64,000 nucleotides of DNA, taken from positions 450,208 through 514,207 of the forward strand of contig OZ246406.1 of the NCBI GenBank assembly GCA_965231045.1. The letters are read 5' to 3'. Below are positions 1 through 64,000 of this stretch, piece after piece (the stretch's first letter is position 1; each line of letters starts with the position of its first letter). The translations under genes were made by a program, and so were the position numbers. Under the pieces are notes generated by a model. The model made no database searches. It was not told the DNA's origin and saw only the letters and a list, made by a program, of their open reading frames with translations. Source of the stretch: an uncultured Candidatus Saccharibacteria bacterium. GTDB taxonomy: Bacteria; Patescibacteriota; Saccharimonadia; Saccharimonadales; JAGQNJ01.

Positions 1-974
1 GAGATCATCGGTTGTTAGAAAGTTATTTTCACCAACTTTAGGACCAGTTATCGGATAGCCATCAAGCGCATAACCAATAACCTTGTTTACACTGGTATCT
101 GTTATACAGCTACTTAGGGTGTGGTAATGATATTCGCCTTTTTCTTGAGGATGTCCTTCGCAGTCGTCTTGCACTTCCCAGGCACCGGCATCGCGACCAC
201 CCGCATCAAAGGCATCAAACAACGCTACTCCAGTAGTCATTACGCCGACTTCATTGTTCATACACTGTGGGCTGCCGTATGACGGTGTAGCATTTAACTC
301 ATAAGTTAGTGTGGTGGTTTTGATGGTGTTGGGGTTTCTATCATAACTATAAGCTGGATCAGATTTTGATACTGGAAAAACTCCCGTGTGGTGATCCGGC
401 AAATCGTTGGTGTCGATTATGCGTTTGCCGTCTTTGATCTCCATGCTGTAGCGCTGAGTCCAGTTAACCTTACCCTGCACAGCTACTTTCTTATTTATAT
501 CCCACTGGGTCGTACCAATAAACCACGGCCCACGTGTCTGGGCACCAGCTTGTCCAGCTGGAACAAAATTCGCTTTACACAAATAGACATTGCCCTTTTT
601 GGCTGCATCAGTGGTGTATTTATTATCACCTACCGGCAAAATACCGTTAGCATATTTATTGCCGTAGTTTTTATTCGGATCGAGCTGGAGGCCTTCTACT
701 TTTGGAGTTTCTTTCTTGGTAGTGGTTACAGATTGTTCGTTATCTGCTGGTGGCCTTGATATGTTGCGTATTCTAAAATACCAAAAAGCGGCGGTAGCCA
801 GAGCCAAAATAACAAACAATATACTTAGCACAACAATGTGACGATTTTGTTTTTTGGGTTTATCTACAATTGGTTTAGAATCTTCGGGGATATTTGGAAC
901 GTCTGGTTTTGGTGTACCTTCAGGGGTAGCTGGCTCAACTTCAGACTTCTCTGGCGTCTTTAGCTCATCTTCCA
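1..974 (-). CDS. YHYH-domain protein with N-terminal TM anchor (3' end cut by window edge)
   Basis: Minus-strand ORF absent from the supplied track because it runs off the window. ATG at 974-972. My translation is MEDELKTPEK...RHIVVLSILFVILALATAAFWYF (TM) ...DDCEGHPQEKGEYHYHTLSSC, which carries the YHYH signature. Confidence 0.7.
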
Positions 975-1076
975 TACAACCATTGTACAACCATTAGCGT
1001 AATCAGCGAAGATTCAACCTAACCGCGGTTGATAGCAATGAACCATTCTAGCTATTGCGGTTATAGGTTTTAATAA

Positions 1077-1364
1077 CTAATTCAGGTTTGGATTAGCCTT
1101 AGGACCGGTTGGTTCCCAGTTGGAACCATTCCAATTCGAAAATCCAAATACGCGTCGGCCTACATTACGCGGTCTTTCTTCTCTAGCACCACCAATCGCT
1201 ATATCAACAATATCAACACCCGTTTGATTAGCGACGGCTCTTTGTATCTCTGCATCGCTCATACCTTCTGTGTCATGAACATGTCCAAGTACTATAGCTT
1301 TATCGGGCGTTATACCCAATCCATCAACATGAAATCTAGCTGGTTCTTTTTCGAAATCTGACAT
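1077..1364 (-). CDS. hypothetical small protein (95 aa)
   Basis: Intact ORF in the same orientation as its neighbours. No recognisable motif. Confidence 0.45.
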   Translation of the reverse strand: MSDFEKEPARFHVDGLGITPDKAIVLGHVHDTEGMSDAEIQRAVANQTGVDIVDIAIGGAREERPRNVGRRVFGFSNWNGSNWEPTGPKANPNLN

Positions 1365-1418
1365 ATTAACTCCTTGAAGTAGAGATATTGTACAACCTTG
1401 CCAGTATTTTGTATATAT

Positions 1419-3242
1419 CTACTTGTTGAGGCGTTTGCGCTTGTTAGGATCGAGTTCTTTTTTGCGCAATCGCAGGTTTTTTGGTGTAACTTCCAGCACT
1501 TCGTCGTTTTCAATAAAGTCGATGCACTGCTCTAGGCTAAAAATAGTCGGTGGCGTTAGCTGCACCACACCATCACTACTTGAGCTACGCATGTTCGTCA
1601 GGTGCTTAGCCTTACAAACATTGATTTCCATATCGTCACCACGTTTGTTGAGCCCAATAATTTGACCGGCGTAAACCTTTTCGGCCGGACCAACAAAGCA
1701 GGTACCTCGTTCTTCGACATTCTGCAGAGCGTAGGGTGTCGTGGTGCCTGTTTCGAAGGCAATCAGCACACCGTTGCGAAGTTGCTGTAGGGGCGCGCCA
1801 AGCGGCTCGTAGCCAATCATCAGGCTATTCATGATAATCGTTCCCTTGGTGTTAGTCATCAGAATATTTCTAAGACCAAGTAGTGCCCGAGTTGGTAATT
1901 CATAGACTAGTTTAGTCACGCCTTTGGGGCTAGCAAATTGCTCTTTTAGATTAGCTCGGCGTGCACCAAGCTCTTGTTGGACCGTGCCGACGTGTTCGGC
2001 TGGCACTTCAATAATCAATTCTTCGATCGGCTCAACGGTTTGGCCATTTTCTTCTTTGGTCACAACTTGTGGACGGCCAACTTCAAACTCAAAGCCTTCG
2101 CGTCGCATAGTCTCAATTAGCACGCTTAAATGTAGTTCGCCACGGCCAGACACCAAAAAGCCAATGCCTTGCTCTTCGACGCGCAAGCCCACATTGGTTT
2201 CTAACTCTTTTTGCAGCCGATCGCCAATTTGTCGGCTAGTGTTAAACTCACCTTCTAAACCTTTGAATGGGGAAGTATTGGGGCCTAAATAAATCTTGAG
2301 AGTTGGTGCTTCGACTTCCAGCACTGGAAGTGCTTCAGGTTGATCAGCATCGGCAATCGTCTCGCCGATCTGAGCATTAGCCACACCCGTCAGTTGCACA
2401 ATATCGCCAGCCACACCTTCATCAACTTCAAACTTGCTCACGCCATGGCTCATGTAGACATTGTCGATCTTAGCTTTGGCCTGGGTGCCGTCTTTGAGGC
2501 ATAAAGTAACTTGGTCTCCACCTTTGACACGGCCACGAGTAATTCGCCCAATAGCATACTTGCCCTTAAAGCTATCCCACGCCAGAGCAGTAACAAGCAT
2601 CTGAAAAGGCTTGTCGAGTTCAATTTGCGGGGCAGGGATGTGCTCAACAATGGCTTCAAAAATCGGCTCTAGATCCCCTGCTGCTTCTGGATCACTAGGA
2701 ATTTCCTTCCAAGCTTTACCAGCCCGGCCAACCGCGTAATAAACAGGGTAGTGAAGCTGGTCTTCGTGCACAGCAAGCTCCAAAAACAGATCAGCTAACT
2801 CATCTTCGACTTCTTTGATACGTGATCCAGGCTTGTCGATTTTATTGATAATCACAATTGGTTTAAGCTCATTGGCTAGGGCCTTACCCAGCACAAACTT
2901 GGTTTGAGGCATCGGGCCTTCCTGGGCGTCGACGATTAAAATACTGCCATCGGCCATATTTAGTGTGCGCTCGACTTCCCCACTAAAATCCGCATGTCCT
3001 GGTGTGTCAACGATGTTAATTCGATAATCACCATGCTGCACTGCCGTAACTTTGGCAGTAATGGTAATTCCGCGTTCGCGCTCTTGGTCGCCACTGTCCA
3101 TAATGAGTTCTTGGCCCATTTCGGCTTGGTTATCACGAAACGTTTTGGATTGCTTCAATAGCCCATCAACCAAGGTAGTTTTACCATGGTCAACGTGCGC
3201 AATAATCGCAATGTTACGAATTTTGGTTGGATCTTGTTTCAT
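1419..3242 (-). CDS. typA: translational GTPase TypA/BipA
   Basis: 607 aa. G1 motif [26 protein letters not shown], and EF-G-like C-terminal domains. Confidence 0.92.
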
Positions 3243-3330
3243 AAAATAAAGCGCCCGTAGTTTAAGGCGCTCCCTTATCTGTTAATTATAACATAAGTGG
3301 TACTGGGGCGCAATGATTGCGCCCCGCGTT

Positions 3331-4545
3331 TTAACGATCGATGAATGTTAGGGCATGGCCAACTTTGCCAGCTCGCCCAGCTCGACCAATACGGTGCACA
3401 TAGTCATCGTAAGTTTTTGGTGTCGAGTAGTTAATCACGTGGGTGACATCAATCACGTCAATACCACGCGCCGCTACATCAGTAGCTACCAAGATAGTCA
3501 CTTGGTTGTCTTTGAATCGCTTCAATGAGCGTTGGCGCTGACCTTGTGATTTACCACCATGAATTGCATCAGCCGAAAAGCCACGAGCAATCAGTTCATT
3601 GCTCAGGCTCTCGACACTTCGCTGCGTATCATCAAAGATAATTGCCTTGGCGATGTTCTGGTTAGTCAAAAGGTCATGCAAGTGCTCGATCTTTCGACCG
3701 CCGTTAATTCGTACGACATCTTGGTGAATATTCTCACCAGTTTCGCCAGTTTTTACAGAGATCATAACTGGATTGTTAGCAAACGTCTCAATCAACGATT
3801 TTACGCGTGCATCAAGTGTTGCCGAGAAAAACAACGATTGCCGCTTCTCAGATAGGTTGCTAAGAATACTGCGAACATCGTTCACAAAACCCATATCTAG
3901 CATACGGTCAACTTCGTCGAGGACGACGCAGTTAAAGTCGCGTAGTTGTAGGCTTCGGCGTTCAATATGGTCTTTGATACGGCCAGGTGTACCGATAACC
4001 ACTCGTGGGTTTCGGCGCAAATCGCTCAGTTGTCGGCCCATACCAGATCCACCGATTAATACAGCTCGACGCAAGTTACTGTCTTTGCTAAGCACATAAA
4101 ACTCTTCGTCGATTTGCTGAGCCAGCTCGCGTGTTGGTGCTACCACCAAAACTTTAGCGTTGTTGTTCATGATTGCCTGGATGGCTGGTACGGCAAAAGC
4201 GGCTGTCTTACCTGTTCCTGTATCGGCAATACCGATAATGTCGCGGCCAGCTAAAATCTCTGGAATTGCTTGATCCTGAATTGGCGAAGGCGTTGTAAAC
4301 CCTTTTCGCTCCAAGTTTCGAACCAATAGTTGATTTAGGCCAAAATCAGCAAACTGATGTTTGGCTTCATAGGTTGTCTGTTCTTTAGGTGTTGCCACCT
4401 TAACAAAACGGCTTGGATCAATGTAGTCTTTCTTAAGACCGCCGCGCCTTGGCGCACGATTTTGTGAAAATGACCGGCTCCGGCCACCGCCGTGATAGTT
4501 GCCGCCACTTCGGCGACCTGAATTAAAGTTTTTATTATAAGGCAT
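3331..4545 (-). CDS. DEAD-box ATP-dependent RNA helicase with RGG-rich N-terminus
   Basis: Q-motif GFTTPSPIQ, motif I ADTGTGKTAAF, motif II DEVD, SAT, and HRIGRAGRAG motif VI. Confidence 0.9.
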   Translation of the reverse strand: MPYNKNFNSGRRSGGNYHGGGRSRSFSQNRAPRRGGLKKDYIDPSRFVKVATPKEQTTYEAKHQFADFGLNQLLVRNLERKGFTTPSPIQDQAIPEILAGRDIIGIADTGTGKTAAFAVPAIQAIMNNNAKVLVVAPTRELAQQIDEEFYVLSKDSNLRRAVLIGGSGMGRQLSDLRRNPRVVIGTPGRIKDHIERRSLQLRDFNCVVLDEVDRMLDMGFVNDVRSILSNLSEKRQSLFFSATLDARVKSLIETFANNPVMISVKTGETGENIHQDVVRINGGRKIEHLHDLLTNQNIAKAIIFDDTQRSVESLSNELIARGFSADAIHGGKSQGQRQRSLKRFKDNQVTILVATDVAARGIDVIDVTHVINYSTPKTYDDYVHRIGRAGRAGKVGHALTFIDR

Positions 4546-4734
4546 TAAAATAACCCTTCGTTTTAGAGGCTTTCGCCCTTGATATTACTTCGATTGTGAT
4601 AATGAAATATCGAGTAATACGTCTAAAACAAACCCGGGTTCACTAATTACAATGTCCATATACATTAGCATTATTTTTAAGAGGTGTCAACAGTTTAGCC
4701 CCTACTTTCTTGTTTCTGCAAGAAAGCTAGCAAA

Positions 4735-4872
4735 GAACCGACAGGCGACTGGCTCGTATGATGCAACCACCTGTCAAAGCACACAACAGCCTCAGTAACT
4801 CGCTCCGCTCAGACATCCCTCGGCTTTATAGTTGTGCCTTTGCCGTGTTTGCTCAGCCTCCCCAGAGCCTGG
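4735..4872 (+). repeat. G+C-rich intergenic repeat, copy A (left flank of the R-M cassette)
   Basis: Collinear anchor blocks shared with copy B in inverted orientation: CAGGCGACT 4742-4750, ACTCGCTC 4798-4805, CAGAGCCTGG 4863-4872. It also shares blocks with the copies at 35453-35517, 32329-32420 and 26350-26518. Aligned by eye. Confidence 0.55.
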
Positions 4873-4906
4873 GAATATTACCTTACCTCTGATAGTATAA
4901 ATATCA

Positions 4907-7384
4907 ATGAGTAAAGAGGCTGCTGCTCGAATCAAAATCAATAAACTGCTTGAGGAAGCTGGTTGGGATTTTGATCAAAATATTAAGGTTGAGGCTGGCG
5001 TAAACATTAACGAAGTTGGTGATGATTACGAGCACAGTAAACATGGATTTATTGATTACTTACTGCTGGATGACAAGGGTTTCCCTCTTTTAGTTCTGGA
5101 GGCAAAAAAAGAAAGCAAAAGTCCGCTAGATGGTAAAGAGCAAGCAAGGAATTACGCAAGAAGCAATAAAGCCAGATTTATCATTCTAAGCAACGGTAAC
5201 CTGCATTACTTTTGGGATACAGAACATGGCACCGAAAAGTTAATCACTGACTTCCCTTCACAAAAATCATTACTTGATTTGCAGGATTACAAACCAGACC
5301 ACAAGACACTTGCCGGTGAGAAAGTTCAAGGAGATTACATTGCTCTCAGTCAAATGCCAAACTATGCTGAAGATCCAGACTGGCTGGCCGGAGGCCACAA
5401 GCAAGAAGCATTCAAAGATCGCCATGGCTTAAAGTTTATGCGCTACTACCAGCTCGATGCAATCCATGCCATCCAAGATGCTGCTAAAGAAGGTAAAGAG
5501 CGCTATCTGCTTGAGATGGCAACAGGTACTGGCAAAACTCTTACAACGATAGCAATCTGCAAACTATTTTTAAGAACTGGAAATGCCAGCCGAATACTAT
5601 TTTTGGTTGACCGTATAGAACTAGAGAAGCAAGCAGCTAAGGACTTTAAGGCAATCAAAAATGACTATTTGACTAGTGTTTACAAAGAAAATAAAGATGA
5701 TTGGCGCAAAGCAAATATAGTGATCTCCACAGTCCAGACGCTAATGGCCGGCGACCGATACAAAAAGGAATTTGACCCTACAGATTTTGATCTAGTAATT
5801 TCAGATGAAGCACACCGCTCCATCGGTGGCAACTCACGCAGTGTATTCGAATACTTCATTGGCTACAAACTTGGCTTAACTGCCACTCCAAAAGACTATC
5901 TAAAACATGTAGATACAAACAAAGAGAGTCAAAAGGACCAAGAGCGACGGCAGCTATTAGACACTTACAAAACCTTTGGTTGTGATAGTGGTGAGCCGAC
6001 ATATCGTTATGACCTAAAAAAGGGTGCCGCAGATGGCTTTTTGATTCAGCCAACAGTGGTCGATGCACGTACAGAGATAACTACCCAACTACTTAGTGAT
6101 GAAGGTTACGAAGTTGAACGCAAGAATGACGAAGGCGATATTGAAAAACAAGTTTACTTTAGTCGTCAATTTGAGCGTAAGTTCTTTAACGAAGATACGA
6201 ACGTTGCTTTCTGTAAGGCTTTTGTAGATAACGCGTTACGCGATCCAATTAGTCAGGAAGTTGGTAAAAGCCTTATTTTCTGTGTAACTCAAGACCATGC
6301 GCAAAAGATTACTCTAATACTAAATCAAATTGCCGACAAAAAATGGCCTGGAAAGTACAGTTCCGACTTTGCAATTCAAGTAAGTAGCAACGTAGACGCC
6401 GCACAAGAAATGACCACTAAGTTTAGCAACAACAACCTTAATGGCACAACTCGCTTTAAAGATGGCTACAAATCCAGCCGTACGCGAATTTGTGTAACGG
6501 TTGGGATGATGACAACTGGATACGACTGCCCTGACATTCTAAACGTTGCTTTTATGCGTCCTGTATTCAGCCCTGCAGATTTTATACAAATGAAAGGCCG
6601 TGGCACGCGAAGAGCCGTATTTAGCTACGAGGACGAAACCAAAGAAAAGTTTGAGGTTCCCAAAAAAGCCTTCAAGCTTTTTGACTTCTTCGCAGTATGT
6701 GAATACTTCGAGGAGAAGTTTAATTACGACGAGCAGCTTAAACTACCGCCAACCATTGGGCGCAAAAACGTTGATGAAGAAGAACGAACAGAACGCTACA
6801 TAACAGACGATTTGGAGCTTGGCAGACGCGACGATATCCAAACTATCAAAGAAGAGCAAATCGGTAATGAAGGCATGCGTGTGGACCGTGAAGTTTGGGG
6901 CGAAAAGGCGAAAGAAGCTATAGAAAAAGACCAAGAAATCTCTGAATTATACAAATCTGGCGATATTTATGGTGCCGAAAAGGCCGTGATAGAAAAACAC
7001 TTTGAAAAGCCAAAACTATACATCAGCCGTAGTAAGTTCAAACAAGCTTTCAAACTCGACCGTCGCCCGCATGTAAAAGAAATATTGGAATATGTGTTTG
7101 GTGATCGTGATAACTTTCAGTCAAAGGACGAAATTGTATCAGATGAATTCGAAAGCTTTGTGCAAAACGAAGGCATTACACCAGATCAATACAGTGCAGC
7201 ACGTGATGTATTTAGTGCATACACCACTGATCCACATGTACGTGAGCTGATTGACGAAGGTCGCTTTGCAGAGCTAGACTTCACAGGCCTCAAAATGGAC
7301 GACTGGATTAACCTAGCGCCTGAACTACGTAAACGCATTCCTGAATACGCCCGTGATTATGTTTTAGAAAAAGTTGCTGATTAA
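4907..7384 (+). CDS. hsdR: Type I restriction enzyme R subunit (HsdR-like, 825 aa)
   Basis: N-terminal PD-(D/E)xK HSDR_N-like region (IDYLLL...VLEAKK). Helicase motifs ATGTGKT, DEAH (VISDEAHRS), GLTATP, MKGRGTR. EcoEI_R_C-like C-terminus. Confidence 0.85.
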   Translation: MSKEAAARIKINKLLEEAGWDFDQNIKVEAGVNINEVGDDYEHSKHGFIDYLLLDDKGFPLLVLEAKKESKSPLDGKEQARNYARSNKARFIILSNGNLHYFWDTEHGTEKLITDFPSQKSLLDLQDYKPDHKTLAGEKVQGDYIALSQMPNYAEDPDWLAGGHKQEAFKDRHGLKFMRYYQLDAIHAIQDAAKEGKERYLLEMATGTGKTLTTIAICKLFLRTGNASRILFLVDRIELEKQAAKDFKAIKNDYLTSVYKENKDDWRKANIVISTVQTLMAGDRYKKEFDPTDFDLVISDEAHRSIGGNSRSVFEYFIGYKLGLTATPKDYLKHVDTNKESQKDQERRQLLDTYKTFGCDSGEPTYRYDLKKGAADGFLIQPTVVDARTEITTQLLSDEGYEVERKNDEGDIEKQVYFSRQFERKFFNEDTNVAFCKAFVDNALRDPISQEVGKSLIFCVTQDHAQKITLILNQIADKKWPGKYSSDFAIQVSSNVDAAQEMTTKFSNNNLNGTTRFKDGYKSSRTRICVTVGMMTTGYDCPDILNVAFMRPVFSPADFIQMKGRGTRRAVFSYEDETKEKFEVPKKAFKLFDFFAVCEYFEEKFNYDEQLKLPPTIGRKNVDEEERTERYITDDLELGRRDDIQTIKEEQIGNEGMRVDREVWGEKAKEAIEKDQEISELYKSGDIYGAEKAVIEKHFEKPKLYISRSKFKQAFKLDRRPHVKEILEYVFGDRDNFQSKDEIVSDEFESFVQNEGITPDQYSAARDVFSAYTTDPHVRELIDEGRFAELDFTGLKMDDWINLAPELRKRIPEYARDYVLEKVAD

Positions 7385-7746
7385 AAGAAGTCTGACGCTC
7401 TTTCTATGGCAATCTTATCAATTGTATTATCGTCATAATTCTGCGTGTGTGAAACTATAGTTAGCAAAACGATCTTGTCCCCACTTACTGCAAACCACAT
7501 GCGAGGCCATTGGCTAGGCCTTAAGCCAGAGCCTGGTACAGCCATTTCTACTTTCCAGAGTGACCAGATCGCATTTTGATGAATCCGATGAATTTTTCCT
7601 GGAGCAATTACTTCATCAGGACTTGTTGGATCAAATTGTTTTTCAAGTAGTCTCTCAACTGCGCTCAAACCAGCAGTCGTTCCGGGGTATTTCTTTACGA
7701 GTTGCTTGAGCTCCCCAGAGAACTGATCATGTCGCAGAAAATTCAT
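7381..7746 (-). CDS. putative RelE/ParE-superfamily-like toxin, partner of the Panacea antitoxin
   Basis: Start chosen at the internal Met (MNFLRHDQF...), which overlaps the upstream gene stop by 20 nt. The C-terminal pattern LWKVEM...RMWFAVSGDKIVLLTIVSH resembles the RelE/ParE core. Family assignment is tentative. Confidence 0.5.
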   Translation of the reverse strand: MNFLRHDQFSGELKQLVKKYPGTTAGLSAVERLLEKQFDPTSPDEVIAPGKIHRIHQNAIWSLWKVEMAVPGSGLRPSQWPRMWFAVSGDKIVLLTIVSHTQNYDDNTIDKIAIERASDFF

Positions 7747-8233
7747 TAAAATCAGTCCCTCTATAAAAAGCCAGGTCATATGGTATTTCTTCACTAAGCT
7801 TTGTACCAATGTAGGGTGCCTCAGCATGTGTCAAGTCTTCTAGTTGCTTCCCGTTCAAACCTCCATAGAGCTTTGAAACTCGTTGAAGAATAGCTATGTC
7901 GTCTTCATCAAACACTGACATATCAGGTTCAGCCGTGCAAGTATACGTCTCTGTTGGTTTATAACCAGGGACACCTTCTATGGCATCTATTCGCAATTTG
8001 CCTGCCTTTGCCATTTTTTGAACAACATTCGGCATATTCTCTGGGAAAGGACCCATGGGCAAGGCTTTATAGACGTCCCCTGTTAAGGTCTTCATCGATT
8101 CTTTGTATTCGTAGTGGTCAAAGTCAAGATAATAGAGAAGCTTAGCGAGTTTTTTCTTACCATGAAGAACTCCGCCCTGTTGTTTACAGAGGTATAGAAT
8201 CGCGTTCTCGTACTTATTCAATGCTACGGCCAT
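7727..8233 (-). CDS. Panacea/DUF4065 (SocA/GepA-like) antitoxin-domain protein
   Basis: 168 aa. KKLAKLLYYLDFDHYEYKESMKTLTGDVYKALPMGPFP is typical of DUF4065 (PanA) proteins. Confidence 0.7.
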   Translation of the reverse strand: MAVALNKYENAILYLCKQQGGVLHGKKKLAKLLYYLDFDHYEYKESMKTLTGDVYKALPMGPFPENMPNVVQKMAKAGKLRIDAIEGVPGYKPTETYTCTAEPDMSVFDEDDIAILQRVSKLYGGLNGKQLEDLTHAEAPYIGTKLSEEIPYDLAFYRGTDFNEFSAT

Positions 8234-8282
8234 AAAATTATTATAACAACAAACGCAATGTTTATCGACTGCTTATGCTTAA

Positions 8283-10871
8283 CTACTGACTCCAAACTTC
8301 GGAGATTTTGTCTTTTATTTTTTGCTCAAAAATGGTTATTAATTGACGATTTTGGTCGACTAATATATTTCTGAGCTCCATATAGTCTTTAGCAAGAATC
8401 CTTTGTTCGTCTATAGATGGCAACGGTATTTTTATTCTTTTCAATGCACCACCGTTAAACTGCGGTTGGGCTCCTCCTTGAACAAGTTGTCTTGCTTGCA
8501 TCCAATAATCTTGGCACTGTGCATATGCCCAGTAAAATTCTGGTAATATTTTGGATACATCAAAATTTAATCTAATTAAGAACGATGCGAATACCGCTGG
8601 CTCGTTGTCTGTATAGATAGCAGTTTTACCATAAGTCGCCCCAGTTCGTGCAACGAGCACATCATTTTGATGTAATAAGTATTTTTCAGCCTCTGCGGTT
8701 AGGTTAATGTACTTCGCACCATCTTTTTTGACTGAACCCATGTCGTCAATATCTGTAATACGCACAAGCCTCGCCGACCCCTTATCTTTAGCGCTAGCTG
8801 TAAAGCCGTATTCGATACTTGCTACTTCATTAAGCTCAAACTTAGGCCAAGATGGTTTAACCACAATGTTCATCCCTTTAACTTGAGACATCTCTTTGGC
8901 TAAATCGATGATTTTTTGGTAGCTGTCGAGCTCGGCAACAATTTCTTTCTGCAGCTCAATCGGTGGTAGTGGTATTTCAAGATTTTTTATTGAGGTTGAA
9001 TTTATGCTGGCCTGGTTAACGGCTCTTTGTGCAAATCTCTTTGCATCATCTGTAAACAAATCCGACTTAAATACGTATAAAGCGTACTCCGGGATTATTT
9101 TTGATGTATCAGGCCGTAGCCTAAGTAGGTTCGAACCATGTATAACTTTCTCTTTACTTTCAAAGAGTGCAGTCTTAGCTAAATGATCAATGCTGTTTAT
9201 ATGGCTGAAAAGAATATCGCCTTTTTGTAGATAATCATTCTCATTCACGTCATCAGTAGACCATTTAACTGCATCTAGATTTACAATACCTTTTGCGATT
9301 GTTTGTATTCTAGACACTTTGTGACCTATAGGTTCGTCAGTTTGTTTAACGTTTTTGCCATTTTTAATTTCTATAAAAATGTCGCTGAGTTTAGATCTTG
9401 GCCATTTTTGATTTTGACTTGTTTCTGATACCAAGTACCGCGAAGCTGTTAGGTTGTAATCGCCACTCTCAGCAATTTTGTCTCGGCTCACCGCAACTAT
9501 CTCGATTTGATCTACTTCTGCTGGTGAACCAATTATATCCGGACCCCCAACGGTACTTAGTCCAATGGTAAATAAACCAGATTTTTTGAGTTCGTCTTTG
9601 ATAGTTTGTATATCAGTTTTTGGTTCTTTTCTGTATCTTTGTAGTATCTCAGCAGTCAGCGGCAAGTCGTTATGTGCTATTGGACGACGCTGTGCACCAA
9701 GGTCAAAACCGTCGTGCTCAATTTTTGCAAAAATAATGTCTTTGGATTGTTTTGCTCTGCTGTTATCAAAGATTAAGATACTGGTCTTAACACCTGCATA
9801 CGGGTTAAAGACGCCGGCAGGGAGCGAAATAACCGCAAGTAGGCCATCTTCAACTAAGTTTTTGCGTAATTGCTTGTATGCTTTGCCGCTTTGAAAAATA
9901 ATGCCTTCGGGCACAATAATGCCAGCCCGGCCGTTTTGCTTGAGGTGGCTCATGATGTAGTCAACAAACAAAACTTCTGCACGAGAAGATTCAACACCAA
10001 ACTTATTGTGTGGGCGAATCCCACCCTTTGGTGACATAAAGGGCGGATTGGCCAAAATAATATCAAAGGTATCACCCCAACGCTCTTCACTTGTTAAGCT
10101 GTCATACTCGTAAATCTGCGGGTCATTATTTCCATGCAGGTACATATTGACTCGAGCAAGTTTAACCATGTCGCTACTTATGTCGTAACCTTCTAGGTTG
10201 CTCATGAGTTTTTGCTTTTCTTGATGAGTCAGTGACTTTTCGTTATTTTTTTTACCATTTTCATCAACACCGTCATGCTTTTCAACAATATGCTTATAGG
10301 CACTGATAAGGAAGCCCGCCGTGCCGCAAGCTGGATCCAAAATAGTGTCGTCCTTATCTGGATCCAGCACCTTTACAATGAAGTCAATAATGTGACGAGG
10401 TGTACGGAACTGCCCCGCATCGCCCTGTGAACCCATAATGCTGAGCAAGTACTCGAAAGCATTGCCAAGTTCTTCGCTGTGATTGTAGTCAAAAAACTCA
10501 ATTTCTTTTAGGAACAAGTTGAGCGTTTCTGGGTCTCGGTACGGCAAAAAAGCTTGACGGAATATATCACGAAACAATTGCGGTAACTGTGCGGCCGTAC
10601 TAAACTTTTCCAACGCTTCTGTATACATATTCAAGCGCTCTTGCGAGCCACTGCGTGGGTCCATGAGTTTGCGCCATGCATACTTTTCTAGATCACCAGT
10701 AAAGAAAGAGGCTTTTCCGCCAGCATCTTTGGCCTTGATATCCATATCATCCATGAACTTATATATAAGTGCGTTGGTGATTTGATCTATCTGCTGCTTT
10801 GGATCTGGGACCTTACCAACTAGAACCTGCCTAGCACTATCAATATGTCTTTTTGTATCAGCTGTAAGCAT
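8283..10871 (-). CDS. Type I R-M fused methyltransferase-specificity protein (HsdM-HsdS fusion, 862 aa)
   Basis: N-terminal HsdM_N-like region. AdoMet motif DPACGTAGFL and catalytic NPPF (ILANPPFMSP). The C-terminal ~400 aa holds two TRD/conserved-helix units (…IPLPPIELQKEIV… and …IPLPSIDEQRILA…) typical of HsdS. Confidence 0.85.
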   Translation of the reverse strand: MLTADTKRHIDSARQVLVGKVPDPKQQIDQITNALIYKFMDDMDIKAKDAGGKASFFTGDLEKYAWRKLMDPRSGSQERLNMYTEALEKFSTAAQLPQLFRDIFRQAFLPYRDPETLNLFLKEIEFFDYNHSEELGNAFEYLLSIMGSQGDAGQFRTPRHIIDFIVKVLDPDKDDTILDPACGTAGFLISAYKHIVEKHDGVDENGKKNNEKSLTHQEKQKLMSNLEGYDISSDMVKLARVNMYLHGNNDPQIYEYDSLTSEERWGDTFDIILANPPFMSPKGGIRPHNKFGVESSRAEVLFVDYIMSHLKQNGRAGIIVPEGIIFQSGKAYKQLRKNLVEDGLLAVISLPAGVFNPYAGVKTSILIFDNSRAKQSKDIIFAKIEHDGFDLGAQRRPIAHNDLPLTAEILQRYRKEPKTDIQTIKDELKKSGLFTIGLSTVGGPDIIGSPAEVDQIEIVAVSRDKIAESGDYNLTASRYLVSETSQNQKWPRSKLSDIFIEIKNGKNVKQTDEPIGHKVSRIQTIAKGIVNLDAVKWSTDDVNENDYLQKGDILFSHINSIDHLAKTALFESKEKVIHGSNLLRLRPDTSKIIPEYALYVFKSDLFTDDAKRFAQRAVNQASINSTSIKNLEIPLPPIELQKEIVAELDSYQKIIDLAKEMSQVKGMNIVVKPSWPKFELNEVASIEYGFTASAKDKGSARLVRITDIDDMGSVKKDGAKYINLTAEAEKYLLHQNDVLVARTGATYGKTAIYTDNEPAVFASFLIRLNFDVSKILPEFYWAYAQCQDYWMQARQLVQGGAQPQFNGGALKRIKIPLPSIDEQRILAKDYMELRNILVDQNRQLITIFEQKIKDKISEVWSQ

Positions 10872-10945
10872 TAACCCCTCTCTGTTTCTGGTTTTATTTT
10901 ACACCTGGTAACAGATCAGGGGTGTTGTGATTTTTATTCAGTTAA

Positions 10946-11080
10946 CCAGGCTCTGCAGGCTCCTGATGATGTGAGTGTCAAAGCGACCTTTTGAGCGAGT
11001 GCGTGGAGCTTGCGGCAACGCCGAGCATGGTCGCGCTTGGCAGCGAACTCATAAAGAGCCGTAAGTCGCCTGCGGCGTTT
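10946..11080 (-). repeat. G+C-rich intergenic repeat, copy B (right flank of the R-M cassette, inverted relative to copy A)
   Basis: CCAGGCTCTG 10946-10955, GAGCGAGT 10993-11000 and AGTCGCCTG 11064-11072 are reverse complements of the copy-A anchor blocks, in the same order and with similar spacing. Confidence 0.55.
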
Positions 11081-11122
11081 TTGATACTTTTGCCGCTGTT
11101 GGTAAAAGTATGAAGCAAAAGG

Positions 11123-11989
11123 TTATTTGCAATAATCACTGGTCTTGCCACTGGCTTGGTCAGCAGCAGGGAGTGACTTAACAATCGCGGCATCTTTACT
11201 TGGAAGCATATCGAACCAACAAACTGCAAATCCAGCCTGGCTAAGTTCGTTTTGGTGTTTGCTCACAAATGATGCATTTTTTGAAGCTTCGTTTGGTTGT
11301 CTGAGATCATATACTCCAAAGTCAAACGCTGTGTTTTTTGGCGATGAATTTTTAAAACCGACTGCCGTAGCCACAACATCTCCTGCTTTTACTGAAATTG
11401 GCTTATCAAATGGAGTTGTTCTAGAATCGTCTTGTTTTGCAGCAGGTAATTTATCTGCCTGTTCCTGGAATGTTGGAGCTAATGTAAGCAAGTGATCGAA
11501 TCTATATGAAATGCCGCAAGCATTTGTAAAGCGCAGCATGTACTGCACCTCACCCTGCTCAATATATCTGCTACCTTCAACCAATTGCGCATCCATAACA
11601 GCGCTGACTTTCACATCGCTATTGTTGAGGCCATCGAATCTAAGACCGCCATGAGGTTTGTAGTTACCGCCACGTGTTTGGCCTGGGTATAGAACTGCAG
11701 TAGCCTTACTAACATCAGCTGGTGAATTATTAAAGACTAGTGGGTTCGGGCAAGTTGGTGGTGTGTCACTTGGTTGCCACTTTGAGCCATCAAACTGCCA
11801 ATCCACGTTTGTGGACGCCGATGAAGCAGATTGTGATGAACTTTGTGAAGTTTGATTACTACTCGTCGGTTTTTTACTAAACACTCGCCAGCCAACAAAG
11901 CCAACGACCGCCAATATAACAACTATTAACAATATTAAAAGAACGTGAGCTATTCCATTTTGATCTTTACGCATATGCTTATTATACAC
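11123..11989 (-). CDS. membrane-anchored extracytoplasmic protein, function unknown
   Basis: 288 aa. N-terminal TM (VLLILLIVVILAVVGFVGW) followed by a Ser/Gln-rich linker. No catalytic motif recognised. Confidence 0.55.
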   Translation of the reverse strand: MYNKHMRKDQNGIAHVLLILLIVVILAVVGFVGWRVFSKKPTSSNQTSQSSSQSASSASTNVDWQFDGSKWQPSDTPPTCPNPLVFNNSPADVSKATAVLYPGQTRGGNYKPHGGLRFDGLNNSDVKVSAVMDAQLVEGSRYIEQGEVQYMLRFTNACGISYRFDHLLTLAPTFQEQADKLPAAKQDDSRTTPFDKPISVKAGDVVATAVGFKNSSPKNTAFDFGVYDLRQPNEASKNASFVSKHQNELSQAGFAVCWFDMLPSKDAAIVKSLPAADQASGKTSDYCK

Positions 11990-12065
11990 ATTTCGTTATC
12001 GTTTACAGGTTGTACAGACTTCTTCATCCGATAAGCCATAGCGCCCCTGTGATAAAAGAAGTTAT

Positions 12066-12347
12066 CTACTGGGATTGTTTCCAGGGCTGGAGTTGCATCT
12101 CGATAACTAGACGATCATATACTGCCTGAGTATCCAGCTCGCACCCAGCCGCCTCTTGATCATCCAAGAACTTATCCATGCCCTCGGCTAGTTGATCTTC
12201 AACGGTCATTATTTGCAGCAGATCATTTGCGTCAAGGGCCTCAATAGCAACTTCAGTGTCCTGCATCATGAGTTGAGCTAACGCCGCGAAGCGCGCGTCA
12301 CATGCTTCGCGTTTCGGGCCTTCACACTCTATGCATCTCTCAACCAT
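12066..12347 (-). CDS. hypothetical acidic protein (93 aa)
   Basis: ORF co-oriented with and 19 nt downstream of 12367-13089. Confidence 0.45.
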   Translation of the reverse strand: MVERCIECEGPKREACDARFAALAQLMMQDTEVAIEALDANDLLQIMTVEDQLAEGMDKFLDDQEAAGCELDTQAVYDRLVIEMQLQPWKQSQ

Positions 12348-12366
12348 TAACTATATAGTACCCCTT

Positions 12367-13089
12367 TTAAGCCAAAATCTGTAAGTTAGGAACTTCTAAG
12401 CGGGCTGTTCTTACATATGTTCGACCATCTGGAGCTGCCAGCCGACCAACCTCGTAGACAATTCTATCGAGAGGTTTATCTGGATCAACCAACCGAAATG
12501 GTTCTGGAATACGAGCCATGGCATCAACTGCCCTGTTAACCTGATCTTGATGGGTCTCAATAACTTCTTCTATAACGCTTTCTTCTATCGGTTTGTAGTG
12601 CCGGGGAGCTTCCAACTCACCAGCTGCTATTTGCGCTTGTTGGCGCTGCATTTTGCGCATTTTTCGAGTCGTCAGAACCGCCTGGAAAATGTCAGTTAAA
12701 ATCTCATGCCCCTCAATGGTGTATTCCATCATGGTATGATCTGGTATTTCAAAATCCTTACTGACTCGGTGCAACCAGTTATGAAAGGGTATTGGCAGTA
12801 TGATTATATTTAGGGGCAGCTCTCTGAAACGCTTCGGAATATCGTCTTTCTTGCTGTTTTTTAAGAACTTACTTTTGGAGTGATAAAGGTGGTGGTCATT
12901 TGAGCTATCTGGCCCTATTGGGCTCACATATTCAGGGTGCAGCGTAGCCCGCACTGCTCGTAGATAAGGTACTACTTGGATGCGACCATATTCATCGGTG
13001 GGTACAGTTACAAAATCGAAGCCGTCTCGCAGGCGCATGGATTCGGGCGGCAGGCCATCTCGTTTCGACGAGATATTCCGCCCTAACAT
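12367..13089 (-). CDS. hypothetical protein (240 aa)
   Basis: Long ORF with no recognised domain. The His-rich stretch DHHLYHS...FHNWLHR is only weakly HNH-like. Confidence 0.5.
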   Translation of the reverse strand: MLGRNISSKRDGLPPESMRLRDGFDFVTVPTDEYGRIQVVPYLRAVRATLHPEYVSPIGPDSSNDHHLYHSKSKFLKNSKKDDIPKRFRELPLNIIILPIPFHNWLHRVSKDFEIPDHTMMEYTIEGHEILTDIFQAVLTTRKMRKMQRQQAQIAAGELEAPRHYKPIEESVIEEVIETHQDQVNRAVDAMARIPEPFRLVDPDKPLDRIVYEVGRLAAPDGRTYVRTARLEVPNLQILA

Positions 13090-13197
13090 TACATTTCCCT
13101 TGGTAGTTTTAGTTTTTGTACCATCTTATTCTGATTATATGACCAGGGCGCAAATATATGCAATACGCTTATGTCAACATTGTAAACTTAACTACGT

Positions 13198-13845
13198 TTA
13201 TTTTTCGATTTCAAGAAGTTGAACATCAATAACTAGCACGGCATTTGGCGGCACAGGGTCCTGACCCTTTGAACCATAACCAACAGCCGGAGGGATAATT
13301 AAGCGCCGAATACCCCCGACTTTCATACCACCAACACCTTGTTCCCAGCCGGGTATAACTTGGTGTGCCCCATATGTAAACACAAACGGCACGATCTTGT
13401 TATCTTTATCAACCCGGTTCTGGTCAATTAGTTTGCCATCTGTTAGGTATACCTTATAAATAACGGCGGCTTTTTTATTGACCTTAATTTCATCGCCAGT
13501 GCCTGGCTGAAGATCTTGATAGAGTGCGTTCTTTTCACCCTTGTACTTATCAAACTGAGCAAAAGTCTCTGGCCCTGGCGCACTAGACTTACTAGATGAA
13601 CTCGATCCGCCAGATTGATCGGTGTTGCCTTCTATTCCACCCCCAAGTCCACTATTGCCAGATACGCTCAGGCTACTGCCGCTCTGGTCAGAATCTAGTG
13701 GAATGGCCTGGGCAACATTCGACTCACCCTTAACGGCTATTTGTTTAGGTTTCTGTTGGTTATGCCAAACTGCGTAACCAATAATGCCAGCTGTAATGAC
13801 TGTGAAGCCCCCTAAAACTAATCCGGCCTTTATCCCTGCGCGCAT
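13198..13845 (-). CDS. FKBP-type peptidyl-prolyl cis-trans isomerase, membrane anchored
   Basis: N-terminal TM. C-terminal FKBP core FVFTYGAHQVIPGWEQGVGGMKVGGIRRLIIPPAVGYG. Confidence 0.85.
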   Translation of the reverse strand: MRAGIKAGLVLGGFTVITAGIIGYAVWHNQQKPKQIAVKGESNVAQAIPLDSDQSGSSLSVSGNSGLGGGIEGNTDQSGGSSSSSKSSAPGPETFAQFDKYKGEKNALYQDLQPGTGDEIKVNKKAAVIYKVYLTDGKLIDQNRVDKDNKIVPFVFTYGAHQVIPGWEQGVGGMKVGGIRRLIIPPAVGYGSKGQDPVPPNAVLVIDVQLLEIEK

Positions 13846-13900
13846 TGGCCTAATTGTAGGTTAACTGTCTGGTGGACACAATCAAAAAAGTTAACAAAGT

Positions 13901-15070
13901 TTATTTACAGATTGGGCAGGTTTCTTCTTCTTCGAAACCATACTTCCAGGTGGTTAGGGCCTTGCCTAGTGGTAAGAAATGCAAATACAACCTAAGATCG
14001 GCCAGACGTCTCAGCACCCAGCCAAACCAACCGTTGATCTGTGTCTTGCCCCAGAGCACAACCGCCCAGTGCCGACCAACCGGAATCGCATAAATCGGCC
14101 TTTTGGGCATGTAATCGATACGGGTTTTGCCATGCAAAGTCCGCAAAATATCATCAACAACATACTCGGCATCATGTAAAGCAGTTTGCGCCATTCCGGT
14201 ATACTCGGTGACTGCACAGTCCCCAATAACATAAATATTGGGCTTGGCTTGCAGGTGCTTATCAACAACAACTCGTTTGGCCTTGCCCAGCTCAAAGAGA
14301 TGTGGGAACTTTGCAAAGAAAGGATTATTGGTTACACCGGCCGTCCAAACAACCGTATGAGATCTGATCGGTCCATTGGGCAACTGAATGCCATCGACAT
14401 TCTCGGCTTTGACAGCCGTGTTGAAGTAAGTCTTTACATGAAGTTTCTTGAGCCGTTTCACAATTGCCTGCGAGTACTTTTCGGGCATAGCCGCTACCGG
14501 CCGAGGACCAGCCTCAATCAAATCAATGGTAAAGTTGCGCTTTATTTTATGCTTGGTGCGAATCTTTTTGAGATATGAAGCTAGTTCAGCGCTCAGTTCT
14601 ACCCCAGTCGGGCCTGCGCCAATAACCACGTAGTTACGATCAGCATCAGACTCTAACAACTGGTCGTGCAAATGGCGCTTGAGTTTTAGGGCTTCCTGAA
14701 TTGTTTTGACACCGTAGGAGTATTCTTTGAGACCTTCAATACCAAAATATTCCGTAACATTACCCATGGCGAGTATTAGCTTTTCGTACTCGTAGCGCGA
14801 GCCTGACTTGCCCACTATAACCTGGTCTTTGCTATCGATGTCTTCTATGGTGTCGTCAATAACTTCCACATTTTTGGCATAGCCAAAGAAATCCTTTAGG
14901 GGTATGGCAACTTCTAGTGGCGAACGGCCAGTGGCTGAGCGGTACAGGGCAGCATGATACTCAAAATAACTCTGGGGCGAAATGAGCTTTACATCAATCC
15001 CTTTTCGGTTGGCGAGCTTCAACGCCGCGCGCACGCCACCAAAGCCACCACCTACAATCACAATCTTCAT
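13901..15070 (-). CDS. NAD(P)/FAD-dependent oxidoreductase (type II NADH dehydrogenase-like)
   Basis: MKIVIVGGGFGGV Rossmann motif, a second GAGPTGVE dinucleotide motif, and IYVIGDCA. Confidence 0.75.
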   Translation of the reverse strand: MKIVIVGGGFGGVRAALKLANRKGIDVKLISPQSYFEYHAALYRSATGRSPLEVAIPLKDFFGYAKNVEVIDDTIEDIDSKDQVIVGKSGSRYEYEKLILAMGNVTEYFGIEGLKEYSYGVKTIQEALKLKRHLHDQLLESDADRNYVVIGAGPTGVELSAELASYLKKIRTKHKIKRNFTIDLIEAGPRPVAAMPEKYSQAIVKRLKKLHVKTYFNTAVKAENVDGIQLPNGPIRSHTVVWTAGVTNNPFFAKFPHLFELGKAKRVVVDKHLQAKPNIYVIGDCAVTEYTGMAQTALHDAEYVVDDILRTLHGKTRIDYMPKRPIYAIPVGRHWAVVLWGKTQINGWFGWVLRRLADLRLYLHFLPLGKALTTWKYGFEEEETCPICK

Positions 15071-16720
15071 CTAGAAACTACTCCTCATGTGTTTATGAGA
15101 ATAGTTTAACTTAGCATCCGTCTTTTTGTGCGGATTAAAGATATCTTTGGGATCAAAAATACGTTTGATTGAGCTAAACACTTCCATCATCTTCGGTCCA
15201 TACATCTGCTCAAGCATTGGCCCCCGAATCAAACCATCGTTATGTTCACCAGATAGAGAGCCATGATATTCCAGTACCAGATCAGTTACTTCTTTGAGGG
15301 CAGGGTAGATTTTGTCGCGCTCGGACTGCTGCTTAAGATCCATCAACGGAATAATGTGGAAGTTGCCATCGCCCATGTGGCCAGCCACGGTATACATGAG
15401 CTTATAACGCTCCATGATCTCGGTGAGTCGTGGCAAAAATTCCGGCAAATACTTTGGCGGCACAATCAAGTCATCGATAAATGGCGCGGTGTGTTTGTTT
15501 TTGACATTTTTGCGAAGCAGGTTGAAACTCTCGCGGCGCATCGTCCAAAACTTCTCTTCGTGTTTTTTATCTCGAGCTTCTTGAGTCTCGATGTCTAGTT
15601 TTGCCAAGCGTTCTTCGGTCTCGGCAATTTTCTTATCGATATCGGCCTGGTTGTCATCCTCAAACTCAATCAGCAAAATAATCTTAGGCAAATGTGGGAA
15701 GAACTTAAGTAACTTGTTGAGCACAGGGATGAAACTCAGCCCTAATAAAATAAACTTTTTCCAACCAAGCGTGGCGCGAAAACTTAGGAAAAACCTAAAA
15801 GCAAATAACAAAGTGTGGTCGTCGAACGACTCCAGACTACTTGGCTTTAGTGGCAAAATAGCGTTGATGATCTCGCCCAGGTTTTTGAGTGATGGCAAAA
15901 AGGCCACTAGCATACCAGATAACGGTTTAGCTGGAACTAGGCGGAAAGTTACCTCTGTTATCAGCCCGAGTGTTCCCTGCGATCCAACTATGACTTTGGT
16001 CATATCAAACGTTTTGCCGTCCCAAACATCCCAAACATTATAGGCAGTTGAGTTTTTGCTAACTTGTGGCCGAGAATCTTTGATAATCTTTTCGTTCTTG
16101 GTCACCAGGTTATACATATCGCGGTACAGTTCGCCCTCAATGTCTTTTTGGTTCATTTTCTTGGTTAGCTCGGTGTGACTGATTGGTTCAAAACTATGCT
16201 CCTTGCCGTCACGCAAAACCATTTTAACCTGTTTAATGAACTTGTCGGTCTTGCCGTAAATAAGTGACTTTTCACCACCGGCATTATTGGCCGCCATGCC
16301 ACCGATCATGCACAGCTCACGCGAAGCCGGATATGATGGCATAAGTAAACCCTTTTCAAGCGTCTTGGGTTCGAAGTTACGATAATAAACCCCGGGCTGC
16401 ACCGAAACCTGATTGTCCTTAACTTCGCCAATGTTTGTAAAATACTTATCAAACTCAACAATTATAGAATCGTTGATTGCGCCGCCGGACATGTCGGTAC
16501 CACCACTACGGCCCGTCAACGACAACTGCGGCTCGTGCTGTTTGTGTCTGGCGACAAAGTCAACCAAATTACAGATGTCCTCAGTATCTTTTGGATATAC
16601 GATTATCTGCGGCTTGAGTTCGAAGAGGCTAGCGTCATGGCTATATTGTTCACGATTTTTGGCATCGTCAACAACATCCCCCTTAAAAAACTTCTTAACT
16701 GCATCAGCAAGATGTAACAT
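15071..16720 (-). CDS. FAD-binding oxidoreductase (GlcD / D-lactate dehydrogenase family)
   Basis: 549 aa. FAD_binding_4-like N-terminus (LSLTGRSGGTDMSGGAI) and FAD-oxidase C-terminal region (GSLSGEHNDGLIR). Confidence 0.75.
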   Translation of the reverse strand: MLHLADAVKKFFKGDVVDDAKNREQYSHDASLFELKPQIIVYPKDTEDICNLVDFVARHKQHEPQLSLTGRSGGTDMSGGAINDSIIVEFDKYFTNIGEVKDNQVSVQPGVYYRNFEPKTLEKGLLMPSYPASRELCMIGGMAANNAGGEKSLIYGKTDKFIKQVKMVLRDGKEHSFEPISHTELTKKMNQKDIEGELYRDMYNLVTKNEKIIKDSRPQVSKNSTAYNVWDVWDGKTFDMTKVIVGSQGTLGLITEVTFRLVPAKPLSGMLVAFLPSLKNLGEIINAILPLKPSSLESFDDHTLLFAFRFFLSFRATLGWKKFILLGLSFIPVLNKLLKFFPHLPKIILLIEFEDDNQADIDKKIAETEERLAKLDIETQEARDKKHEEKFWTMRRESFNLLRKNVKNKHTAPFIDDLIVPPKYLPEFLPRLTEIMERYKLMYTVAGHMGDGNFHIIPLMDLKQQSERDKIYPALKEVTDLVLEYHGSLSGEHNDGLIRGPMLEQMYGPKMMEVFSSIKRIFDPKDIFNPHKKTDAKLNYSHKHMRSSF

Positions 16721-16742
16721 TACATGCTCAGTCTCGGCTTAA

Positions 16743-17282
16743 TTATTCGAGAATTGGCATTTTCTTAACAAGATCTTGTTTGACCCACCAATCTCGCAAG
16801 CCCCACTTTTGTTGTGAGTTGCTGGTGTAAAGTGCCCATAGAACAATGATGTAAACGATATGATCATCTAGGAATGGGTGATTTGCTGGAGGCAATACCG
16901 CTGACCACATCATGAGGAACAATAGTGATCCAGTAAATGTAGCAATCTTCATGCCAATACCAGTAACTAGCGCTAGACCGATTAGCAACAATCCAGCCAT
17001 AAACAATACGTCAATAAAGCCGTTACCAGCTAACCCGTGATAAAACGAAGCTAGTGGACCCTTGGTTGCAAGTTTCAAGAAGTTTGTTGTTGGTGATCCG
17101 CCGTTAACCCATGCTTTACTGCACATTTGTGTAACCACGCCGGTCTTGGCATCACGGCATGTTGAAAAGCCCAGCCCCCAAAGTTTATCAAAGAACGCCC
17201 AGAGCATAGTCAGCCCCAGAGAAATTCTAGCTACCGCAAGAACATACGGTGTTTTGTCATTATTTTTTACTTTTTTAGGCAT
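16743..17282 (-). CDS. DoxX-family membrane protein
   Basis: 179 aa with four hydrophobic segments and a DoxX-like pattern (RISLGLTMLWAFFDKLWG). Confidence 0.6.
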   Translation of the reverse strand: MPKKVKNNDKTPYVLAVARISLGLTMLWAFFDKLWGLGFSTCRDAKTGVVTQMCSKAWVNGGSPTTNFLKLATKGPLASFYHGLAGNGFIDVLFMAGLLLIGLALVTGIGMKIATFTGSLLFLMMWSAVLPPANHPFLDDHIVYIIVLWALYTSNSQQKWGLRDWWVKQDLVKKMPILE

Positions 17283-17354
17283 AATAATTCCTTTAAAATG
17301 CTTACGTTTTAATAATTACAATATAACCCCTGTTCACTGAGAATTCAAGGTGTA

Positions 17355-17588
17355 CTATTTTTTAACTTTGTAAGCAGCATACAAAATACCCATGCATATA
17401 CCGCCAATCATTGTAGTACCCAACAGTACCGTCTCTAGGTTGCCTACCCATGTAGGAGTATCATCAACGCCCATCAGCCCAATAACTGCCCACATTAGCC
17501 CGTAAATTGTAGCGGCTCCAACCGTAACCGTAAAAGCTACTGTACGCATTTGTTCTAAATTTGAATTTTTTGTTACTTTTTTTGGCAT
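17355..17588 (-). CDS. small two-TM membrane protein
   Basis: Start placed at the internal MPKKVTKN, which is preceded by AAGGGA. Two hydrophobic helices. Confidence 0.5.
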   Translation of the reverse strand: MPKKVTKNSNLEQMRTVAFTVTVGAATIYGLMWAVIGLMGVDDTPTWVGNLETVLLGTTMIGGICMGILYAAYKVKK

Positions 17589-17666
17589 GTTTTCCCTTTT
17601 ATAATGCTTATGATTTATTACATACAATATAGCAAATTGTTGTATTTTTACAACACCTCATAGGAG

Positions 17667-18593
17667 TTATTCAGTAAAATCAAATCGTCGCACACCACTG
17701 TATCCGCCGAAGCTATCTGTAACGCTTAAAAATTCATCATATAGCGCTACGGCTTCGGGTAGCTGTCGCTTAGGTGCATCTGGGTTAATCGGAATGGGAT
17801 TACGTTGTTCATCCATTAGTAAGGCAAATCGCCCGTATCGTGTTGCACTATCACCAATAATATCAGGTTCGAATACTACCCTTTCAGTCTCCAGATCCCG
17901 CGCAAAAGTTCCAAATATCTCCATACATGCTGCCTGAACCGCCGGATGTGGGAACTTAAAGAACTCGAACGGATACAAACCGGTTTCGCGCCCAGTGCGC
18001 ACAATATCTGGAGCTTTAAGATTATGCACCTTCATTATGTTACTTTCCTCTAGTTCACGCCTAGAGGCACCAAAAACAACCCTTGATATACCAACGGCAT
18101 GCAGCTCATCTAAACATGCTGGGCATGGTTCGAGAGTTGAAGCCAAAGTTAATCCGGTCAACTGCGTGCGGCGGGCAAGTTCTGCAACAGCCTCGTCCTC
18201 ATCCACTTCTGGGTCATCAGGAATCAGGTGCTGCATTGTAAGCCTAGCGAAGTTTCGCATAGCCATAACTTCGGCATGAGCAGCCGGGTCATTTAACTCT
18301 TTATCTTGGGCTGCACCCTGATAAAACAACCCTGTACTTGGATCCCCAATCGCAGCACCAATAGGTAAATCCATAGCGTTTGGATCTTTACGCCTATACC
18401 TGTTAACGCTAAAAATAGCCGAATCATAAGCAGCAGCCATAGTTCTAGTCACAAACATCATGTCATCAATAATTGACTCAATACTTGACCAATTCTCTAG
18501 GGTTGGAGTGGTATCAACAATATCATCCAGTGTTTCAGGATGTATACGACCGAATCTTTGTACTATTCCAAAATCTGCTTCTGTTAAAGGCAT
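17667..18593 (-). CDS. CMP/dCMP-type zinc deaminase-fold protein with N- and C-terminal extensions
   Basis: HAE (AAHAEVMAM) and PCxxC (EPCPACLDEL) zinc-deaminase signatures. They are separated by an unusually long acidic insert. Confidence 0.65.
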   Translation of the reverse strand: MPLTEADFGIVQRFGRIHPETLDDIVDTTPTLENWSSIESIIDDMMFVTRTMAAAYDSAIFSVNRYRRKDPNAMDLPIGAAIGDPSTGLFYQGAAQDKELNDPAAHAEVMAMRNFARLTMQHLIPDDPEVDEDEAVAELARRTQLTGLTLASTLEPCPACLDELHAVGISRVVFGASRRELEESNIMKVHNLKAPDIVRTGRETGLYPFEFFKFPHPAVQAACMEIFGTFARDLETERVVFEPDIIGDSATRYGRFALLMDEQRNPIPINPDAPKRQLPEAVALYDEFLSVTDSFGGYSGVRRFDFTE

Positions 18594-18674
18594 GTTGACT
18601 CTTTATAAAGTAATACTATGCTAACTTGATTAATTTTTGTCAACAAAAAAGCACCGGCAGGATTTTTTGCAGGA

Positions 18675-19715
18675 CTACTTTATTTCTAGAACACGAAGGG
18701 CAATATTCGTTAATACCCCTTTGATAGTACCTATATGCATTGTTGGTTTTACGTCGTGCTCAATAAGTTCATATTTTGTAGGGAACTCCTCTTTCTCTAC
18801 GCTATATTCCCACCATTCCGCCTGTTTTTGTTTTCTCTCAGCGTATTTATAACCTTGTGATATATACCCAACAATTGGCATAAAGATCATTCCTGCTCTT
18901 GTAGCTGGCAAAGGTATAGTTAAATTTCTTGGCACAAAATCTTTCTCTGTTGATTGATTTGCACCGCTTAACCATTCTTCTTCTGTAATCCTTGTCTTCT
19001 TATCACTTTCTCTATCATCCAACCAGAGCTTGCCATCCTCACCCAGAAAAACATTTTGTATTCTCTCAAAGCGTTCCTGTGATGATGGTTCATGAGTAAT
19101 TACTAAGCGTCTTGGGGCGAGTGGTTTGTCTGGTTCTGCACTAACTGCTATCGGGTAACCTCTTACTTCAGGCGTAAATACTGGGACTTGTTCAAATGCT
19201 ATTCTTTTTCGTAATCCCCATAGGGATCTCTTTACTACCTCTCGTTCCTCAACAGTACGAGTCCAAGTCAATACTTCTGCGCCTGGAAATCCTTCTTCAC
19301 GCATAATTTCCAGGAACTCTCTGCATTGTTCACCAGCCACTTCACCCCATACATGCTCAGGTAGCGTACCGTCTCTCCGTATGCGTTCCGCTTCTTCAAT
19401 AGCTTCACGCTGTTCGTTTTCTTTCTCTATTTCCTCTACACTTTTGGGCACTTCTTCGCCTTCTTGAGCGCTTACTACTAATTGCTGGGATATTTCAGCA
19501 TTACTAATCGAACGAAGTCGTGCACGTTCTCTTCTGGACTCAATAATTTCTCTTAAGGATCCATCACCGTCAACCGAAGGTTCGTATGGGCCCCTAACTG
19601 TATCATGCGCGTGATTGCCAAGTGCAGCATTAAGATCCCGTATCAAACCATCCATTTTAACTGGGAAGCCATCCGGTCGATATAATGCTTCTTTATTAAA
19701 GTCACCATCTGTCAT
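18675..19715 (-). CDS. hypothetical protein (346 aa)
   Basis: Long ORF with no recognised domain. Confidence 0.5.
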   Translation of the reverse strand: MTDGDFNKEALYRPDGFPVKMDGLIRDLNAALGNHAHDTVRGPYEPSVDGDGSLREIIESRRERARLRSISNAEISQQLVVSAQEGEEVPKSVEEIEKENEQREAIEEAERIRRDGTLPEHVWGEVAGEQCREFLEIMREEGFPGAEVLTWTRTVEEREVVKRSLWGLRKRIAFEQVPVFTPEVRGYPIAVSAEPDKPLAPRRLVITHEPSSQERFERIQNVFLGEDGKLWLDDRESDKKTRITEEEWLSGANQSTEKDFVPRNLTIPLPATRAGMIFMPIVGYISQGYKYAERKQKQAEWWEYSVEKEEFPTKYELIEHDVKPTMHIGTIKGVLTNIALRVLEIK

Positions 19716-19765
19716 GCCAATATTTATACTATAAAAAGCTATTTTTGTAAATAGTCTGCTGGAAT

Positions 19766-19790
19766 CAAAAAAGCACCTCGTGTGAGATGC
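19766..19790 (-). terminator. intrinsic terminator after the displaced tmRNA 3'-end copy
   Basis: Minus strand reads GCATCTC-ACAC-GAGGTGC followed by TTTTTT. Confidence 0.6.
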
Positions 19791-19796
19791 GATTTT

Positions 19797-19815
19797 TGGT
19801 GGAGCTGCCGAGTAC
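19797..19815 (-). repeat. 19-nt exact duplicate of the tmRNA 3' end (T-stem 3' strand + acceptor + ACCA)
   Basis: TGGTGGAGCTGCCGAGTAC at 19797-19815 is identical to 19969-19987. Similarity continues into the GATTTT flank. Confidence 0.9.
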
Positions 19816-19930
19816 GAACTATTTTGCGCCTAGGGACAAAATTGCTTCGCAATTGCCCATGGCGGCCAAGCAAGGATTCCTCAAACTGCCACTGGCAGTT
19901 CTCACCCTCACGGCCAGCACTCGAACGTCA

Positions 19931-19966
19931 AACAAAAAATCTCCATTCCATAAGGAATCGAGATTT
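19931..19966 (-). terminator. intrinsic terminator 2 nt after the tmRNA 3' end (inside the insert)
   Basis: Minus strand reads AAATCTC-GATTCCTTATGGAATG-GAGATTT followed by TTTGTTTG. Confidence 0.5.
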
Positions 19967-19968
19967 TG

Positions 19969-20381
19969 TGGTGGAGCTGCCGAGTACTGCCCTCGGGTCC
20001 GTCAGTTTATCTTTGTTAGTCTTCTACAGGTTTAGTCTATCTAAGTGTCTTAGGAGTATGTCTCAAGATAGACAGAAAAACATATTCCGCAGACTCTAAA
20101 GTCTTGGCACTAATAAGGAGTCAACTTATCAATGGGCATCCAGAAAATATGACATGCGTATTGAAATATCTGGCGTCATTCAAAGCACGGCTCCGGTAAT
20201 TAAACTGAAGCTGTTACGGTCTGAAGCTGTAGACCTGTAAATGCGTTAGCAAATACAGAAGCTACGCTCTTCAAACCGCGAGTAATAGCGTTTGCAATTA
20301 CTGGGTTTTGCCTATAACGCTGACAAGCGACCTGCAAGATCTAACTGATAAAGTCCAACGTCGAGCTTAAAATTCAGCCCC
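19969..20381 (-). ncRNA. ssrA: tmRNA (SsrA), 413 nt
   Basis: 5' GGGGCUGAAUUUUAAGCUCGACG and 3' CCGAG-GGCAGUA-CUCGG-CAGCUCC-A-CCA. The acceptor pairs GGGGCUG/CAGCUCC with the G3:U Ala identity pair. Candidate resume context UAAUU-GCA-AAC-GCU resembles E. coli UAGUC-GCA-AAC-GAC. Confidence 0.88.
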
Positions 20382-20425
20382 GTAACCGTTATTATACCAT
20401 AAAAACTATGATTTTTGCAATATGC

Positions 20426-20668
20426 TTAAGCTTGCGGTAATTTGAGACCAAGTTCGCCCATGTAGAACTTCACTTCTTCATATGAGTAAGGCGAAGTGTC
20501 TCCCACAATGTTGCCTTGTATATCTAGGCTTTTATCACTTGGAACAACCGTAATGTGCACTGCATCCATCCTAAGTTCTGGGCACACTTCCCACAATTCG
20601 GCTTTGGCAGCATCGCGAACTTGCCGCGCGGCATCAAATTCTATTTGCGTAAATTTTCGTGGTGACAT
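20426..20668 (-). CDS. hypothetical protein (80 aa)
   Basis: ORF only. Confidence 0.4.
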   Translation of the reverse strand: MSPRKFTQIEFDAARQVRDAAKAELWEVCPELRMDAVHITVVPSDKSLDIQGNIVGDTSPYSYEEVKFYMGELGLKLPQA

Positions 20669-20745
20669 AAAAACGATAGTAAACCTCTTCTTTGTTTTTG
20701 CATAGTGCTTGTGTTTTATCTTTTTGGCTAGTTCATAATAATCAT

Positions 20746-21288
20746 ATGTTGCGACATCCCGACGGACAGCCTTTTACCTACCAAGAATTCAATGAGTTCT
20801 TGCCAGCACCGCAAGGCGAATTATTTGGATTGCCAGGTTTTTTACCAACTGAAACTGTTATGGGATTAGTAAATCTATCTGAAACCATTGGTGTGCGCAA
20901 ACATATATATACCTTTCCAGAGCCGCTGCCTGAGGATCATGATATCCCGCTGCCAATCGCAGAAGCTGTCAGCACAGTAAGTCGATGGGTTCCAGTAAAT
21001 ACCGCTATCCTAAAGCGATACGCTACAGATGAGCCGAGCCAAGCCTTCTATCCTCACGAAGACCCAGAAGTTTTCAAGCAACACTGGCTAGTACTAATAA
21101 GTTTAAGCGGCGAAGCAGTTTTGTCCTTACACAATTCAGTGCATGGCATAGAGAGTGTCCCTTGTAGAACTGGAGATGTAATTTGTGTTGCACCTCAAAT
21201 GGTTCACAGTGTTACACCACCCTTGAACGAAGATGGTGTTCGCCACTTCCTGTTTCTCGGCTACGACAGTTCACTGCCAAGACAGTAA
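20746..21288 (+). CDS. 2OG-Fe(II) oxygenase superfamily protein (AlkB-like)
   Basis: Start moved to MLRHPDGQPF (ATG 20746). HxD (YPHEDP) ... GD ... H (MVHSV) ... R (GVRHFLF) pattern. Confidence 0.55.
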   Translation: MLRHPDGQPFTYQEFNEFLPAPQGELFGLPGFLPTETVMGLVNLSETIGVRKHIYTFPEPLPEDHDIPLPIAEAVSTVSRWVPVNTAILKRYATDEPSQAFYPHEDPEVFKQHWLVLISLSGEAVLSLHNSVHGIESVPCRTGDVICVAPQMVHSVTPPLNEDGVRHFLFLGYDSSLPRQ

Positions 21289-21343
21289 TTTCTTAGAACT
21301 TCTGGAAAAAACTCAGAAAATATGGCATTATCATCATTAAAGT

Positions 21344-22015
21344 ATGGCAAGTGATAAACAACAGTTCGAGCGAGCGCGAGCTTCCTGGGAGAGTTTGTAT
21401 TCTGACGCATACTTTAGTGCGCCCGCCGATATTGGAAAAGTTGCCATAATTTGCTCATATTATGCTATTTGGAGTGATGAAAGTGACGGTGAGCACGTTA
21501 CGAAATTAGACCAAAAAGAAATAAGACAATTTAGAAAGGAAGCGTTCGCCATTGCACGGCAAACCGAGGAAATGGGCAAAGAACCTATCGTTTTATTAAA
21601 TGCAAAAGTTCATGAGATTTCCGATATTATGCGCGACCCAGCAATTAGCGATATTGTAACGGTTGGCCACGGAACTTTGGCCTGCTTGTTGTTACTTGAC
21701 CCAACAGACCTAGAAAACCCCGACGCTTACGATTGGACTGATGTGGTTGAACATGCCGATCACTTGAAAACAGGTTATTTTGTTCAAAGACATTGTGGTA
21801 TTACGCATAGAGAATTAAACGTTCCGCTTGGTATGTTTGCCATGATGGACGCCCGGAACATAATAGCTGCCACGGGACAAAACTTTGAACCAAGAGGTCT
21901 TAACCATATAGAAAACCTCAAATTGTCCCCTGTGTTTGATTCAGCCAGACCAAGTTATCGGCAGGTAAAAGCAATCGGGCCTAGCACAGATATACCAAAA
22001 TCTGAGGAAACTTAA
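21344..22015 (+). CDS. hypothetical protein (223 aa)
   Basis: ORF only. Confidence 0.5.
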   Translation: MASDKQQFERARASWESLYSDAYFSAPADIGKVAIICSYYAIWSDESDGEHVTKLDQKEIRQFRKEAFAIARQTEEMGKEPIVLLNAKVHEISDIMRDPAISDIVTVGHGTLACLLLLDPTDLENPDAYDWTDVVEHADHLKTGYFVQRHCGITHRELNVPLGMFAMMDARNIIAATGQNFEPRGLNHIENLKLSPVFDSARPSYRQVKAIGPSTDIPKSEET

Positions 22016-23301
22016 GCGTGTTGTTCGAGGACTTTAGCGGACGGACGATAGATTGCTAAGAATAAGAATCCGCCGGCAAGCACTGTAAAGCCACCGACCA
22101 AAATTGGTGTACCAGTACTGATTGTTGCTAGGTAGCCGCTCATGGCTGCTGGGATGGCTTGTGCCAGCGATTGAACTGAAGCGTTAATACCTAGGACTTC
22201 CCCTTGAATGTGAGAATCTGCAGATGTACTAACAAGCGCTAAGCTGTTGGCCATAGAGTTTCCGAGGAATAAGGCAAATATTGGTGTTATCCAAAGCAAG
22301 TCAACGGTATTGGCTGCCATAAGATACATAAACAACGTCAATCCAGATCCGATCAAACTAACTCTAAGTACTGTGTATGGCCTGAACCGTTTTGCCAAAA
22401 TTGGTGTGATAACCGCCTGCACAATGGCAATCCAAATACCAACATAGGCAAAGAAGTCACCAATGTTACTTTGGTTAAAGTGTAGCTTCTGGATTAGCAA
22501 CACCTGGAAGAATGTTTGGAAGAAGCTAAAACCTGCCCAGAATAGGAAAATCGACGGAAACACTACCCGGAGCCCTGGGTAGGACATTGCGGTAATGATA
22601 TTCTCGATTGATTTATGCAGCTTAACTTTTACATGTTTAAGCTGTTTGTTGGTTTCAGGCAATAGAATCAAAATAAGAATTAAGTTAATCAAGCTTAGGG
22701 CAGCTGTAAACCAGAACGGTGTTGCCGGGTTAAACCAGTGTGGTGTATGGAACAATCCAAAGAAATTAATTCCTGGTGTTGCCAGCTTTGATCCAAGATA
22801 TGGTCCAAGCACAAACCCCGTACCAAACGCCGCACCAATTAAGGCAAATCGCTTCGCACGATCTTTTGGTGGCGTAACATCGGCAATTACGGCTTGGGCA
22901 ACACTTAAGTTACCGCCTGTAATACCGTCGAGGGCGCGCGAGAAAAATAACAGTGGAATGTTGCGCGTAATAATGCCGATGGCGAATAGTATATAACCGA
23001 CGGCTGTACCAAAAATACTAAATCCTAAGACAGGTTTTCGGCCAAATCTATCTGATAATTGCCCTAGAATTGGTGTCGCCAAAAACTGCATAAATGGATA
23101 GATGGCTAGAAGCCAGCCAAGTAAAATCAAACCGCCTTTGAACGTCCAGCCAGCCGGCAAGAGGTAATACGACGATGAAGGGTTAGCTAACAGCTGCGGG
23201 ATAATTGGTATAAGAATACCGACGCCAAGAACGTCGAGAAAAATTGTTAGTAATACTGCTGGTAAGGCTTTACCTGCCATTTTTGCTTTTACTTTTTCCA
23301 T
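22012..23301 (-). CDS. MFS transporter (drug:H+ antiporter / Tet-like)
   Basis: 429 aa with about 12 TM segments. MFS motif A-like GQLSDRFGRKP. Confidence 0.8.
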   Translation of the reverse strand: MEKVKAKMAGKALPAVLLTIFLDVLGVGILIPIIPQLLANPSSSYYLLPAGWTFKGGLILLGWLLAIYPFMQFLATPILGQLSDRFGRKPVLGFSIFGTAVGYILFAIGIITRNIPLLFFSRALDGITGGNLSVAQAVIADVTPPKDRAKRFALIGAAFGTGFVLGPYLGSKLATPGINFFGLFHTPHWFNPATPFWFTAALSLINLILILILLPETNKQLKHVKVKLHKSIENIITAMSYPGLRVVFPSIFLFWAGFSFFQTFFQVLLIQKLHFNQSNIGDFFAYVGIWIAIVQAVITPILAKRFRPYTVLRVSLIGSGLTLFMYLMAANTVDLLWITPIFALFLGNSMANSLALVSTSADSHIQGEVLGINASVQSLAQAIPAAMSGYLATISTGTPILVGGFTVLAGGFLFLAIYRPSAKVLEQHA

Positions 23302-23319
23302 CTGGTTTTAGTTTCCTCC

Positions 23320-23775
23320 TTAATAATTGTGGCAAGAACCGGGTTTGTCTCGACTACACATTTCTTCGTGAACAGTTTGAAGTAATTCTTTTAGCTGCTG
23401 TTGTTGTGCAGGTGTGAATCTTTCAAAGGCTGGCATATGATATTCATTGAGGGCCGCCATAGCCTTATCAATCGCTTTTTCACCTTTGCTAGTAAGCATT
23501 GTGATGTGTTCTCGTTTATTATGCTCGCCCTTTTTGGCTGTTATTAGCCCCGCTTCTTTTAGTAGCTTAATCTGACGGCTCACGCTGGCCTCAGTTTGAC
23601 CGAGCTTTTCAGCGATCTGGCGTTGCTGAACGCCCTGATGCCACTTCAGAGCCATCAATATCTTGAACTGTGAAAACCCCATGTCCAAACGTTCTTGCAA
23701 AAGAGAGTCTGATTGACGATCCATCACAAATCCGAGGTGGTGGAGGAGATAGCCAAGATTATCATTGTAGTTCAT
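23320..23775 (-). CDS. MarR-family transcriptional regulator
   Basis: Winged-helix pattern FKILMALKWHQGVQQRQIAEKLGQTEASVSRQIKLLKEAGLI. Co-oriented with the adjacent MFS gene. Confidence 0.8.
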   Translation of the reverse strand: MNYNDNLGYLLHHLGFVMDRQSDSLLQERLDMGFSQFKILMALKWHQGVQQRQIAEKLGQTEASVSRQIKLLKEAGLITAKKGEHNKREHITMLTSKGEKAIDKAMAALNEYHMPAFERFTPAQQQQLKELLQTVHEEMCSRDKPGSCHNY

Positions 23776-23837
23776 ATAAGCAGCCTAGGGTTGTTAACAC
23801 TATCAGTATAAAAAGCGATACTTAACAAGTCAAGTAT

Positions 23838-24521
23838 TTAATCGGATAGGGGAGCCTCGAGCATTTGGCGGACAAGATGATCTTGAGTATCTTTGACCTG
23901 TTCAATCGCCATTCTACAATTGGCAAAAGATGGACGCATATAATAAGGATCGACATCAACTAAAATGAGACCTGGTTCACCTCCCACCTCTGTCGAACCA
24001 TACATGAACTGATTATCTGTGTATATGTCACGTAGTGGTGGGATACCGGCGGTACGCCGTGCTCGGACATATTTTGCCAACCCTGTAAAGGTACTGTTAA
24101 TACTATCTATCGCCATATCTCTCTCTTCACGAGTTTCTGGATCGTAGTATATGATTGGTACCCCGAAAATATATTCTGAATCAATTTGCAGTCCTATATC
24201 TTCATCAACAATTTCAAACGGGCTAGTCTGATCTTTGCGTCCCCAGATTGGGATTGGGCAAACACTAACTTCTGATTTAACGACTGACACACCGGCAGCC
24301 TCAAGAGCTTTTAACTCATCCTCAAGCTGAACTTTATTGCGATTAAGAGCATTCCGAAGCACATTGTCGGCGCCGGCATTCCTAAGAAAAGCTAACGTTG
24401 GATCTTCCATGGTGGGATTTACAGTACGAACAACCCTGTCACCAAAAAATCGCACCCAAGGGTGGGCATCGATTAATTGTTCACCCATATGGAAATCTTC
24501 ACCAACGGCCATAATAACCAT
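23838..24521 (-). CDS. hypothetical protein (start uncertain)
   Basis: ORF only. Alternative start at MGEQLID. Confidence 0.5.
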   Translation of the reverse strand: MVIMAVGEDFHMGEQLIDAHPWVRFFGDRVVRTVNPTMEDPTLAFLRNAGADNVLRNALNRNKVQLEDELKALEAAGVSVVKSEVSVCPIPIWGRKDQTSPFEIVDEDIGLQIDSEYIFGVPIIYYDPETREERDMAIDSINSTFTGLAKYVRARRTAGIPPLRDIYTDNQFMYGSTEVGGEPGLILVDVDPYYMRPSFANCRMAIEQVKDTQDHLVRQMLEAPLSD

Positions 24522-24540
24522 ATTATAACATGAAAATCGT

Positions 24541-25326
24541 CTATTTGTCTACTGACTTGTAGAGTTCGTACCACTGTTGTAACGACAGCTCTTGAGCACG
24601 TTTATTGGGATCGATTCCGGCCTTTTGCAGTAGCGATTCGGCTTGGCTTTTATCAATATTTAGACCACCACTTAAACTGCTGCGAAGTTTTTTGCGACGC
24701 TCGCTAAACCCAGCTTTAACAATCTTGAAGAATTTATCAACATCGACATCGGCAAATAGTGGCGTAGTTCGATAATCTAACCTAATAATTTGTGAATCAA
24801 CCTTAGGTGGTGGAGTGAATAAATAAGCGGGGACAAGTTCACCAAGTTTAACTTCGCAGTAAAATTGAACGCTGACGGCCAACAACGATAATTCGCCAGG
24901 TTTGGCAGCAATCCGCTCGGCAACTTCTTTTTGCACCAACAAGGTCATTATTTTTGGTGGGTGTGGTGATTCACACAACACACGGAGAAGGTTAGAAGTG
25001 AGGTAATAGGGGATGTTGGCGACAACTTTATAGCCTTTTGGTAATTGAGTAAGGTCAAACTGCAAAATGTCTTCGGATTGAATTTCAACATTCGTATTAG
25101 CAAATTTGGCAGCCAGTTCTAGAGCAAGTTTTTGATCGTATTCAACAGCTACTACCTTCCCTGCCCGCCCCTGTAAATATTCGGTTAGCGTACCCAGACC
25201 AGGACCAACCTCCAATACCGTGTCGTCTTTGTTAACCTCTGCAAAGTCACAAATTTCTTCAAGCGTAGGCTTATCTGTTAACCAATGCTGGCCAAGAGTT
25301 TTATTGGCATATGGTAAATCACTCAT
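24541..25326 (-). CDS. rsmA: 16S rRNA (adenine1518/1519-N6)-dimethyltransferase
   Basis: LGQHWLTD, VLEVGPGLGTLT and NIPYYLTS motifs. Confidence 0.9.
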   Translation of the reverse strand: MSDLPYANKTLGQHWLTDKPTLEEICDFAEVNKDDTVLEVGPGLGTLTEYLQGRAGKVVAVEYDQKLALELAAKFANTNVEIQSEDILQFDLTQLPKGYKVVANIPYYLTSNLLRVLCESPHPPKIMTLLVQKEVAERIAAKPGELSLLAVSVQFYCEVKLGELVPAYLFTPPPKVDSQIIRLDYRTTPLFADVDVDKFFKIVKAGFSERRKKLRSSLSGGLNIDKSQAESLLQKAGIDPNKRAQELSLQQWYELYKSVDK

Positions 25327-25745
25327 AGATCAAGTAGTTTTAGGCCAGTTTCTTTGTCTTCTGATCTAGTTAACAGCTCTTCATACCATTTGTGAAGCAT
25401 AATCTCGCAGGTGCCACCTACAATAAGCTCACGTACATGACCACCAACTACCGACAGATCAGATTTAGAAAAAGTTCCATGTAAGTGCCATTTAGGCTCT
25501 TCCCCATCCCAGGATAGATTTCCTTGCAGGCCCGTTATTTCAACCAGCTCCACGACGTTGTGCCATTCGTATTCTTTCTTTGGTAGATTGTAATACCCGA
25601 CCTCAGCGCTCAATGCTCCGCCAATCACATTTACCCAACAGCTCGGAAGTTTTTCTTGCTTGGCCAGTTTTGTCAGTGATTCAACTAGTTTTTCGCCCTT
25701 TTCTAGACGAACTAACCAGTTAAAACCATCATACCGAAATTTCAT
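25323..25745 (-). CDS. PPC (DUF296) domain protein
   Basis: 140 aa with a DUF296-like pattern (...GGALSAEVGYY...WHLHGTFS...GGHV). Confidence 0.6.
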   Translation of the reverse strand: MKFRYDGFNWLVRLEKGEKLVESLTKLAKQEKLPSCWVNVIGGALSAEVGYYNLPKKEYEWHNVVELVEITGLQGNLSWDGEEPKWHLHGTFSKSDLSVVGGHVRELIVGGTCEIMLHKWYEELLTRSEDKETGLKLLDL

Positions 25746-26328
25746 ATCTGTCTTTCATTATAGTCTTAAACTTCTCAAACGACTCAAAAAACTCAGCATG
25801 TATGCCAAATGCCTTGGCGCCAGCCACATTTTCATGGCTATCATCCCAAAATAATACTTCATCTTTTTGAGCATCAATTTCTTTGAGCACTTTATCAAAA
25901 AACTCCAAATCAGGCTTTTGAGACCCCAGATGTGCCGAGGCGAACAACTTGTCAAAACTATCTTTGAAGCCCATTTTTTCTATCATGTACTGGGCTCGGT
26001 ATTTTTCTTGGTTTGTAGCAACATAGCAGTGGATGCCCTTCGCCCTCAAACGCTGAACATATTCAACGATTCGCTCATCCAAGTTATGCTCGTATTCAAA
26101 CCACTCCTGTAAATAATCATCAACTGTTTTGGGCCAATTCCATTTCTTCAGATATGACTCAATTATTTCCTTAAGATCAGCTTTCCCAGCAATAGTTTGC
26201 GGAAATGGACCCTGATAAAATTCTGTGAGCTTGTCTCTAGGTATTCCATATTCACGCTCGATCTGCCGACTGAACATTTCTGAATGAATCAGCACGCCAT
26301 CAGCATCAAATAAAATATGCTTTATCAT
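25729..26328 (-). CDS. HAD-superfamily hydrolase
   Basis: Start moved to MIKHILFDADGVL (the DxDG motif I at the N-terminus). The upstream 39 codons of the track ORF lie in the structured element 26350-26518. Confidence 0.7.
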   Translation of the reverse strand: MIKHILFDADGVLIHSEMFSRQIEREYGIPRDKLTEFYQGPFPQTIAGKADLKEIIESYLKKWNWPKTVDDYLQEWFEYEHNLDERIVEYVQRLRAKGIHCYVATNQEKYRAQYMIEKMGFKDSFDKLFASAHLGSQKPDLEFFDKVLKEIDAQKDEVLFWDDSHENVAGAKAFGIHAEFFESFEKFKTIMKDRYEISV

Positions 26329-26349
26329 CGAATTGATTATATCAGTGTT

Positions 26350-26518
26350 GGCCTGGTTAATTTGGCTGGATGTCCCACTAGGCGCAATTGAAGTACGACT
26401 GAGGCGTATAAGAATACGGCGAATGAGTCCTGGAAATTGCAACAACGTGGGGCACCAGAAGTTCGACAGAGTTCCTGGCTCTGCCAGGAAGCAGGTCGAA
26501 AGTCACATTAGCCAGGCT
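26350..26518 (-). repeat. G+C-rich structured intergenic element, copy F (candidate ncRNA, rearranged family member)
   Basis: GGCCTGGTTAAT 26350-26361 can pair with ATTAGCCAGGCT 26507-26518 (12 bp including 2 G:U). Internal hairpins are CCTGG-CTCTG-CCAGG 26475-26489 and CGTAT-AAGA-ATACG. It shares ACTGAGGC 26398-26405 and GGATGTC 26368-26374 (both rc) with copy A, and GCCTGGTTAA 26351-26360 (rc) with copy B. Confidence 0.4.
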
Positions 26519-27740
26519 ACCACCAGTGGTTGTTCTGCCAGAAGTTATAGGCTCCACTCCAGCCACCATATCGACGGGCATAGCCATTGAAGAAGTTCAG
26601 CTGACATACCGGATCAGTCTGCCAACTTGGGCAAGCATTTGCTAAGCTCTGGCTACAACTCTGTCCGAGACCGATACAGCGATTCGCACTGACAGCATTT
26701 GGTCGCCAGCCAGATTCTCGACCGATAATGTAATCAACGTAGACGTAATCACTTGAGCTAATACCCGCACCAGCCATCCAATCGGCCTTGCTGCCTGTTA
26801 GGGTGATTACTTTGGTGCCCTTAGCGACGGTTTGTTTTGTTGGTTCAGCTACAGTAATTGACTGGATTACGGTACGGCCGACTTCTTTGCCATTTTCTAG
26901 ATGGATTTCGTAGGTAACAACTTTTTTGCCTGGTGTTCCAGCAATCTTTATAACATTGGCTCCTACGGGTAGGGTTGGATCTTCAACCGTTTCAACTGGC
27001 ATAGGTATTGGCTCCTCAACAGTTATAACCTGCTTGTTTGGATTGGTTACATTAATGGTTGAGCCTGGCAACAACATCGTAGTAAGACTTGGCTGAATAA
27101 TATCATTAGGTTGTGTAACAATGTTCTTTTCTTTTAGTACATCGCCGACAGTTTTTGCCCAAGTTCGTATGGTTACAACGCTGCCATATAGGTTTAAATT
27201 GATTGTTGGTGCTCGATCAATTTGAAGCTGCTGCCCTACTGTACCTTCCTTCATGACACTTTGTGGTGATGACGGCACAACTCTATCTTCGAGGTTTAAT
27301 TTAAACCCGGCTTCTGTGGCAAGTCGTTGCGGGGAATCAACAGTAGTCAATAGAGTTACTTTTTTATCTCCTTCCACAACAGTGACCGGACGGGCCCTGT
27401 AGACATTTACTTGAAAATTATCTTCCAATATTTGTGTATCTGCCGACGGTTCAACAACGTCTTTTTCATTAAGAGTAATGTTAAGTCGTTTTAACAAATC
27501 ACCAACCGTTGGCGCTCGAGTTGGTAAAGTTTGTTGTTTGCCATCTACATAAACATTAACCAGCCTAGCATCACCAGGCCCAATAGTCTTACCACCAAAG
27601 CTTATAAAAGCGGCCAGAGTGATAAAAAATAAGATAATAAAAGTAGCTACAGGAACAATAAACGGATGTTTTCTAAACTTAATAATCCGTTTTTTGTGAG
27701 CCTTATATTGCTTGGCAAGCTTTTTGGTTCGTTTACTCAT
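26517..27740 (-). CDS. DUF348/G5-domain cell-wall protein with C-terminal transglycosylase-like domain (RpfB/YabE-like)
   Basis: N-terminal TM, repeated DUF348-like units, G5-like region, and C-terminal GRESGWRPNAV...GYARRYGGWSGAYNFWQNNHWW. Confidence 0.65.
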   Translation of the reverse strand: MSKRTKKLAKQYKAHKKRIIKFRKHPFIVPVATFIILFFITLAAFISFGGKTIGPGDARLVNVYVDGKQQTLPTRAPTVGDLLKRLNITLNEKDVVEPSADTQILEDNFQVNVYRARPVTVVEGDKKVTLLTTVDSPQRLATEAGFKLNLEDRVVPSSPQSVMKEGTVGQQLQIDRAPTINLNLYGSVVTIRTWAKTVGDVLKEKNIVTQPNDIIQPSLTTMLLPGSTINVTNPNKQVITVEEPIPMPVETVEDPTLPVGANVIKIAGTPGKKVVTYEIHLENGKEVGRTVIQSITVAEPTKQTVAKGTKVITLTGSKADWMAGAGISSSDYVYVDYIIGRESGWRPNAVSANRCIGLGQSCSQSLANACPSWQTDPVCQLNFFNGYARRYGGWSGAYNFWQNNHWW

Positions 27741-27828
27741 AAATGTAAGACAGATTGGATATTAAAAATTCCTAAACTGTCGCCCCTATTAAAGGACAAG
27801 TTGTATTGTAACAATATTTGACCCCTTA

Positions 27829-28275
27829 TTAAACTGTTAACATATCTAGAACTTCTTTGTTGGTATTTGTCTCATTAAGTGTTTTGGGATCGACCCACGC
27901 CGCCTCAATAATTTCAAACCCTTTGATCTTTGGCGTTGCCTGATCACTAATTTTGGCTTTGAAACGCTCACTTTTAAAATTCGCAAAATTTTCACGATAG
28001 CGGATGAGGCCAAGATATTTAATACTCTTGGGTTTAAGTTCAATCCCGGTTTCTTCTTTAGTCTCGCGGATAACCCCAGCAATCGGCTTCTCACCACGCT
28101 TAAGGCCACCGCCTGGCAATGACCATTTGCCATTTCCTAGAGTGCCCTTGACGAGCAAGACTTTGCCTTTTGACTCAATCAATATGCGGGTACGTGACCC
28201 AAAACGTAAATAGATTACAACTGGCAGCCACAAAATGACCGACATAATTTTGCCTAAAAAAATGCGAGTTTTCAT
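27829..28275 (-). CDS. NUDIX hydrolase
   Basis: Nudix box GGGLKRGEKPIAGVIRETKEETG. ATGA start/stop overlap with pcrA. Confidence 0.8.
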   Translation of the reverse strand: MKTRIFLGKIMSVILWLPVVIYLRFGSRTRILIESKGKVLLVKGTLGNGKWSLPGGGLKRGEKPIAGVIRETKEETGIELKPKSIKYLGLIRYRENFANFKSERFKAKISDQATPKIKGFEIIEAAWVDPKTLNETNTNKEVLDMLTV

Positions 28276-30440
28276 TCTAATTTCTCAAGTGGTGCGATGC
28301 TAATATCAAGCTTCTTACTACCTTTTCCCTTAAAGTAAATTGTTGCAATGTCGCCGTTAAGTTCAAGAATGGTACCAACCCCAAAAAGTTTGTGGCTAAC
28401 ACCATCGCCTTCTTCTAGATCAGGCACATATCGTGGTTCACTAGATGGTGCTTTGGGAGTGATCGGTGAATCAGCGAAAAACGATGGTTGCGTTCCAAAA
28501 GTTGTACTTGGTTGAAACGATGAGGCATTTACAGCGCTGGCGTCAACTTCCGACAGAAACCGACTAGGTGGATTGTGCTGCATGCCACCATACAACATAC
28601 GACTCGAGGCATAAACCATGTACAGCTCTTCTTTGGCCCGCGTCATACCCACGTAACAAAGTCGCCTTTCTTCTTCCATTTCACTTTGGTCATAAAGCGC
28701 GCGTGAATGCGGAAAAACCATTTCTTCCATACCAACCATGAATACCACTGGAAACTCTAGCCCTTTGGCGCTATGTATAGTCATTAACGTTACGGCTTCA
28801 TTATTGAAGTTAGCTTGATCAACATCACTAATGAGCGAAACTTCTTCTAAGAAACCATCGAGACCAAGCTCTTGATATTCTTGAGTTACACTGGCGAGCT
28901 CCTTAACGTTCTCTTGCCGAGATTCACCCTGAGCTGTACCATCATCCAAAAAGTTATAGTAATCAATCCTGCGTAGCAGTGAATCTAGCAAACCGGTAAC
29001 CGTTGCATCGGCCATAACTTCACGAAGTGAACCGAGCATATCACCTAATTCGACGAAGGCTTTCCGAGCCTTTGGTGTAATAGTGTCGCACTCGCCGCTT
29101 TTTTCAAGAGCATTCTGCAAAGTGTAGCTATTACTTTGTCGCCAAGCATGAAATTCTTGCAATGACTTTGTACCAATGCCGCGAGTTGGCACGTTAACAA
29201 TTCGGTCAAAACTCACCACATCATCAGGCTGATAAATGACCCTCAGGTAGGCCATGATGTCCTTAATTTCTTTTCGATCATAAAAACGCACACCACCAAC
29301 AATTCGATATGGGATGCCGTACTGTATAAAAATCTCTTCCACTGAACGACTCTGGGCATTAGTCCGATAAAGTACAGCATAGTCGCTATAACTTCGCCCT
29401 GTATCAATCCCATACTTAATACGACGTACCAACGCCTCGCCTTCACTTCGTTCACTATTGACCGGTACAACTTGAACTGGCAGGCCACTATCACTGGCTG
29501 TCCAAAGTTTTTTGTCGGAACGTTGTTCATTTTTAGTAATTACCGCATGTGCCGCATCCAAAATATGCTTCGTGCTGCGATAATTTTGCTCCAGTTTTAT
29601 AACTGTACATTTAGGATAATCTTTTTCGAAGTTTAATATATTCTTGAAATCAGCCCCACGCCACGAATAAATACTCTGCCAATCATCGCCAACCACCGCG
29701 ATATTTTTATCAGCACTCGTTAGTAGTTTTACTAATTTGTACTGGGCAGCATTAGTATCCTGATATTCGTCGATCATGATGTATTTAAACTGCTTCTGCC
29801 ACTTCTCTCTTATTTCTTGCTGAGTGTCTAGCATGTGGACGGTACGCGCAATCAAATCATCAAAATCAAGAGCTTTAGCATCCTTAAGGGCCTTTTGATA
29901 CAACGGATAAATCTGGGCGGCTGTTTTTTGCGCGGGGCTTCTAGCCATGCCATCATATTCTGCAGGAGTAAGCATTTCATTCTTAGCGCTACTAATAAGT
30001 CCGCCAATATTTCGTGGCGGAAAAGCTTTTTCATCAACATGTAGCTGTTTGGATATTTGCTTTATGGTAGCCGTACGATCCGACTCATCAAAGATAACAA
30101 AGTTTTTGGGTATACGAACATAATCTCCGTCTTGGCGTAATAGGCGTACGCAGATACTGTGAAACGTGCCCATGAATGGCATGAAGGAACGATTGTCAGG
30201 GCTCTCGCCCAGTAGCATCGCCACTCGCTCGCGCATTTCTTTGGCAGCTTTGTTGGTGAATGTTACGGCCAGTATGTTATATGGTGAAGCTAAACGTTTG
30301 TGGATCAAATAGGCAATTCGATGGGTCAGGGTTTTTGTTTTGCCACTTCCTGCCCCAGCTTGAATTAACAACGGTCCTTCGGTTGTTTCAACCGCACGTT
30401 GTTGTTCTGGATTTAACCCCTCGAGTAATTCTTGCACCAA
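28272..30440 (-). CDS. pcrA: ATP-dependent DNA helicase PcrA/UvrD
   Basis: 722 aa. AGAGSGKT, IMIDEYQDTN, and GLEFPVVF...VGMTRAKE motifs. Confidence 0.9.
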   Translation of the reverse strand: MVQELLEGLNPEQQRAVETTEGPLLIQAGAGSGKTKTLTHRIAYLIHKRLASPYNILAVTFTNKAAKEMRERVAMLLGESPDNRSFMPFMGTFHSICVRLLRQDGDYVRIPKNFVIFDESDRTATIKQISKQLHVDEKAFPPRNIGGLISSAKNEMLTPAEYDGMARSPAQKTAAQIYPLYQKALKDAKALDFDDLIARTVHMLDTQQEIREKWQKQFKYIMIDEYQDTNAAQYKLVKLLTSADKNIAVVGDDWQSIYSWRGADFKNILNFEKDYPKCTVIKLEQNYRSTKHILDAAHAVITKNEQRSDKKLWTASDSGLPVQVVPVNSERSEGEALVRRIKYGIDTGRSYSDYAVLYRTNAQSRSVEEIFIQYGIPYRIVGGVRFYDRKEIKDIMAYLRVIYQPDDVVSFDRIVNVPTRGIGTKSLQEFHAWRQSNSYTLQNALEKSGECDTITPKARKAFVELGDMLGSLREVMADATVTGLLDSLLRRIDYYNFLDDGTAQGESRQENVKELASVTQEYQELGLDGFLEEVSLISDVDQANFNNEAVTLMTIHSAKGLEFPVVFMVGMEEMVFPHSRALYDQSEMEEERRLCYVGMTRAKEELYMVYASSRMLYGGMQHNPPSRFLSEVDASAVNASSFQPSTTFGTQPSFFADSPITPKAPSSEPRYVPDLEEGDGVSHKLFGVGTILELNGDIATIYFKGKGSKKLDISIAPLEKLE

Positions 30441-30478
30441 GTTATTGTATCAGGCTTCTATGCGTTATTTGTGTTGTT

Positions 30479-31444
30479 TTAGTTATCAGGAAAGATATTG
30501 GTTAGTGGTTTTATATCTGTCTTAATAAGTCCCGCATCGACTGCAAAATTTGCCCCAACAATACACAGTATTAAAATAAGCAATACGGCTAGCAGTAAGT
30601 TTCGATCTTTGCGCCGACGAGTAACCTGACCAATCGGTAAAAAGTATTTCTTGCTCTCAACAAGCTTATCCATCTTCTCTTGGTGAGCCTTTAATTCTTT
30701 TTCTTCCTGATCTTCGTGCTTTTTGTTAGCAGCTTTTTTTGCCAGCTCATCCACTAAACCATCTGAACCATCGGGGTTAGTCTTTGGTTTTGAATCCGAA
30801 TCATCTTCGTCCTTTTCATCTGTCTTGTCTTCAGATTTATCAACTGTGTCAGTATCATCATTTTCCTCTTTGTCAGTATCATCCGGCTTGTCTTCATCGC
30901 CCCGGGTTTCGTCTTTGTCTTCCGTCTTATCAATGCTTTTGGTTGGTTGGATAACCTTTTCGGGTTTGGCCTCGAGTGGCGCAGCTTCTACTTCTTTTGA
31001 ATCATCTTCTTTTGATTCATCTTTATCGTCGGCTTCAATAATTTCTTTAACGGCTGGAATGGCCGTGCCTTTAGTAGATTCGCTTGGTGTATCTTCGTCG
31101 ACAGTTGGCTTTTTGTCGTCAGATTTTTCGTCTTTAAGCTCTGGTTTGGCTTCGGGTTTATCTGACTCCACATCATCCTTAAGTTCACCATCTTCTGTAA
31201 TACTAATTGCAGCTGGTTTCGTACGTTTTAAGTTTTTGTAACGTGAGACTTTGTCATCAATAACCGGCGGTCCAGGAATCATGTCGTCCTTTTCGCCCTT
31301 CCTAACCATGGGATCCTGAACTATTGGCTTACGGCTTACAATAATTGGGCGGCTACTTGCGTCCGGCTCAGATTTGCCAGGATGACTTACATCCATTATT
31401 GCTTTTTTGTCGCTTGAGTCTGCATTAGATTTTTTGGGCATCAT
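30479..31444 (-). CDS. highly acidic low-complexity protein with C-terminal TM anchor
   Basis: 321 aa. D/E/K-rich, with C-terminal LLLAVLLILILCIVGANFAV. ATGA overlap with the tpiA stop. Confidence 0.55.
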   Translation of the reverse strand: MMPKKSNADSSDKKAIMDVSHPGKSEPDASSRPIIVSRKPIVQDPMVRKGEKDDMIPGPPVIDDKVSRYKNLKRTKPAAISITEDGELKDDVESDKPEAKPELKDEKSDDKKPTVDEDTPSESTKGTAIPAVKEIIEADDKDESKEDDSKEVEAAPLEAKPEKVIQPTKSIDKTEDKDETRGDEDKPDDTDKEENDDTDTVDKSEDKTDEKDEDDSDSKPKTNPDGSDGLVDELAKKAANKKHEDQEEKELKAHQEKMDKLVESKKYFLPIGQVTRRRKDRNLLLAVLLILILCIVGANFAVDAGLIKTDIKPLTNIFPDN

Positions 31445-32238
31445 TCCTCTCCTTGTTCGGATTGCATTTTGTAGGCAATGTCAGTCATACGCGAAAACTC
31501 ATGATAATTAAGACTAGCCCCGCCTGGCAACAACCCATCAATGCCAGGGATTGAAAGATAGGCTCGGGCATTTTCTGAAGTTGAACTTCCTCCATAAAGT
31601 ACCCGCACATCTTCACCAGCCTTTTTGCCATATAGATCAGAAACAGTTTTTCGGATTAATGTTACGGCTTTTTCAACTTCATCTGGTTTAGCAATTTCGT
31701 GATGTGCGTAGTTCATACCGTTACTGATAGCCCAAACAGGCTCATAGGCAATAACCATGTTTTTGACTTCGCGGGCTGTAAGATTGCTAATAGCTGTTGT
31801 TAGTTGATCGTGAATTACTCGTCGGGTTTCGCCAGCTAGCTTTTCACTCTTGGTTTCACCAACACAGAGTATTGGTGTAATGTCATTTCGCACACAGGCT
31901 GCAACCTTATCACGAATCATCGCTAGATCTTCACCAAAAACATGCCGTCTCTCCGAGTGCCCAATAATGACATAGTGGACTAGGTCTCGAAGCATATTGA
32001 ATGATACTTCACCTGTAAATGCACCTTCGTCTTTAAAGTAGGCATTTTGGGCTGCCAAACGAAATTTGCGACGATCGAGCTGTACACTAAGTGGCTGTAA
32101 AACCAGCATGCTCGGAGCCAATACCACCTCAACATTGCGGTAGATCTTGATCCGCTCCTGAAGTCGGTGCATCAACAAACTTGCCTGTGAGGCGTTGAGA
32201 TGCATTTTCCAGTTACCAACAATTATTATCTTTCGCAT
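31441..32238 (-). CDS. tpiA: triosephosphate isomerase
   Basis: GNWKMH, IIGHSERR, and AYEPVWAI motifs. Confidence 0.92.
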   Translation of the reverse strand: MRKIIIVGNWKMHLNASQASLLMHRLQERIKIYRNVEVVLAPSMLVLQPLSVQLDRRKFRLAAQNAYFKDEGAFTGEVSFNMLRDLVHYVIIGHSERRHVFGEDLAMIRDKVAACVRNDITPILCVGETKSEKLAGETRRVIHDQLTTAISNLTAREVKNMVIAYEPVWAISNGMNYAHHEIAKPDEVEKAVTLIRKTVSDLYGKKAGEDVRVLYGGSSTSENARAYLSIPGIDGLLPGGASLNYHEFSRMTDIAYKMQSEQGEE

Positions 32239-32324
32239 ACTTTTCTATTCTTCTTATGCTTCAGTGTACCACAGTTCTCAGTTACTTTGGACCGCCAAAG
32301 TAACCAAAACTCTTGGGCTAACGT

Positions 32325-32425
32325 TTTTTCTTTATGAAGCCTCTGCTCAAGCCTGACAACAGCCTCGAGAACTCACGTTGTTCAAACAACTCTCGACTAA
32401 TGGTTGTCAGTTTGAAGAGCTTACA
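32325..32425 (+). repeat. G+C-rich intergenic repeat, copy E (inside the 322-nt pgk-tpiA spacer)
   Basis: TATGA 32333-32337, ACAACAGCCTC 32356-32366 (identical to 4783-4793), AACTC, and TAATGGTTGTCAGTTTG (compare TATAGTTGTGCCTTTG in copy A) are collinear with copy A. Confidence 0.5.
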
Positions 32426-32560
32426 AAGGAAAAAGCCGATGCCAAAACTTGCAAATGACCATTCTTTACAAAATTGCATGGAACGAGTTCTTAGTTTTAA
32501 CAGGGTCCAGCGTAGTGCTGGCGAAGCCAAAGCGCACTGTTAAAACTATAGTAGGAGTGG

Positions 32561-33853
32561 TTATTTATCTTGCAAGGCTTCTACGCCCGGTAGTTTTTTA
32601 CCACTCATAAGATCCATGCTGGCGCCACCACCAGTCGAGGCGTGGTCAAATGAATTGATCAATCCTCGTTTCTCTATATAGCCAACGGTGTCACCACCCC
32701 CAACGATAGATTTTGGACGATGGCCGAATTCACCCATCATGGCTTCGATGATAAGTTCTGTGCCATGAGCAAATGGCCCAACTGGCCCATGTATACTAGG
32801 GGTCTCTGTAACTCCCATGACACCGTTCCAAATGACTGTTTCCATATTTTGCATTGCCCCAGCAATAAATGCGCCTGAAAACGGACCGATATCCAATATA
32901 AGTTCGTTACTCAACAAATCCTCTGAGCGATGAGGTGGAAGTTTTGGATAGTTTTCTATCTCAGCAATTACATGAGCTTGCCAATCAACGATCCGGGTAT
33001 GAGCACTTTTATCTAAACTCGTAGCCACGACTCCGTCCTGTGGCAGATAAAAGATAAATTTTCGGGCTTTGGCCTCTTTTTTAGCCCTTTCGATTATTTT
33101 TTCGGCTAGTGGTAAATCATCTTTATCCCAAAGGCTCTTAGCAATATCAATTCCTTCGGCCTTTAGAAAGTTATTAGCCATAGCCCCGCCAACTGCCACA
33201 AAATCCGCAATGTCTAAAAAGCGGTTCAAAATATCTAGTTTGTCAGCAATTTTAGCGCCACCAATTATTGCCATAAGTGGCCGTTTTGGATTGTGCATTG
33301 CCTCAGTAATGGTATCCACTTCTTTTTGAAGCAAAAGGCCGGCAACACTTGGCAAAAACTTAGTAACTGCATCAGTTGAGGCATGAGCACGGTGAACCAC
33401 ACCGAAACCATCCTGAACAAAAATATCTGCATAGCCGGCTAATTGTTTGGCAAAATCTTTGTCGTTAGCTTCTTCTTCGGGGTGAAACCGCAAATTTTCA
33501 AGCAACAAGATATGCCCAGTTCGAAGATGTTTGAGCTTTTCTTCAACTTGCGGCCCAACACAATCATCAGCAAAGTCAACTTTATACGGAAAATGCTTAT
33601 CCAAATAAGCTGCCACAGGATGTAAGCTCATTTTTGGGTTAACTTTGCCTTCTGGTCGACCAGCATGCGAGCAAACTACAATCTTGGCACCATGATCCAT
33701 CAGATATTTCAATGTTGGGAAAGATTGATCGATGCGATAGGTATCATAAATCCCCCCCTTGTCATCAAACGGCACATTATAGTCAGCCCGAAGCAATACT
33801 GTCTTGTTCTGGAGATTAATGTCTTTTATCGTTTTCTTTACGAACATGTCCAC
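32561..33853 (-). CDS. pgk: phosphoglycerate kinase
   Basis: LLRADYNVP, CSHAGRP, and GGGDT...STGGGA motifs. Confidence 0.92.
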   Translation of the reverse strand: MDMFVKKTIKDINLQNKTVLLRADYNVPFDDKGGIYDTYRIDQSFPTLKYLMDHGAKIVVCSHAGRPEGKVNPKMSLHPVAAYLDKHFPYKVDFADDCVGPQVEEKLKHLRTGHILLLENLRFHPEEEANDKDFAKQLAGYADIFVQDGFGVVHRAHASTDAVTKFLPSVAGLLLQKEVDTITEAMHNPKRPLMAIIGGAKIADKLDILNRFLDIADFVAVGGAMANNFLKAEGIDIAKSLWDKDDLPLAEKIIERAKKEAKARKFIFYLPQDGVVATSLDKSAHTRIVDWQAHVIAEIENYPKLPPHRSEDLLSNELILDIGPFSGAFIAGAMQNMETVIWNGVMGVTETPSIHGPVGPFAHGTELIIEAMMGEFGHRPKSIVGGGDTVGYIEKRGLINSFDHASTGGGASMDLMSGKKLPGVEALQDK

Positions 33854-33862
33854 CCTTTGTTT

Positions 33863-35296
33863 CTATTCTATAACACGAACCTTGATCGTGTCTGTTGCCC
33901 CAACAACCCCTGGATATTTACCAGAGGCCGTCACGACGATATCGCCCTTCTTGAGAACTTTATGATGTTTGAGCCAATCTGTTAATTTCTGTGCTGCCAA
34001 CCTGTGAACCGGACGCACGTAACTTTTGGTTCCATAAACAAGTGATAACTGATGCGCCACTAAACTATCGGATGTAACGGCAATTATAGGCAAATTTGGC
34101 CGACGTCCGGCAATCTCAAGTGCTGTGGCACCAGATTTTGTCTCGGCCACGATAGCCTTGGCTTTTACTGATTCCGCCAGATTAACAATGGCATCACAAA
34201 CTGCACTCTGCTTGGTCGTATCCGAATTATCGTTAAACGTAGCCGTGACTGGCGAGTTATCTTGGGTATACAAAATCACTCGTTTCATTACTTTCACTGA
34301 TTCAGTTGGATATTTACCGTTGGCTGTTTCATCACTAAGCATTACAGCATCGGCACCCACAATAACTGCGGTTGCAATATCCGAAACTTCGGCACGAGTT
34401 GGCTCGGGGGCTTCGGTCATGCTCATAAGCATTTGAGTTGCTACTATCGTTGGTTTTTTATATTTTAGCCCTAGCCCAATCATTCGTCGCTGTAAAACGG
34501 GTATGGATTCAGGTGTAGTTTCATAAGCCAGATCACCTCTGGCGATCATAACTACATCAGCTACTTCGAATATTTTCTCGATGTTTTCGATGGCCGCTTT
34601 GGTTTCAACCTTGGCTATCACCTTAGCTTTGCTGCCCACGTTTTTAAGTTCAGTCATGATTTTGTAGATATCATGTTCTGATTGCACAAAACTCAATGCC
34701 ACATAGTCAATATCGTGGGTTGATCCAAAAACAATATCTTTTCTATCCTTATCAGTAATTATATCGCCACCAAAATCTGTGTCTGGCAAGTTTATGCCTT
34801 TTCGTTTGATTAGCACGCCTTCATTTTCTGCACGAGCATGTACTACGCCATCAACCACAGCAGTAATAGTTGTTCTTATACGACCATCGGCAAGTAATAA
34901 TTGCTCGCCACGTTTCACTTTCTGAGATAAATCATACTGTGTCGGGATAAGTTTACTGCGTTCAAAATCAGCATCGTATTTAAATCTAAGTTCTTGGCCA
35001 GGTTGGACTGGGATAACTCCATCAAAGTCGCCTAGGCGAATCTTAGGACCCTGTAAATCCTGAATAATTGCTGCGGGTTTGCCATATTCCTTAGAAGCTT
35101 TGCGAATCCATTTTATCTGTTGTATTCGCTCCTCATATGTACCATGACTAAAATTCAACCGGATACCATTTGCTCCGGCGGCAATCAAATCATATATAGC
35201 CTGGTAGCTATTTGTCGCTGGCCCCACCGTGGCAATAATTTTTGTCCGCTTAAACTTCGCCAGCGGGACACTTGGTGCTTTACTGGTTGAATCCAT
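33863..35296 (-). CDS. pyk: pyruvate kinase
   Basis: TKIIATVGPA, NFSHG, MIARGDLA and MLSDETA motifs. Confidence 0.92.
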   Translation of the reverse strand: MDSTSKAPSVPLAKFKRTKIIATVGPATNSYQAIYDLIAAGANGIRLNFSHGTYEERIQQIKWIRKASKEYGKPAAIIQDLQGPKIRLGDFDGVIPVQPGQELRFKYDADFERSKLIPTQYDLSQKVKRGEQLLLADGRIRTTITAVVDGVVHARAENEGVLIKRKGINLPDTDFGGDIITDKDRKDIVFGSTHDIDYVALSFVQSEHDIYKIMTELKNVGSKAKVIAKVETKAAIENIEKIFEVADVVMIARGDLAYETTPESIPVLQRRMIGLGLKYKKPTIVATQMLMSMTEAPEPTRAEVSDIATAVIVGADAVMLSDETANGKYPTESVKVMKRVILYTQDNSPVTATFNDNSDTTKQSAVCDAIVNLAESVKAKAIVAETKSGATALEIAGRRPNLPIIAVTSDSLVAHQLSLVYGTKSYVRPVHRLAAQKLTDWLKHHKVLKKGDIVVTASGKYPGVVGATDTIKVRVIE

Positions 35297-35370
35297 ATTC
35301 CCTACTAGTGTACTTGCTTATGGTTACCAGATACAAGACTTTATACAAATAAAAAGTTTACCAAAAAAAT

Positions 35371-35401
35371 TAAAAAGCCCAGCCGATGCTGCGCTCTTTT
35401 T
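35371..35401 (-). terminator. intrinsic terminator after the displaced tRNA-Glu 3'-end copy
   Basis: Minus strand reads AGCGCAGC-ATCG-GCTGGGCT (one mismatch) followed by TTTTTAATTTTTTT. Confidence 0.5.
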
Positions 35402-35419
35402 GGTGACCTCAAGGGGAAT
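35401..35419 (-). repeat. 19-nt exact duplicate of the tRNA-Glu 3' end
   Basis: TGGTGACCTCAAGGGGAAT at 35401-35419 is identical to 35531-35549. Confidence 0.9.
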
Positions 35420-35530
35420 GTTGCTTCGCAACCGTTCGTTCCACTCACGAACGAACCGCCTGACGGGCTTCGAGCTCGCCTTTGGCGAGCAACCACGCAA
35501 AAGCCCGAGTACACAACTCGGGCATTCACG
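35420..35530 (+). repeat. 111-nt insert between tRNA-Glu and its 3'-end duplicate; partial member of the G+C-rich repeat family
   Basis: Collinear with copy A: GAACCG 35453/4735, GAC.GGCT(T)CG, GCAACCAC 35489-35496/4763-4770, CAAA(A)GC, and ACACAAC 35511-35517/4781-4787. Hairpins are GTTGC-TTC-GCAAC, CGTTCGT-TCCACTC-ACGAACG and GCTCGCC-TTT-GGCGAGC. Confidence 0.55.
35497..35523 (-). terminator. intrinsic terminator 8 nt after the tRNA-Glu 3' end (inside the insert)
   Basis: Minus strand reads GCCCGAG-TTGTGTA-CTCGGGC followed by TTTTG. Confidence 0.6.
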
Positions 35531-35605
35531 TGGTGACCTCAAGGGGAATCGAACCCCTATTGCCAGGATGAAAACCTGGTGTCCTAACCGTTAGACGATG
35601 AGGCC
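35531..35605 (-). tRNA. tRNA-Glu (anticodon UUC), CCA encoded
   Basis: GGCCTCATCGTCTAACGGTTAGGACACCAGGTTTTCATCCTGGCAATAGGGGTTCGATTCCCCTTGAGGTCACCA folds as a cloverleaf. Anticodon stem CCAGG/CCTGG, loop UUUUCAU. Confidence 0.9.
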
Positions 35606-35620
35606 AGATTTTGAGAAATC

Positions 35621-35646
35621 GGGGGCTCATACAAAGTATGAGGCCC
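35621..35646 (-). other. hairpin 16 nt upstream of tRNA-Glu whose 5' arm repeats the tRNA 5' acceptor strand
   Basis: Minus strand reads GGGCCTCATA-CTTTG-TATGAGCCCC. GGCCTCAT equals tRNA nt 1-8. Confidence 0.35.
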
Positions 35647-35704
35647 TGCTAGCTAACTTTTCATATCTGTTAGTAACCGGCAAATTGTACCATAAAACTG
35701 AGGA

Positions 35705-35733
35705 AAGAAAAACCCCTGGAGTCAGGGGTTTTA
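35705..35733. terminator. bidirectional intrinsic terminator (ends the sortase/LPXTG operon)
   Basis: AAAAA-ACCCCTG-GAGT-CAGGGGT-TTTTA. Confidence 0.65.
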
Positions 35734-35822
35734 TAAGACTTTTGAGAGCGGTCAGTCAGTGCTCTATCTGGTTAAGATAGTAGCACATTTTTGACGAATG
35801 CGCTACTACTTATCCACAGTGT

Positions 35823-36653
35823 TTATCGTTCTAGCTTTTTAGCAATTCTACGACGTATTTCGTAGGCTGCCGTACCGGCCACTGATGTTGCACCAAAGAT
35901 ACCTAGCATGTCACCTGCACCCGTCTTTGGAAGTTCACGTGGTGTTGGTGTTGGAGTCGGTGTAGGTGTTGGTGAAACTGGCTTAACTTCTACTGTGTAA
36001 ACAACTACTACTACATATTCCCAGCATCCCCATTGGTCACCACTACCGAAGTTTGGGCTACCGATAGGAGTAGTACCATTAACAGCGCTGTCTGGTAGGC
36101 TCTTCCAGCCATATGGCTCAGAGTAGATGTGGACACTTGATGGAACAAGCTTTAGTTCTACATCACTACCACAGTTCAGTTTAGCTGTATCGCTAACACT
36201 AGCTGCGTTTGTTGCAGTTACCGTACCAGCGAAAGTAAAGTTCTTGCTCTTTACATTTAGAGGTGTAGTCATAGTTAGTTTTACACCGTGGGCAACAGAT
36301 GTACCGTTACCGTTATCGTTAGTACCTTCATAGGCACCATTGTGAATGTAGTCACGAACATCGAATTTTTCACCTACATTACAACTTGCATTTAGTGGAT
36401 CAACCCATGGGCTGTCTTGAGTTGGAGTTTCATTGTTGCCGTTGCTCTTTCGAACACGAACGAAATCTGACTCAGCACCGTTAGCTGGATTGTCATCTGT
36501 ATAGATGTTAAAAGCTGGAGTTGTAGGAGCTACGACTGTAGCAGCCTGCGCCTTCATGTTACCAACCATGGCAATAACAGCAGCAACAAATAATGCTACA
36601 AGTGAGCTGGCGATGATTTTACGAATTTTCATAATTATCCTTCCTTTTCCCAC
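35823..36653 (-). CDS. LPXTG-anchored surface protein
   Basis: Signal peptide. PTPTPTPTPTP linker, then LPKTGAG + hydrophobic segment + RRRIAKK, the classic sortase sorting signal. Confidence 0.8.
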   Translation of the reverse strand: MGKGRIIMKIRKIIASSLVALFVAAVIAMVGNMKAQAATVVAPTTPAFNIYTDDNPANGAESDFVRVRKSNGNNETPTQDSPWVDPLNASCNVGEKFDVRDYIHNGAYEGTNDNGNGTSVAHGVKLTMTTPLNVKSKNFTFAGTVTATNAASVSDTAKLNCGSDVELKLVPSSVHIYSEPYGWKSLPDSAVNGTTPIGSPNFGSGDQWGCWEYVVVVVYTVEVKPVSPTPTPTPTPTPRELPKTGAGDMLGIFGATSVAGTAAYEIRRRIAKKLER

Positions 36654-36659
36654 TCTTAC

Positions 36660-37181
36660 TTAATTTGTGTGCTGTGGAACAGACTGATTAGGACCAGTAG
36701 TTGGTGTAGGAACTTCTGTAGTACTACCGCCTGGGGTCGTAGTTACAGTTACGTTAGGTGTAGTTGTCGTTGTAGTAATAATCTCAGTGGTTGTAGTTGT
36801 AGGTCTAGTAGTTGTAGTAACTTCTGATGTGGTTGTAGTTGATTCACTAGTAGTTGGAGCAGAAGTAGTTACTTTAATGCTATCTGTTGGTGCAGGTTGA
36901 CCTTCAGTAGTAGTTGGACAGATTTTAACAATAGTATTACATACATGTCCTGTGGTTTCAGTTACAGCTGCAGGCACTACAGGTGCTTGAGCTTCTGAGT
37001 GGCCTGCGATACCAAATGCAGCACCAACTGTTAATGCACCGCCCAAAATACCGGCAGCAACTCGGTGTTGGTATGCCCAGTTCATTGGGTTTAACTTTTC
37101 CATAGGTGATCGATTCATAATATAACTTCTCCTCTTATTCTTTACTCCACGCATAGCAGCCACCAAACGAGATAACTCCAC
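36660..37181 (-). CDS. secreted Thr-rich protein (start uncertain)
   Basis: Signal/TM segment (AAGILGGALTVGAAFGIAG) followed by poly-Thr low complexity. Confidence 0.5.
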   Translation of the reverse strand: MELSRLVAAMRGVKNKRRSYIMNRSPMEKLNPMNWAYQHRVAAGILGGALTVGAAFGIAGHSEAQAPVVPAAVTETTGHVCNTIVKICPTTTEGQPAPTDSIKVTTSAPTTSESTTTTSEVTTTTRPTTTTTEIITTTTTTPNVTVTTTPGGSTTEVPTPTTGPNQSVPQHTN

Positions 37182-37277
37182 ACGTTTTCACTATTCTATC
37201 ACAGAATTCATACCTTGTCAACTACGGTTATCCTTATTTTGCCTCTTTGGGTAGTTGATTGTAAGGTACTACTAAAC

Positions 37278-38681
37278 TTAACCGTTATTCTGTGGTGAAG
37301 ACGAGACACTTACTAGGCCCCAGCGGGTAACATATCTGTTAGAATCACTACCGGTGCGACCTTCAGCATCGCTACACATATAGACAGACATAGTCGAGTT
37401 ATAAAAGAAGTTTTTATACTCTCGTATAGCTGTATCATTTGTGCCAGATACGATTTCAGAGCCAAGCATTACATAGTTATATGTACGGCCATCGTTACGT
37501 ACAACCGAGGCAATATCGCCAGGATTTAGAGAAGTTGCGTTAGCCAATGGCCCACTAAAAGTTGACCCATGACCATAAACCACAAAGTTGCCACCCGCAT
37601 CTGTTGGATAGCTAGAAGTTGGTATACCATCTACGGTTTGCTCATGACCTGCAATTGGCAAATATACATTAATATTGCCGCTGGGATTAGTGGTTTGATT
37701 GTTAATCAGATTTGAACGAGTTCGGTTTGAACGCTTGTAAGCATTTGCAGGCATTTTTTGCTCGGCATCAGTACAGATTTCTGGGCCGGCTGGATCGGGA
37801 ATCAATTTATCAATTGTAGCCTGACCACTTCCAACCATACCGCTAATTTTTTCATGCTCACTCGTCTCATAAACTTGGATATTTTCACAAAGAGCCGGGA
37901 TATTAATTGTTGCAATCATGTCGCCAGGCTTTGCGGTGAATTTTACTGGTGGTTTTGGTGCTTCAGTAGTTGTTGGCGCTACAGTTGTTGGAGCAGCGGT
38001 TGTAGTTGGTGCTTCAGTAGTCGGGGTCTCAGTTGTTGGTTCTGGAGGTGTAATCTTTGGTGCTTCAGCGGCGGCTGGGACTGGTCTCATACTAGAAAAT
38101 TCAGCAACACCCACAATAGCACCAGTTATAACAGTGGTACCGACAGTTATCGCACCAAGTACAACACCAACCCTTTTGGCGCTTGGTTTAACCGTTTCCC
38201 AAGTTCCTGATAAGGCATCCTTAACCTTTGGAAGTTGTGGCGTCCGACGTGCTCGCTTAGGCTTTGGTGAAACAATAGTCACGTCTGGGGTCTCTGAAGA
38301 TTTCGCGTATGTGCGTTTGGCATCAAGTTCACTAACAATCGGAGCGTTAATTACAGGTTTTTTCCATGGTCCTAATGGGATAGCAGGCATGATATCCTCT
38401 ACAACTGGCTCAATAATTGGGCTTACCTCTGGAATAATAGGCTTCGGCTGAAAGTCTTGATAAGTTGGATATTGTTTCTTCTTGTGAGTATCCTTGAGGT
38501 GATTTTTGAGGATTTTATCGATATTAACTTCTGTGAGACCCTCGACGCGAGGCATATCAATACCTGAACCAACAGCATGTAGTGGCCCAATTTCTGGCAT
38601 TACTGTCTCTGTTACAGAGCCTAGGAACGCCTCGATATTGAAATCATTTCGTGTCTCTACAGACATATATAAACTCCTCAC
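37278..38681 (-). CDS. sortase-family transpeptidase with long N-terminal region and Pro/Thr linker
   Basis: The C-terminal region aligns to the sortase pattern: VVYGHGSTF...LNPGD...YNYV...MSVYMCSD (TLxTC-like Cys) ...NRYVTRWGL (Arg). Confidence 0.6.
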   Translation of the reverse strand: MRSLYMSVETRNDFNIEAFLGSVTETVMPEIGPLHAVGSGIDMPRVEGLTEVNIDKILKNHLKDTHKKKQYPTYQDFQPKPIIPEVSPIIEPVVEDIMPAIPLGPWKKPVINAPIVSELDAKRTYAKSSETPDVTIVSPKPKRARRTPQLPKVKDALSGTWETVKPSAKRVGVVLGAITVGTTVITGAIVGVAEFSSMRPVPAAAEAPKITPPEPTTETPTTEAPTTTAAPTTVAPTTTEAPKPPVKFTAKPGDMIATINIPALCENIQVYETSEHEKISGMVGSGQATIDKLIPDPAGPEICTDAEQKMPANAYKRSNRTRSNLINNQTTNPSGNINVYLPIAGHEQTVDGIPTSSYPTDAGGNFVVYGHGSTFSGPLANATSLNPGDIASVVRNDGRTYNYVMLGSEIVSGTNDTAIREYKNFFYNSTMSVYMCSDAEGRTGSDSNRYVTRWGLVSVSSSPQNNG

Positions 38682-38736
38682 GAGTTAATCTAAAACTACC
38701 ATAATAACAGAGAAATGTCAATGGCAAGCATTAGCT

Positions 38737-40944
38737 TTATTTAGGCGGGGTCTGTTCTTCCTTAGGTTTAGCAGGAGCCTTAAAATGATCTGGTGAAAGA
38801 GCTGATTTAGCGAATGAGAAACCAAACGTACTGCCCTTGCCTTCCTCACTATGGAAAATAAGTGCTCCGCCTTGCGCCACAATAACTTTCTTGGCCATAA
38901 ATAACCCTAGACCCGTGCCATCTGGCCGAGCTTTTTTGGCATTGCCAGCTCGATAAAACTTACCAAATAAATGGTGTTGTTCTTCTTTAGGCACGCCAAT
39001 CCCATCATCAACAACTGTGAATTCTATGCTATCGCCTTTATCTTCAAGATTAACCTGAATGTGTCCGCCGGCTGGTGTGTAATAGATAGCGTTGTCGGCA
39101 AAGTTCATAATTACCTGCCGGATCTTGGTATCATCAAGCATAAGTGTCGGGAACTCTTTTGGCTTATGATAAGTAAGTTCCAGATCACGTCCTTTGGCCG
39201 TCTCTGTAAGTTGAGAGATTTCCCCTTCAACAACCTCAGCCAGGTTAGTTGGTTTAGGCTCAATGATAAATTTACCAGTACGAAGTCTAGAGACATTCAA
39301 TAGATCAGCAATCAAATACACCATACGTTGGGAACTTATAAAGGCTTGGTCGAGCAGCTTCTTTTGAGCGGCACTAATCTTACCGGCGTCACCCTCCATG
39401 ACCATGCTGACATAGCCTTTAACAGAGGTAAGCGGAGTACGTAACTGGTGTGAGGCCATGCTAATGAAGTCATCTTTGGTTTGATCCATCTGCTTCAATT
39501 TTTCATTTGTTCGCCTTAGCTGTCTTGTAGCTTCATTAACTTTCTCCTGCAAAGTTTCGGCAAAATTCTGAATTTCTTCAAACCTTAGCGAGTTTTGGAT
39601 AGCAATAACCAACTCATCTGATATGATCTCAAGCATTTTTGTATCTTGTGATGAATAAGGATTCCCACTCTTTTTTGGCCCCAGAATAATATAACCTAGT
39701 CCTTCACTTACCTTTTTCGGGGTATCCGTGAGTCTTGCTATAACAGATATATTGTTTCTTCTTAAGATTTCTCCTAAACCTCTATTTTCTTCACCAAGTT
39801 CGTCAGCAACTATTATCTTTGTGTGCATCTTAGGGGTTACTTCACGAGTATAGTTGATATCCTCTTCCGGGAAGTTCTTCGATGCATCACCAACAATACG
39901 TCTAGGTGTACTTCCCATCTCCTTTATCCCGAAAACGCAAAATTCTGATTTTAGAGTCTGCCCAATAACAGTTGAACTTTTTTTAAGTAGTTCTTCTAGC
40001 TCAATTGTTCCGACAAGCACTTTATTCAATTGATCTATCAGAACCTGGGGCTCATATGCATCCCGATAAAAAAGCCTGTTCGTAAATTTATCAAAGAATT
40101 TCTTTGCCGGAGGAAAGGAGAACGCCAGAACCACAGCTAACACAACATAAAATACCTGCTCGTTAAATGATAAATGAGTCTTGAATGCAAAAATATTGGC
40201 AATATTAAATGCAATTAGCGAATAAACTGCACCTAGGAAAATTATTGACAACGCATAACCTAGAGACCTAGCAACAATTAAGCGTATATCAAATAATTTA
40301 TGCCTAATAATCGCATATGCTGTTGCCCCAACAAAAAACACCGTGCCTGCCGGACCAAGTTTGGCAGTAACCCAACTTGTAACAAAGATTGGAAGAATAA
40401 CATTGAAAACTAATGCCCAGATAAAACTAGACATAAAACCAAATGCAACAAACTGAGCTTGCATTTTTTCAATCTGATCAACTTTATGTCGGTTTTTAAT
40501 GTAAACAACTAGGGCATATGTAAAAAGTAGTAGAACAATTACTGTGTAACCGTTATACATCAAACCTGGAACTACATCTGTACCGTCAGTACGAACTTTT
40601 ACTCCATAAACAACGAGGTTTGTTACACTGAAAATAATACCTACTGCGGTTACGAATGTAACATATAGTAAGCCTTTCTTTGTAAAACCAAGCTTTAAGG
40701 GGAAAACTCTTGAAAAAAGAGCTAATAATCCTGAGACTACTACTGGGAAGAAAAAAGCTGCTTTTGCGAAGAAAAGCCTTAGGTCAGGAGAAGCATTATC
40801 TGTAAAATAACTTGATATACTCCATAAACAAATTGAAAGGCTCATCGCCAAGAATATGCGATTAACAGCTGATTTTGTATTTCTTGCAAAAACTAGAAAA
40901 CCTACAAAAGCATTAATTAAGACAATGAAAATCAAGATTGCCAT
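38737..40944 (-). CDS. sensor histidine kinase with polytopic N-terminal membrane domain
   Basis: About 8 TM segments. HisKA H-box MASHQLRTPLT. HATPase N/G boxes (NFADNAIYYTP, DDGIGVP, GTGLGL). Confidence 0.85.
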   Translation of the reverse strand: MAILIFIVLINAFVGFLVFARNTKSAVNRIFLAMSLSICLWSISSYFTDNASPDLRLFFAKAAFFFPVVVSGLLALFSRVFPLKLGFTKKGLLYVTFVTAVGIIFSVTNLVVYGVKVRTDGTDVVPGLMYNGYTVIVLLLFTYALVVYIKNRHKVDQIEKMQAQFVAFGFMSSFIWALVFNVILPIFVTSWVTAKLGPAGTVFFVGATAYAIIRHKLFDIRLIVARSLGYALSIIFLGAVYSLIAFNIANIFAFKTHLSFNEQVFYVVLAVVLAFSFPPAKKFFDKFTNRLFYRDAYEPQVLIDQLNKVLVGTIELEELLKKSSTVIGQTLKSEFCVFGIKEMGSTPRRIVGDASKNFPEEDINYTREVTPKMHTKIIVADELGEENRGLGEILRRNNISVIARLTDTPKKVSEGLGYIILGPKKSGNPYSSQDTKMLEIISDELVIAIQNSLRFEEIQNFAETLQEKVNEATRQLRRTNEKLKQMDQTKDDFISMASHQLRTPLTSVKGYVSMVMEGDAGKISAAQKKLLDQAFISSQRMVYLIADLLNVSRLRTGKFIIEPKPTNLAEVVEGEISQLTETAKGRDLELTYHKPKEFPTLMLDDTKIRQVIMNFADNAIYYTPAGGHIQVNLEDKGDSIEFTVVDDGIGVPKEEQHHLFGKFYRAGNAKKARPDGTGLGLFMAKKVIVAQGGALIFHSEEGKGSTFGFSFAKSALSPDHFKAPAKPKEEQTPPK

Positions 40945-40966
40945 GAATACTGCTTATTTTAATTTA

Positions 40967-41809
40967 CTAATCTATTTCCGGCAAAACATATTCAAACTCA
41001 AGACCAGAACTTTTTGTATATAAATCATATATATCTTCGCTAAAAGCTTTCACTTTCTCTAGCCCTGTATAAAGATCAGTATAAACAGGTATGCTAGCCT
41101 TTGAACCTTCAAAAGGCTCAAAATCAGTCCCCTCGAAAGGAGTAAAAGGCTCACCCCAAGCCTGCATCATATTATAAATGTGGCTATCTACTATAGTTGC
41201 CCAGTGATTGTAACCATTTGCTAGTGACCATCTTACACAGGTGGAGTAAAGCACTGCGCTTGCACCATCCTTTGAATGGCCACTAGAATACTCTGGCATT
41301 ACAGCCATGGTAGTAATATCAACTGTATGATCAGGATCATATCCCATTTCAAGTTTTCTTTTTTCAGGTGAATCATCTTGCGATTTCCAAAGACTATTTG
41401 GTGCAACTATAGCATCAATCGTTATTAGCGAGTCATTTACTGGCTTAACAATCCTGATATTGCCTACCGGCTTTTGATTCTCATAATCTACAATTATCAA
41501 GAAAGTACTTGCCTCATCATATGGTTCATACATTTCTTTCATTTTGCCAATGTCATTTTTAAAACGCACCTCAAAGTTTTTCCATTCAATAAACCTAGCA
41601 ATATCAGATAATGGATTACTGCCGTCTACAATGTGAACGCCAAGATTTCTCCCCTGACGTATTTCATCGCTTGGGGTCAATTCACCAATTAATTCACTGA
41701 TTCGTTCTGGTTGCAAAGCTTCTATTGACCAATCAGCAACCCAGTCAGAAGAAGTATTGTCTATGTGTGGTCTTTCGGCATCAATCGAACTTTGTATATC
41801 TAAAGACAT
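40967..41809 (-). CDS. GNAT-fold (Acetyltransf_5 / N-acyl amino acid synthase-like) protein
   Basis: The pattern ...YEPYDEASTFLIIVDYENQKPVGNIRIV... and ...DITTMAVMPEYS... resembles the OlsB/LuxI-like acyltransferase fold. Assignment is tentative. Confidence 0.45.
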   Translation of the reverse strand: MSLDIQSSIDAERPHIDNTSSDWVADWSIEALQPERISELIGELTPSDEIRQGRNLGVHIVDGSNPLSDIARFIEWKNFEVRFKNDIGKMKEMYEPYDEASTFLIIVDYENQKPVGNIRIVKPVNDSLITIDAIVAPNSLWKSQDDSPEKRKLEMGYDPDHTVDITTMAVMPEYSSGHSKDGASAVLYSTCVRWSLANGYNHWATIVDSHIYNMMQAWGEPFTPFEGTDFEPFEGSKASIPVYTDLYTGLEKVKAFSEDIYDLYTKSSGLEFEYVLPEID

Positions 41810-42150
41810 TAAAATTCCTTGTAATCAAGATCTGTGGCTTCAAAAAAATCGTGCGTAAAGTTAATCGCATCTTGAACATCAAACTTCTTACAAGTATAAA
41901 TATCAACGCTAAAAAATAAAATGGGCTGTTCCCAGGCATAAAAATGAGCCCCAGAACTCTCCCAGTGAATCCAACCAGCCTCACCATATTTATCGGAACG
42001 GTGCGTAACTGGATCTAGCAAGGTCTTCATACCAATAACATCAGACAGCTTTGACAAATATTGCTTGATTTCATGAGCAGTTATATTTTTCTTTGGATAG
42101 CCTTCAATTACTGCTCTTTGTCTATAAATTTGTGGCGCAAGATCTCTCAT
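41809..42150 (-). CDS. S-adenosylmethionine decarboxylase-like pyruvoyl enzyme (SpeH/AdoMetDC fold)
   Basis: WESSGAHFYAWEQ...VDIYTCK aligns to ESH-LTIHTWPE...IDLFTCG of class-1 AdoMetDC, including the E-S self-cleavage site. Confidence 0.6.
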   Translation of the reverse strand: MRDLAPQIYRQRAVIEGYPKKNITAHEIKQYLSKLSDVIGMKTLLDPVTHRSDKYGEAGWIHWESSGAHFYAWEQPILFFSVDIYTCKKFDVQDAINFTHDFFEATDLDYKEF

Positions 42151-42183
42151 GTATTTCCTAGGTTTATGCTTAATGATTTATGT

Positions 42184-42231
42184 ACAAAAAATACGACATG
42201 ACAGAGGAATAAGATCCTCACATGTCGTATT
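42184..42231 (-). terminator. intrinsic terminator after the ABC operon
   Basis: 11-bp stem AATACGACATG/CATGTCGTATT with an inner GAGGA/TCCTC helix, followed on the minus strand by TTTTTTG. Confidence 0.7.
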
Positions 42232-42292
42232 CAATCTTCTAAAGTACAAATAATATTTTAGCAAATTATAGTCAATAGATCAACTACAATGT

Positions 42293-43033
42293 TTATGGTT
42301 TAATTACGCTTCCGTCTCTTAGCTCAATCACTCTTTCAGCATGGTTCTTTATATTTGGCTCATGTGAGACGCAGATGATAGATGTACCTGCATATTGGGT
42401 AATATCAAAAAAGAGTGATAATGTTCTCTCCGTCATCTTTGAGTCAAGGGCTGCCGTAGGCTCATCGGCAACAACAAGTTCGGGTCTATGCGCAAACCCA
42501 GCAACGATGGCTACTCTTTGAGCCTCACCACCAGATAGCGCTCCAGCATATTTTCCTAGATGTTTCGAAATCTCTAAATTATGAATCAAGAAGTCAAGCC
42601 ACTCTGGATCCAGTTTATTACCCCTGGCTTGTTGCGGTAATTTTATGTATTGTTCCGCAGTTAAATATGGGTCTAGATAAGGATTCTGAGCAATGTATCC
42701 AAGATATCTTGAGCGATATGCAGCCAGGTAACGTTCCGCTTTTGTTTCTAGTCTTAACTTTTTAACTGCCCTACCTAGAGTTGATTCAGATACCATGGAC
42801 CTATTAACAAATGATCCCTCATTAATACCAGTATGACTAACAGAACCTTCTGTAGGTTTTTGAAGACCGTGAATTACAGACGCAAACGTGCTTTTCCCGG
42901 CACCAGATGGACCAATTATTGCTGTAAAGCCAGAATGAAAATCAACCGATACATCATCTAAAACAATTGCGCCTTCCCTTACTACACTAACACCTTCTAC
43001 TTTAATGATTGGGTCACTTTCTAAACTACTCAT
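42293..43033 (-). CDS. ABC transporter ATP-binding protein
   Basis: Walker A GPSGAGKST, signature LSGGEAQR, Walker B LVVADEPT. Confidence 0.88.
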   Translation of the reverse strand: MSSLESDPIIKVEGVSVVREGAIVLDDVSVDFHSGFTAIIGPSGAGKSTFASVIHGLQKPTEGSVSHTGINEGSFVNRSMVSESTLGRAVKKLRLETKAERYLAAYRSRYLGYIAQNPYLDPYLTAEQYIKLPQQARGNKLDPEWLDFLIHNLEISKHLGKYAGALSGGEAQRVAIVAGFAHRPELVVADEPTAALDSKMTERTLSLFFDITQYAGTSIICVSHEPNIKNHAERVIELRDGSVIKP

Positions 43034-44511
43034 AGAGTATGCCCCTTGCTAAGATCCATATTTGAAGCCTCGCGTCGTATAGCTATAGCCGTCCCAGCCT
43101 TATTTATTCCATAATTTATTCCTACAATACAAAGAACAGTCTTAACACTCGGAGCCAATGCGGCTCCAGGAATACCAGTATTAGTATATACATCCGCTAG
43201 TAGCACAACTGGTATAGCAATAAGGGATGAGTATAGTGCCTCTGATTCAGCAATTTCTGAATACTTTTTACTAAGTGCATGCTTATCCAGTCCATTAGCA
43301 CCCCAGACAGTGTTAATTCGTGTATTTTCTTTTAACCTATTCCTAGCCCTATTACCTAAGGCTGCTGCCGCAAGCAATGATGCGACCGTCATTGCCTGAA
43401 GAACCAACGGGTTAACACTGTTTTCACCTGTTTCTTTACTATTCTGTACGAATTTATCAACAGGAACAACAAATGCACGATCTGTTAGAGTGTCTGGGGA
43501 AAGCCCTTGCTCAGCCAAAAGTTTTTGAATCTCAGTTTTTTGACCTTGTGCAAGTATTAGAGAATATGGCTGATCTGGGGTATTTCTAACACAGCGTGCA
43601 AAATCTTCATTATTAAATAGTACAGGTAGTAGGTTTAACCCACTTTTCTCCTCAATAACATTATTAACAGTTAAAGTCAGCCCATCCATAGTAAAGGTTT
43701 CACCCTTTTTGACGCCAAGCTCTTTTGCAACATCTACAGAAATTTCTTTACATTCTTTATCAGCAAGTGGAATTTGTGTTGTTTCACTTGGCAAACTACC
43801 TGTAAGTAGTTGGATTTTTGTCCCTTCTTCACCCTTACGCTGGCCAGAATGCCACTCCCAGGTTCCTGGCACTGCCGTTATATTATGCTCTTTGGCATGT
43901 GCTAAAAATCCATTTGCTCTATTAATTGAAATACTAGTGTTATTAGCTAATTCTGGTACTGGAGTATTAGATATAACATAATTTCCAATATTATCACTTG
44001 GTCTTTCCGCCCCAAGTATATTCGCGAAATAATCAGCAACTTTTGCTTGTGAACTACTTACTTCGTGAGCAGTATCAACAAAATTACCTATCATTGCACC
44101 CGTACCTACAACGATCAAGCTTGCTTGTGCGACCCTTCTACCAACCGAACCTCTTGACTGATTTCTGGCATGAGCCATTTCATGTATAGCTTGATCCTCA
44201 GAGCTAAACGCCCGCCTAATATGCCCGACGCCCCTCTTAACAAGTAATCCAGCTCCTAAAATTGCTCCGCCTTCCACAGCTAAATTAAAAGCATTTGCTA
44301 GCCCATCAGATGGGCTAACTGAATCGCTCGCAGTGCTGACTATAGGGCTGTCAAGATTTGTGTTTTCGTGCGTAACAACACCCACTCCTGCAGCCACACC
44401 TCCGAGCATAATTAAACCCGTAGCAACTTGTCCAAATTTTCGCCTTAAAGCATTGTTATATTCAGATTGAGACCCAGATTCAGCACCACCAATTTTAGCT
44501 AGTTCAGACAT
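43030..44511 (-). CDS. FtsX/MacB-like ABC permease with large extracytoplasmic domain
   Basis: N-terminal TM, an ~300-aa extracytoplasmic region, and C-terminal TM cluster. ATGA coupling to the ATPase gene. Confidence 0.6.
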   Translation of the reverse strand: MSELAKIGGAESGSQSEYNNALRRKFGQVATGLIMLGGVAAGVGVVTHENTNLDSPIVSTASDSVSPSDGLANAFNLAVEGGAILGAGLLVKRGVGHIRRAFSSEDQAIHEMAHARNQSRGSVGRRVAQASLIVVGTGAMIGNFVDTAHEVSSSQAKVADYFANILGAERPSDNIGNYVISNTPVPELANNTSISINRANGFLAHAKEHNITAVPGTWEWHSGQRKGEEGTKIQLLTGSLPSETTQIPLADKECKEISVDVAKELGVKKGETFTMDGLTLTVNNVIEEKSGLNLLPVLFNNEDFARCVRNTPDQPYSLILAQGQKTEIQKLLAEQGLSPDTLTDRAFVVPVDKFVQNSKETGENSVNPLVLQAMTVASLLAAAALGNRARNRLKENTRINTVWGANGLDKHALSKKYSEIAESEALYSSLIAIPVVLLADVYTNTGIPGAALAPSVKTVLCIVGINYGINKAGTAIAIRREASNMDLSKGHTL

Positions 44512-44575
44512 TTAATTCTCACTTAATTTAACTAATTTTATGAGTATATGCCTCTATTGTCAATTATATTGTATT

Positions 44576-45514
44576 TTATGTCTGTCTAGGCTCAATTGTA
44601 TACTTATGAAAAAAGTTGCATGTTCCTAGAGTAAGCATAAACATCCTTAGTTCATCAAGGCCGTAGTCCGGGCCCAGATTTACATACGTATATCCTTGCT
44701 CAATGAATCTTTTTGCAAACATATATCCCAGTATTTCAAAACCAAAGGTAAGCCTGTTGGTAGCTTTAATATGCTTCATGACAACATACTTACCGTCGCT
44801 TGAGGGTTGATAGAGACAAAATCCCCAAATTTTGCCGTTAACAAATAGGCATAGATTATCCACTCCAAGCTTATCAGAGTTAATAATATAATTCTCAATG
44901 CACTCACCCTCTATAGAGCCAAAGTCATTTAGTTTATTTTTTACTCTCCATTTAGCTGCTGCATTTAGTAAAAGATCTCTCTCTGATTTAACTTGCAGAT
45001 CTAAACTTGTTACCGATATCTTTTTATCTTCTAAAAAGTTAATAACTTTAGCTGCTACGCGTTGCCAGTGTGGCGCCATATTTTTCAGCGGATAGAAATG
45101 GGAAAGTGGCAACACATATTCATTCAAATGTCTTTGCTCTTTAAACGTATACATATCATGATATCTGATAAAACTAAGCACGAACTCTGGAACATTTACT
45201 AGTCTCGCTGGATCACCTTTTTCTCTTAGATAATCGAAAATTGCACATATAGACTCATCAATTTTTCTAGTCCCAACAATTGATAGACCAGTATTTTCTT
45301 CATCTCCAGGCATCCAATACGGTATTACCAGATTTCCATTAAGCTCACTAACCGATATATCGCCTAGAGGGTTCCACCATGACATTAATCCTGGGAAAGA
45401 AATATCATATATGGGTGGATAATTTCGAATTGCCAACTCATATTCGTCCTTTTTTTCCCATGTTAATTTACTAAACTCTGGGAAGGATTTGAAAGTAGAA
45501 AGCCTGGTCTTCAT
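44576..45514 (-). CDS. soluble DUF2156 (LPG-synthase C-terminal / aa-tRNA-dependent transferase fold) protein, paralog 1
   Basis: 312 aa with no TM. NYPPIYDISFPGLMSWWNPLG...LSIVGTRKIDESI... and C-terminal NLGPDYGLDELRMFMLTLG fit the DUF2156 pattern. Clear paralog of 46433-47416. Confidence 0.55.
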   Translation of the reverse strand: MKTRLSTFKSFPEFSKLTWEKKDEYELAIRNYPPIYDISFPGLMSWWNPLGDISVSELNGNLVIPYWMPGDEENTGLSIVGTRKIDESICAIFDYLREKGDPARLVNVPEFVLSFIRYHDMYTFKEQRHLNEYVLPLSHFYPLKNMAPHWQRVAAKVINFLEDKKISVTSLDLQVKSERDLLLNAAAKWRVKNKLNDFGSIEGECIENYIINSDKLGVDNLCLFVNGKIWGFCLYQPSSDGKYVVMKHIKATNRLTFGFEILGYMFAKRFIEQGYTYVNLGPDYGLDELRMFMLTLGTCNFFHKYTIEPRQT

Positions 45515-45632
45515 CTGGGCAACCTCTTATTGCCCCTTGTTATATATTAATTTCGCTAAAAATACAACGATAAGCATCACTTTTATTTGAACGATCTACT
45601 ATTTATCTGTTACATTTAATTAAACTAAGCTT

Positions 45633-46016
45633 ATGCAGTCTAAACAAAAAATAGTAATCGTAGAGGATGAGCCGTCGATACAAGAAATGTATCGGATGAA
45701 GTTAAACTTATCCGGGTTTGACGTACAAACCGCAAATAATGGCGAAGATGGGCTAAAAGTAATCGATGCTTTTGAACCTCACCTGATTTTGCTCGATCTT
45801 AAGATGCCAGTTATGAGTGGTGACATCATGCTTGAAAAACTGCGTGAGACCAAAAAAGGCGCAGAGATTCGTGTAATAGTTCTCACAAACATTAGTCGTG
45901 ATGAAGCGCCACACAATCTGCGATTCCTAAATGTTGATCGGTATATTGTAAAAGCACATTACACACCGACACAGGTGATAAATGTCGTTGAAGAAGTTCT
46001 TGGTATAAAGAAGTAA
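45633..46016 (+). CDS. stand-alone response-regulator receiver protein (CheY-like), copy 1
   Basis: 127 aa. EDE acidic pair, phospho-Asp context ILLDLKMP, VLTN, and VKA Lys. Confidence 0.85.
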   Translation: MQSKQKIVIVEDEPSIQEMYRMKLNLSGFDVQTANNGEDGLKVIDAFEPHLILLDLKMPVMSGDIMLEKLRETKKGAEIRVIVLTNISRDEAPHNLRFLNVDRYIVKAHYTPTQVINVVEEVLGIKK

Positions 46017-46052
46017 GCTTGCAGTTGTAAGTAATAAGCGTACCATGAGGAT

Positions 46053-46421
46053 ATGGGTGCTAGGATCGCAATACTTGAAGATGATCAGCCCATACGCGAG
46101 ATGTATGAGCTCAAACTGAAGAGTGCCGGATACACTGTTAAAGCAGCCGGTGACGGCGTTCAAGGCCTAACGCTTTTGGAAAAATTCAGGCCTGACTTAA
46201 TACTTCTCGACCTTATGATGCCAGAAATGAACGGTGATGAAGTCGCCGAAAAGGTTCGCTCAACTAAGTGGGGAGCAAAAACAAAAATTATTGTTCTGAC
46301 TAATATTAGTTTGGATGAAGCGCCTGAAAAGTTACAAAAACTTGGAATACTAGATTATGTTGTCAAAGCCAATCACACACCTTCCCAGGTTATCGAAATA
46401 GTTCAAAACGCATTACATTAA
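46053..46421 (+). CDS. stand-alone response-regulator receiver protein, copy 2
   Basis: 122 aa. EDD, ILLDLMMPEMNG, VLTN, VKA. Confidence 0.85.
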   Translation: MGARIAILEDDQPIREMYELKLKSAGYTVKAAGDGVQGLTLLEKFRPDLILLDLMMPEMNGDEVAEKVRSTKWGAKTKIIVLTNISLDEAPEKLQKLGILDYVVKANHTPSQVIEIVQNALH

Positions 46422-46432
46422 AAAATGTAAGA

Positions 46433-47416
46433 TTACCTAATTCTTCTTTTAACCCCATAGTAGCGCCTACTCTTCACATAAGATTCTTCCGGTCGGACAG
46501 TATACTTTTTAAATGCATTTTTTGGCCTTAAAGAAAGTAGGTGAGCTCGATATTTTGGGTCACCTATATGTATAACCATATTTACGAATTTCGCGTTTTC
46601 TTTAGTAAATAATTCTGCCATCTTGTAGCATGCAAAGCTATGTGATCCAGGCACATCGAATGTAAATCCAGAGTACTTTATTACCTTATAGTTGCTATTT
46701 AGAGGTGATTCATATAATGAAAAGCTATTGATTTCATCATCTATATAAAGCGAAACAACTTCTGTGCCAAGTTTGGTTGCATTGTTAATTGAATACAGGA
46801 ATGCATTCTCTGCGTGACTTGGAAGACAATTAACTTCAGCTTTTTCTTTCCAGTCAAAATAACAGTTAATTATTAACTCTCGGTTTTCTGGCTTACTGAG
46901 ATCTATCTTTTTTAGGTCAACCCTTTTCCCTTTTGTGGCTCGTAAAAAGCTTCCGACTTTGATTCGTAGAAATATTGGCATTGACTTAATTTCTGCCGTT
47001 TCTTCGACCAACAATAAGGATTCTACGTAGTCAGGCTCATCCTCACAGCCAAACATCTCGGGGTACCTAATGTGTCCTAGTACAAAATCTGGTACGTGAA
47101 CTAGCTTACTTTCCTGGTCTTGAGCTTTTTGGTAATCAAAAATTTCGCAAATTGATTCGTCAATTTTATTAGTGCCCACCAGTGAAAGTCCTGAGTTTTC
47201 GTCATCTCCGGGCAGCCAATATGATATGACCAAGTTCCCGTGAATTTGTGAAACCTTACAATTACCAAGTGAGCTCCACCAACTCATTAAACTCGAAAAA
47301 GAGATTTCCGAGATTGGTGGATAATCTCGAATTAAGGCATTGTAAGCATCTCTATCAGACAACTTTAATTCATAAAACTCTGGAAATTCTGGGAGAACGA
47401 GTGGCTTTATCTTCAT
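46433..47416 (-). CDS. soluble DUF2156-like protein, paralog 2
   Basis: 327 aa. DYPPISEISFSSLMSWWSSLG...LSLVGTNKIDESI, collinear with paralog 1. Confidence 0.55.
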   Translation of the reverse strand: MKIKPLVLPEFPEFYELKLSDRDAYNALIRDYPPISEISFSSLMSWWSSLGNCKVSQIHGNLVISYWLPGDDENSGLSLVGTNKIDESICEIFDYQKAQDQESKLVHVPDFVLGHIRYPEMFGCEDEPDYVESLLLVEETAEIKSMPIFLRIKVGSFLRATKGKRVDLKKIDLSKPENRELIINCYFDWKEKAEVNCLPSHAENAFLYSINNATKLGTEVVSLYIDDEINSFSLYESPLNSNYKVIKYSGFTFDVPGSHSFACYKMAELFTKENAKFVNMVIHIGDPKYRAHLLSLRPKNAFKKYTVRPEESYVKSRRYYGVKRRIR

Positions 47417-47521
47417 ACAACACCTTTCGTTAGCCTTAAAATAGCACTAATAACTACAGGGGTCAACAGATATCAGTAAAATGTTATTGAGTTAGTATCA
47501 ACAATGCCGTAGGATTAATAT

Positions 47522-47893
47522 ATGTCGGCCAAGATCGCAATCATAGAAGACGATCAAGCTATTTCTCAGATGTACCGCATCAAATTTGAGGCGGAAGGTT
47601 TTGTTGTCGAGACTGCCGAAAACGGCAAACTTGGATTAGAACTTGCCGAAAATATGAAGCCAGATATTATTCTGCTGGACCTTATGATGCCAGAAATGAA
47701 CGGCGATGAAATGCTGTCCAAACTCCGCAAAACCCCGTTTGGCAAAAATACAAAAGTAGTCATCCTTACCAACATGGGCGAGCAAGAAGTCCCAGAAGAA
47801 GTTAAGAAACTTGGTGTTGTGGCAATTATTCTTAAGGCTGATATGACACCGCGCCAGGTAGCTGAACTTGTTAAGAAACAACTCAACAAATAG
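47522..47893 (+). CDS. stand-alone response-regulator receiver protein, copy 3
   Basis: 123 aa. EDD, ILLDLMMPEMNG, ILTN, LKA. Confidence 0.85.
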   Translation: MSAKIAIIEDDQAISQMYRIKFEAEGFVVETAENGKLGLELAENMKPDIILLDLMMPEMNGDEMLSKLRKTPFGKNTKVVILTNMGEQEVPEEVKKLGVVAIILKADMTPRQVAELVKKQLNK

Positions 47894-47911
47894 AACTGTT
47901 ACAATATTCAT

Positions 47912-49267
47912 ATGCGAATAGCGATTTTAGGATATGGGGATCAAGGACGTAGTGCCTTTGAGTACTGGAACAAGTCAGAAAATCAGATTACAATCTGCGA
48001 TCAAATTTTGCCAGATGATTTACCTGAAGGCGTTGATACCAAGTCTGATGGTGATTATTTAAGTAACTTGCATGAGTTTGACATGCTAGTTCGTACTCCA
48101 GGTCTTCACCCAACGGAAATCTTAAAAGCCAACGAATTGCACCCAGAAGTAATGGAAAAAGTAACAACCGTTACCAACGAGTTTTTTCGTGTTTGTCCGG
48201 CTCCAATCATTGGTATAACCGGAACAAAAGGCAAAGGAACAACCTCGAGTCTAATCGCTGCTTTTTTGCAGCAAGCGGGTAGACGCGTTCATCTAGGCGG
48301 CAATATTGGCATACCACCTCTTGACCTACTAAAGAATAACATCCAGCCGGATGATCTCGTTGTACTCGAACTAGCCAATTTTCAGCTTATTGATCTAAAG
48401 TATTCACCGCACATTGCCGTATGTCTTATGATTACGCCAGAACACCTCAACTGGCATCCTGATATGTTTGAGTACGTAAATGCCAAAAAGCAAATGTTTA
48501 TTCATCAACAAGTACATGATCTTGCAGTCTATAACAGTGCTAATCTTTACTCGCAAGAAATCGCTGATAGCTCGCCAGGCTATAAGTTAACTTATGAAGT
48601 CCCCTTGCCTGATCAGGACCCAACAGATGAAGATGGATTTTACGTCAAGGATGACCATATATTTGTAGCTGGTGAAAAAATTTGCAGCACTCATGATATC
48701 CTCCTACCCGGACGTCATAATTTAGAGAATATTTGTGCGGCACTTGCTGCAGTCTGGGAACTTATTCGCGAAGACAAACACATTGTCAAAGAGGTATTAA
48801 AGACATTTGCTGGCTTGCCACACCGTTTGCAGACAGTACTTAACTATGGCGGCGTACAAATCATTGATGATTCATTTGGCACAACTCCTGAAACCGCAAT
48901 CGTGGCTATCGATGCCTTTAAACAACCAAAAATTATGATTGTTGGTGGTTCGGATAAGGGATCATCATATGAAGAGATGGCTCAAAAAATTGTAAAAAGT
49001 AATGTTAAGTACCTGGTAGCCATTGGTGAAACTGGTCCAAAGATTGTCGATCTAGTTAAAAAATACTCGAATTACCGCAACGTCCCTTTCATTGTGCTTG
49101 ATGAAACTGTGAAAATGCCCGAGATCTTAGCTGTTGCACTTCAGCAGGCAAAAAAGGGTGACATGGTAATGTTATCAACCGGTAGCGCCAGCTTTGGAAT
49201 GTTTGCAAACTACAAAGATCGTGGCGAGCAATTTCAAGCCGCAGTTAAAGCCTTACCGACTGCCTAA
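47912..49267 (+). CDS. murD: UDP-N-acetylmuramoylalanine--D-glutamate ligase
   Basis: GITGTKGKGTT P-loop and Mur-ligase middle/C-terminal domains (GLPHRLQ). Confidence 0.85.
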   Translation: MRIAILGYGDQGRSAFEYWNKSENQITICDQILPDDLPEGVDTKSDGDYLSNLHEFDMLVRTPGLHPTEILKANELHPEVMEKVTTVTNEFFRVCPAPIIGITGTKGKGTTSSLIAAFLQQAGRRVHLGGNIGIPPLDLLKNNIQPDDLVVLELANFQLIDLKYSPHIAVCLMITPEHLNWHPDMFEYVNAKKQMFIHQQVHDLAVYNSANLYSQEIADSSPGYKLTYEVPLPDQDPTDEDGFYVKDDHIFVAGEKICSTHDILLPGRHNLENICAALAAVWELIREDKHIVKEVLKTFAGLPHRLQTVLNYGGVQIIDDSFGTTPETAIVAIDAFKQPKIMIVGGSDKGSSYEEMAQKIVKSNVKYLVAIGETGPKIVDLVKKYSNYRNVPFIVLDETVKMPEILAVALQQAKKGDMVMLSTGSASFGMFANYKDRGEQFQAAVKALPTA

Positions 49268-49915
49268 AATCCGTTTCAATTGTTCAATAACCGGCTTTTC
49301 TGGCTGTAAAATTTCAGCTCGGCCAGCTGCTTCATCGTGAATCAAATCCTCGATCCAGTGATAATGTGTACAGCCAAGAACGATAACGTCAGCCCCTTGA
49401 TTGCAGGCTTCATCAGTAATTTTACGGATGTGATCCTTGTCGATATTATTGGTCTCAATCATATGTGACCAGTCGCTGCAGTCAGGTTCTAGGACTTTTA
49501 CTCCCTTAGCAAATTCATCCTTAAGCTGAGCGTAACGCTTACTAGCTAAGGTTGTTGGAGTAGCACAGACCGCAATGACCTTTGATTTTGTAGCCGCTGC
49601 TGCCGGCTTAACCATTGGCTCCATGGCAATAAGAGGAACTTTAATTTCATCTCTCAAGTCTGAAATAATCGTTGTACTTACTGTATTACAGGCAATAACA
49701 ATTACATCTACACCCAGTTCAACTAATGATTCAAGAATTGGTACAACATATTCAAGCAATTCCTGAGGCTGCTTATTGGCGTAAGGGAAGTGGTCCGGAT
49801 CATTGGTAAACAAAACTTCATCATCTGGCAAAGCCTCTTGGATTGCTTGAGCTACTGATAGTCCGCCGATCCCAGAATCAAAAACACCAATTTTACTCAC
49901 TTTTTTTCTCCGCAA
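49253..49915 (-). CDS. murI: glutamate racemase
   Basis: GVFDSGIGGLSV, IACNT and GCTHY motifs. Confidence 0.88.
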   Translation of the reverse strand: MRRKKVSKIGVFDSGIGGLSVAQAIQEALPDDEVLFTNDPDHFPYANKQPQELLEYVVPILESLVELGVDVIVIACNTVSTTIISDLRDEIKVPLIAMEPMVKPAAAATKSKVIAVCATPTTLASKRYAQLKDEFAKGVKVLEPDCSDWSHMIETNNIDKDHIRKITDEACNQGADVIVLGCTHYHWIEDLIHDEAAGRAEILQPEKPVIEQLKRILGSR

Positions 49916-50714
49916 ACTTTTGTGCTGAGCGAATCACGTTTTCGAATAAGCCACAGACCGTTAGTGGGCCTACCCCACCCTTCTCGGGCGTAATAGTAAC
50001 GTCTGGTAGCTCGCGAACATCTTTGGCAATATCACCAACTAAGCCGTTCTTATCGGTTGCCACACCGGCATCAACCACAATCACATCAGGTTTTACCATT
50101 GAGGCATCGATTAGACCCGGCACACCAGTGGCGGCCACTAGGACATCAGCTTTTCTGGTTACATCAGATAGATTTGGAACTTTTTTGTCGGCAACCTCAA
50201 CATCAAAGCCAGAAGCCTTCCAAACTTTAGCCAGTGGGCGTCCTACCAGACGACCATGCCCGACAATCACAATATGTTTGTGTGCTAGGTCAACATTATA
50301 GCCAGCCAGCAACCAATCAATTGCTAGGGGTGTTGCTGGTTCAAATTCTGTTTTTTGGCCCAACCCATCTACATCTTTGTTAGGTGCTACTGCATTTAGA
50401 ATTTCATCAGTTTGCGTTGGATCAGGCAATGGTATCTGGACAATTATCCCATGCACACTGTTATCATCGTTTAGATCACTTATGCGTTTTAAGGCTTCTC
50501 TCTGATCAATAGTGTGCACATCGACATCAATTAAAATATCAGACCCATAATTTTGCTTGAGCTTCATATAGCTATCGACAACAGGATCTGGATTGGTTCG
50601 AATAATCGCAAGTTTAGGCTGTATATTATGGGCCTGCCGCAGTGTACGCACTTGTTTTGCTTGTCGTTCTTTGATAAAACCAGCAAGCTCTGAACCGTTT
50701 AATAACTTCTTCAT
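49893..50714 (-). CDS. folD: bifunctional methylenetetrahydrofolate dehydrogenase/cyclohydrolase
   Basis: 273 aa. YMKLKQ..., HGIIVQIPLP, VIVGHGRLVGRPLA, and GGVGPLT motifs. Confidence 0.88.
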   Translation of the reverse strand: MKKLLNGSELAGFIKERQAKQVRTLRQAHNIQPKLAIIRTNPDPVVDSYMKLKQNYGSDILIDVDVHTIDQREALKRISDLNDDNSVHGIIVQIPLPDPTQTDEILNAVAPNKDVDGLGQKTEFEPATPLAIDWLLAGYNVDLAHKHIVIVGHGRLVGRPLAKVWKASGFDVEVADKKVPNLSDVTRKADVLVAATGVPGLIDASMVKPDVIVVDAGVATDKNGLVGDIAKDVRELPDVTITPEKGGVGPLTVCGLFENVIRSAQKFAEKKSE

Positions 50715-50734
50715 TTCAAGCGCTTATTGTACCA

Positions 50735-50766
50735 CGAAAAACGAAAGAGCACCCCTGGGGGTGCTC
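50735..50766 (-). terminator. intrinsic terminator
   Basis: GAGCACCC-CTGG-GGGTGCTC, followed on the minus strand by TTTCGTTTTT. Confidence 0.7.
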
Positions 50767-50786
50767 AATCTTAATAGACGAACAAA

Positions 50787-51317
50787 TTATTTTGTTGCGG
50801 CTGGAGCTGATGGTGCAGCTGGAGCAGCTGGCTTTGAGCCACCTGAACCTGCGGCTGCAGGGCCACCATATTTTGCATCACCAAAGGCTAGCATTGGGAA
50901 GCCAACGATTGGCAATAGAATTAGCAATACTGCAAATCCAGTGGTCTTAGCAAATGATTTTGCAAGATCAACGTAAAGAATACAGATTACTACAAATCCG
51001 GCAAGACTACCGATGTATGGAATAACACCAAGTAATGGTGCTAGTCCCCACCAACCTGGGCGGCCAACAATTTCTGCCAATGTCCATGTGTTATAGAAAG
51101 GAATAATTGATTTCCATCCTGCTTCACCAGCTTTTGTGAAAATCTTCCACATACTGATGATCATAATTACTGAAACTACAAGGACAATTAACCAAATGAT
51201 TAGCAAAAACGCACCCAATCCTGCGGTTGATGCACCATTAGTTGTTGTCGTTGTGTACGTATAGTCGTAACTAGCTTGACCTAAGTTACCTGCAAGGCTT
51301 ACAAGAGCACCTAGCAT
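50787..51317 (-). CDS. DUF5684-like membrane protein
   Basis: KIFTKAGEAGWKSIIPFYNTWTLAEIVGRPGWWGL signature with multiple TM segments. Confidence 0.6.
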   Translation of the reverse strand: MLGALVSLAGNLGQASYDYTYTTTTTNGASTAGLGAFLLIIWLIVLVVSVIMIISMWKIFTKAGEAGWKSIIPFYNTWTLAEIVGRPGWWGLAPLLGVIPYIGSLAGFVVICILYVDLAKSFAKTTGFAVLLILLPIVGFPMLAFGDAKYGGPAAAGSGGSKPAAPAAPSAPAATK

Positions 51318-51445
51318 ACTTACCCTCCTTATTATTTATGAAGATAATTATAGCTTATTCGCGGTAAAACGAATAGTTTTTGTGAAAATATATGCATTAG
51401 GGGTATTACGTGCTACGATTTATCTAAATTTAACAGGAGTTTCTC

Positions 51446-52441
51446 ATGGAACCTTCGCCAAACGAACCAGAATCACTAGCACCAAAACCAGAGCACTCTG
51501 GGCATCATGCAGGGCATCATCACGAGCATCATCACGAGCAAGCTGCCCACGTGTCACACCCTACTCAAAGTACTTCACCGGCTGAATCACAGGAATATCA
51601 ATCAAATCCATTCCTCGTTTCAGTTACGGGGCTTGTTAGGATGCTTACGGTTAATCCTATACCATCCCTACTCCTAATCTTACTTCTTTCCGTTATGGCC
51701 GTTGGGGCGTTTATGTTTAGTTTCTTCTTTTTGCTAATTCCAATTTTGGGTGTCTTTGCATTTCTTGGTGTACTATTGCTAATTATGCCAGTTTTTTATG
51801 GTTCGCTTGCTTCACTAGGCGTGAGCAGTATTCGCCATGAGACACGCAGTACAACAGATTACATTGGTGACTCTTTCAAGAAGATTTGGACATTGCTTGG
51901 AGCATCAGTATTAATTGGCCTAGCAGTATTTGGCGGTCTACTTCTGTTTATAGTACCCGGAATCATATTTGGTCTGTGGTTTTGCTTTACATATTTCGTA
52001 ATCATGGACGAAAATCTTGGAGCCGTTGCTGCCATGAAAAGAAGTAAAGAATTAGCCAAGGGTCATTTAATTGAGATTCTTGGAGCATTATTTGCTGGCG
52101 GCATTATGGGCGGCGCCAGTTTTGGAAGTGGTGGCGGTCTATTGACTCCAATAATTTCAATGAGCCCACTAGTTGGAAGATATGAACAAATCAAAGCCCT
52201 CAAGTCAGGAAATCAGCCAAAACCAGAAGTCCATTGGGCAAACTATATATTAGTCGTTTTCTGCTCGATATTTGTTGCGATGTTTATTATTGTTTACGGC
52301 ATCATGATTGCTGCAGGGGTATATGACAGCAACAGTAACTACAACCGAAACAGATATAATCGGCCAACCTACCAACAAAACAACAACTTTGATAACTTTT
52401 TTAACGACAACGACTCAGGCCCTAGATTCCAGACCAATTAG
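51446..52441 (+). CDS. polytopic membrane protein with His-rich N-terminus and Asn-rich C-terminus
   Basis: EHSGHHAGHHHEHHHEQAAH, then about 6 TM segments, then a low-complexity N/Y/Q tail. Confidence 0.6.
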   Translation: MEPSPNEPESLAPKPEHSGHHAGHHHEHHHEQAAHVSHPTQSTSPAESQEYQSNPFLVSVTGLVRMLTVNPIPSLLLILLLSVMAVGAFMFSFFFLLIPILGVFAFLGVLLLIMPVFYGSLASLGVSSIRHETRSTTDYIGDSFKKIWTLLGASVLIGLAVFGGLLLFIVPGIIFGLWFCFTYFVIMDENLGAVAAMKRSKELAKGHLIEILGALFAGGIMGGASFGSGGGLLTPIISMSPLVGRYEQIKALKSGNQPKPEVHWANYILVVFCSIFVAMFIIVYGIMIAAGVYDSNSNYNRNRYNRPTYQQNNNFDNFFNDNDSGPRFQTN

Positions 52442-52606
52442 ATAACAGATTTACAAGTATTTTTTAATCTGTTAAAATTGCCTTCTGTTAGCTTGCTAAC
52501 AAAGCATTATCCCTAATTTTTCGAACCAAGGAGTGGCTTTGCCTCTCGACTGTTTGAAAAATTAAGAGGAAGAGGGAGTGCTATAAGGTGAAGCTCTGCG
52601 AGTTTA

Positions 52607-52642
52607 CTCGTCAGAGCAAGCCCAAAGCCTCACTCTGACGAG
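52607..52642 (+). other. perfect 10-bp hairpin abutting the tRNA-Lys 5' end
   Basis: CTCGTCAGAG (52607-52616) / CTCTGACGAG (52633-52642). The last G is tRNA nt 1. The upstream GCGAGTTTACT 52598-52608 matches rc of copy A 4794-4803. Confidence 0.5.
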
Positions 52643-52718
52643 GGCCACTAGCTCAGCTGGTTAGAGCATCGGCCTCTTAAGCCGAGTGTCCTGGGTTCGA
52701 GTCCCAGGTGGCCCTCCA
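52642..52718 (+). tRNA. tRNA-Lys (anticodon CUU), CCA encoded
   Basis: GGGCCACTAGCTCAGCTGGTTAGAGCATCGGCCTCTTAAGCCGAGTGTCCTGGGTTCGAGTCCCAGGTGGCCCTCCA. Anticodon loop CUCUUAA. Confidence 0.9.
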
Positions 52719-52731
52719 ATACATTGTCAAT

Positions 52732-52758
52732 AATGCCATAACATGGCATTATTTTATT
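52732..52758 (+). terminator. intrinsic terminator 14 nt after tRNA-Lys
   Basis: AATGCCAT-AAC-ATGGCATT followed by ATTTTATT. Confidence 0.6.
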
Positions 52759-52869
52759 ATTGTGACTACCTTTAGTGCAGAGAATGGAAATAATTGGCAC
52801 ATTGAACGAGCAGAAATAGACCCATATTTTGCAGCTGAGACATGTAGAGAGATTGGCCAATTAGCATCT

Positions 52870-53328
52870 ATGGAGCTAGAACTTCCTGATGGGGTAATCT
52901 CCTCAAGGTTACTAGTAGATGGTCGAAGGCTATCTGGATTTCAGTGCTGTGTTGAGCCAGCGCTTGATACAGACCGTGACGGTCTTTTAAATTATCCGGA
53001 GTTTGCCGCGAGAGTACCAAATTTACTTAAGCTCTTTCATCTACGGCGTAAGACTGTCGGGAGTACAGTGCCGGGTTTTGGGATTAACATACTTGGTTCA
53101 CACGGATTTATCCAGACACACAGAGACGCCTATCTGTCCCCATCAAGTGCTACGGTCTTAGAAGGTGAGTCCACAACTACTATTACCGATCCGATAACTG
53201 GCATAGAACGTATATTTACACTAGCTGTTGGCGACTCCTTTACTCTGCAAAATACCGCAGGTAGTCCACCCCCTTTACACGGAGCGCGTAACTTAAAATC
53301 TAAACGACGAATTACATTTGTTATTTAA
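52870..53328 (+). CDS. 2OG-Fe(II) oxygenase-like protein (start uncertain: ATG 52870 or GTG 52762)
   Basis: HxD (QTHRDA) ... GD ... H (PLHGA) ... RRITF pattern. The track's ATG at 52708 overlaps the tRNA and is rejected. Confidence 0.5.
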   Translation: MELELPDGVISSRLLVDGRRLSGFQCCVEPALDTDRDGLLNYPEFAARVPNLLKLFHLRRKTVGSTVPGFGINILGSHGFIQTHRDAYLSPSSATVLEGESTTTITDPITGIERIFTLAVGDSFTLQNTAGSPPPLHGARNLKSKRRITFVI

Positions 53329-53459
53329 CGAGAAGCCTTTAGGTCCGCGAGGTAGACCCCTCCATCACGATATTCCATTCCAAGGTCAATGAGACGATGA
53401 TATAAGATTGTCAAATCCTCGATAATATTGAATTCGGGGTGTTCCAAAAAAATACCTCC

Positions 53460-53470
53460 TGGCCCTCCAA
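53460..53470 (+). repeat. 11-nt exact duplicate of the tRNA-Lys 3' end (TGGCCCTCCAA)
   Basis: 53460-53470 is identical to 52709-52719 (acceptor 3' strand + discriminator + CCA + A), with partial similarity further 5'. Confidence 0.6.
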
Positions 53471-53515
53471 AATGGTTAAAAGAGGCGGGGAGCGTCTTTT
53501 TGTTATGATAGAGGT

Positions 53516-54271
53516 ATGAAAGAACTTACAGTTGCGTCGTGGAACATTGGTGGTGGGTATAAGATTGCCAGTACCAAGCAGTTTGACTATCAAGAAAAAG
53601 AAGATGTCGCGTATATTATCAGCGAGATAAAGAAGGTCAAGCCAGACATCGTATGTCTGCAAGAGTCCCATGTAAACGATGAGGATTCATTGTCCCGTCG
53701 TATTCAAGCAGGGATCGGATTTGATCATATATTTGAGGTAGCGAGTCATGAATCTCATATTGATACACGCTATAAGAATGCCACAGTGATTTTATCGAAG
53801 TCTAACATTACTAGGCAAAATAAGGTGCCGATCCCTTACCCCGAGTTTGAATTGAGATTTGCTGATGGTAGGTATTCAGCGTTTCATCAAAGGTACTTGC
53901 AAACTTCAGAAATTGAGAATTGCATGATCGCCAATACTCATGGTAACAATATCAACATGTTTGGCTATGATTATGAGCAAGGCAAAGGGAAAGATCTAGC
54001 AGGAAAGATAGAGGAAGTCTACATAGACAATCTTGAGCGACCTCTAATTTTTGTGGGTGATTTTAACTGTGATAATGCACAGAAAGTATTTTCTAAACTG
54101 GTAAGTACATTGAAACTCTCAAATGCGATCCCGGCTGGCGCAACAAGACCGGACGGGAGACATACAGATTACATATTTTGTAGCCCGGAGCTTAGAATAG
54201 TTGAGTCGCAAGTAGTAAAGACCCAGACTGACCACTATCTATGCTGGACAAAGTTTCGTTTACCAAAATAG
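53516..54271 (+). CDS. endonuclease/exonuclease/phosphatase (EEP) family protein
   Basis: SWNIGGG..., PDIVCLQE, and C-terminal TDHYL motifs. Confidence 0.75.
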   Translation: MKELTVASWNIGGGYKIASTKQFDYQEKEDVAYIISEIKKVKPDIVCLQESHVNDEDSLSRRIQAGIGFDHIFEVASHESHIDTRYKNATVILSKSNITRQNKVPIPYPEFELRFADGRYSAFHQRYLQTSEIENCMIANTHGNNINMFGYDYEQGKGKDLAGKIEEVYIDNLERPLIFVGDFNCDNAQKVFSKLVSTLKLSNAIPAGATRPDGRHTDYIFCSPELRIVESQVVKTQTDHYLCWTKFRLPK

Positions 54272-54307
54272 ACCAACGGCCCCTACGGTGATCCCAACTA
54301 AGAACTC

Positions 54308-56545
54308 TCATTTGAGAGTTTTTTGTTTTTGTAGATCTACGGCCATAGCTTTTTCTAGATTTAGGGCAATGAGTGCCAAGTCACCAACATCGCCGTCATA
54401 AGCAAAGTAATTTTCTTGCCAGTCTGGCTCAAACTTATTTTTAAACTGCTCTAGCCCGGCGGCTGAGAAACGGCCGGCACCAAGCGTTCGAGCAATTCGA
54501 GCTAATCGGCCTGTCATTTGTGCTAAAGGCACAAAACCGATGTCAAAGTATTTATATCTGTCTTCCTCGTTAAGTTGATGCAGTACGTTATAAATCAAAA
54601 AATTGTTAGCGTTAGGTGCATCTTCTATAAAACGAATTAAATCAATCGTCGTTTGACGTAAGTTATTGTATATTGGCAGTTCATTTACAAAAGCAACTAC
54701 TCTTTGCTGTTCATCACGCAAAAGATGAATTCGGCAGCGCTGCAAATAACTTACATCAAAATACCCAAGCGCAAAGCCTTCCTCCTGATGCCCATCACGT
54801 TTTAGCCACTCATCCGAAACAGCCTTAAGTTCATTTAATAACTCATGGGAGTGTGGCGCCTGTAACACCTCGTACTTATAACCAAGCTTTGTGCCTTTAT
54901 TATTTTGCCAACGCCACCATTTGTTACGGGCTGTTTCATTGCAGTACTTATCAATATCAACTACAGCACTAGCCCCAACTTTTAGAAAATTCAATGCATC
55001 ATTGCTGTATAGACTTCTGGTTTTATCGGAAATTACCATAAAACACACTCTCCAACCATGCGTGCGACAATACGACATAAAGTCATCGAGTATATTTTGT
55101 TGATCTTTTGGAGTATCGGCAACTGGATCAGCTAACGCAAACGCAACTGGTCCAACTACTTTATAAGCAATAAAAGCCCGCCTATTACCAAGCCAAAAGT
55201 ACTGTTTATCATGAGGCCAAATCTTAAAGAAATCTTCAGTTGATCTAGAATACTGATGAAGCAAAGCCTCGGCTTCTTCAATCTCATTAAGCGAGGCTAC
55301 GCCATGTTCATGCTGGGCTGGCTGAAATAGCGCCCAAAGCAAAAAGGCTGTGCTAGAAATAACCAAGAGTGTAACTATACGCGCCCTTATGGTTTCTTTT
55401 ACGTGACTTTGAGTAAAATGACTGGTGCTACTTATGATTCTGCCTGAACGATGTAAGGTGGAGTTAACAAGCGGATGTGCTGGTGTATGTAGCAGCAACT
55501 CACCAATAATGACAATAGCAATCATCACTCCACCTAGCATGATAGTTATATCTACTATTCGAGATCTCCATGATTGTGCAACAACCCCCCTGTTAAAGTA
55601 GTCGCGAGCTGTAAAAACAAACGCGAACGTAATAATATAAAGTGCCAGTAATGCTGGCTGAGGAATAATAATGGCGTATTTCAAAACTTCAAAGCCGATA
55701 AGCATAACTAAGATTTGCCAGGCCCGCCGCTCACCTCGAGCGATATGACGACTTATATAAAGAAAGACAAGCCCCACGATTAAACCATGTTGACTGAGCC
55801 ATGTATTATCTTCGGCGAAATAAAAACTCTGCAGGAATCCAAAGTAGCCAATATGAACAACGGCCAATAATATTGTTGCTATGCCATTTATGCCGACCCA
55901 AACCGCCAGAACCTTATTTACGTTGCTTGTTGCTCTTGGTGGATGTGGCTCATTATCAAACTGGGTTACTGCAAACCAAGCCAACCAAACTATGGTGACG
56001 GATTGATACAAGAACTGAGAAAAAGTCCCAAAGTGGTATATAGATGCATACTGGGTCAAGAACAGACCGCCGTACAGAATCTGGAATGTCAAAAAGAATC
56101 CTGATGGTACGCGCTTCTTCCTAAAGGTATCCCAAGCAGCAAGTGCCAACATGGCACCTACCGCAACAGTGTTGTCAATGGCGTGCCCAATTACAGCCTC
56201 AGCATTTTCTTCTCTACAAAATCCACTGGTTATATGACAGCCAGTTGGTATAAACGCGTCAACGGCAATCGCAATACCTATAACGGCTAGAAGCCCGCTA
56301 GAAATACTAAGCCCCCTTTGTTTTTTCATCATGTAGCCCGCCATACCCAAAAGCAGTAAACCGGCAATAACATCACAAGCCCTGAACAACCAAGAATATG
56401 CCATACCTGGCACTTCAAAGTGATTAATAAGTGCGTCTGGACTGGTTAAAATTGGGTTTATTATTGGGGCAAATAGCCAGCTAGTAGCCGTTAAAAGGAA
56501 GGCTAGTTGCCACAAATTTTTCCAGTGGCGTTTTAGAAACGACAT
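54308..56545 (-). CDS. MprF-like aminoacyl-phosphatidylglycerol synthase (polytopic N-terminus + DUF2156 C-terminus)
   Basis: 745 aa. About 12 TM segments, then FFKIWPHDKQYFW...AFIAYKVVGPVAFALADPV, typical of LPG_synthase_C. Confidence 0.75.
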   Translation of the reverse strand: MSFLKRHWKNLWQLAFLLTATSWLFAPIINPILTSPDALINHFEVPGMAYSWLFRACDVIAGLLLLGMAGYMMKKQRGLSISSGLLAVIGIAIAVDAFIPTGCHITSGFCREENAEAVIGHAIDNTVAVGAMLALAAWDTFRKKRVPSGFFLTFQILYGGLFLTQYASIYHFGTFSQFLYQSVTIVWLAWFAVTQFDNEPHPPRATSNVNKVLAVWVGINGIATILLAVVHIGYFGFLQSFYFAEDNTWLSQHGLIVGLVFLYISRHIARGERRAWQILVMLIGFEVLKYAIIIPQPALLALYIITFAFVFTARDYFNRGVVAQSWRSRIVDITIMLGGVMIAIVIIGELLLHTPAHPLVNSTLHRSGRIISSTSHFTQSHVKETIRARIVTLLVISSTAFLLWALFQPAQHEHGVASLNEIEEAEALLHQYSRSTEDFFKIWPHDKQYFWLGNRRAFIAYKVVGPVAFALADPVADTPKDQQNILDDFMSYCRTHGWRVCFMVISDKTRSLYSNDALNFLKVGASAVVDIDKYCNETARNKWWRWQNNKGTKLGYKYEVLQAPHSHELLNELKAVSDEWLKRDGHQEEGFALGYFDVSYLQRCRIHLLRDEQQRVVAFVNELPIYNNLRQTTIDLIRFIEDAPNANNFLIYNVLHQLNEEDRYKYFDIGFVPLAQMTGRLARIARTLGAGRFSAAGLEQFKNKFEPDWQENYFAYDGDVGDLALIALNLEKAMAVDLQKQKTLK

Positions 56546-56584
56546 AGCCTATATTGTACCTACTTACTGTGTTATCCAAAAACT

Positions 56585-57073
56585 TTAAACCAAAGCTTTG
56601 GCACGTTTCCACACTTGAAATCTATAAGTTACGCCATTCTCCGTTATAGGATCACCTGAAGTTACAAGTTGAAATTGATTCTTGAACTCGGGGAAAAACT
56701 TTGTACAACCAAAATCCCCATCAATCTGTGTGATATAAAGCTCCTCAGCATAATCAATAGTACTTGCAAATAATCCTGCTCCACCTAAATTCCAAATATC
56801 ATTATGGCTTGATTTTATAAACTCAACGGCGTCAGAAACTGGCTCGAAGCCTTCACGCAATTTTTCATCTTTTGAGGTTGCTACGTAGTTTGTTCCACCT
56901 GGATATGGTTTTGTAAGTTCCACATAAAGTCCGTAGCCCATAAGGATCGTACCGCCATCATTTACTTTGTCACGATAGTACTTAATATCTCCAGGGATTT
57001 TTCCCTGCCACGGTATGCCGTGATCATCAGCAATACCTCGTTTTTCATCCATTGCTGCAATACATCTAACCAT
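56585..57073 (-). CDS. folA: dihydrofolate reductase
   Basis: 162 aa. IAAMDEKRGIADDHGIPW...LMGYGLY...GGAGLF collinear with the DHFR pattern. Confidence 0.7.
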   Translation of the reverse strand: MVRCIAAMDEKRGIADDHGIPWQGKIPGDIKYYRDKVNDGGTILMGYGLYVELTKPYPGGTNYVATSKDEKLREGFEPVSDAVEFIKSSHNDIWNLGGAGLFASTIDYAEELYITQIDGDFGCTKFFPEFKNQFQLVTSGDPITENGVTYRFQVWKRAKALV

Positions 57074-58346
57074 GGATATATTGTCTCACTTTGTAGACTA
57101 GCGAACCAATTAAATAAAATGATCCTGTAATAAGTATGATATCCTCTGGCTGTTTTAGTAATTCTTCGAATGCATCATCGGTGTTTTTTATTGATTGAAC
57201 CCTAGAAAAGCCTGCTTTCTTGCATCCAGAAACCAATTCCGTACTTGGCATGACTTTATGCGGCAGGTCAGTACTAGCCATAAATTCAGTCGTAATTACA
57301 TTGTCCGAAATACTGTGCAAGATTGTGAGGCTAACATCAAGAGTTGCCTGCTTACTTTCCATGAATGCTATTAGTAGAGCATATGATTTATCTGGGAATA
57401 ATTTTTTCAGGCTGCTAACTAGAGCATTTAGTTTCTGAGGATTATGTGCGCCATCAATAACTAATGTTTTGTTGCCTATTTGTACGTGCTGTAATCGGGC
57501 TGGAATAATAGTTTTTTGTGAATCTAGAAGTATTTCGGTATCGAGTTTATTAAGCCCGTCCCGATTAATCACAAACTCGGCAACTTGTTGTGCGAGTAAC
57601 CAGTTCCTCTTTTGATAGTCGGGCAAGTCACTGTTTAGTCGAGCATTTCTGTGCAACTCAACTTCATCCAGTCGATGTAGTATGGCTTTTGATTCTTTAA
57701 CTTGCTTATCAATTACATCGTTTAAGATTTTATTTTGGTCATAACAAAAAACATTATTACCTGATTTTATTATTCCGGCTTTTTGAAAAGCAATTTTTTC
57801 TAGTGTGTCGCCAAGAATTCGGGTATGATCGAGGCCAATATCGGTAATAACTGCAACTTTGTCGCGATCATCTATTATATTAGTTGCGTCTTTGAGGCCT
57901 CCCAAACCAACCTCCATGACTACATGAGTGCAGTTCATTCTGGCAAATACAAATAGTGCAAACGTAATCACGCATTCAAAATACGTTGGTTTGAGCTCGA
58001 TCAAACCAGGCGTATTAATAAACTCTGTGAACAGCTCGCACATTTCAGACTCTTTTAATGGAACGTTATTAATTTGAATGCGCTCATTAATTTGAAAAAC
58101 ATGTGGCGAAACACTCAGCCCAACCTTTGCGCCGCTAGACTTGAGCAATTCTGCAATGTAGTAACAGGTTGAGGTCTTGCCAGAAGTTCCTGCAACATGA
58201 ATGATCTTAAATTTGTTTTGTGGATTATCAACTAGTGGCAAAAGTTCATACATTTTTTGTGGATTATAAAAATCGCCATCAAGAATAGAACCAGGTACAA
58301 ACTGTCGTAAATACTTATTTAGCTCTTCAAAACTACTAACTTTCAT
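57066..58346 (-). CDS. folC: folylpolyglutamate synthase/dihydrofolate synthase (Mur-ligase family)
   Basis: HVAGTSGKTST P-loop and EVGLGG. Overlaps folA by 8 nt. Confidence 0.75.
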   Translation of the reverse strand: MKVSSFEELNKYLRQFVPGSILDGDFYNPQKMYELLPLVDNPQNKFKIIHVAGTSGKTSTCYYIAELLKSSGAKVGLSVSPHVFQINERIQINNVPLKESEMCELFTEFINTPGLIELKPTYFECVITFALFVFARMNCTHVVMEVGLGGLKDATNIIDDRDKVAVITDIGLDHTRILGDTLEKIAFQKAGIIKSGNNVFCYDQNKILNDVIDKQVKESKAILHRLDEVELHRNARLNSDLPDYQKRNWLLAQQVAEFVINRDGLNKLDTEILLDSQKTIIPARLQHVQIGNKTLVIDGAHNPQKLNALVSSLKKLFPDKSYALLIAFMESKQATLDVSLTILHSISDNVITTEFMASTDLPHKVMPSTELVSGCKKAGFSRVQSIKNTDDAFEELLKQPEDIILITGSFYLIGSLVYKVRQYIHG

Positions 58347-58377
58347 CCGACCTATATTGTACTTTAGAATGTAATAA

Positions 58378-58785
58378 CTAACGTGCTATTAGTAACAAAA
58401 CCGCTGCTATCGCAATAATACTTAGTGCAACTATAATTGTCTTGGGATCGGCAATGAAAAGGTTGGTTTTGGTTTTAACACCGTTGTTTTCTAGTAAACT
58501 TCTAACTTCTTTTAAGGATTTTGGATCTGATAAACTTTTTCTGGCATAAACTAAACTATAATTTGCGGGTTTTATGCCCCTTATAACATAACTGCCCCCG
58601 CTGGTCTTTAACCGAACATAATTTGCCGAAAATTCGGCAAGACTAATTGATGATAGGGGCGTATTAAGCAGTACAGCCTCACCTTCCCTTACAACGATAA
58701 CTTGTGGAGTAACCAAGAGTTCTTTACTTAGGTTTGTAGAACCATAGTTACAAATCAAATTCAGTTCTTTTTCATTAGCCTGCAT
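58378..58785 (-). CDS. hypothetical protein with C-terminal TM anchor
   Basis: ORF with C-terminal IIVALSIIAIAAVLLLIA. Confidence 0.45.
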   Translation of the reverse strand: MQANEKELNLICNYGSTNLSKELLVTPQVIVVREGEAVLLNTPLSSISLAEFSANYVRLKTSGGSYVIRGIKPANYSLVYARKSLSDPKSLKEVRSLLENNGVKTKTNLFIADPKTIIVALSIIAIAAVLLLIAR

Positions 58786-58828
58786 ATTATATCCTTATTG
58801 TATTCATCTTAATATAATACCAATACTA

Positions 58829-59344
58829 TTACTTAGCTAGTTCGTTTAGATATTTTTGCGCTCTTTTTGAAACAGACTTATGAGGATCGCTCATCAGCCT
58901 CTTTAGTTGTTTTGAATAATCTGTAGCTAGGCTGGTGTTTTCTTTAACAAACTTGTACATTATTTCAATGCTAAAATTGAGTACTATCCAATCAGTGGCA
59001 TGTTCTAGGTTAGACCTAAGAATTTCAATGGCTCTTTTAGTTTGTATTTCATTTAGATCAAGTTCTCCCATCATTTGCACCAAATGCCACTGTACTGATG
59101 GCTGGTCAATTTTATAAACTTCAGTTTGTAATCTATCAATATAATCACTGAACCAATCCGGATGTACTCGACAAATTTTTTCCAGTGCATCACCGGCACG
59201 CATCCTGACAAGCTCATCACTAACAAATAAACAGTCAAATAGTGTTTTTAGTTCGCCAGGGTTTTCAAAGACAAAATGGATAACTTCTTCTGTGTGACCA
59301 AGACTATTTGGATGCCCACCAGTAAGCAAAAGTTCGATGTTCAT
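58829..59344 (-). CDS. HEAT-repeat protein (DNA alkylation repair AlkD-like, tentative)
   Basis: 171 aa, all-helical repeat character. Weak resemblance to PF08713 proteins. Confidence 0.4.
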   Translation of the reverse strand: MNIELLLTGGHPNSLGHTEEVIHFVFENPGELKTLFDCLFVSDELVRMRAGDALEKICRVHPDWFSDYIDRLQTEVYKIDQPSVQWHLVQMMGELDLNEIQTKRAIEILRSNLEHATDWIVLNFSIEIMYKFVKENTSLATDYSKQLKRLMSDPHKSVSKRAQKYLNELAK

Positions 59345-59386
59345 AAATCTATGGTAACAGACAGCCTGTGGTTAATCGTATTGCAC

Positions 59387-59403
59387 GGTACACCGGGAGG
59401 GAT
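59387..59403 (-). repeat. 17-nt exact duplicate of the tRNA-Arg 3' end
   Basis: GGTACACCGGGAGGGAT at 59387-59403 is identical to 59535-59551. Confidence 0.88.
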
Positions 59404-59494
59404 AATCGCACATTAATCTGTGCGCCGAGAATCTCGGGCAACAGACTAATGACCGAACCCTGGATCGAATCCCTGCTCGAAATGTCGAGCTAAA

Positions 59495-59519
59495 ATATAA
59501 AACCACCCATTCTGGGTGG
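59495..59519 (-). terminator. intrinsic terminator 14 nt after the tRNA-Arg 3' end (inside the insert)
   Basis: Minus strand reads CCACCCA-GAA-TGGGTGG followed by TTTTATATTTT. Confidence 0.6.
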
Positions 59520-59533
59520 CAAAATATTTTACC

Positions 59534-59610
59534 TGGTACACCGGGAGGGATTCGAACCCCCGACCCTCTGTTCCGAAGACAGATGCTCTAATCCGCTGAG
59601 CTACCGGTGC
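59534..59610 (-). tRNA. tRNA-Arg (anticodon UCG), CCA encoded
   Basis: GCACCGGTAGCTCAGCGGATTAGAGCATCTGTCTTCGGAACAGAGGGTCGGGGGTTCGAATCCCTCCCGGTGTACCA. Anticodon loop CUUCGGA. Confidence 0.9.
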
Positions 59611-59621
59611 ACGTCAAATTG

Positions 59622-59647
59622 CAATTATAACAGACAATTATAACAGA
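59622..59647 (-). promoter_or_regulatory. tandem duplicated extended -10 promoter candidates upstream of tRNA-Arg
   Basis: The 13-nt unit CAATTATAACAGA occurs twice in tandem. On the minus strand each unit reads TCTGTTATAATTG (TGnTATAAT). The proximal box ends 13 nt before tRNA nt 1. Confidence 0.4.
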
Positions 59648-59669
59648 TTAGAACAGTTTAGAAATAGTA

Positions 59670-60206
59670 TTATTTTTCTTGCTTATCTTGTGGCCTAGGC
59701 AACATACGGGGTTTGGCAGGTTTTTGAGCAAGTGAAGCTTTCAAAACTTCTACCATGGTCTGAGCATATTCTCGACTCATGCCAATGCGCGAAACTGTTG
59801 TGGGTTGATTGTTGCCAGATTGCATGAAGTTTAAAACAATACCGCTTTTGTTAACCGTAACTTGCAGATCATCAGTGTAAAGAACACGATTATCAAACGG
59901 TATGACCATGAACATTTGCTTGCTGGCATCATTATCGATTGTCTCGGTTTCTTGTTTTGGTCGCTCATAGCCCGCAAGTTCCCAGAGCTCAGTGGCATCA
60001 TCTTCGCTAACGTCCAAATGACTAATTAGTAGAAGGAGGATATCCTCGCTTGGCAACAACATGCCCTGTTCAATCTTAGACAGCATTTCTTGATCAATTT
60101 CAACGGCACCGGAAACTTCGGCTAAACTCTCATGGATAGACTCTCTGCGCTTACGCAAATAGTTGCCCAATGTCTTGTGTGGAAAATGATGTGTATTTTC
60201 TCCCAT
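59670..60206 (-). CDS. XRE-family helix-turn-helix protein with C-terminal domain of unknown function
   Basis: LGNYLRKRRESIHESLAEVSGAVEIDQEMLSKIEQG is an HTH_3-like region. Confidence 0.65.
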   Translation of the reverse strand: MGENTHHFPHKTLGNYLRKRRESIHESLAEVSGAVEIDQEMLSKIEQGMLLPSEDILLLLISHLDVSEDDATELWELAGYERPKQETETIDNDASKQMFMVIPFDNRVLYTDDLQVTVNKSGIVLNFMQSGNNQPTTVSRIGMSREYAQTMVEVLKASLAQKPAKPRMLPRPQDKQEK

Positions 60207-60270
60207 TGCTATATATATGTTACTGCTGATAAATACGTCATTGCAAGCAAAAGCACGTATAATAATTACT

Positions 60271-61329
60271 ATGGAAATACAGCACGATGTTAGCCTGGCT
60301 GACTATACTTCTTTTGGTACCGGCGGGCCTGCTGAAATATTCATAACAATAAGCAAGCGTAGTGAAATTACTGACGCCTTATTAAACAGCACTCACCCAA
60401 TCTGGTTTCTGGGCGCGGGCGCAAATGTATTGATTTCTGACAAGGGTTTACCTGGGACAACTCTTCATATGCAAAGCTCCCAACTGGATATATCAAAAGG
60501 AACTGGACTCTGTATTATTACCGCTGATGCTGGCGTTGACTGGGACGACCTAGTAAAGGCCAGTATCAAAGAAAAAAAATGGGGCTTAGAACGAATGAGT
60601 GGCATTCCTGGTACGGTTGGTGCAGCGGTGGTTGGAAATATAGCAGCATACGGGCAAGCTGTTTCTCATTCTTTGTTATGGGTTGAAGTTATCGATACAA
60701 AATCAAGTGACATCGTTGTACAACGAATCCCAGCCGAGCAACTAGGCTTTGACTATCGATTCTCTGATTTTCAAACGGATCGATTCAAAGATTTTGTAAT
60801 TATTAGTGCTGCCTTTGCTTTGAGCGATAATCCAGAGGACCTCGTATACGCATCCGCACTTAACGTGGCTAAGGAATTAAAACTCGATCCGAATAAGTTA
60901 GGTGATCGGCGCAAAATTATTCTTGAATCTCGCAAGCGTGCCGGATCATTGCTCGGCGGTAAAGATGACCCTAAGACGGCTGGCTCTTTCTTTAGGAATC
61001 CGATTGTTAGCGCCAAGTTAGCAGAAGAGATAATGAAATATGAGGAACACTCTGTGAGCACTAAGGAGATCAAAACACAGAATAAGGTTCACGGTGGCTC
61101 AACAACCCGTGTATCAGCAGCTCATGTTATGCTGGCGGCTGGTTTTAAGCGTGGTCAATCCTGGGGACCAGTCAGACTGCATCCTGAACACGTACTAAAA
61201 ATTGAAAACACCGGTGGTGCGACATCACAGCAAATTTACGAAGTTGTACAAGAAATTATCAAAACCGTTAAGGATAAACTTGGTATTGAACTTGTGCCCG
61301 AAGTTCGAATACTTGGCGATTTTAGCTAG
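60271..61329 (+). CDS. murB: UDP-N-acetylmuramate dehydrogenase
   Basis: Start moved to MEIQHDVSLADYTSFGTGGPAEIF. GAGANVLISD and a C-terminal MurB_C-like region. Confidence 0.8.
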   Translation: MEIQHDVSLADYTSFGTGGPAEIFITISKRSEITDALLNSTHPIWFLGAGANVLISDKGLPGTTLHMQSSQLDISKGTGLCIITADAGVDWDDLVKASIKEKKWGLERMSGIPGTVGAAVVGNIAAYGQAVSHSLLWVEVIDTKSSDIVVQRIPAEQLGFDYRFSDFQTDRFKDFVIISAAFALSDNPEDLVYASALNVAKELKLDPNKLGDRRKIILESRKRAGSLLGGKDDPKTAGSFFRNPIVSAKLAEEIMKYEEHSVSTKEIKTQNKVHGGSTTRVSAAHVMLAAGFKRGQSWGPVRLHPEHVLKIENTGGATSQQIYEVVQEIIKTVKDKLGIELVPEVRILGDFS

Positions 61330-62585
61330 TTTGGCAATGGGAAATCTTTAGTAAATACCTTTATTTCTTTTTCGATTGAAGAAAGTTTCTTGTCGTCATT
61401 ATGATGCTTTAATGCTTCGTCAATCCAACTTGCAACCTGAACCATTTCTTTCTCTTTCATTCCTCGAGTAGTTAAGGCTGGCGTACCGAGCCGAATTCCA
61501 CTTGGGTCGAATGGCGGACGAGGATCAAATGGTACTGTGTTCTTATTGACTGTTATCCCTGCCTTACCCAAAGCGATTTCAGCCTGCTTGCCAGTGATTT
61601 TCTTATTACTTAGATCAATAAGCATCAAGTGGTTATCCGTGCCTCCAGTAATAAGTGTGTAGCCCTTTTCGTTTAACTCATCAGCTAGCTTCTTGGCATT
61701 TTTAACAATTTGCTGAGCATATTTTTTGAAAGCTGGTTGAGCCGCTTCATGAAGCGCCACTGCAATTGCGGCAGTTTGGTGATTGTGAGGGCCACCCTGC
61801 AAGCCCGGAATAATTGCTCGATCTATAAGTGTTGGTAGGTTTTCTTTACTTCGCTCAACAGCTTTTAGCGGAGTAGCCGGATTGCCATTACACATAATCA
61901 TCGCGCCACGTGGGCCACGTAGTGTCTTGTGGGTCGTGGTAGTGATAACATCGGCGATACCTGCTGGTGATGGATGAACACCTCCCGCAACAAGTCCAGC
62001 AATATGTGAAATGTCAGCAACCAAAAAGGCATCGACTTGATCGGCAATCTGACGCAGTTTTTTCCAATCAAAAACACGTGGGTATACAGTCGCGCCAGTG
62101 AAGATAAGTTTTGGCTTAGTTTTGGCGACTAGCTTGGCAAGAGCTTCATAATCTAAAAGGCCATCTTTGCCCGTTTGATATTGAACGGAGTTAAACCATT
62201 TGCCTGAAAAATTAACTTTAAGACCATGTGTCATATGACCCCCAAAGTACAAATCCATACCCATAACTGTGTCGCCAGGATTAGCTAAAGCAAAGTAAAC
62301 CGCCAAGTTAGCTGGTGAGCCAGAATATGGCTGCACGTTAGCATGAGTTACGCCAAAAAGAGCTTTTGCTCGATCACGAGCCAGATTCTCAACCGCATCA
62401 ACATTTTCACATCCGCCGTAATAGCGTTTGCCAGGATAACCTTCTGAATATTTATCAGTTAATCGTGATCCAAGCGCCTTCAATACATCACCAGATGTAT
62501 GATTTTCGCTAGGTATCATTTCCAAACCATCAGTTTGGCGTTTGATTTCTTTCTTGATCAGTTTCTCTATAACTTTGTCTTTCAT
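61326..62585 (-). CDS. glyA: serine hydroxymethyltransferase
   Basis: LEMIPSENHTS, and TTTTHKTLRGPRG (PLP Lys). Confidence 0.95.
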   Translation of the reverse strand: MKDKVIEKLIKKEIKRQTDGLEMIPSENHTSGDVLKALGSRLTDKYSEGYPGKRYYGGCENVDAVENLARDRAKALFGVTHANVQPYSGSPANLAVYFALANPGDTVMGMDLYFGGHMTHGLKVNFSGKWFNSVQYQTGKDGLLDYEALAKLVAKTKPKLIFTGATVYPRVFDWKKLRQIADQVDAFLVADISHIAGLVAGGVHPSPAGIADVITTTTHKTLRGPRGAMIMCNGNPATPLKAVERSKENLPTLIDRAIIPGLQGGPHNHQTAAIAVALHEAAQPAFKKYAQQIVKNAKKLADELNEKGYTLITGGTDNHLMLIDLSNKKITGKQAEIALGKAGITVNKNTVPFDPRPPFDPSGIRLGTPALTTRGMKEKEMVQVASWIDEALKHHNDDKKLSSIEKEIKVFTKDFPLPN

Positions 62586-62728
62586 AGTAAATATCCCTCT
62601 TAGAATGGCAATAAAATCAGTAATATTTGGCCTCAGATCATATCTCTATTGTAGCTGATAATAATAGTGGATAAAAATGTGAAAATTACCTCTTTTTTTA
62701 TGCCTTTTGTGATATACTTCTTGGGCAC

Positions 62729-64000
62729 ATGGAAACATCTAATCAGAAGATTGGTCACTTAATTTACCAGATACGACAAGAGAGAGGCTTAACCCAAGCC
62801 GACTTTGCCAGACAACTGGGCACGAGCCAATCTGCAGTTAATCGAATTGAGCACGGGCGACAAAATATGAGTATTGAAATGCTCGGCCGTATTAGCGATG
62901 TGCTTAATAAACCACTAATCAGCATTAGTAGCGGAGCCGTTAATCTACGTATTGAAGGTGGTCGTGAACTCAGCGGTGAAATTACCCTTAAAACTTCCAA
63001 GAACGCAACCGTTGCCTTGCTTTGTGCCAGTTTACTTAACAAAGGTACTACCAAGCTCAAGAAAGTTCCGCGAATCGAGGAAGTAAATCGTATCATCGAA
63101 GTTCTGAAAAGTATCGATGTATCGGTTAGATGGCTTCCAAACAACACGCTAGAAATTAAGCCGCCAACCAAATTTGATCTAGAAAAAATGGATAAAAACG
63201 CGGCTCGCAAAACAAGAACTGTGATCATGTTTATCGGTCCATTAATGCACCACTTGAAACGATTTCAAATTCCGTATGCCGGTGGTTGTGAACTAGGTCG
63301 GCGAACTGTACTGCCACATTTGTATGCACTAGAAGAATTTGGCGCCGAAGTTTTGACTAAATCTGGTCACTATAACGTCATAGTTAATAAACAACAGCCG
63401 AAGCGCGATGTAATTCTATATGAATCAGGTGATACAACTACAGAAAATGCCTTGATGGCTGCCGCAGGCTTTGAAGGCGAAACAATTATAAAAATGGCCA
63501 GTGCTAACTATATGGTTCAGGACCTATGTTTCTTCCTTAAAAAACTTGGTGTCAAAATTGACGGTATTGGCACAACTACGTTGCGTGTTCGTGGGGTTAA
63601 TAACATAAAGAAAAATGTCACCTACTCGCCTTCTGAAGATCCGGTAGAAGCCATGACATTTGTTGCGGCGGCTATAACAACGGATTCTCAGGTTACTATT
63701 CGACGTGTGCCGATTGATTTTATGGAGCTTGAATTATTAAAGCTTGAAAAAATGGGTCTTAAGTATGCCCATGGCCAAAAGTACAAAGCTGATAACGGAC
63801 AAACCGATCTTGTTGATCTGACAATCCACAAACATCACGGCGAGTTGGTAGCTGCCCAAGAAAAAATCTACGGGCGTCCCTTCCCAGGTGTAAATATCGA
63901 CCATGTTCCTTACTTTGTACCGATTGCAGCTATAGCCAAAGGGCGTACTTTGATTCATGACTGGGTATATGAAGATCGAGCTTTGATGTACACCGAGATG
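62729..64000 (+). CDS. murA: UDP-N-acetylglucosamine 1-carboxyvinyltransferase with N-terminal XRE-type HTH fusion (3' end cut by window edge)
   Basis: Not in the ORF track because it runs off the window. My translation is METSNQKIGHLIYQIRQERGLTQADFARQLGTSQSAVNRIEHGRQNMSIEML (HTH), then LRIEGGRELSGEITLKTSKNATVALLCASLL...PYAGGCELGRR (catalytic Cys loop). Confidence 0.8.
   Translation, partial: METSNQKIGHLIYQIRQERGLTQADFARQLGTSQSAVNRIEHGRQNMSIEMLGRISDVLNKPLISISSGAVNLRIEGGRELSGEITLKTSKNATVALLCASLLNKGTTKLKKVPRIEEVNRIIEVLKSIDVSVRWLPNNTLEIKPPTKFDLEKMDKNAARKTRTVIMFIGPLMHHLKRFQIPYAGGCELGRRTVLPHLYALEEFGAEVLTKSGHYNVIVNKQQPKRDVILYESGDTTTENALMAAAGFEGETIIKMASANYMVQDLCFFLKKLGVKIDGIGTTTLRVRGVNNIKKNVTYSPSEDPVEAMTFVAAAITTDSQVTIRRVPIDFMELELLKLEKMGLKYAHGQKYKADNGQTDLVDLTIHKHHGELVAAQEKIYGRPFPGVNIDHVPYFVPIAAIAKGRTLIHDWVYEDRALMYTEM

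Follow-up and report, generated by a model that had tools for sequence, protein, structure and literature searches.

Results

Gene content of the window

The window analysed in this study is a stretch of 64,000 nucleotides with a G+C content of 42%. The protein encoded by its tpiA gene, for which an exact look-up gave no record, has matches in Saccharibacteria (TM7/CPR) genomes only, the best at 76% identity; the window therefore comes from a Saccharibacterium that lacks a close reference. A gathering-threshold search of the window against Rfam 15 found three tRNAs (tRNA-Glu, tRNA-Lys and tRNA-Arg) and a tmRNA, and nothing else. Three stretches of noncoding DNA, here called copies A, B and E, are the subject of this work, and they lie among the following genes:

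3331-4545, minus strand: DEAD-box helicase gene, flanking copy A on one side
4706..4881, plus strand: copy A (covariance model 87.0 bits, E=3.5e-20, full length)
4907-7384, plus strand: type I hsdR (Pfam match), flanking copy A on the other side
7381-7827, minus strand: ORF of 148 aa, within the A-B cargo
7727-8233, minus strand: SocA/Panacea-domain antitoxin gene (Pfam match), within the A-B cargo
8283-10871, minus strand: fused hsdM/hsdS (Pfam match), flanking copy B on one side
10938..11115, minus strand: copy B (covariance model 16.9 bits, E=0.016, full length, in the expected place and on the expected strand)
11123-11989, minus strand: surface-protein ORF, directly upstream of copy B and co-oriented with it
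32278..32455, plus strand: copy E (covariance model 96.2 bits, E=1.7e-22)

The product of the ORF at 11123-11989 reads, from its translation, as a membrane-anchored, Ser/Gln-rich surface protein, and it matched no Pfam or NCBIfam family above cut-off. Copy E sits in the spacer between pgk and tpiA, antisense to both genes. In most of 80 relatives that spacer is 25-60 nt long, and in all 80 it is free of the element; copy E is an insertion relative to all relatives examined.

Copies A, E and B

A sequence-only reading of this DNA had proposed a dispersed, hairpin-dense intergenic repeat family with at least five to six copies in the 64 kb, counting A, an inverted B, E, a segment F at 26350-26518, the insert next to tRNA-Glu and a fragment of the tRNA-Lys leader. 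The family proved real for A, B and E, which makes three copies in the 64 kb and not five or six. The covariance model used here contained no window sequence, as it was built from metagenome copies only, and when it was run with filters off, E, A and B were the three best matches in the window, with all else at E>0.8. This independently built model recovers A and E, and B marginally. Copies A and E are also similar without it: blastn aligned them over 82 nt at 66% identity (E=8e-5), nhmmer gave E=0.002 (against 1.3 Mb) and local alignment gave z=11.6 relative to dinucleotide shuffles. The 11-mer ACAACAGCCTC does occur at both 4783-4793 and 32356-32366, and the other coordinates quoted for the blocks were likewise correct.

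Evidence for the inverted copy B is weaker. Its reverse complement aligned to E with z=4.0, below the A-E value, and it is collinear with E and with A, sharing with the latter a 5' block in which 23/28 positions match and the ordered blocks CCG.CAGGCGACT..GGCTC.TTATGA ... CAGAGCCTGG. A third exact CAGAGCCTGG at 7527 was dropped because it is within coding sequence and its flanks are unrelated. All three copies begin alike, with a (U)ACUUU...AAAGUA-type hairpin followed by a CAAAAAC-like spacer and then a rod. Copy B is treated as a degenerate, marginal member of the family. The G+C content of the model matches is 0.51 (A), 0.53 (B) and 0.43 (E), compared with about 0.20-0.35 in ordinary spacers of the window, which agrees with the impression that the copies are richer in G+C than nearby spacers. 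With only 66% identity between A and E the window copies are old, and direct repeats flanking A, B and E were weak and at chance level.

The remaining candidates fell away. Segment F had no significant similarity to the copies (p>0.06), scored 9.3 bits with the model (E=1.3) and is mostly inside two ORFs. Neither the tRNA-Glu insert nor the tRNA-Lys leader was matched by the family model, and the similarity of A to the tRNA-Glu insert (z=3.6) fails correction for 30 comparisons. The tRNA-Arg region scored 7.8 bits. Of the block matches reported, those between A and E stand far above shuffled sequence, while F, the tRNA-Lys leader and most of the short blocks, such as TTAACCAGGC, are at the level of chance. 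That all copies are unrelated G+C-rich hairpins resembling each other by chance has a practically negligible probability, since it explains only these cases and is refuted for A and E by their pairwise z, by model E-values on the order of 1e-20 or better and by dozens of homologues with compensatory changes; for B alone it is possible (E=0.016, the E-values being rough).

The family in other genomes

A distant relative (L053) carries a fourth copy. Blocks common to A, E and L053 were written as the search pattern ACAAYNGCCTNNNNNACTCN{7,37}TCARACANNYCTCG, which carries about 42 bits, and a scan with it found 62 copies in 59 metagenome loci, where less than one chance match is expected by our estimate. 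A covariance model (R1) comprising hp1, P1-P6 and the conserved core was trained on 18 of the metagenome copies and found 85 copies across 61 sources. In 80 reference Saccharibacteria tpiA neighbourhoods (1.2 Mb) a copy was present in 1/80 only, that of L053. The family is widespread in Saccharibacteria and in metagenomes, yet patchy among lineages.

The impression that the repeat matches nothing recognised was borne out. In E-value mode, Rfam 15 returned nothing relevant for A and E and no match at E<=10 for the best-scoring family member (L131). The family pattern had no match in viral contigs, blastn found no family match in phage and plasmid collections, and a search of the literature found no description that fits the family.

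Structure and covariation

The modelled part of the element is about 180 nt long, or about 230 nt with an upstream hairpin, and overall lengths are roughly 180-240 nt. From 5' to 3' it consists of an optional hairpin hp0 (commonly GUUCUUUUCCAAAGAAC), hairpin hp1, an A-rich spacer, P1, P2 to P5 and a head. The element's 5' and 3' ends close a long, interrupted rod of about 45 modelled base pairs, in which P1 pairs with the 3' end as CUGGGC/GCCCAG, or as CAGGC/GCCUG in A and its relatives. The head is near-invariant and reads ACAAC-AGCC-UGC-GGA-ACUC (variable tip hairpin) UCAAACAG-UCC-UC-GGCU...GUUGU, with a conserved apical core that can be written as ACAACAGCCUGCGGAACUC...UCAAACAGUCCUCGGCU. 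A short helix in the head alternates between GGA/UCC and GAG/CUC, and the tip hairpin differs even where the arms look near-identical, as in two copies on one contig (L085 and L120). Conservation peaks centrally, at the apex, while the arm columns covary and the base of the P1 stem is variable.

In copy A, hp1 occupies 4705-4726, the two strands of P1 lie at 4741-4746 and 4868-4872, and the apical core spans 4783-4835; the head of this copy is damaged and partly degenerate (UCAGUAACUC...CAUCCCUCGG). Copy E has hp1 at 32281-32304 and the apical core at 32356-32407, and it folds as a rod with z=-4.6. Copy B retains hp1, the spacer, P1 and the outer rod, and its apical core is mostly gone.

The model structure was derived from a subset alignment combined with voting over single-sequence folds. 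RNAalifold on plain MAFFT alignments of 3, 4 or 34 copies gave almost no structure, because the arms are out of register in them. Covariation was measured on a model-guided alignment of 79 distinct sequences, in which 87.3% of cells are paired, compared with 64.4 +/- 0.4% in shuffles (0/500 shuffles reach the observed value). Compensatory double changes are found at 56/57 modelled pairs, and there are 962 double-change cells compared with 304 in shuffles. When the partners are slid by 1-3 columns, pairing falls to 34-45%. One caveat of these numbers is that the alignment was fitted by the model itself and is biased to the model structure, so they are somewhat inflated; covariation of P1 is also seen in a plain MAFFT alignment. 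Across dozens of divergent copies the fold is maintained by compensatory substitutions, and the copies are non-coding.

Two further features concern the 5' part and the strand. The hp1 loop and the 4-6 nt just 5' of P1 have a mean complementary run of 4.8 nt, compared with 4.32 +/- 0.105 when the partners are swapped between sequences. This indicates that the hp1 loop pairs just 5' of P1, the first long helix, in a predicted pseudoknot. One U.G pair is conserved in 48 sequences, and GU and UG pairs outnumber AC and CA mismatches (217 vs 141). These two observations on G-U pairing point to a single functional strand in the family.

Neighbouring genes and convergent pairs

The genes beside the copies are mutually unrelated and the copies are randomly oriented relative to them; a cis-regulatory leader is therefore unlikely. 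Genes such as dut, prfA and an rpoD-like gene were recognised by eye among the neighbours, and so was a single IS481-like transposase gene beside one copy. Among 309 ORFs around the copies no family is present in more than 5/59 loci. The surface-protein family does recur, in 4 loci and the window, and the other recurrent clusters lack annotation.

The copies are ordered with respect to each other. Neighbouring copies are convergent (3'-to-3') in 19/25 cases (p=1.3e-7), mostly with 4-40 nt between them, and several pairs appear by eye to have a common hairpin in the spacer. The members of a pair are usually different subtypes that by eye are about 50-60% alike.

Cargo between kb-spaced pairs

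Copies A (plus) and B (minus) form a convergent pair 6 kb apart that encloses 4907..10871, where Pfam matches identify a type I R-M system and a Panacea toxin-antitoxin pair. At L140, two convergent copies 7 kb apart have between them a zeta toxin, a DUF5674 protein and a type IIG R-M enzyme. A homologue of the ORF at 11123-11989 is present in L140 at 36-797 (tblastn, 47.6% identity over 290 aa), again lying immediately upstream of an element copy (851-1028) and pointing the same way. The window and L140 therefore have one flank in common and different cargo. Two other kb-spaced pairs (L102 and L104) enclose small unknown or HTH genes; the pairs with cargo annotated as defence or addiction genes are only two. 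On the opposite side of the window pair, the helicase gene beside copy A has a 56%-identical homologue in L099 that is again divergent from an element copy. By eye, the arms of that copy resemble those of A, and the copy is solo, as no convergent partner was found beside it.

Inserts after tRNA and tmRNA genes

The tRNA-Glu insert belongs to a separate class, namely structured inserts that follow a tRNA or tmRNA gene and end in a duplicate of the gene's 3' end. The inserts after tRNA-Glu, tRNA-Arg and tmRNA are 111-153 nt long, structured and followed by a duplicate of the 3' end of their own gene:

19797-19815: duplicate of the tmRNA 3' end (repeat of 19 nt)
19816-19968: tmRNA insert
35401-35419, minus strand: duplicate of the tRNA-Glu 3' end, equal to 35531-35549 (19/19)
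35420-35530, minus strand: tRNA-Glu insert of 111 nt, with a U-run hairpin and a multi-hairpin segment
35531-35605, minus strand: tRNA-Glu gene preceding the insert
59386-59402: duplicate of the tRNA-Arg 3' end (repeat matches 16/17)
59403-59533: tRNA-Arg insert

The U-run of the first hairpin in the tRNA-Glu insert pairs back onto the CCA end, and a second terminator follows the duplicated 3' end. In many relatives tRNA-Glu is followed by such units, at times by two or three in tandem, and the window's insert is homologous to them (nhmmer E=4e-4). The tmRNA unit of the window is of a type with the core AGGGUGAGAACUGCCAGUGGCAGUU and four hairpins, for which compensatory changes were found at 18/32 pairs in seven sequences only. 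Rfam had no match for the tmRNA-linked unit or for the units of relatives, and the one match of the type-2 core in viral contigs was inside an ORF and was judged to be chance. By the family model these units are not members of the A/B/E family.

Like integrative elements that insert at tRNA and tmRNA 3' ends, these inserts are bordered by direct repeats in which the final 16-19 nt of the gene recur, and relatives carry tandem arrays at the same site. Unlike such elements they are only 111-153 nt long, non-coding and built of conserved, covarying hairpins, with no integrase nearby. Reading of the translations of a 3.8-kb insert in L075 by eye likewise gave no integrase-like ORF.

The sequence-only reading had raised the possibility that the unit is a shell made of a tRNA leader and trailer, or else a small RNA gene in which a tRNA may or may not be embedded. 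This is now very improbable and largely refuted. Local similarities do exist, from A to the tRNA-Glu insert (G, minus strand; z=3.6) and from G (minus) to K (plus; z=5.2), the 9-mer CGTCAGGCG is common to the tRNA-Glu insert and some family members, and AACTGCCAGTGGCAGTT is common to the tip hairpin of L104 and the type-2 units linked to tRNA or tmRNA. However, the family model misses both the tRNA-Glu insert and the tRNA-Lys leader, no consistent tRNA neighbour was found for any of the 85 copies, and the insert has its relatives among post-tRNA-Glu units, whose defining feature is a duplicated tRNA 3' end.

Discussion

The data presented here suggest that one uncatalogued family of strand-specific structured RNA elements includes A, E and the decayed copy B, and that its members would serve as boundaries or anchors. 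Taken as a whole we give this reading somewhat less than an even chance, and the role in particular is one that we infer. The elements would function at the RNA level, probably by way of a protein that recognises the conserved apical loops, and as boundary modules they would mark, in cis, the two edges of a variable slot. In most pairs this slot would be empty, amounting to 4-40 nt and often one hairpin, and defence or addiction genes fill it in the two kb-spaced pairs whose contents could be annotated. With the invariant core on either side, the slot may be bordered by conserved homology through which lineages could exchange cargo by recombination.

Several observations count for or against a boundary role. 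Retention of a copy beside the helicase gene at 56% protein identity indicates that a position can be kept over the long term, which counts for it. Counting against it, the patchy distribution (one copy among the 80 reference loci, three in this window) and the insertion of copy E would fit a mobile element better than a housekeeping RNA, no promoter stood out by eye, terminators are not enriched, and only two pairs hold defence or addiction cargo.

The first alternative is that the family is mobile DNA, non-autonomous and of the MITE or foldback type. A convergent pair would represent the two ends of a transposon, an empty pair would be the miniature form and the R-M and toxin-antitoxin genes would be passengers. 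The fold would then be needed in a single-stranded DNA intermediate recognised by an enzyme encoded in trans. We consider this unlikely, though it keeps a substantial share of the probability. The patchy, lineage-specific distribution of the family and the presence of copy E in a normally short pgk-tpiA spacer keep it alive. It would also account for copies in unrelated contexts and random orientation, for the arms of L085 and L120 that by eye are near-identical on one contig, for inverted pairs that bracket cargo, and for fragments of the element's 5' or 3' end that adjoin full copies in L112, L135 and L114. However, the best-conserved sequence is central rather than terminal and the arms covary, the members of a pair are different subtypes, and the window copies are old. 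The edges of three aligned pairs, whose exact termini are uncertain, showed no visible target-site duplication, and no transposase, integrase or reverse transcriptase is recurrent near the copies. The conserved position beside the helicase gene and the lack of matches in viral contigs and in phage and plasmid collections also speak against mobility.

A second alternative is that the copies are paralogous, independently transcribed small RNAs that act in trans, for example as protein-sequestering or scaffold RNAs through their apical loops, and that both the pairing and the nearby defence genes are incidental, as with convergent genes that have a common terminator. The strand-specific fold, the predicted pseudoknot and the conserved internal loops speak for such RNAs, as do distinct subtypes that persist across organisms and the lack of any cis gene association, and by eye the central hairpin of some pairs could be a bidirectional terminator. 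On the other hand, no sigma-70-like promoter upstream of hp0 or hp1 stood out when the flanks were read by eye, and intrinsic terminators are not enriched 3' of the copies (8/69 sense vs 7/69 antisense). Keeping three divergent copies in this 64 kb would be costly for a genome that is expected to be small, and two of the three window copies, A and B, have damaged apical cores. No target complementary to the conserved loops was found in the window, and the very strong orientation bias of neighbouring copies also counts against this reading. We regard this possibility as improbable, a little more so than mobility.

A bolder version of the boundary reading is that the convergent pairs are dedicated, exchangeable slots for defence and addiction genes, and that a putative trans-acting machinery inserts or swaps the cargo between their 3' ends, the folded element being recognised as RNA or as single-stranded DNA by a recombination or processing machinery. 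This joint claim is speculative and we would not expect it to hold. Such a system might possibly have a mechanism akin to that of the small inserts found in these genomes with duplicated tRNA and tmRNA 3' ends. If true, this would make it a gene-cassette system of a new kind, delimited by RNA.

Comparison with known systems helps to place the family. The ERIC/IRU, BOX and Correia repeats are like the element in being dispersed, non-coding intergenic units of 100-250 nt. They too form long imperfect hairpins, are not linked to a protein gene and lie in either orientation relative to their neighbours. The element differs from them in that its arms are kept by compensatory change and its apical loop module is invariant, in its 5' pseudoknot and convergent pairs of different subtypes, and in the age of its copies within one genome (66% identity or less). 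We know of no sequence relationship between the element and these families. MITEs and foldback transposons, including MITE-flanked composites, likewise have inverted copies that bracket a short spacer or passenger genes, a patchy distribution and insertion-polymorphic sites, of which the element has at least one (the pgk-tpiA spacer). In contrast to them, the element showed no conserved terminal inverted repeats, neither an autonomous partner nor a recurrent transposase was found, and the ends of a pair are divergent subtypes. The element fits poorly as a MITE on two counts: conservation is central, with double changes at 56/57 modelled pairs, and among the 309 ORFs around the copies no family is present in more than 5/59 loci.

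The closest likeness in cargo is to pdif modules and to the minimal mobile elements of Neisseria, in which variable R-M or toxin-antitoxin genes lie between inversely oriented conserved sequences. As in such cassette slots, the window and L140 have a common flanking gene on one side and different cargo. What flanks the cargo here, however, is a structured element of about 180 nt and not a 28-bp Xer site or a housekeeping gene. No recombinase was found, and the mechanism of exchange is inferred. In anatomy the element resembles the OLE, ROOL, GOLLD and raiA RNAs, which are also lineage-restricted, longer than 150 nt, built of many covarying helices with few invariant loops, and found by comparative genomics before any function was known. 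It differs from them in being multi-copy and paired within a genome, and it does not match their Rfam models.

Other structured elements were considered and rejected. A retron ncRNA does not fit, as no neighbouring gene (reverse transcriptase) recurs and hp0 and hp1 are outside the closing helix P1. An integron attC site does not fit either, with copies that are mostly convergent, a variable stem base P1, a conserved part that is apical and no integrase seen. For an IS200/IS605 PATE or a TnpB/IscB guide RNA, no tnpA, tnpB or iscB is recurrent near the copies and there is no match in Rfam, a library that presumably includes HEARO RNA. 6S and SRP RNA were rejected on anatomy, copy number or the absence of linked genes.

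To our knowledge, CPR bacteria such as Saccharibacteria have tiny genomes in which few non-coding RNAs have been described. What is new here is the family and its cargo-bracketing pairs, which belong to the known kind of structured dispersed intergenic elements and non-coding RNAs. An RNA-like element of about 200 nt with multiple helices that is absent from Rfam is a new entry for RNA catalogues. The inserts that duplicate tRNA and tmRNA 3' ends affect the annotation of tRNA genes and may reveal a miniature integration mechanism. Finally, convergent pairs that bracket different R-M and toxin genes offer a handle on how defence systems are acquired and exchanged in reduced genomes.

Structured inserts flanked by duplicated gene ends

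In the window, structured inserts of a class separate from the A/B/E repeat family stand behind tRNA and tmRNA genes, each followed by a duplicate of the 3' end of the gene it follows:

35401-35605, minus strand: tRNA-Glu with insert and 3'-end duplicate
35420-35530, minus strand: structured insert behind tRNA-Glu, 111 nt
35401-35419, minus strand: exact 19-nt duplicate of the tRNA-Glu 3' end, beyond the insert
59386-59610, minus strand: tRNA-Arg(TCG) with insert and duplicate, in the layout seen at tRNA-Glu
59403-59533, minus strand: multi-hairpin insert behind tRNA-Arg(TCG), 131 nt
59386-59402, minus strand: duplicate of the tRNA-Arg(TCG) gene's own 3' end, 16/17 match
19797-20381, minus strand: tmRNA with insert and duplicate
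19816-19968, minus strand: insert behind tmRNA, 153 nt
19797-19815, minus strand: duplicate of the tmRNA 3' end, 19 nt

At the beginning of the tRNA-Glu insert, a terminator-like hairpin pairs back onto the CCA end, and a second terminator comes after the 19-nt duplicate. Units homologous to this insert were found behind tRNA-Glu in many Saccharibacteria relatives, some of them as tandem arrays of 2-3. The tmRNA insert contains the conserved core AGGGTGAGAACTGCCAGTGGCAGTTTG and belongs to an insert type (type 2) with four covarying hairpins. When it was compared with the post-tRNA-Glu units of relatives' loci using nhmmer, the matches to L005, L006, and L043 were significant and that to L045 was weaker (E=0.12). 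The tRNA-Arg(TCG) insert was not among the sites listed in the sequence-only reading.

Two sites that were so listed do not belong to the repeat family. The tRNA-Lys 5' leader (52595-52641), proposed as a family copy, has no match to the family model, and no duplicate of the tRNA end was found at 52595-52641. It folds as a hairpin, ACTCGTCAGAG...CTCTGACGAG, that directly abuts the tRNA, and shows a local, unexplained resemblance to the 5' portion of the tRNA-Glu insert (24/33 matches, z=5.2). The proposed copy F has as its sole intergenic part a 71-nt spacer of 58% G+C between a G5-domain gene and a HAD hydrolase gene (26446-26516). This spacer folds into a nested hairpin, TTCGAC..TTCCTGGC..GCCAGGAA..GTCGAA, that lacks a U-run, and it bears no relation to the family.

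The pgk-tpiA spacer and an 85-nt element in relatives

The pgk-tpiA spacer is an insertion hot spot. It measures 25-60 nt in most Saccharibacteria (80 relatives) and 100-300 nt in about 20 of the 80, and the long spacers are occupied by several long hairpin elements that are unrelated to one another, as in these relatives' loci:

L009, L018, L023, L049, L065, L076: long-hairpin pgk-tpiA spacers

A separate element of ~85 nt, distinct from the A/B/E family, reads UAUGAG-hairpin-CUCAUCGCGCC-hairpin-GGCUGCUCUYYYC. It was not found in the window and has no match in Rfam; it occurs in relatives' loci at these positions and at about 15 further sites:

L015, 9901-9997
L021, 9898-9994
L040, 6196-6292
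L053, 6436-6534
L080, 9564-9662

The element is located 5' of tpiA and of a gene that we take, by eye, to be rsmA/ksgA. At its sites the adjoining gene end is duplicated (L015 9860-10045; also L021, L040, L053, and L080), and a gene end is likewise duplicated in L038, L067, and L077, near 13.6-14.4 kb. At tpiA sites the first ~14 tpiA codons occur twice: an extra copy, diverged at synonymous positions, lies upstream of tpiA, with promoter-like sequence 5' of this extra start. In L067 and L077 the element lies between direct repeats, ~30-48 nt long, of the 3' end of a gene; L038 also has such repeats, more diverged than those of L067 and L077.

The pyrimidine 3' tail of the element covaries in mirror-image fashion with the pyrimidine strand of the hairpin (GAGAGGGG with CUCUCCCC; GAGACAAA with CUCUUUU), a pattern that resembles a major-groove triple helix. 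The tail further shows complementarity, judged by eye, to the ribosome-binding site downstream, which would give the element a riboswitch-like character.

Copy A, its cargo, and a possible common module

Two ORFs are placed between hsdR and hsdM/S in the cargo between copies A and B:

7727-8233, minus strand: SocA/Panacea antitoxin-domain ORF
7381-7827, minus strand: unannotated ORF of 148 aa, overlapping the SocA/Panacea ORF

Together (7381-8233), lying within the type I R-M locus, they probably form a toxin-antitoxin pair. The apparent TATAAA box of hsdR (4896-4901; stretch 4885-4909) lies just 5 nt upstream of the ATG at 4907, which suggests that the hsdR mRNA is leaderless and makes copy A unlikely to be its 5' UTR. 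The 3'-end motif common to copies A and B, CAGAGCCTGG, has a third exact occurrence in a coding region of the cargo (7527-7536), where by our own estimate only about 0.1 exact occurrences are expected; its flanks, however, are unrelated.

The family copy of metagenome locus L104 (1252-1459) carries AACTGCCAGTGGCAGTT inside its variable tip hairpin. The same hairpin (compare window 19880-19910) makes up the core of the type-2 units linked to tRNA and tmRNA genes, which hints that the A/B/E family and the type-2 units may share a module.

Follow-up and report, generated by a model that had tools for sequence, protein, structure and literature searches.

Among MITEs with regulatory side-effects are the Neisseria Correia elements and the enterobacterial ERIC/RU repeats, which are 100–200 nt long, have the potential to form long hairpins, lie between genes, differ in presence or absence among strains and may possess terminator or promoter activity. 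Within one genome, copies of a MITE are as a rule over 80% alike, with defined terminal inverted repeats, target-site duplications and an IS parent. The pdif modules of Acinetobacter plasmids consist of genes lying between inversely oriented XerC/D sites, which are double-stranded, 28 bp long and have an invariant 6-nt centre. The bacterial MITE class has been reviewed (PMC3184786), and BIMEs are described (PMC2817692) as palindromic units paired in alternating orientation. The genomes of Saccharibacteria measure about 1 Mb and contain very short spacers, so that structured inserts of 170–400 nt are conspicuous in them, and defence-gene turnover in these epibionts is poorly understood. Here we analyse 64,000 nt of an uncultured Candidatus Saccharibacteria bacterium (the window; contig OZ246406.1), in which a defence islet is bordered by two inverted repeats, A and B. 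Our best reading, to which as a whole explanation we give a probability of roughly 0.55, is that A and B would be decayed members of a lineage-restricted, previously undescribed family of structured repeats from the intergenic spacers of Saccharibacteria, resembling REP/BIME or MITE palindromes and bordering insertion-prone sites.

The islet is flanked on one side by the end of orf288 and on the other by the promoter of a DEAD-box helicase gene. Its + strand carries hsdR, encoding a Type I restriction subunit (4907–7384, 825 aa; Pfam ResIII, HSDR_N and SWI2_SNF2). On the − strand are a fused hsdM-hsdS gene (8283–10871, 862 aa; Pfam N6_Mtase and two Methylase_S stretches), a SocA/Panacea-domain antitoxin-like gene (7727–8233, 168 aa; PF13274, E = 2.9e-16) and, downstream of the latter, a small ORF (7381–7827; called as 132 aa, 7381–7779, in the gene calls of L081), which had no Pfam match and is a candidate toxin partner. 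This ORF and hsdR are convergent, with a 4-nt overlap at the hsdR stop. As to composition, which the first-pass annotation had proposed comparing with the flanks, the cassette has a GC of 0.41–0.42 and a GC3 of 0.38 against 0.438 ± 0.026 and 0.382 for background genes, and thus gives no sign of foreign origin.

That annotation had described the cassette as bracketed by diverged inverted repeats of about 135 bp sharing three anchor blocks. The blocks are exact: CAGGCGACT (4742–4750; reverse complement at 11064–11072), ACTCGCTC (4798–4805; reverse complement at 10993–11000) and CAGAGCCTGG (4863–4872; reverse complement at 10946–10955), and the distances reported from the repeats to the ATG of hsdR (35 nt) and of hsdMS (75 nt) are correct. 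The inverted pairing is also borne out, but the true units are longer, with A at 4702–4872 (+ strand) and B at 10946–11111 (− strand), each extending over an outer small hairpin. What did not stand was the direct A–B comparison that had been proposed as the test: nhmmer yielded no more than a 44-nt alignment (E = 16), and the BLAST matches were 9–10-mers at chance level. Smith-Waterman local alignment gave p = 0.03, the global score had z ~3.9 with end points chosen post hoc, and the collinear exact chain of three anchors (27 nt) was reached in 12 of 20,000 shuffles; an equally good 27-nt chain joins the B spacer to an unrelated coding region (43261–43487). The failed pairwise alignment and this equal chain favour the view that B is a G+C-rich spacer sharing three short words with A by chance, only A, a third element (C) and their relatives being a real family.

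The relationship between A and B is upheld since family-level profiles, rather than pairwise alignment, connect them. A search of the window with A (nhmmer) found C, in the pgk/tpiA spacer, at E = 5e-4, and a survey of 2.16 Mb of Saccharibacteria DNA yielded about eleven full units, three in the window (A, B and C) and eight in relatives, all with the same three-part layout and at non-homologous loci. Non-orthologous copies are 53–70% identical; one subfamily pair, e2 from the helicase site of a sister strain (L093) and D1 from the pgk|tpiA site of another relative (L095), is 70% identical at different loci. Profiles built from C, e1 (also from L093) and e2, that is, without A or B, recovered A at E = 3e-9, and a further profile likewise built without A found it at 8e-7. 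For B the statistical support is marginal and model-dependent: E = 2e-3 with those profiles, 3e-3 with a profile of the 5' module and 0.14 with a covariance model (13.8 bits, full length, best non-training match), both trained without B, and 0.8 with a noisier seven-member profile; it was absent from the matches of a six-member profile composed of e1, e2, D1, D2, L035 and L127 and thus free of the window's own elements. The last two results again fit a chance resemblance, as does a fold z of about −1.8 for B. Against it, B was the top non-training locus in three differently built models, over its full length and in the orientation matching its small hairpin; its layout is complete; its position matches that of a clear member, e1, in the sister strain; and its outer 39 nt are identical at 33 of 39 positions to a hairpin module repeated in L194, an unrelated, prophage-bearing contig of 65% GC. 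The pattern that led to this module came from e1, not from B, and the exact-pattern scans of viral contigs gave 0 and 9 matches, eight of them chance-like and the L194 one a real module match. B is thus very probably a member of the family, and a chance resemblance is distinctly unlikely.

Known RNA families do not account for these sequences: Rfam 15 had no match at E ≤ 5 in 4400–11400, its gathering-score matches in the window were only three tRNAs and the tmRNA, and there were none across L093/L095. A home-made descriptor (hairpin, A-tract and long rod) returned 170 matches yet missed known members, and was uninformative.

Each unit, of about 165–200 nt, is formed by a small hairpin of 8–12 bp with a T-rich 5' arm and an A-rich 3' arm, a spacer of the type CAAAAC/CAAAGAAC and a long imperfect hairpin of 125–160 nt with a G+C-rich base. 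The long hairpin is variable in sequence, except for the conserved base (CAGGC/GCCTG, CCGGC/GCCGG, CCGGGC/GCCCGG or CTGGGT/ACCCAG across units), and contains a small asymmetric internal loop. Element A, oriented towards hsdR, has its small hairpin at 4702–4730 (CTACTTTCTTG..CAAGAAAGCTAG), with the −35-like TTGACA of the helicase gene 11 nt away, followed by the spacer CAAAGAACCGA (4731–4741) and the long hairpin (4742–4871, base CAGGC/GCCTG). Element B, the most diverged member and oriented towards hsdMS, begins 12 nt past the orf288 stop codon with a 10-bp small hairpin (11084–11111; ATACTTTT..AAAAGTAT), continues with the spacer CAAAAACGCCG (11073–11083, containing CAAAAAC) and ends with a long hairpin of 126 nt and 39 bp (10947–11072), again with the base CAGGC/GCCTG. 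Element C (32281–32443, + strand) consists of a small hairpin (32281–32304), the spacer CAAAACTCTTG (32305–32315) and a long hairpin (32316–32443). Next to it, on the − strand, 32452–32546 (GTTTTAACAG..CTGTTAAAAC, then TAAGAAC and ..ATGGTCA) is possibly a truncated, D1-like partner of C, on the weak evidence of a comparison by eye with D1 of L095.

The stems differ in their letters while pairing is kept (TTACTTTGG/CCAAAGTAA, GTCACTTTG/CAAAGTGAC, CTTCCTTTTTT/AAAAAAGGAAG); as the MAFFT alignment of ten full units is poor in the interior, we claim no column-wise covariation from it. Most members have a fold z of −3 to −7 (C, −4 to −6.4), and A (about −1) and B fold no better than shuffled sequence. 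The z values are alike on both strands, as expected of a DNA palindrome without an RNA role. Small ORFs starting with ATG at an aligned TATGA (46, 24 and 69 codons) were rejected as coding sequences, for want of both peptide conservation and an SD.

The first-pass annotation had offered, as one of two readings, a cassette held as a unit between inverted mobile or recombinogenic repeats, predicting polymorphism of the cassette. Cargo polymorphism was indeed found in a sister strain (L093/L181, about 90% nt identity), which has the same flanking genes but, in place of the R-M/TA genes, encodes Fic, TM2, NmeDI_C and other proteins, the homology breaking at the element edges. Both strains have an inverted pair of units at the two borders of the islet, with the small hairpins outermost (B..A in the window, e1..A' in L093). 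The ortholog of A in L093, A' (9265–9436), is 90.7% identical and hence as conserved as the flanking DNA, whereas B is replaced by e1, in the same place and orientation. Since A is kept like a flank and B is exchanged, the cassette and both its repeats do not form one transferable unit, and that part of the reading fails.

The breakpoints were located at three junctions. At J1 (11086–11092), sister-strain homology coming inwards from orf288 stops inside the B small hairpin, after ..CAGCGGCAAA, and L093 keeps half of the hairpin followed by its own complete e1. At J2 (4872–4873; on the other strand, ..CCAGGCTCTGG), homology begins where the A long hairpin has its 3' end, or no more than a few nt away. 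At J3 (4691–4701), between the outer end of the A small hairpin and the helicase −35, L093 has an inserted 418-bp segment with a CxxCxxCC gene. Breakpoints at the edges would also be expected from plain islet exchange by homologous recombination in the flanks. As for an empty site in relatives, the comparison gave a different cargo between the same flanks in the sister strain; the species-representative genomes found through the helicase (nearest, 69–71% aa) had no synteny, and no empty site could be read in them. Exact look-ups of the helicase and BipA returned only 100%-identical contigs, and orf288 is not on record and had no relatives in JGI metagenomes.

The pgk|tpiA spacer is 8–65 nt long, i.e. 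empty, in most relatives (about 60), 322 nt in the window, where C occupies it, and 472 nt in L095/L184, which have there an inverted pair without cargo, D1/D2, D2 being orthologous to C. L127 and L163 both have a unit in the UvrD|G5 spacer, in opposite orientations. Occupied and empty sites, related copies at different loci and inverted pairs with the small hairpins outermost, with cargo in the window and L093 and without it in L095/L184, are what a non-autonomous transposon would produce if the segment from B to A were its cargo-carrying form, A and B its structured terminal inverted repeats of about 170 bp, and D1/D2 a MITE. Yet the two ends of a pair resemble each other no more closely than do other members of the family (65% for A–B and 61% for D1–D2 in lenient alignment), the pair does not move as a unit, and solo units exist (L127, L163, L035 and e2). 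No target-site duplication is visible between occupied and empty pgk|tpiA sites, although their flanks have diverged too far (about 75% nt) for a firm comparison. No recombinase or transposase domain, including RAYT/Y1, was detected in the 50 window ORFs scanned with Pfam, nor any recombinase or transposase domain in gene calls over 21 kb of L081, L090 and L093, and where near-identical strains did differ by a rearrangement, in a single case, it was a microhomology deletion rather than an excision. We therefore regard a cargo-carrying transposon as unlikely. As no target-site duplication, autonomous copy or near-identical copies were found, mobility of the units is inferred only from presence and absence.

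The second reading of the first-pass annotation was a duplicated promoter or leader, that is, a 5' regulatory element coordinating the expression of hsdR and of hsdMS with the TA genes. In its favour, the four cargo-adjacent units, read from small to long hairpin (the leader sense), all point into the next cargo gene, A and B at the distances given above, e1 about 185 nt from Fic and e2 about 75 nt from TM2. However, no gene follows C, A', D1 or D2 in that sense, the leader-sense strand folds worse, no sigma-70-like promoter was scored in the A or B spacer, and each cargo gene has, as read from the sequence, its own −10-like/SD-like motif between element and ATG. Moreover, the nearest homologs of hsdMS (57–60% aa) lie in M-S/X/R cassettes (L178, L180), and the homologous hsdMS-X-hsdR cassettes have flanking spacers of 38–51 nt with no family element, so the elements do not travel with the R-M cassette. 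A shared leader is highly improbable on these grounds, and we do not retain this reading.

On the opposite strand, the G+C base of every unit leads into GAG(G)TTTT(T)G and from there into a T-rich arm; this strand folds better in 8 of the 11 units and has 62 G-U pairs, against 29 on the leader-sense strand. Because a G+C hairpin precedes a T-rich run on the outward strand, each unit, read outwards from the cargo, may stop or attenuate transcription out of the islet. The linker of 3–6 nt (GAGG-like) between hairpin base and T-run is not ideal for an intrinsic terminator, and a terminator scanner flags only the terminal sub-hairpin of B (11058–11076, followed by GTTTTTGATA). In another relative (L094), the place of A, immediately ahead of the helicase promoter, is taken by a canonical terminator. 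The convergent cargo operons, hsdR and the opposing one, have no terminator-like site between them, and A and B would each catch read-through of the opposite operon. Among the eleven units, a co-directional gene end lies just upstream in the terminator orientation in five (C, A', D2, L035 and L127) and 6–64 nt upstream in the opposite orientation in six, so that there is no orientation rule relative to host genes.

The six gene ends in that opposite orientation would also suit folded single-strand recombination sites, analogous to attC, with which an unidentified recombinase would capture gene cassettes at this locus. Like attC sites, the units are imperfect hairpins of similar length in which structure prevails over sequence, with a conserved base, an asymmetric internal loop and one strand that folds better; they lie between small adaptive genes (TA, R-M and small unknown genes) of the sort that integron cassettes typically carry, the ends of the hairpins coincide with breakpoints, and L093 has a direct array, e1-Fic-e2-TM2. 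Unlike them, the units lack, by eye, the RYYYAAC/GTTRRRY core sites at the hairpin base, the 3' flanks (GGAATA, GTTAAC, ATCAAA and others) being a misfit, and their orientations are mixed, A being inverted relative to B, e1 and e2. Neither intI nor another integrase was found in the 64-kb window or the 21-kb sister locus, the cargo is multi-gene with its own promoters, and single units sit between housekeeping genes (pgk|tpiA, UvrD|G5). Such attC-like sites are thus quite improbable. A variant, in which the units would be the sites of an unrecognised CPR cassette-capture system, analogous to attC with other core sequences and an unlinked recombinase, is decidedly unlikely too; if true, small-genome epibionts would swap defence/TA modules at fixed intergenic docks, and the near-identical small-hairpin module of L194 would point to exchange beyond the phylum.

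Returning to palindromic repeats at insertion-prone sites, the preferred explanation, the units would probably act as outward-facing terminator or insulator hairpins and, at the same time, as recombination-prone palindromes, so that the long palindromes at the edge of the islet may be the places where cargo is gained, lost or replaced. As the family marks the borders of a strain-variable defence islet and of other insertion-prone spacers, a profile or covariance model of it could serve as a handle for variable regions in CPR metagenome-assembled genomes. With it one could also ask whether the hairpins shield core genes from operons that have been acquired, and test for a dedicated recombination mechanism. 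If these are only decaying palindromic repeats, they would enlarge the catalogue of bacterial intergenic repeats only modestly.

Compared with the described systems, the family resembles REP/BIME elements in being formed by extragenic palindromes between genes, arranged here as inverted pairs (B/A, e1/A' and D1/D2), in which the sequence decays and the hairpin stays; the roles proposed for REPs are those of terminators, mRNA stabilisers and protein-binding sites. REPs, though, are 20–40 nt long, occur in hundreds of copies, share a conserved GTAG foot and are associated with RAYTs, whereas the units here are 165–200 nt long, bipartite, and number three in 64 kb. With MITEs the family shares the size class, long-hairpin folding, intergenic siting and presence/absence polymorphism, but its copies are only 53–70% alike, show no visible duplication and had no parent IS that we could find, and the extra outer small hairpin makes the unit asymmetric. 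As in pdif modules, accessory modules that include TA genes lie within inverted palindromes and vary across similar backbones; the outer palindromes here, however, have loops of 4–12 nt and co-varying arms, for which reason they would act as hairpins rather than as fixed recombinase sites, and they are followed by a hairpin of 125–160 nt. Finally, the locus behaves like a defence-island hotspot, in that the defence/TA cargo enclosed by one and the same core pair (the orf288 homolog and the DEAD-box helicase) differs between sister strains. Descriptions of such hotspots do not usually include dedicated repeats at the boundaries, whereas here one repeat family is found on both borders.

Elements A (4702–4872, +, beside hsdR) and B (10946–11111, −, beside hsdMS) are well supported as eroded members of a bipartite, palindromic family of intergenic repeats restricted to one lineage; they lie in inverted orientation at the two edges of a defence islet that varies between strains. 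Gene spacing in the window is compact, with BipA (1419–3242, −) and a DEAD-box helicase (3331–4545, −) preceding the islet genes hsdR (4907–7384, +), a small cargo ORF (7381–7827, −), a SocA/Panacea antitoxin-like gene (7727–8233, −) and a fused hsdM-hsdS (8283–10871, −), beyond which lies the unannotatable gene orf288 (11123–11989, −). The composition of the cassette was no different from background. As the best relatives of the helicase (69–71% amino acid identity) were found only in Saccharibacteria/Patescibacteria genomes, the window is a CPR chromosome segment.

The first-pass annotation had described ~135-bp inverted repeats sharing three short words, or anchors, between A and reverse-complemented B. 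These anchors were recovered as exact matches where it had placed them; a significant direct alignment was not, since nhmmer returned only one 44-nt piece (E=16) and BLASTN only 9–10-mers, of which the window holds dozens. Chance resemblance was weighed here: local alignment gave p=0.03, the global score had z about 3.9 with end points picked around the anchors, and three exact words adding up to 27 nt arose as a collinear chain in 12 of 20000 dinucleotide shuffles, while an equally long chain joins the B spacer to the coding region 43261–43487. On pairwise evidence alone, the A–B observation would fail the refutation test of the first-pass annotation, namely the lack of a significant alignment. 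An additional perfect match to CCAGGCTCTG, the third, falls within the small cargo ORF (7527–7536, −) with no element architecture round it, and with at most one mismatch this 10-mer occurs 8 times in the window versus 2.6 expected.

A search with A by nhmmer matched a third long spacer at 32333–32424 between pgk and tpiA (E=5e-4), containing the copy named C (32281–32443, +). A, B and C each fold as one long imperfect hairpin whose outer anchors pair with each other, with a small hairpin and a spacer like CAAAAC leading into it on one side. The sister strain L093 (Logan SRR12487046), reached via a 99%-identical helicase cluster representative, carries an ortholog of A (A', 90.7% identity) and the extra units e1, adjoining the orf288 homolog, and e2, which separates Fic from TM2. 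Two relatives fetched via TPI, L095 and L184, have two units (D1/D2) lying inverted and back to back between pgk and tpiA, and more distant Saccharibacteria have single units (L035, L127) or a short-stem version (L163). The layout is constant across units, with a small hairpin of 9–13 bp and a loop of 4–12 nt, a spacer reading CAAAAC, CAAAGAAC or CGAAAAAC, and a long hairpin of 126–162 nt (37–59 bp) with a G+C-rich base. Pairing is kept though stem sequences vary between members; the MAFFT alignment is poor over the hairpin interior, where column-wise covariation is not quantifiable. Most members gave fold z-scores of −3 to −7 against shuffles, A (about −1) and B (about −1.8) being the two most eroded. 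Since e2 and D1, from the helicase and pgk|tpiA sites respectively, are 70% identical with long blocks in common, they are related copies at non-homologous loci. About 100 kb of sequence from the window's own clade holds 8 of the 11 full units; no additional copies turned up in the 2.16 Mb of Saccharibacteria DNA sampled, the source genome being covered over 64 kb and its relatives in short pieces. The units matched no Rfam family.

Other long spacers of the window are accounted for by genes: a tmRNA (19969–20381, −; Rfam RF00023, 62 bits) explains the apparent spacer 20100–20425, and tRNA-Glu, tRNA-Lys and tRNA-Arg explain three more. The apparent 508-nt gap of a crude ORF map at 63229–63736 reads as + strand coding sequence, not an intergenic element, and probably belongs to a gene that continues beyond the window end.

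B is very probably a family member. A profile built from C, e1 and e2 only found B at E=2e-3 and A at E=3e-9, with nothing else below E=7, and a 5'-module profile built without B found it at E=3e-3. With covariance model R1 (A, A', C, e1, e2), B was the best non-training match over its full length (10940–11111, −; 13.8 bits, E=0.14); a broader, noisier 7-member profile without B gave it E=0.8. B has the complete family layout, its position and orientation match those of e1, and the first half of its small hairpin is still present at that junction in the sister strain. Its outer 39 nt are identical at 33 of 39 positions, loop included, to one copy of a repeated hairpin module in the unrelated contig L194 (IMGVR_UViG_3300007961_000281), which was located by a pattern from e1, not B. 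This contig has 65% GC, and its phage capsid/DUF859/endolysin-like genes adjoin metN/nlpA. The module, a 12-bp hairpin (GGTTACTTTGCC..GGCAAAGTAACC) followed by CAAAAC, GCCGC and a second hairpin, is present in at least five copies (1555–1620, 9667–9733, 12241–12307 and 13265–13331, +; 10339–10406, −), and 412-nt inverted repeats (9996–10407 / 13270–13681) lie round the capsid gene.

Polymorphism of the cargo, predicted if the cassette is a repeat-bounded unit, was borne out. Between flanks 89–93% identical to those of the window, L093 (and L181) carry, in place of hsdR/TA/hsdMS, a small ORF with Fic, TM2, an NmeDI_C-domain protein, three unknown genes and a CxxCxxCC gene. The hotspot is defined from two strain types. 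Homology with L093 stops within the B small hairpin, after ..CAGCGGCAAA (about 11089), and restarts at the 3' end of the A long hairpin (4872), give or take a few nt. A second break falls at the outer end of the A small hairpin, where L093 has a 418-bp insert, after which homology restarts at TTGACA, interpreted as the −35 box of the helicase gene. In window and sister strain alike, two inverted units with their small hairpins on the outside enclose the variable segment, an arrangement for which long terminal repeats of a cargo transposon were weighed as a rival. A third state of the hotspot edge was seen in L094 (helicase 83% identical), where hairpin units are absent and a GIY-YIG gene (79 aa) and a 46-aa ORF, then a canonical terminator, lie upstream of the helicase promoter (147–386, 589–729).

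The pgk|tpiA spacer bears on that rival. It measures 8–65 nt in about 60 relatives (38–61 nt in L096, L097 and L182), 322 nt in the window, with C and what may be a truncated partner, and 472 nt in L095/L184, where D1 and D2 abut by their long-hairpin ends without cargo. L183 and L185, 95–98% identical to L184, lack 194 nt of the pair through a deletion between two CGCCGCAA copies (L183 5534–5900 and L185 251–620 vs L184 3277–3840 and L095 5600–6130), which shows decay by microhomology, not excision. At the UvrD|G5 spacer, L127 has a unit and L163 the short version, in opposite orientations. A conserved hairpin motif of a different type (..TTCTCATCGCGC..hairpin..GGCTGCTCTTTTCCC; L116 2567–2712, L102 9165–9309, L108 3004–3145, L143 326–500, L136 9819–10001, L103 4049–4224) widens the pgk|tpiA spacer in more distant Saccharibacteria, with a duplicated tpiA 5' end upstream of the motif in L136 and L103. 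Small structured inserts seem to have landed at this junction repeatedly.

Two further candidates were rejected. Against attC-like sites, the hairpin bases lack the attC core, the units lie in both orientations and an integrase is absent nearby. That the units are part of the R-M system is contradicted by homologous M-S/X/R cassettes with 38–51-nt flanks and no family match. The Type I system itself, a fused M-S with convergent hsdR (window 4907–10871; L178 223–6687; L180 10001–16464), has a variable middle slot: the Panacea TA pair occupies it in the window, an RVT_1 reverse transcriptase in L178 and an unknown protein of 474 aa in L180.

On the strand running from long hairpin through T-run to small hairpin, every unit has the G+C-rich base, a short GAG(G)-like linker and TTTT(T)G leading into the T-rich arm of the small hairpin, an arrangement for which a terminator scanner flags B. 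This strand has the more stable fold in 8 of 11 units, with 62 G-U pairs versus 29 on the other, and in A and B its sense points outward from the cassette. A promoter/leader shared by R and M-S had also been proposed, and the spacings of 35 nt and 75 nt stated for the start codons are right; this reading is at odds with the strand asymmetry and with the existence of copies lacking a downstream gene. At their 3' ends, hsdR and the small ORF that comes last in the opposing operon share 4 nt (7381–7384), and no terminator-like site lies between the operons, so that read-through of either would reach the distal unit immediately ahead of the adjacent host gene, and full-length antisense read-through across the cassette is possible. 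L094 (helicase 83% aa) has a canonical hairpin + T6 terminator at the position of A, directly upstream of the conserved TTGACC-17-TAATGT. A linker that is not ideal, mixed orientation to host genes (5/11 vs 6/11) and fold z-scores alike on both strands count against a simple terminator role. Judging from these sequence features, the odds are about even that the units would serve as outward-facing terminator/insulator hairpins and would also make the islet edges prone to recombination.

In the literature that we searched, such repeats are not described for Saccharibacteria or Patescibacteria. The nearest known kinds include REP/BIME elements, described as alternating in orientation (PMC2817692), from which the units differ in size, in copy number and with respect to RAYT, and bacterial MITEs with regulatory side-effects (PMC3184786), for whose target-site duplication no counterpart is visible at the pgk|tpiA sites, where flanks are only about 75% identical in nucleotides, and which are set apart from the units by near-identical copies and a parent IS.

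Follow-up and report, generated by a model that had tools for sequence, protein, structure and literature searches.

What does it mean when every stable RNA gene in a stretch of bacterial DNA is followed by a second copy of its own 3' end? The window (the whole 64 kb of a Saccharibacteria (CPR) genome analysed here) contains four RNA genes and nothing else according to an Rfam gathering scan: ssrA, which ARAGORN does not call, and the genes for tRNA-Glu, tRNA-Lys and tRNA-Arg (Table 1). A first-pass annotation had described exact 3'-end repeats behind all of them, and recomputation returns the same repeats: 19 nt for ssrA (GTACTCGGCAGCTCCACCA, at 19969 and 19797), 19 nt for tRNA-Glu (ATTCCCCTTGAGGTCACCA, at 35531 and 35401) and 17 nt for tRNA-Arg (ATCCCTCCCGGTGTACC, at 59535 and 59387, the second copy lacking the final A). 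The blocks of 19, 19 and 17 nt do begin within the T-loop as claimed, and the insert lengths of 153 (ssrA), 111 (Glu), 131 (Arg) and 740 nt (Lys) are likewise correct. None of the four repeats occurs again within the 64 kb, and the chance expectation for a given 17-19-mer in 3 kb is about 1e-6 to 1e-8.

The tRNA-Lys repeat, described as 11 nt long, is a weaker case. It has just 10-11 nt (TGGCCCTCCA(A), at 52709 and 53460), would be expected by chance at about 0.001-0.03 and is hence weak taken singly; it is nevertheless a real older scar, because a relative (L205), which offers a filled versus empty comparison with the window at close range, keeps, at the corresponding site, a different remnant of this 3' part of tRNA-Lys. 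The count of four out of four holds inside the window, but it describes a high frequency and not a rule: just beyond the window, in the neighbouring sequence of this genome, tRNA-Arg(tct) is built in the same way, its repeat being 22 nt long, whereas tRNA-His has none of it.

Table 1. Features of the four RNA loci (positions in the window)
Feature	Position	Strand	Remark
tmRNA gene (ssrA)	19969..20381	-	Rfam RF00023, 62.2 bits
ssrA repeat copy 1	19969-19987	-	last 19 nt of gene
ssrA terminator 1, AAAATCTCGATTCC TTAT GGAATGGAGATTTTTT	19934..19967	-	begins 1 nt past CCA; read by eye
ssrA antisense splint TTCGAGTGCTGGCC	19912-19925	-	complementary to tmRNA T-arm
ssrA short sense copy	19906-19911	-	directly after splint
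ssrA type-A structured core GGGUGAGAACUGCCAGUGGCAGUU...GCGAAGC	19840..19908	-	middle helix shortened
ssrA 24-nt tail	19816-19839	-	precedes repeat copy 2
ssrA repeat copy 2	19797..19815	-	displaced tmRNA segment, T-loop to CCA
ssrA terminator 2	19767..19790	-	past displaced 3' end; scan tool, 7-bp stem + TTTTTT
tRNA-Glu(ttc)	35531..35605	-	repeat copy 1 is last 19 nt, 35531-35549
tRNA-Glu module, whole	35420..35530	-	
tRNA-Glu terminator 1	35492-35527	-	scan tool
tRNA-Glu hairpin H1	35474-35490	-	
tRNA-Glu splint	35462-35473	-	duplex -20.7 kcal/mol
tRNA-Glu sense copy GGCGGTTCG	35452-35461	-	
tRNA-Glu two-hairpin core	35420-35451	-	last element is GCGAAGC mini-hairpin
tRNA-Glu repeat copy 2	35401..35419	-	tRNA positions 58-76
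tRNA-Glu terminator 2	35372-35395	-	followed by conserved pyruvate-kinase 5' leader motif
tRNA-Lys(ctt)	52642..52718	+	repeat copy 1 52709-52719
tRNA-Lys terminator 1	52729-52761	+	scan tool
ORFan cargo gene, 188 aa	52762..53328	+	between tRNA-Lys and old displaced 3' end
Old tRNA-Lys scar TGGCCCTCCAA	53460-53470	+	
Weak terminator-like hairpin	53478-53501	+	near tRNA-Lys scar
tRNA-Arg(tcg)	59534..59610	-	repeat copy 1 59535-59551
tRNA-Arg module, whole	59404..59533	-	
tRNA-Arg terminator 1	59491-59531	-	scan tool
tRNA-Arg hairpin H1	59475-59490	-	
tRNA-Arg splint AGGGATTCGATCC	59462-59474	-	duplex -20.2 kcal/mol
tRNA-Arg sense copy AGGGTTCG	59454-59461	-	
tRNA-Arg two-hairpin core	59404-59453	-	
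tRNA-Arg repeat copy 2	59387..59403	-	positions 59-75, without final A

What lies between the two copies? Each insert was said to start with a terminator, and indeed it does. Intrinsic terminators (a G+C-rich stem-loop followed by a T-run) are called by the scan for Glu (35523-35503), Lys (52729-52753), Arg (59520-59502) and the second ssrA copy (19790-19773), while the one directly behind ssrA was read by eye, the simple scan having missed it because of a bulged G in the hairpin. The remaining parts of the downstream form have a fixed layout: intact gene, terminator, antisense splint, short sense copy, folded core and displaced segment, the last reaching CCA from a start in the T-loop at position 55 or 58. 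It is the module that supplies the terminator directly behind the intact gene. The sense copy of the T-arm (8-12 nt) and the splint (12-21 nt) both lie on the core's far side from the displaced fragment, and the splint complements the T-arm in its uninterrupted form, on both sides of the insertion point, crossing positions 54|55 in 27 of 36 cases. The duplex of splint and intact T-arm has a median energy of -24 kcal/mol; the three window modules fall at -20 to -21 kcal/mol (-21.4 for ssrA, where the minimum free energy fold pairs the splint with the first bases of repeat copy 2). Folded as single sequences, ssrA (-1.6) and tRNA-Glu (-1.55) have modest z-scores; that of tRNA-Arg is -4.6. The second tRNA-Arg copy has no second terminator, and the next gene begins 43 nt further on.

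Tiny hairpin-rich modules of this kind, lodged at the T-loop of a tRNA fragment that has been displaced beside the intact gene, are a large Saccharibacteria family, a name to be read with the qualification that the metagenome contigs carrying the type-A core have no taxonomic classification. The family has no Rfam 15 entry, and no description of it was found in the literature searched. The type-A core (~90 nt), to which the ssrA insert belongs, is found in at least 120 metagenome contigs and adjoins 17 tRNA isotypes; among the pattern matches listed, about 95 of 131 adjoin a tRNA on the same strand, and one (L129) is inverted. The ssrA core matches covariance model R1 with 26.3 bits (E=1.6e-4), the sole significant match in the window, and has its Pa helix in common with the cores in L009 and L029. 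The type-A model gives only four matches across 1.18 Mb of relatives, all at tRNA-Glu. Rfam 15 scans at an E-value threshold of the ssrA insert and six canonical-core loci return only tRNA, rRNA and noise. The window Glu and Arg cores have no sequence relatives except L068, which carries a module homologous to that of tRNA-Glu.

That the core is maintained as a structure follows from several observations. It is 96.5% paired, and its covariation is 0.529 versus 0.148 in shuffled and 0.04-0.09 in slid alignments, support that concerns type A only, the window Glu and Arg cores having too few relatives. Double (compensatory) changes occur in 22 of 32 pairs, and one G.U pair is invariant; the invariance of helix Pa is partly a product of the search pattern that gathered the copies. 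Pairing is strand-specific, with G.U to A.C ratios of 62:11 in cores and 38:8 in splints.

The question whether such copies exceed chance is answered by the relatives. Related contigs contain 152 tRNA genes, of which 54 are accompanied by a downstream 3'-end copy and 51 by an upstream 5'-end copy, against 2-3 in wrong-side controls, while both occur together at 16 tRNAs, near the 18 expected under independence. Of 38 tRNA-Glu loci chosen independently of the core pattern, 7 show a repeat of 13 nt or more no further than 250 nt away. Identity blocks in relatives measure 19-22 nt. The upstream form is a mirror image (5' fragment, core, -10 box and intact tRNA, in that order) and about as common as the downstream one; its existence means that the target of insertion is the T-loop or D-arm and not "tRNA 3' ends". 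Empty sites, which the first-pass annotation proposed to look for, do exist: the syntenic gap between tRNA-Glu and the pyruvate kinase gene measures 64-99 nt in five relatives (L019, L033, L038, L076, L079) and 234 nt in the window, with the leader motif CCATAAGCAAGTACACTAG common to the window and L038. The family is polymorphic among relatives; it also stacks serially, in tandem or nested cores, has core-only insertions inside pseudo-tRNAs (L046, L123, L186) and at times brackets cargo genes. The sole strain-level relatives found are 100% identical, and there is no sign of present-day mobility.

If elements move, one would look for an enzyme. In agreement with the earlier statement that no integrase is visible, a Pfam scan of the window, covering 60 of its 63 ORFs that reach 80 aa (about 20 of those scanned had no Pfam match), detects no integrase, transposase or reverse transcriptase (RT). 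No recombinase or RT recurs beside the 120 core copies, no integrase remnants were seen in the window or near these copies, and neither TnpA (Y1 HUH) nor TnpB was seen in ~83 kb of the source genome (window, L206 and L209). The 1-4 kb cargo inserts contain no integrase either; cargo-bearing arrays of this kind are L093 (4.2 kb), L084, L155 and that of the window Lys ORFan, which belongs to no Pfam family and has only two relatives among 5.8 billion proteins, with a gene call in L204.

In our opinion the four repeats are quite possibly, with a probability just short of even, the junction scars of small non-autonomous, gene-restoring modules that occupy the T-loops of stable-RNA genes. Insertion would occur at the DNA level. 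Pairing between the splint and the T-arm strand would direct it to the T-loop, or in fewer cases to the D-arm; the core would serve as a strand-specific folded recognition scaffold, RNA or single-stranded DNA, for a factor encoded elsewhere in the genome. The gene would then be completed by the module's own copy of the segment and the resident segment pushed aside. Since the module's copy completes the gene, the exact 3'-end repeat would be a by-product of restoration and no functional site. Of the three explanations offered earlier, a non-autonomous miniature family mobilised in trans comes closest, though its supposed target, tRNA 3' ends, has to be given up; that interpretation as a whole is supported in part, having missed the fixed internal anatomy and the upstream mirror form. 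Several observations speak against insertion modules. Neither an enzyme nor any sign of present-day mobility was found, the window Glu and Arg cores have L068 as their only sequence relative, and the fold z-scores of ssrA and Glu are modest. Splint and sense copy match each new tRNA, yet they sit between generic parts of the module. The repeat boundaries vary, too: a sharp stop at CCA is the rule, but in four young copies the repeat extends over the whole terminator, which suits local duplication better than an imported segment.

Rather unlikely is the possibility that the same modules, with no dedicated machinery, spread by transformation and ordinary homologous recombination between naturally competent Saccharibacteria, with the universally conserved tRNA sequences as arms and the core as an RNA useful in place. 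One arm would be formed by the complete tRNA and the other by the displaced fragment; suggested uses of the core are to process, insulate or neutralise the partial gene. Most repeats, even those identical at 21 of 21 positions, stop sharply at mature tRNA ends, as expected where homology between donor and recipient stops, and the intact tRNA-Lys allele of L205 differs from the displaced window-type 3' end downstream, as if imported with the module. No recombinase was found in the window scan or at the 120 copies, compensatory change maintains the core, the transcribed strand is the preferred one, and comEC-type competence is reported in Patescibacteria (PMC13059738). However, recombination leaves unexplained how a first module arises on a new isotype, on tmRNA or on further RNA genes, why the junction is constantly 54/55 or 57/58, and why there are core-only insertions in pseudo-tRNAs; with no more than 22-54 nt, the arms are also very short for RecA. 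In general, moreover, transformation favours the loss of insertions. An RNA-mediated origin we consider improbable. Here the core would be an intron-like ribozyme and the splint its internal guide sequence, reverse-splicing at 54/55 of tRNA transcripts; DNA copies of its two half-products (core plus 3' exon, 5' exon plus core) would make up the downstream and upstream forms. In its favour, the splint aligns both flanks over the insertion point like P1/P10 of a group I intron, sense-strand pairing is rich in G.U, one such pair being invariant, and includes CUUG-type loops, repeats stop at mature tRNA ends or, in young copies, where the terminator T-tract stops, and every target is a stable, highly transcribed RNA gene. 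On the other side, neither the window nor the surroundings of the 120 copies yielded an RT, group II introns are reported missing from Patescibacteria (PMC13011429), the upstream form in L198 duplicates 25 nt 5' of +1 with a TAAAAT box that would lie outside the transcript, 1-4 kb of cargo genes lie within the same junctions, and one core is inverted (L129). Besides, 90 nt is far below the size of known self-splicing introns, and no Rfam ribozyme matches.

The first-pass annotation offered two other explanations. Ordinary serial decay, in which each insert is the stub of an integrase-encoding prophage or island at the T-loop with nearly everything deleted, has little probability in our judgement. 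An identity block from T-loop to 3' end is reportedly (Williams is said to have described it in 2002) the classical mark of elements integrating in tRNA and tmRNA genes, and serial scars and cargo-bearing versions exist. Yet random deletion would not leave the same ordered parts in more than 100 cases, and decay fails for a covarying 90-nt core at one same nucleotide beside 17 isotypes. The 5'-restoring upstream forms are equally common as the downstream ones, the core breaks what should be a contiguous attR T-arm, integrase remnants were not seen in the window or beside the core copies, and the type-A pattern has no true matches among 2.9 million viral contigs. That the extra 3'-end copy is itself selected, whether as an opposite-strand sequence resembling a primer-binding site or as a guide on an RNA scaffold, seems to us very improbable. 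A scaffold with ~20 nt of target-identical sequence resembles guide RNAs of the TnpB/Cas12 type, and 14 of 31 displaced copies are identical across the 21 compared positions (56-76). In many relatives, however, the acceptor/CCA part is decayed or truncated (68-84% identity per position), which tells against the proposed function, and only the core-proximal positions 58-64 near the T-loop are conserved (94-100%, partly forced by anchoring). The window Arg copy lacks the terminal A, upstream forms carry the flanking fragment on the opposite side of the core, and there is no associated nuclease or RT gene beside the 120 copies. What complementarity to the tRNA there is belongs to another segment, an antisense one on that same strand, and the primer-binding-site reading is not supported.

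How, then, do the modules compare with known systems? Tyrosine-integrase elements of tRNA and tmRNA genes share the target, the repeat from T-loop to 3' end and the restored gene; successive events displace older 3' ends downstream, and cargo is possible. The modules differ in that neither the insert itself nor the 64 kb shows an integrase, in their size of 110-220 nt and in their antisense splint. Where those elements have a contiguous hybrid attR T-arm, here a core of 30-90 nt intervenes in every case between the sense T-arm copy and the displaced fragment, and while they replace the 3' part only, the upstream form (51/152) re-creates the 5' part and comes with a promoter. CIMEs, MITEs, RAYT-mobilised REPINs and IS200/IS605-derived PATEs are similarly small, protein-less, present in many copies per genome and hairpin-rich, with a strand-specific fold and presumably one single-copy enzyme in trans. 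The modules, however, target the loop of a tRNA arm instead of a short motif or REP site, and bring a partial copy of the target gene with a terminator or promoter. A PATE-type conserved motif of 4-5 nt 5' of the core is absent, the left flanks varying (..GGG, ..TAGA, ..AAGT, ..CAGAGG, ..TTTGG).

The internal guide of group I introns and the bridge RNA of IS110 offer another likeness: a junction-spanning complement of the target beside a conserved folded scaffold, and a putative guide that changes between copies in step with its own target. IS110, however, has an adjacent recombinase ORF, which the modules lack, and compared with group I introns the module core is far smaller and matches no Rfam model, with guide function and catalysis putative here. 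Integron cassettes, too, are small promoter-less units arrayed by a fixed site, with cargo ORFs between sites, and attC is a strand-specific folded site conserved in structure and variable in sequence. The GTT/AAC triplets of the T-loop resemble R boxes: in the comparison of the module T-loop and splint (GTTCRAN / NTYGAAC) with attC R''(RYYYAAC)...R'(GTTRRRY) the triplets match, but positions 4 and 7 are off consensus, and the order of parts differs from R''-L''-L'-R'. No IntI gene was found, and the platform is a tRNA gene instead of attI.

Disrupted tRNA genes and non-canonical introns are known from archaea, for example Caldiarchaeum (PMC3293823), as are tRNA fragments (PMC9897764). Those cases likewise include fragments, also 5' ones, by an intact tRNA, insertions in D- and T-loops and a proposed origin from mobile elements; but they involve a 1.8-kb recombinase-encoding element or protein-spliced introns in functional genes, whereas the modules interrupt partial copies in a bacterial host. 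[quoted passage not shown] They are, however, self-splicing, of 200 nt or more, and lie in the anticodon loop of a functional gene, while the module cores, about 50-90 nt long, occupy the T-loop or D-arm of partial gene copies that are non-functional.

All four RNA genes of the window are followed by an exact copy of their own 3' end (see the table), and the repeats and spacings given in the first-pass annotation were reproduced for every one of them when the final 30 nt of each gene were compared with the following 3 kb and the longest exact match was taken. None of the four repeat strings occurs elsewhere in the 64-kb window. Chance or artefact as their origin is ruled out by exactness, by uniqueness in the window and by independent Logan assemblies, which are 100% identical. 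The terminators said to lead the inserts are also there: a hairpin and a T-run lie 1-13 nt past CCA at all four genes. A terminator scan called those at tRNA-Glu, tRNA-Lys and tRNA-Arg, and a second one behind the displaced ssrA copy; it overlooked the first ssrA hairpin because of a bulge.

RNA genes of the window and the exact repeats of their 3' ends, as found by the exact-match script
Gene	Position	Strand	Detected by	Repeat length	Distance between copies
tmRNA (ssrA)	19969-20381	-	Rfam, 62 bits; ARAGORN negative	19 nt	153 nt
tRNA-Glu(ttc)	35531-35605	-	ARAGORN and Rfam	19 nt	111 nt
tRNA-Lys(ctt)	52642-52718	+	ARAGORN and Rfam	10 nt (11 including the base after CCA)	740 nt
tRNA-Arg(tcg)	59534-59610	-	ARAGORN and Rfam	17 nt	131 nt

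The failure of ARAGORN on the Rfam-positive tmRNA gene recurs at every locus examined, and tmRNA genes of this clade may be under-annotated. The independent Logan assemblies break within tRNA-Arg(tcg) from both sides with a 29-nt overlap (window 59561-59589; L204 stops at 59589, L209 and L210 begin at 59561), which points to a repeated or variable k-mer there in the samples.

We use the word module for the insert between an intact tRNA or tmRNA gene and the displaced copy of part of it. The order of its parts comes from reading about 100 examples side by side. In the downstream form, the intact gene is followed by a terminator of A-tract, hairpin and T-tract (terminator 1), whose stem is usually extended to pair with CCA. 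Then come a short spacer, which in some modules contains a hairpin, an antisense segment of tRNA positions ~60 to 44, which we call the splint, a sense copy of positions ~44-54, a folded core, and the gene from position 55 (type A, a core family of ~90 nt) or 58 (tRNA-Glu and tRNA-Arg of the window) to CCA, with the resident terminator behind it. In the upstream form, the resident promoter is followed by positions 1-54, the core, positions 55 to ~64, an antisense segment of ~58 to 49, a -10 box 8-13 nt ahead of +1, and the intact gene. Upstream partial copies at four loci (L046, L098, L107, L124) have their cores in the D-arm, and in L098 the antisense segment spans the uninterrupted D-arm site. 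Some cores are nested or in tandem: one pseudo-copy (L123) holds two, in D-arm and T-loop, and in L186 a core occupies the T-loop of a pseudo-tRNA-Glu of full length that lies 3.1 kb away from the intact gene. The three short modules of the window match the general plan, their splints being able to pair with their own T-arms at -20 to -21 kcal/mol. Terminator 1 may belong to the mobile unit, or its similarity between tRNAs could be a mere shared format: A-tract, hairpin, T-tract and a TTGG pairing to CCA. At tRNA-Arg a promoter-like site (59494-59522, minus strand: TTGCCA, 17 nt, TATATT; 10 of 12 matches) overlaps terminator 1 and is directed into the module; the T-tract might also act as a -10 box for the module.

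How common is this arrangement? The gene immediately downstream of the window tRNA-Glu encodes pyruvate kinase, whose closest relatives (55-72% identity) are every one in Saccharibacteria (TM7, CPR) MAGs. At 80 loci of such relatives, 7 of 38 tRNA-Glu genes have an exact copy of their own 3' end, at least 13 nt long, 98-215 nt downstream; a control search upstream and on the opposite strand never gave more than 11 nt. In all loci pooled, which contain 152 tRNAs flanked by 250 nt or more, we then counted copies of at least 12 nt within 400 nt. A 3'-end copy lies downstream of 54 and a 5'-end copy upstream of 51, and the wrong-side controls gave 2 and 3 matches. Both copies occur together at 16 tRNAs, against ~18 expected under independence, and on this ground the idea that the two forms are halves of one composite element was rejected. 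In the source genome, ~8 kb past the right end of the window (L209:645-831), tRNA-Gly(tcc) abuts tRNA-Arg(tct), and behind the pair lies a canonical type-A module, the repeat at tRNA-Arg(tct) being 22 nt long; tRNA-His of the same genome (L209:6800-6876) has a terminator only and no repeat. Hence the first-pass statement of four scars out of four is true within the window and is not a strict rule; it reflects a very high clade-wide frequency. In one Saccharimonas MAG three tRNA-Glu(ttc) genes lie 2.1-2.5 kb apart (L052:1107-5807), an arrangement that suggests a tandemly repeated unit containing the tRNA.

The modules are non-autonomous and leave the gene intact, and comparison with empty sites shows them to be insertions. 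The empty sites that the first-pass annotation proposed to look for do exist in synteny at tRNA-Glu: the gap to the pyruvate kinase gene is 64-99 nt in L019, L033, L038, L076 and L079 and 234 nt in the window. A leader motif, CCATAAGCAAGTACACTAG, is common to the window and L038, and in the window it lies 3' of the second repeat copy and its terminator, so the extra material is the tail of the first copy, terminator 1 and the module. The motif (G/A)CCATAAGCAAGTACACTAG stands just upstream of the pyruvate kinase start in the window (35305-35371, minus strand), L038, L033 and L019, and may be a leader or regulatory element of that gene. The close relatives of the window itself (L204, L206-L211) are all identical to it; only L205 is informative on empty sites. 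There the ORFan of the window tRNA-Lys insert is present at 88% identity, and the window-type tRNA-Lys 3' end, as a displaced fragment, and the terminator are present with it. Before the fragment comes the last hairpin of a type-A core that is partly deleted, and upstream stands another tRNA-Lys(ctt) allele, which has a terminator of its own. A different leftover of tRNA-Lys, GTTCTAGTCCCTGGTG, is found in L205 where the window has CCTCC followed by TGGCCCTCCA, so the weak tRNA-Lys repeat is a genuine, older scar, with the ORFan as cargo.

The type-A core is a real folded element, absent from Rfam 15, where no family matches it, and from the literature searched, where we found no description of a comparable architecture; the nearest published case is that of group I introns in the anticodon loops of Patescibacteria tRNAs. 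The sequence GGGUGAGAAcUGCCnGUGGCAgUU is common to the window ssrA insert and the tRNA-Glu inserts of L009 and L029. A degenerate pattern of the core matches at least 120 metagenome contigs. About 95 of the 131 matches listed adjoin a tRNA on the same strand, with 17 isotypes among the matches listed; the sole inverted core among these ~95 lies at a tRNA-Phe (L129:1722-1808), in an otherwise normal downstream layout. Of the rest, some lie in hairpin-rich RNA-like genes and three are chance matches in an ABC-F gene. Alignment of 84 distinct cores gave a fold of three helices with 96.5% of core cells paired, against 75.8% when shuffled and 28-48% when slid, and a covariation score of 0.529, against 0.148 and 0.04-0.09, respectively. 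Compensatory double changes occur in 22 of the 32 pairs and one G.U pair is invariant; part of the invariance in helix one comes from the search pattern itself, and helices two and three are free of this bias. R1, a covariance model of this core, has a single hit in the window, the ssrA insert (26.3 bits), and no more than four in 1.18 Mb of sequence from relatives, each of them at a tRNA-Glu. A viral origin of the core was rejected, as 2.9 million viral contigs yield just 3 matches to the pattern, all chance ones in coding DNA.

The layout extends to other cores: type B (CGCGCAG-hairpin-GAGCA) is found with Glu, Phe and Gly tRNAs, a Glu-type core is common to the window and L068, and many further cores are singletons; BLAST against 2 Mb of loci returned no relatives of the window Glu and Arg cores, L068 excepted. 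The ssrA module (19852-19842) and the Glu module (35431-35421), on the minus strand in either case, both contain TTGCGAAGCAA, a GCGAAGC mini-hairpin with a GAA triloop, a structure that is unusually stable in DNA; the last helix of type-A cores is closed by GNA-type triloops. Type-A cores are also seen outside tRNA contexts (L097/L177, L199/L192, L103/L180, L144/L158/L163, L190, L154/L201), in hosts that resemble other structured RNA genes with long imperfect hairpins. In L103 a 45-nt repeat flanks the core on both sides, in L190 a 16S-3'-end-like GTATCACCTCCT follows it, and the orientation of the core relative to the same kind of host sequence is seemingly opposite in L097 and L199. Rfam gave nothing at threshold for the hosts L097/L199, L103/L180, L144/L158/L163 and L190.

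The modules carry, besides a strand-specific folded core, a segment complementary to their target. The ratio of G.U to A.C is 62:11 in the cores, with the invariant pair left out, and 38:8 in splint:T-arm helices picked on Watson-Crick matches only (53:4 under an earlier scoring); this excess means that the structure forms on the tRNA-sense strand, either as RNA or as that DNA strand. The splint crosses the junction between positions 54 and 55 in 27 of 36 downstream forms, reaches a maximum of 21 nt and pairs with the T-arm at a median of -24 kcal/mol (positions 40-62). Compared with the adjacent sense copy, the intact T-arm is its better partner in 20 of 26 cases, and in several modules a CAC of the splint is paired to the first GUG in the core.

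Some inserts are much longer. Distal repeats 1.2-4.2 kb from the tRNA (L084, L093, L134, L186) are again preceded by modules of remnant, terminator, splint and core. In L093 (2528-5913) tRNA-Gln is separated from its displaced 3' end by a cargo of 4.2 kb with genes for an AAA ATPase of 374 aa and an S8-type peptidase of 754 aa, a pair that looks defence-like; in L155 a GNAT-like gene lies between two units. The ORFs of the cargo inserts include no recombinase, and when the 841 ORFs of 120 loci were clustered all against all, only housekeeping neighbours emerged. Pfam was run on 60 of the 63 ORFs that reach 80 aa in the window, ~20 of those scanned being without a match. It found no integrase, in agreement with the first-pass annotation, and no transposase or reverse transcriptase; what it found was housekeeping genes, two-component regulators and a type I restriction-modification system. 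The latter (4907-10871) consists of HsdR and a fused HsdM-HsdS of 862 aa, with a SocA/Panacea antitoxin-domain gene between the two. The region 40000-48000 is low in GC (0.365-0.39 vs ~0.43), contains genes for three single-domain response regulators and an ABC ATPase, a lysyl-PG-synthase-like gene and several ORFs that match no Pfam family, and may be horizontally acquired.

Saccharibacteria have ~1-Mb genomes and single-copy tRNA genes. Modules on about one third of these genes make up a major and so far unannotated part of the intergenic DNA in CPR bacteria. They establish at least one structured-RNA motif that is new and covaries strongly, and through them tRNA genes are entered from both ends with no visible integrase. 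As they bracket cargo (the ATPase/protease pair, ORFans), they may be a route of gene gain in ultra-small genomes. Module-derived tRNA fragments can mislead tRNA annotation and possibly assembly.

Does the extra 3' end itself serve a function? Of 43 downstream forms, 36 lose the identity between the copies no more than 10 nt from CCA, even where the tRNA part agrees at 21/21 positions; in four young copies (L092, L148, L168, L171) it extends across the entire terminator to the T-tract. Upstream repeats begin within 8 nt of +1 in 40 of 45 cases, and the one in L198 takes in 25 nt upstream, where a TAAAAT box lies. On the core side, the displaced fragment 58-64 is 94-100% conserved, a high figure that is partly forced since the comparison was anchored on 56-64. 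The acceptor/CCA part is 68-84% conserved and often truncated in relatives, and the window tRNA-Arg copy lacks its last A. Given this decay, the extra 3' end looks like a by-product and not like a selected primer-binding or guide sequence; a selected role, as the first-pass annotation had suggested, is in our opinion very improbable. What we consider most likely, and infer tentatively, is insertion at the DNA level: pairing of the splint would aim the insertion at the T-loop, and the core would serve as a scaffold for a factor encoded elsewhere. The weak point of this model is that splint and sense copy match each new target, yet sit between spacer and core. Transformation and homologous recombination only, with the tRNA as arms and the core as a useful resident RNA, would account well for a boundary that is sharp at CCA and for the swapped allele of L205, but it does not fit the constant junction or the origins at new isotypes, and we believe it rather unlikely.

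Splint-directed insertion can be extended to the idea of a new class of mobile elements, in which a core with a programmable splint as antisense guide homes to the T-loop or D-arm of stable-RNA genes and brings a replacement segment along with a terminator or promoter. We give this a substantial chance, though one well below even. Should it be true, integration would rely on a guide-directed recombinase or on a kind of ribozyme chemistry so far not known from bacteria, the type-A core would be a new class of functional RNA or ssDNA, and the cargo arrays would be an integron-like gene-capture platform on CPR tRNA genes. If the splint truly directs insertion, it would offer compact, naturally retargetable DNA insertion at chosen sites. 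Reverse splicing followed by reverse transcription has, in our view, little chance of being correct, and we would say the same of the decay of ordinary integrase elements. The observation of the first-pass annotation thus stands, and its interpretation is only partly supported: the modules behave like tRNA-targeting integrative elements, and they differ from the integrase class on three counts, namely the absence of an integrase, an interrupted attR and the existence of forms that restore the 5' end of the gene.
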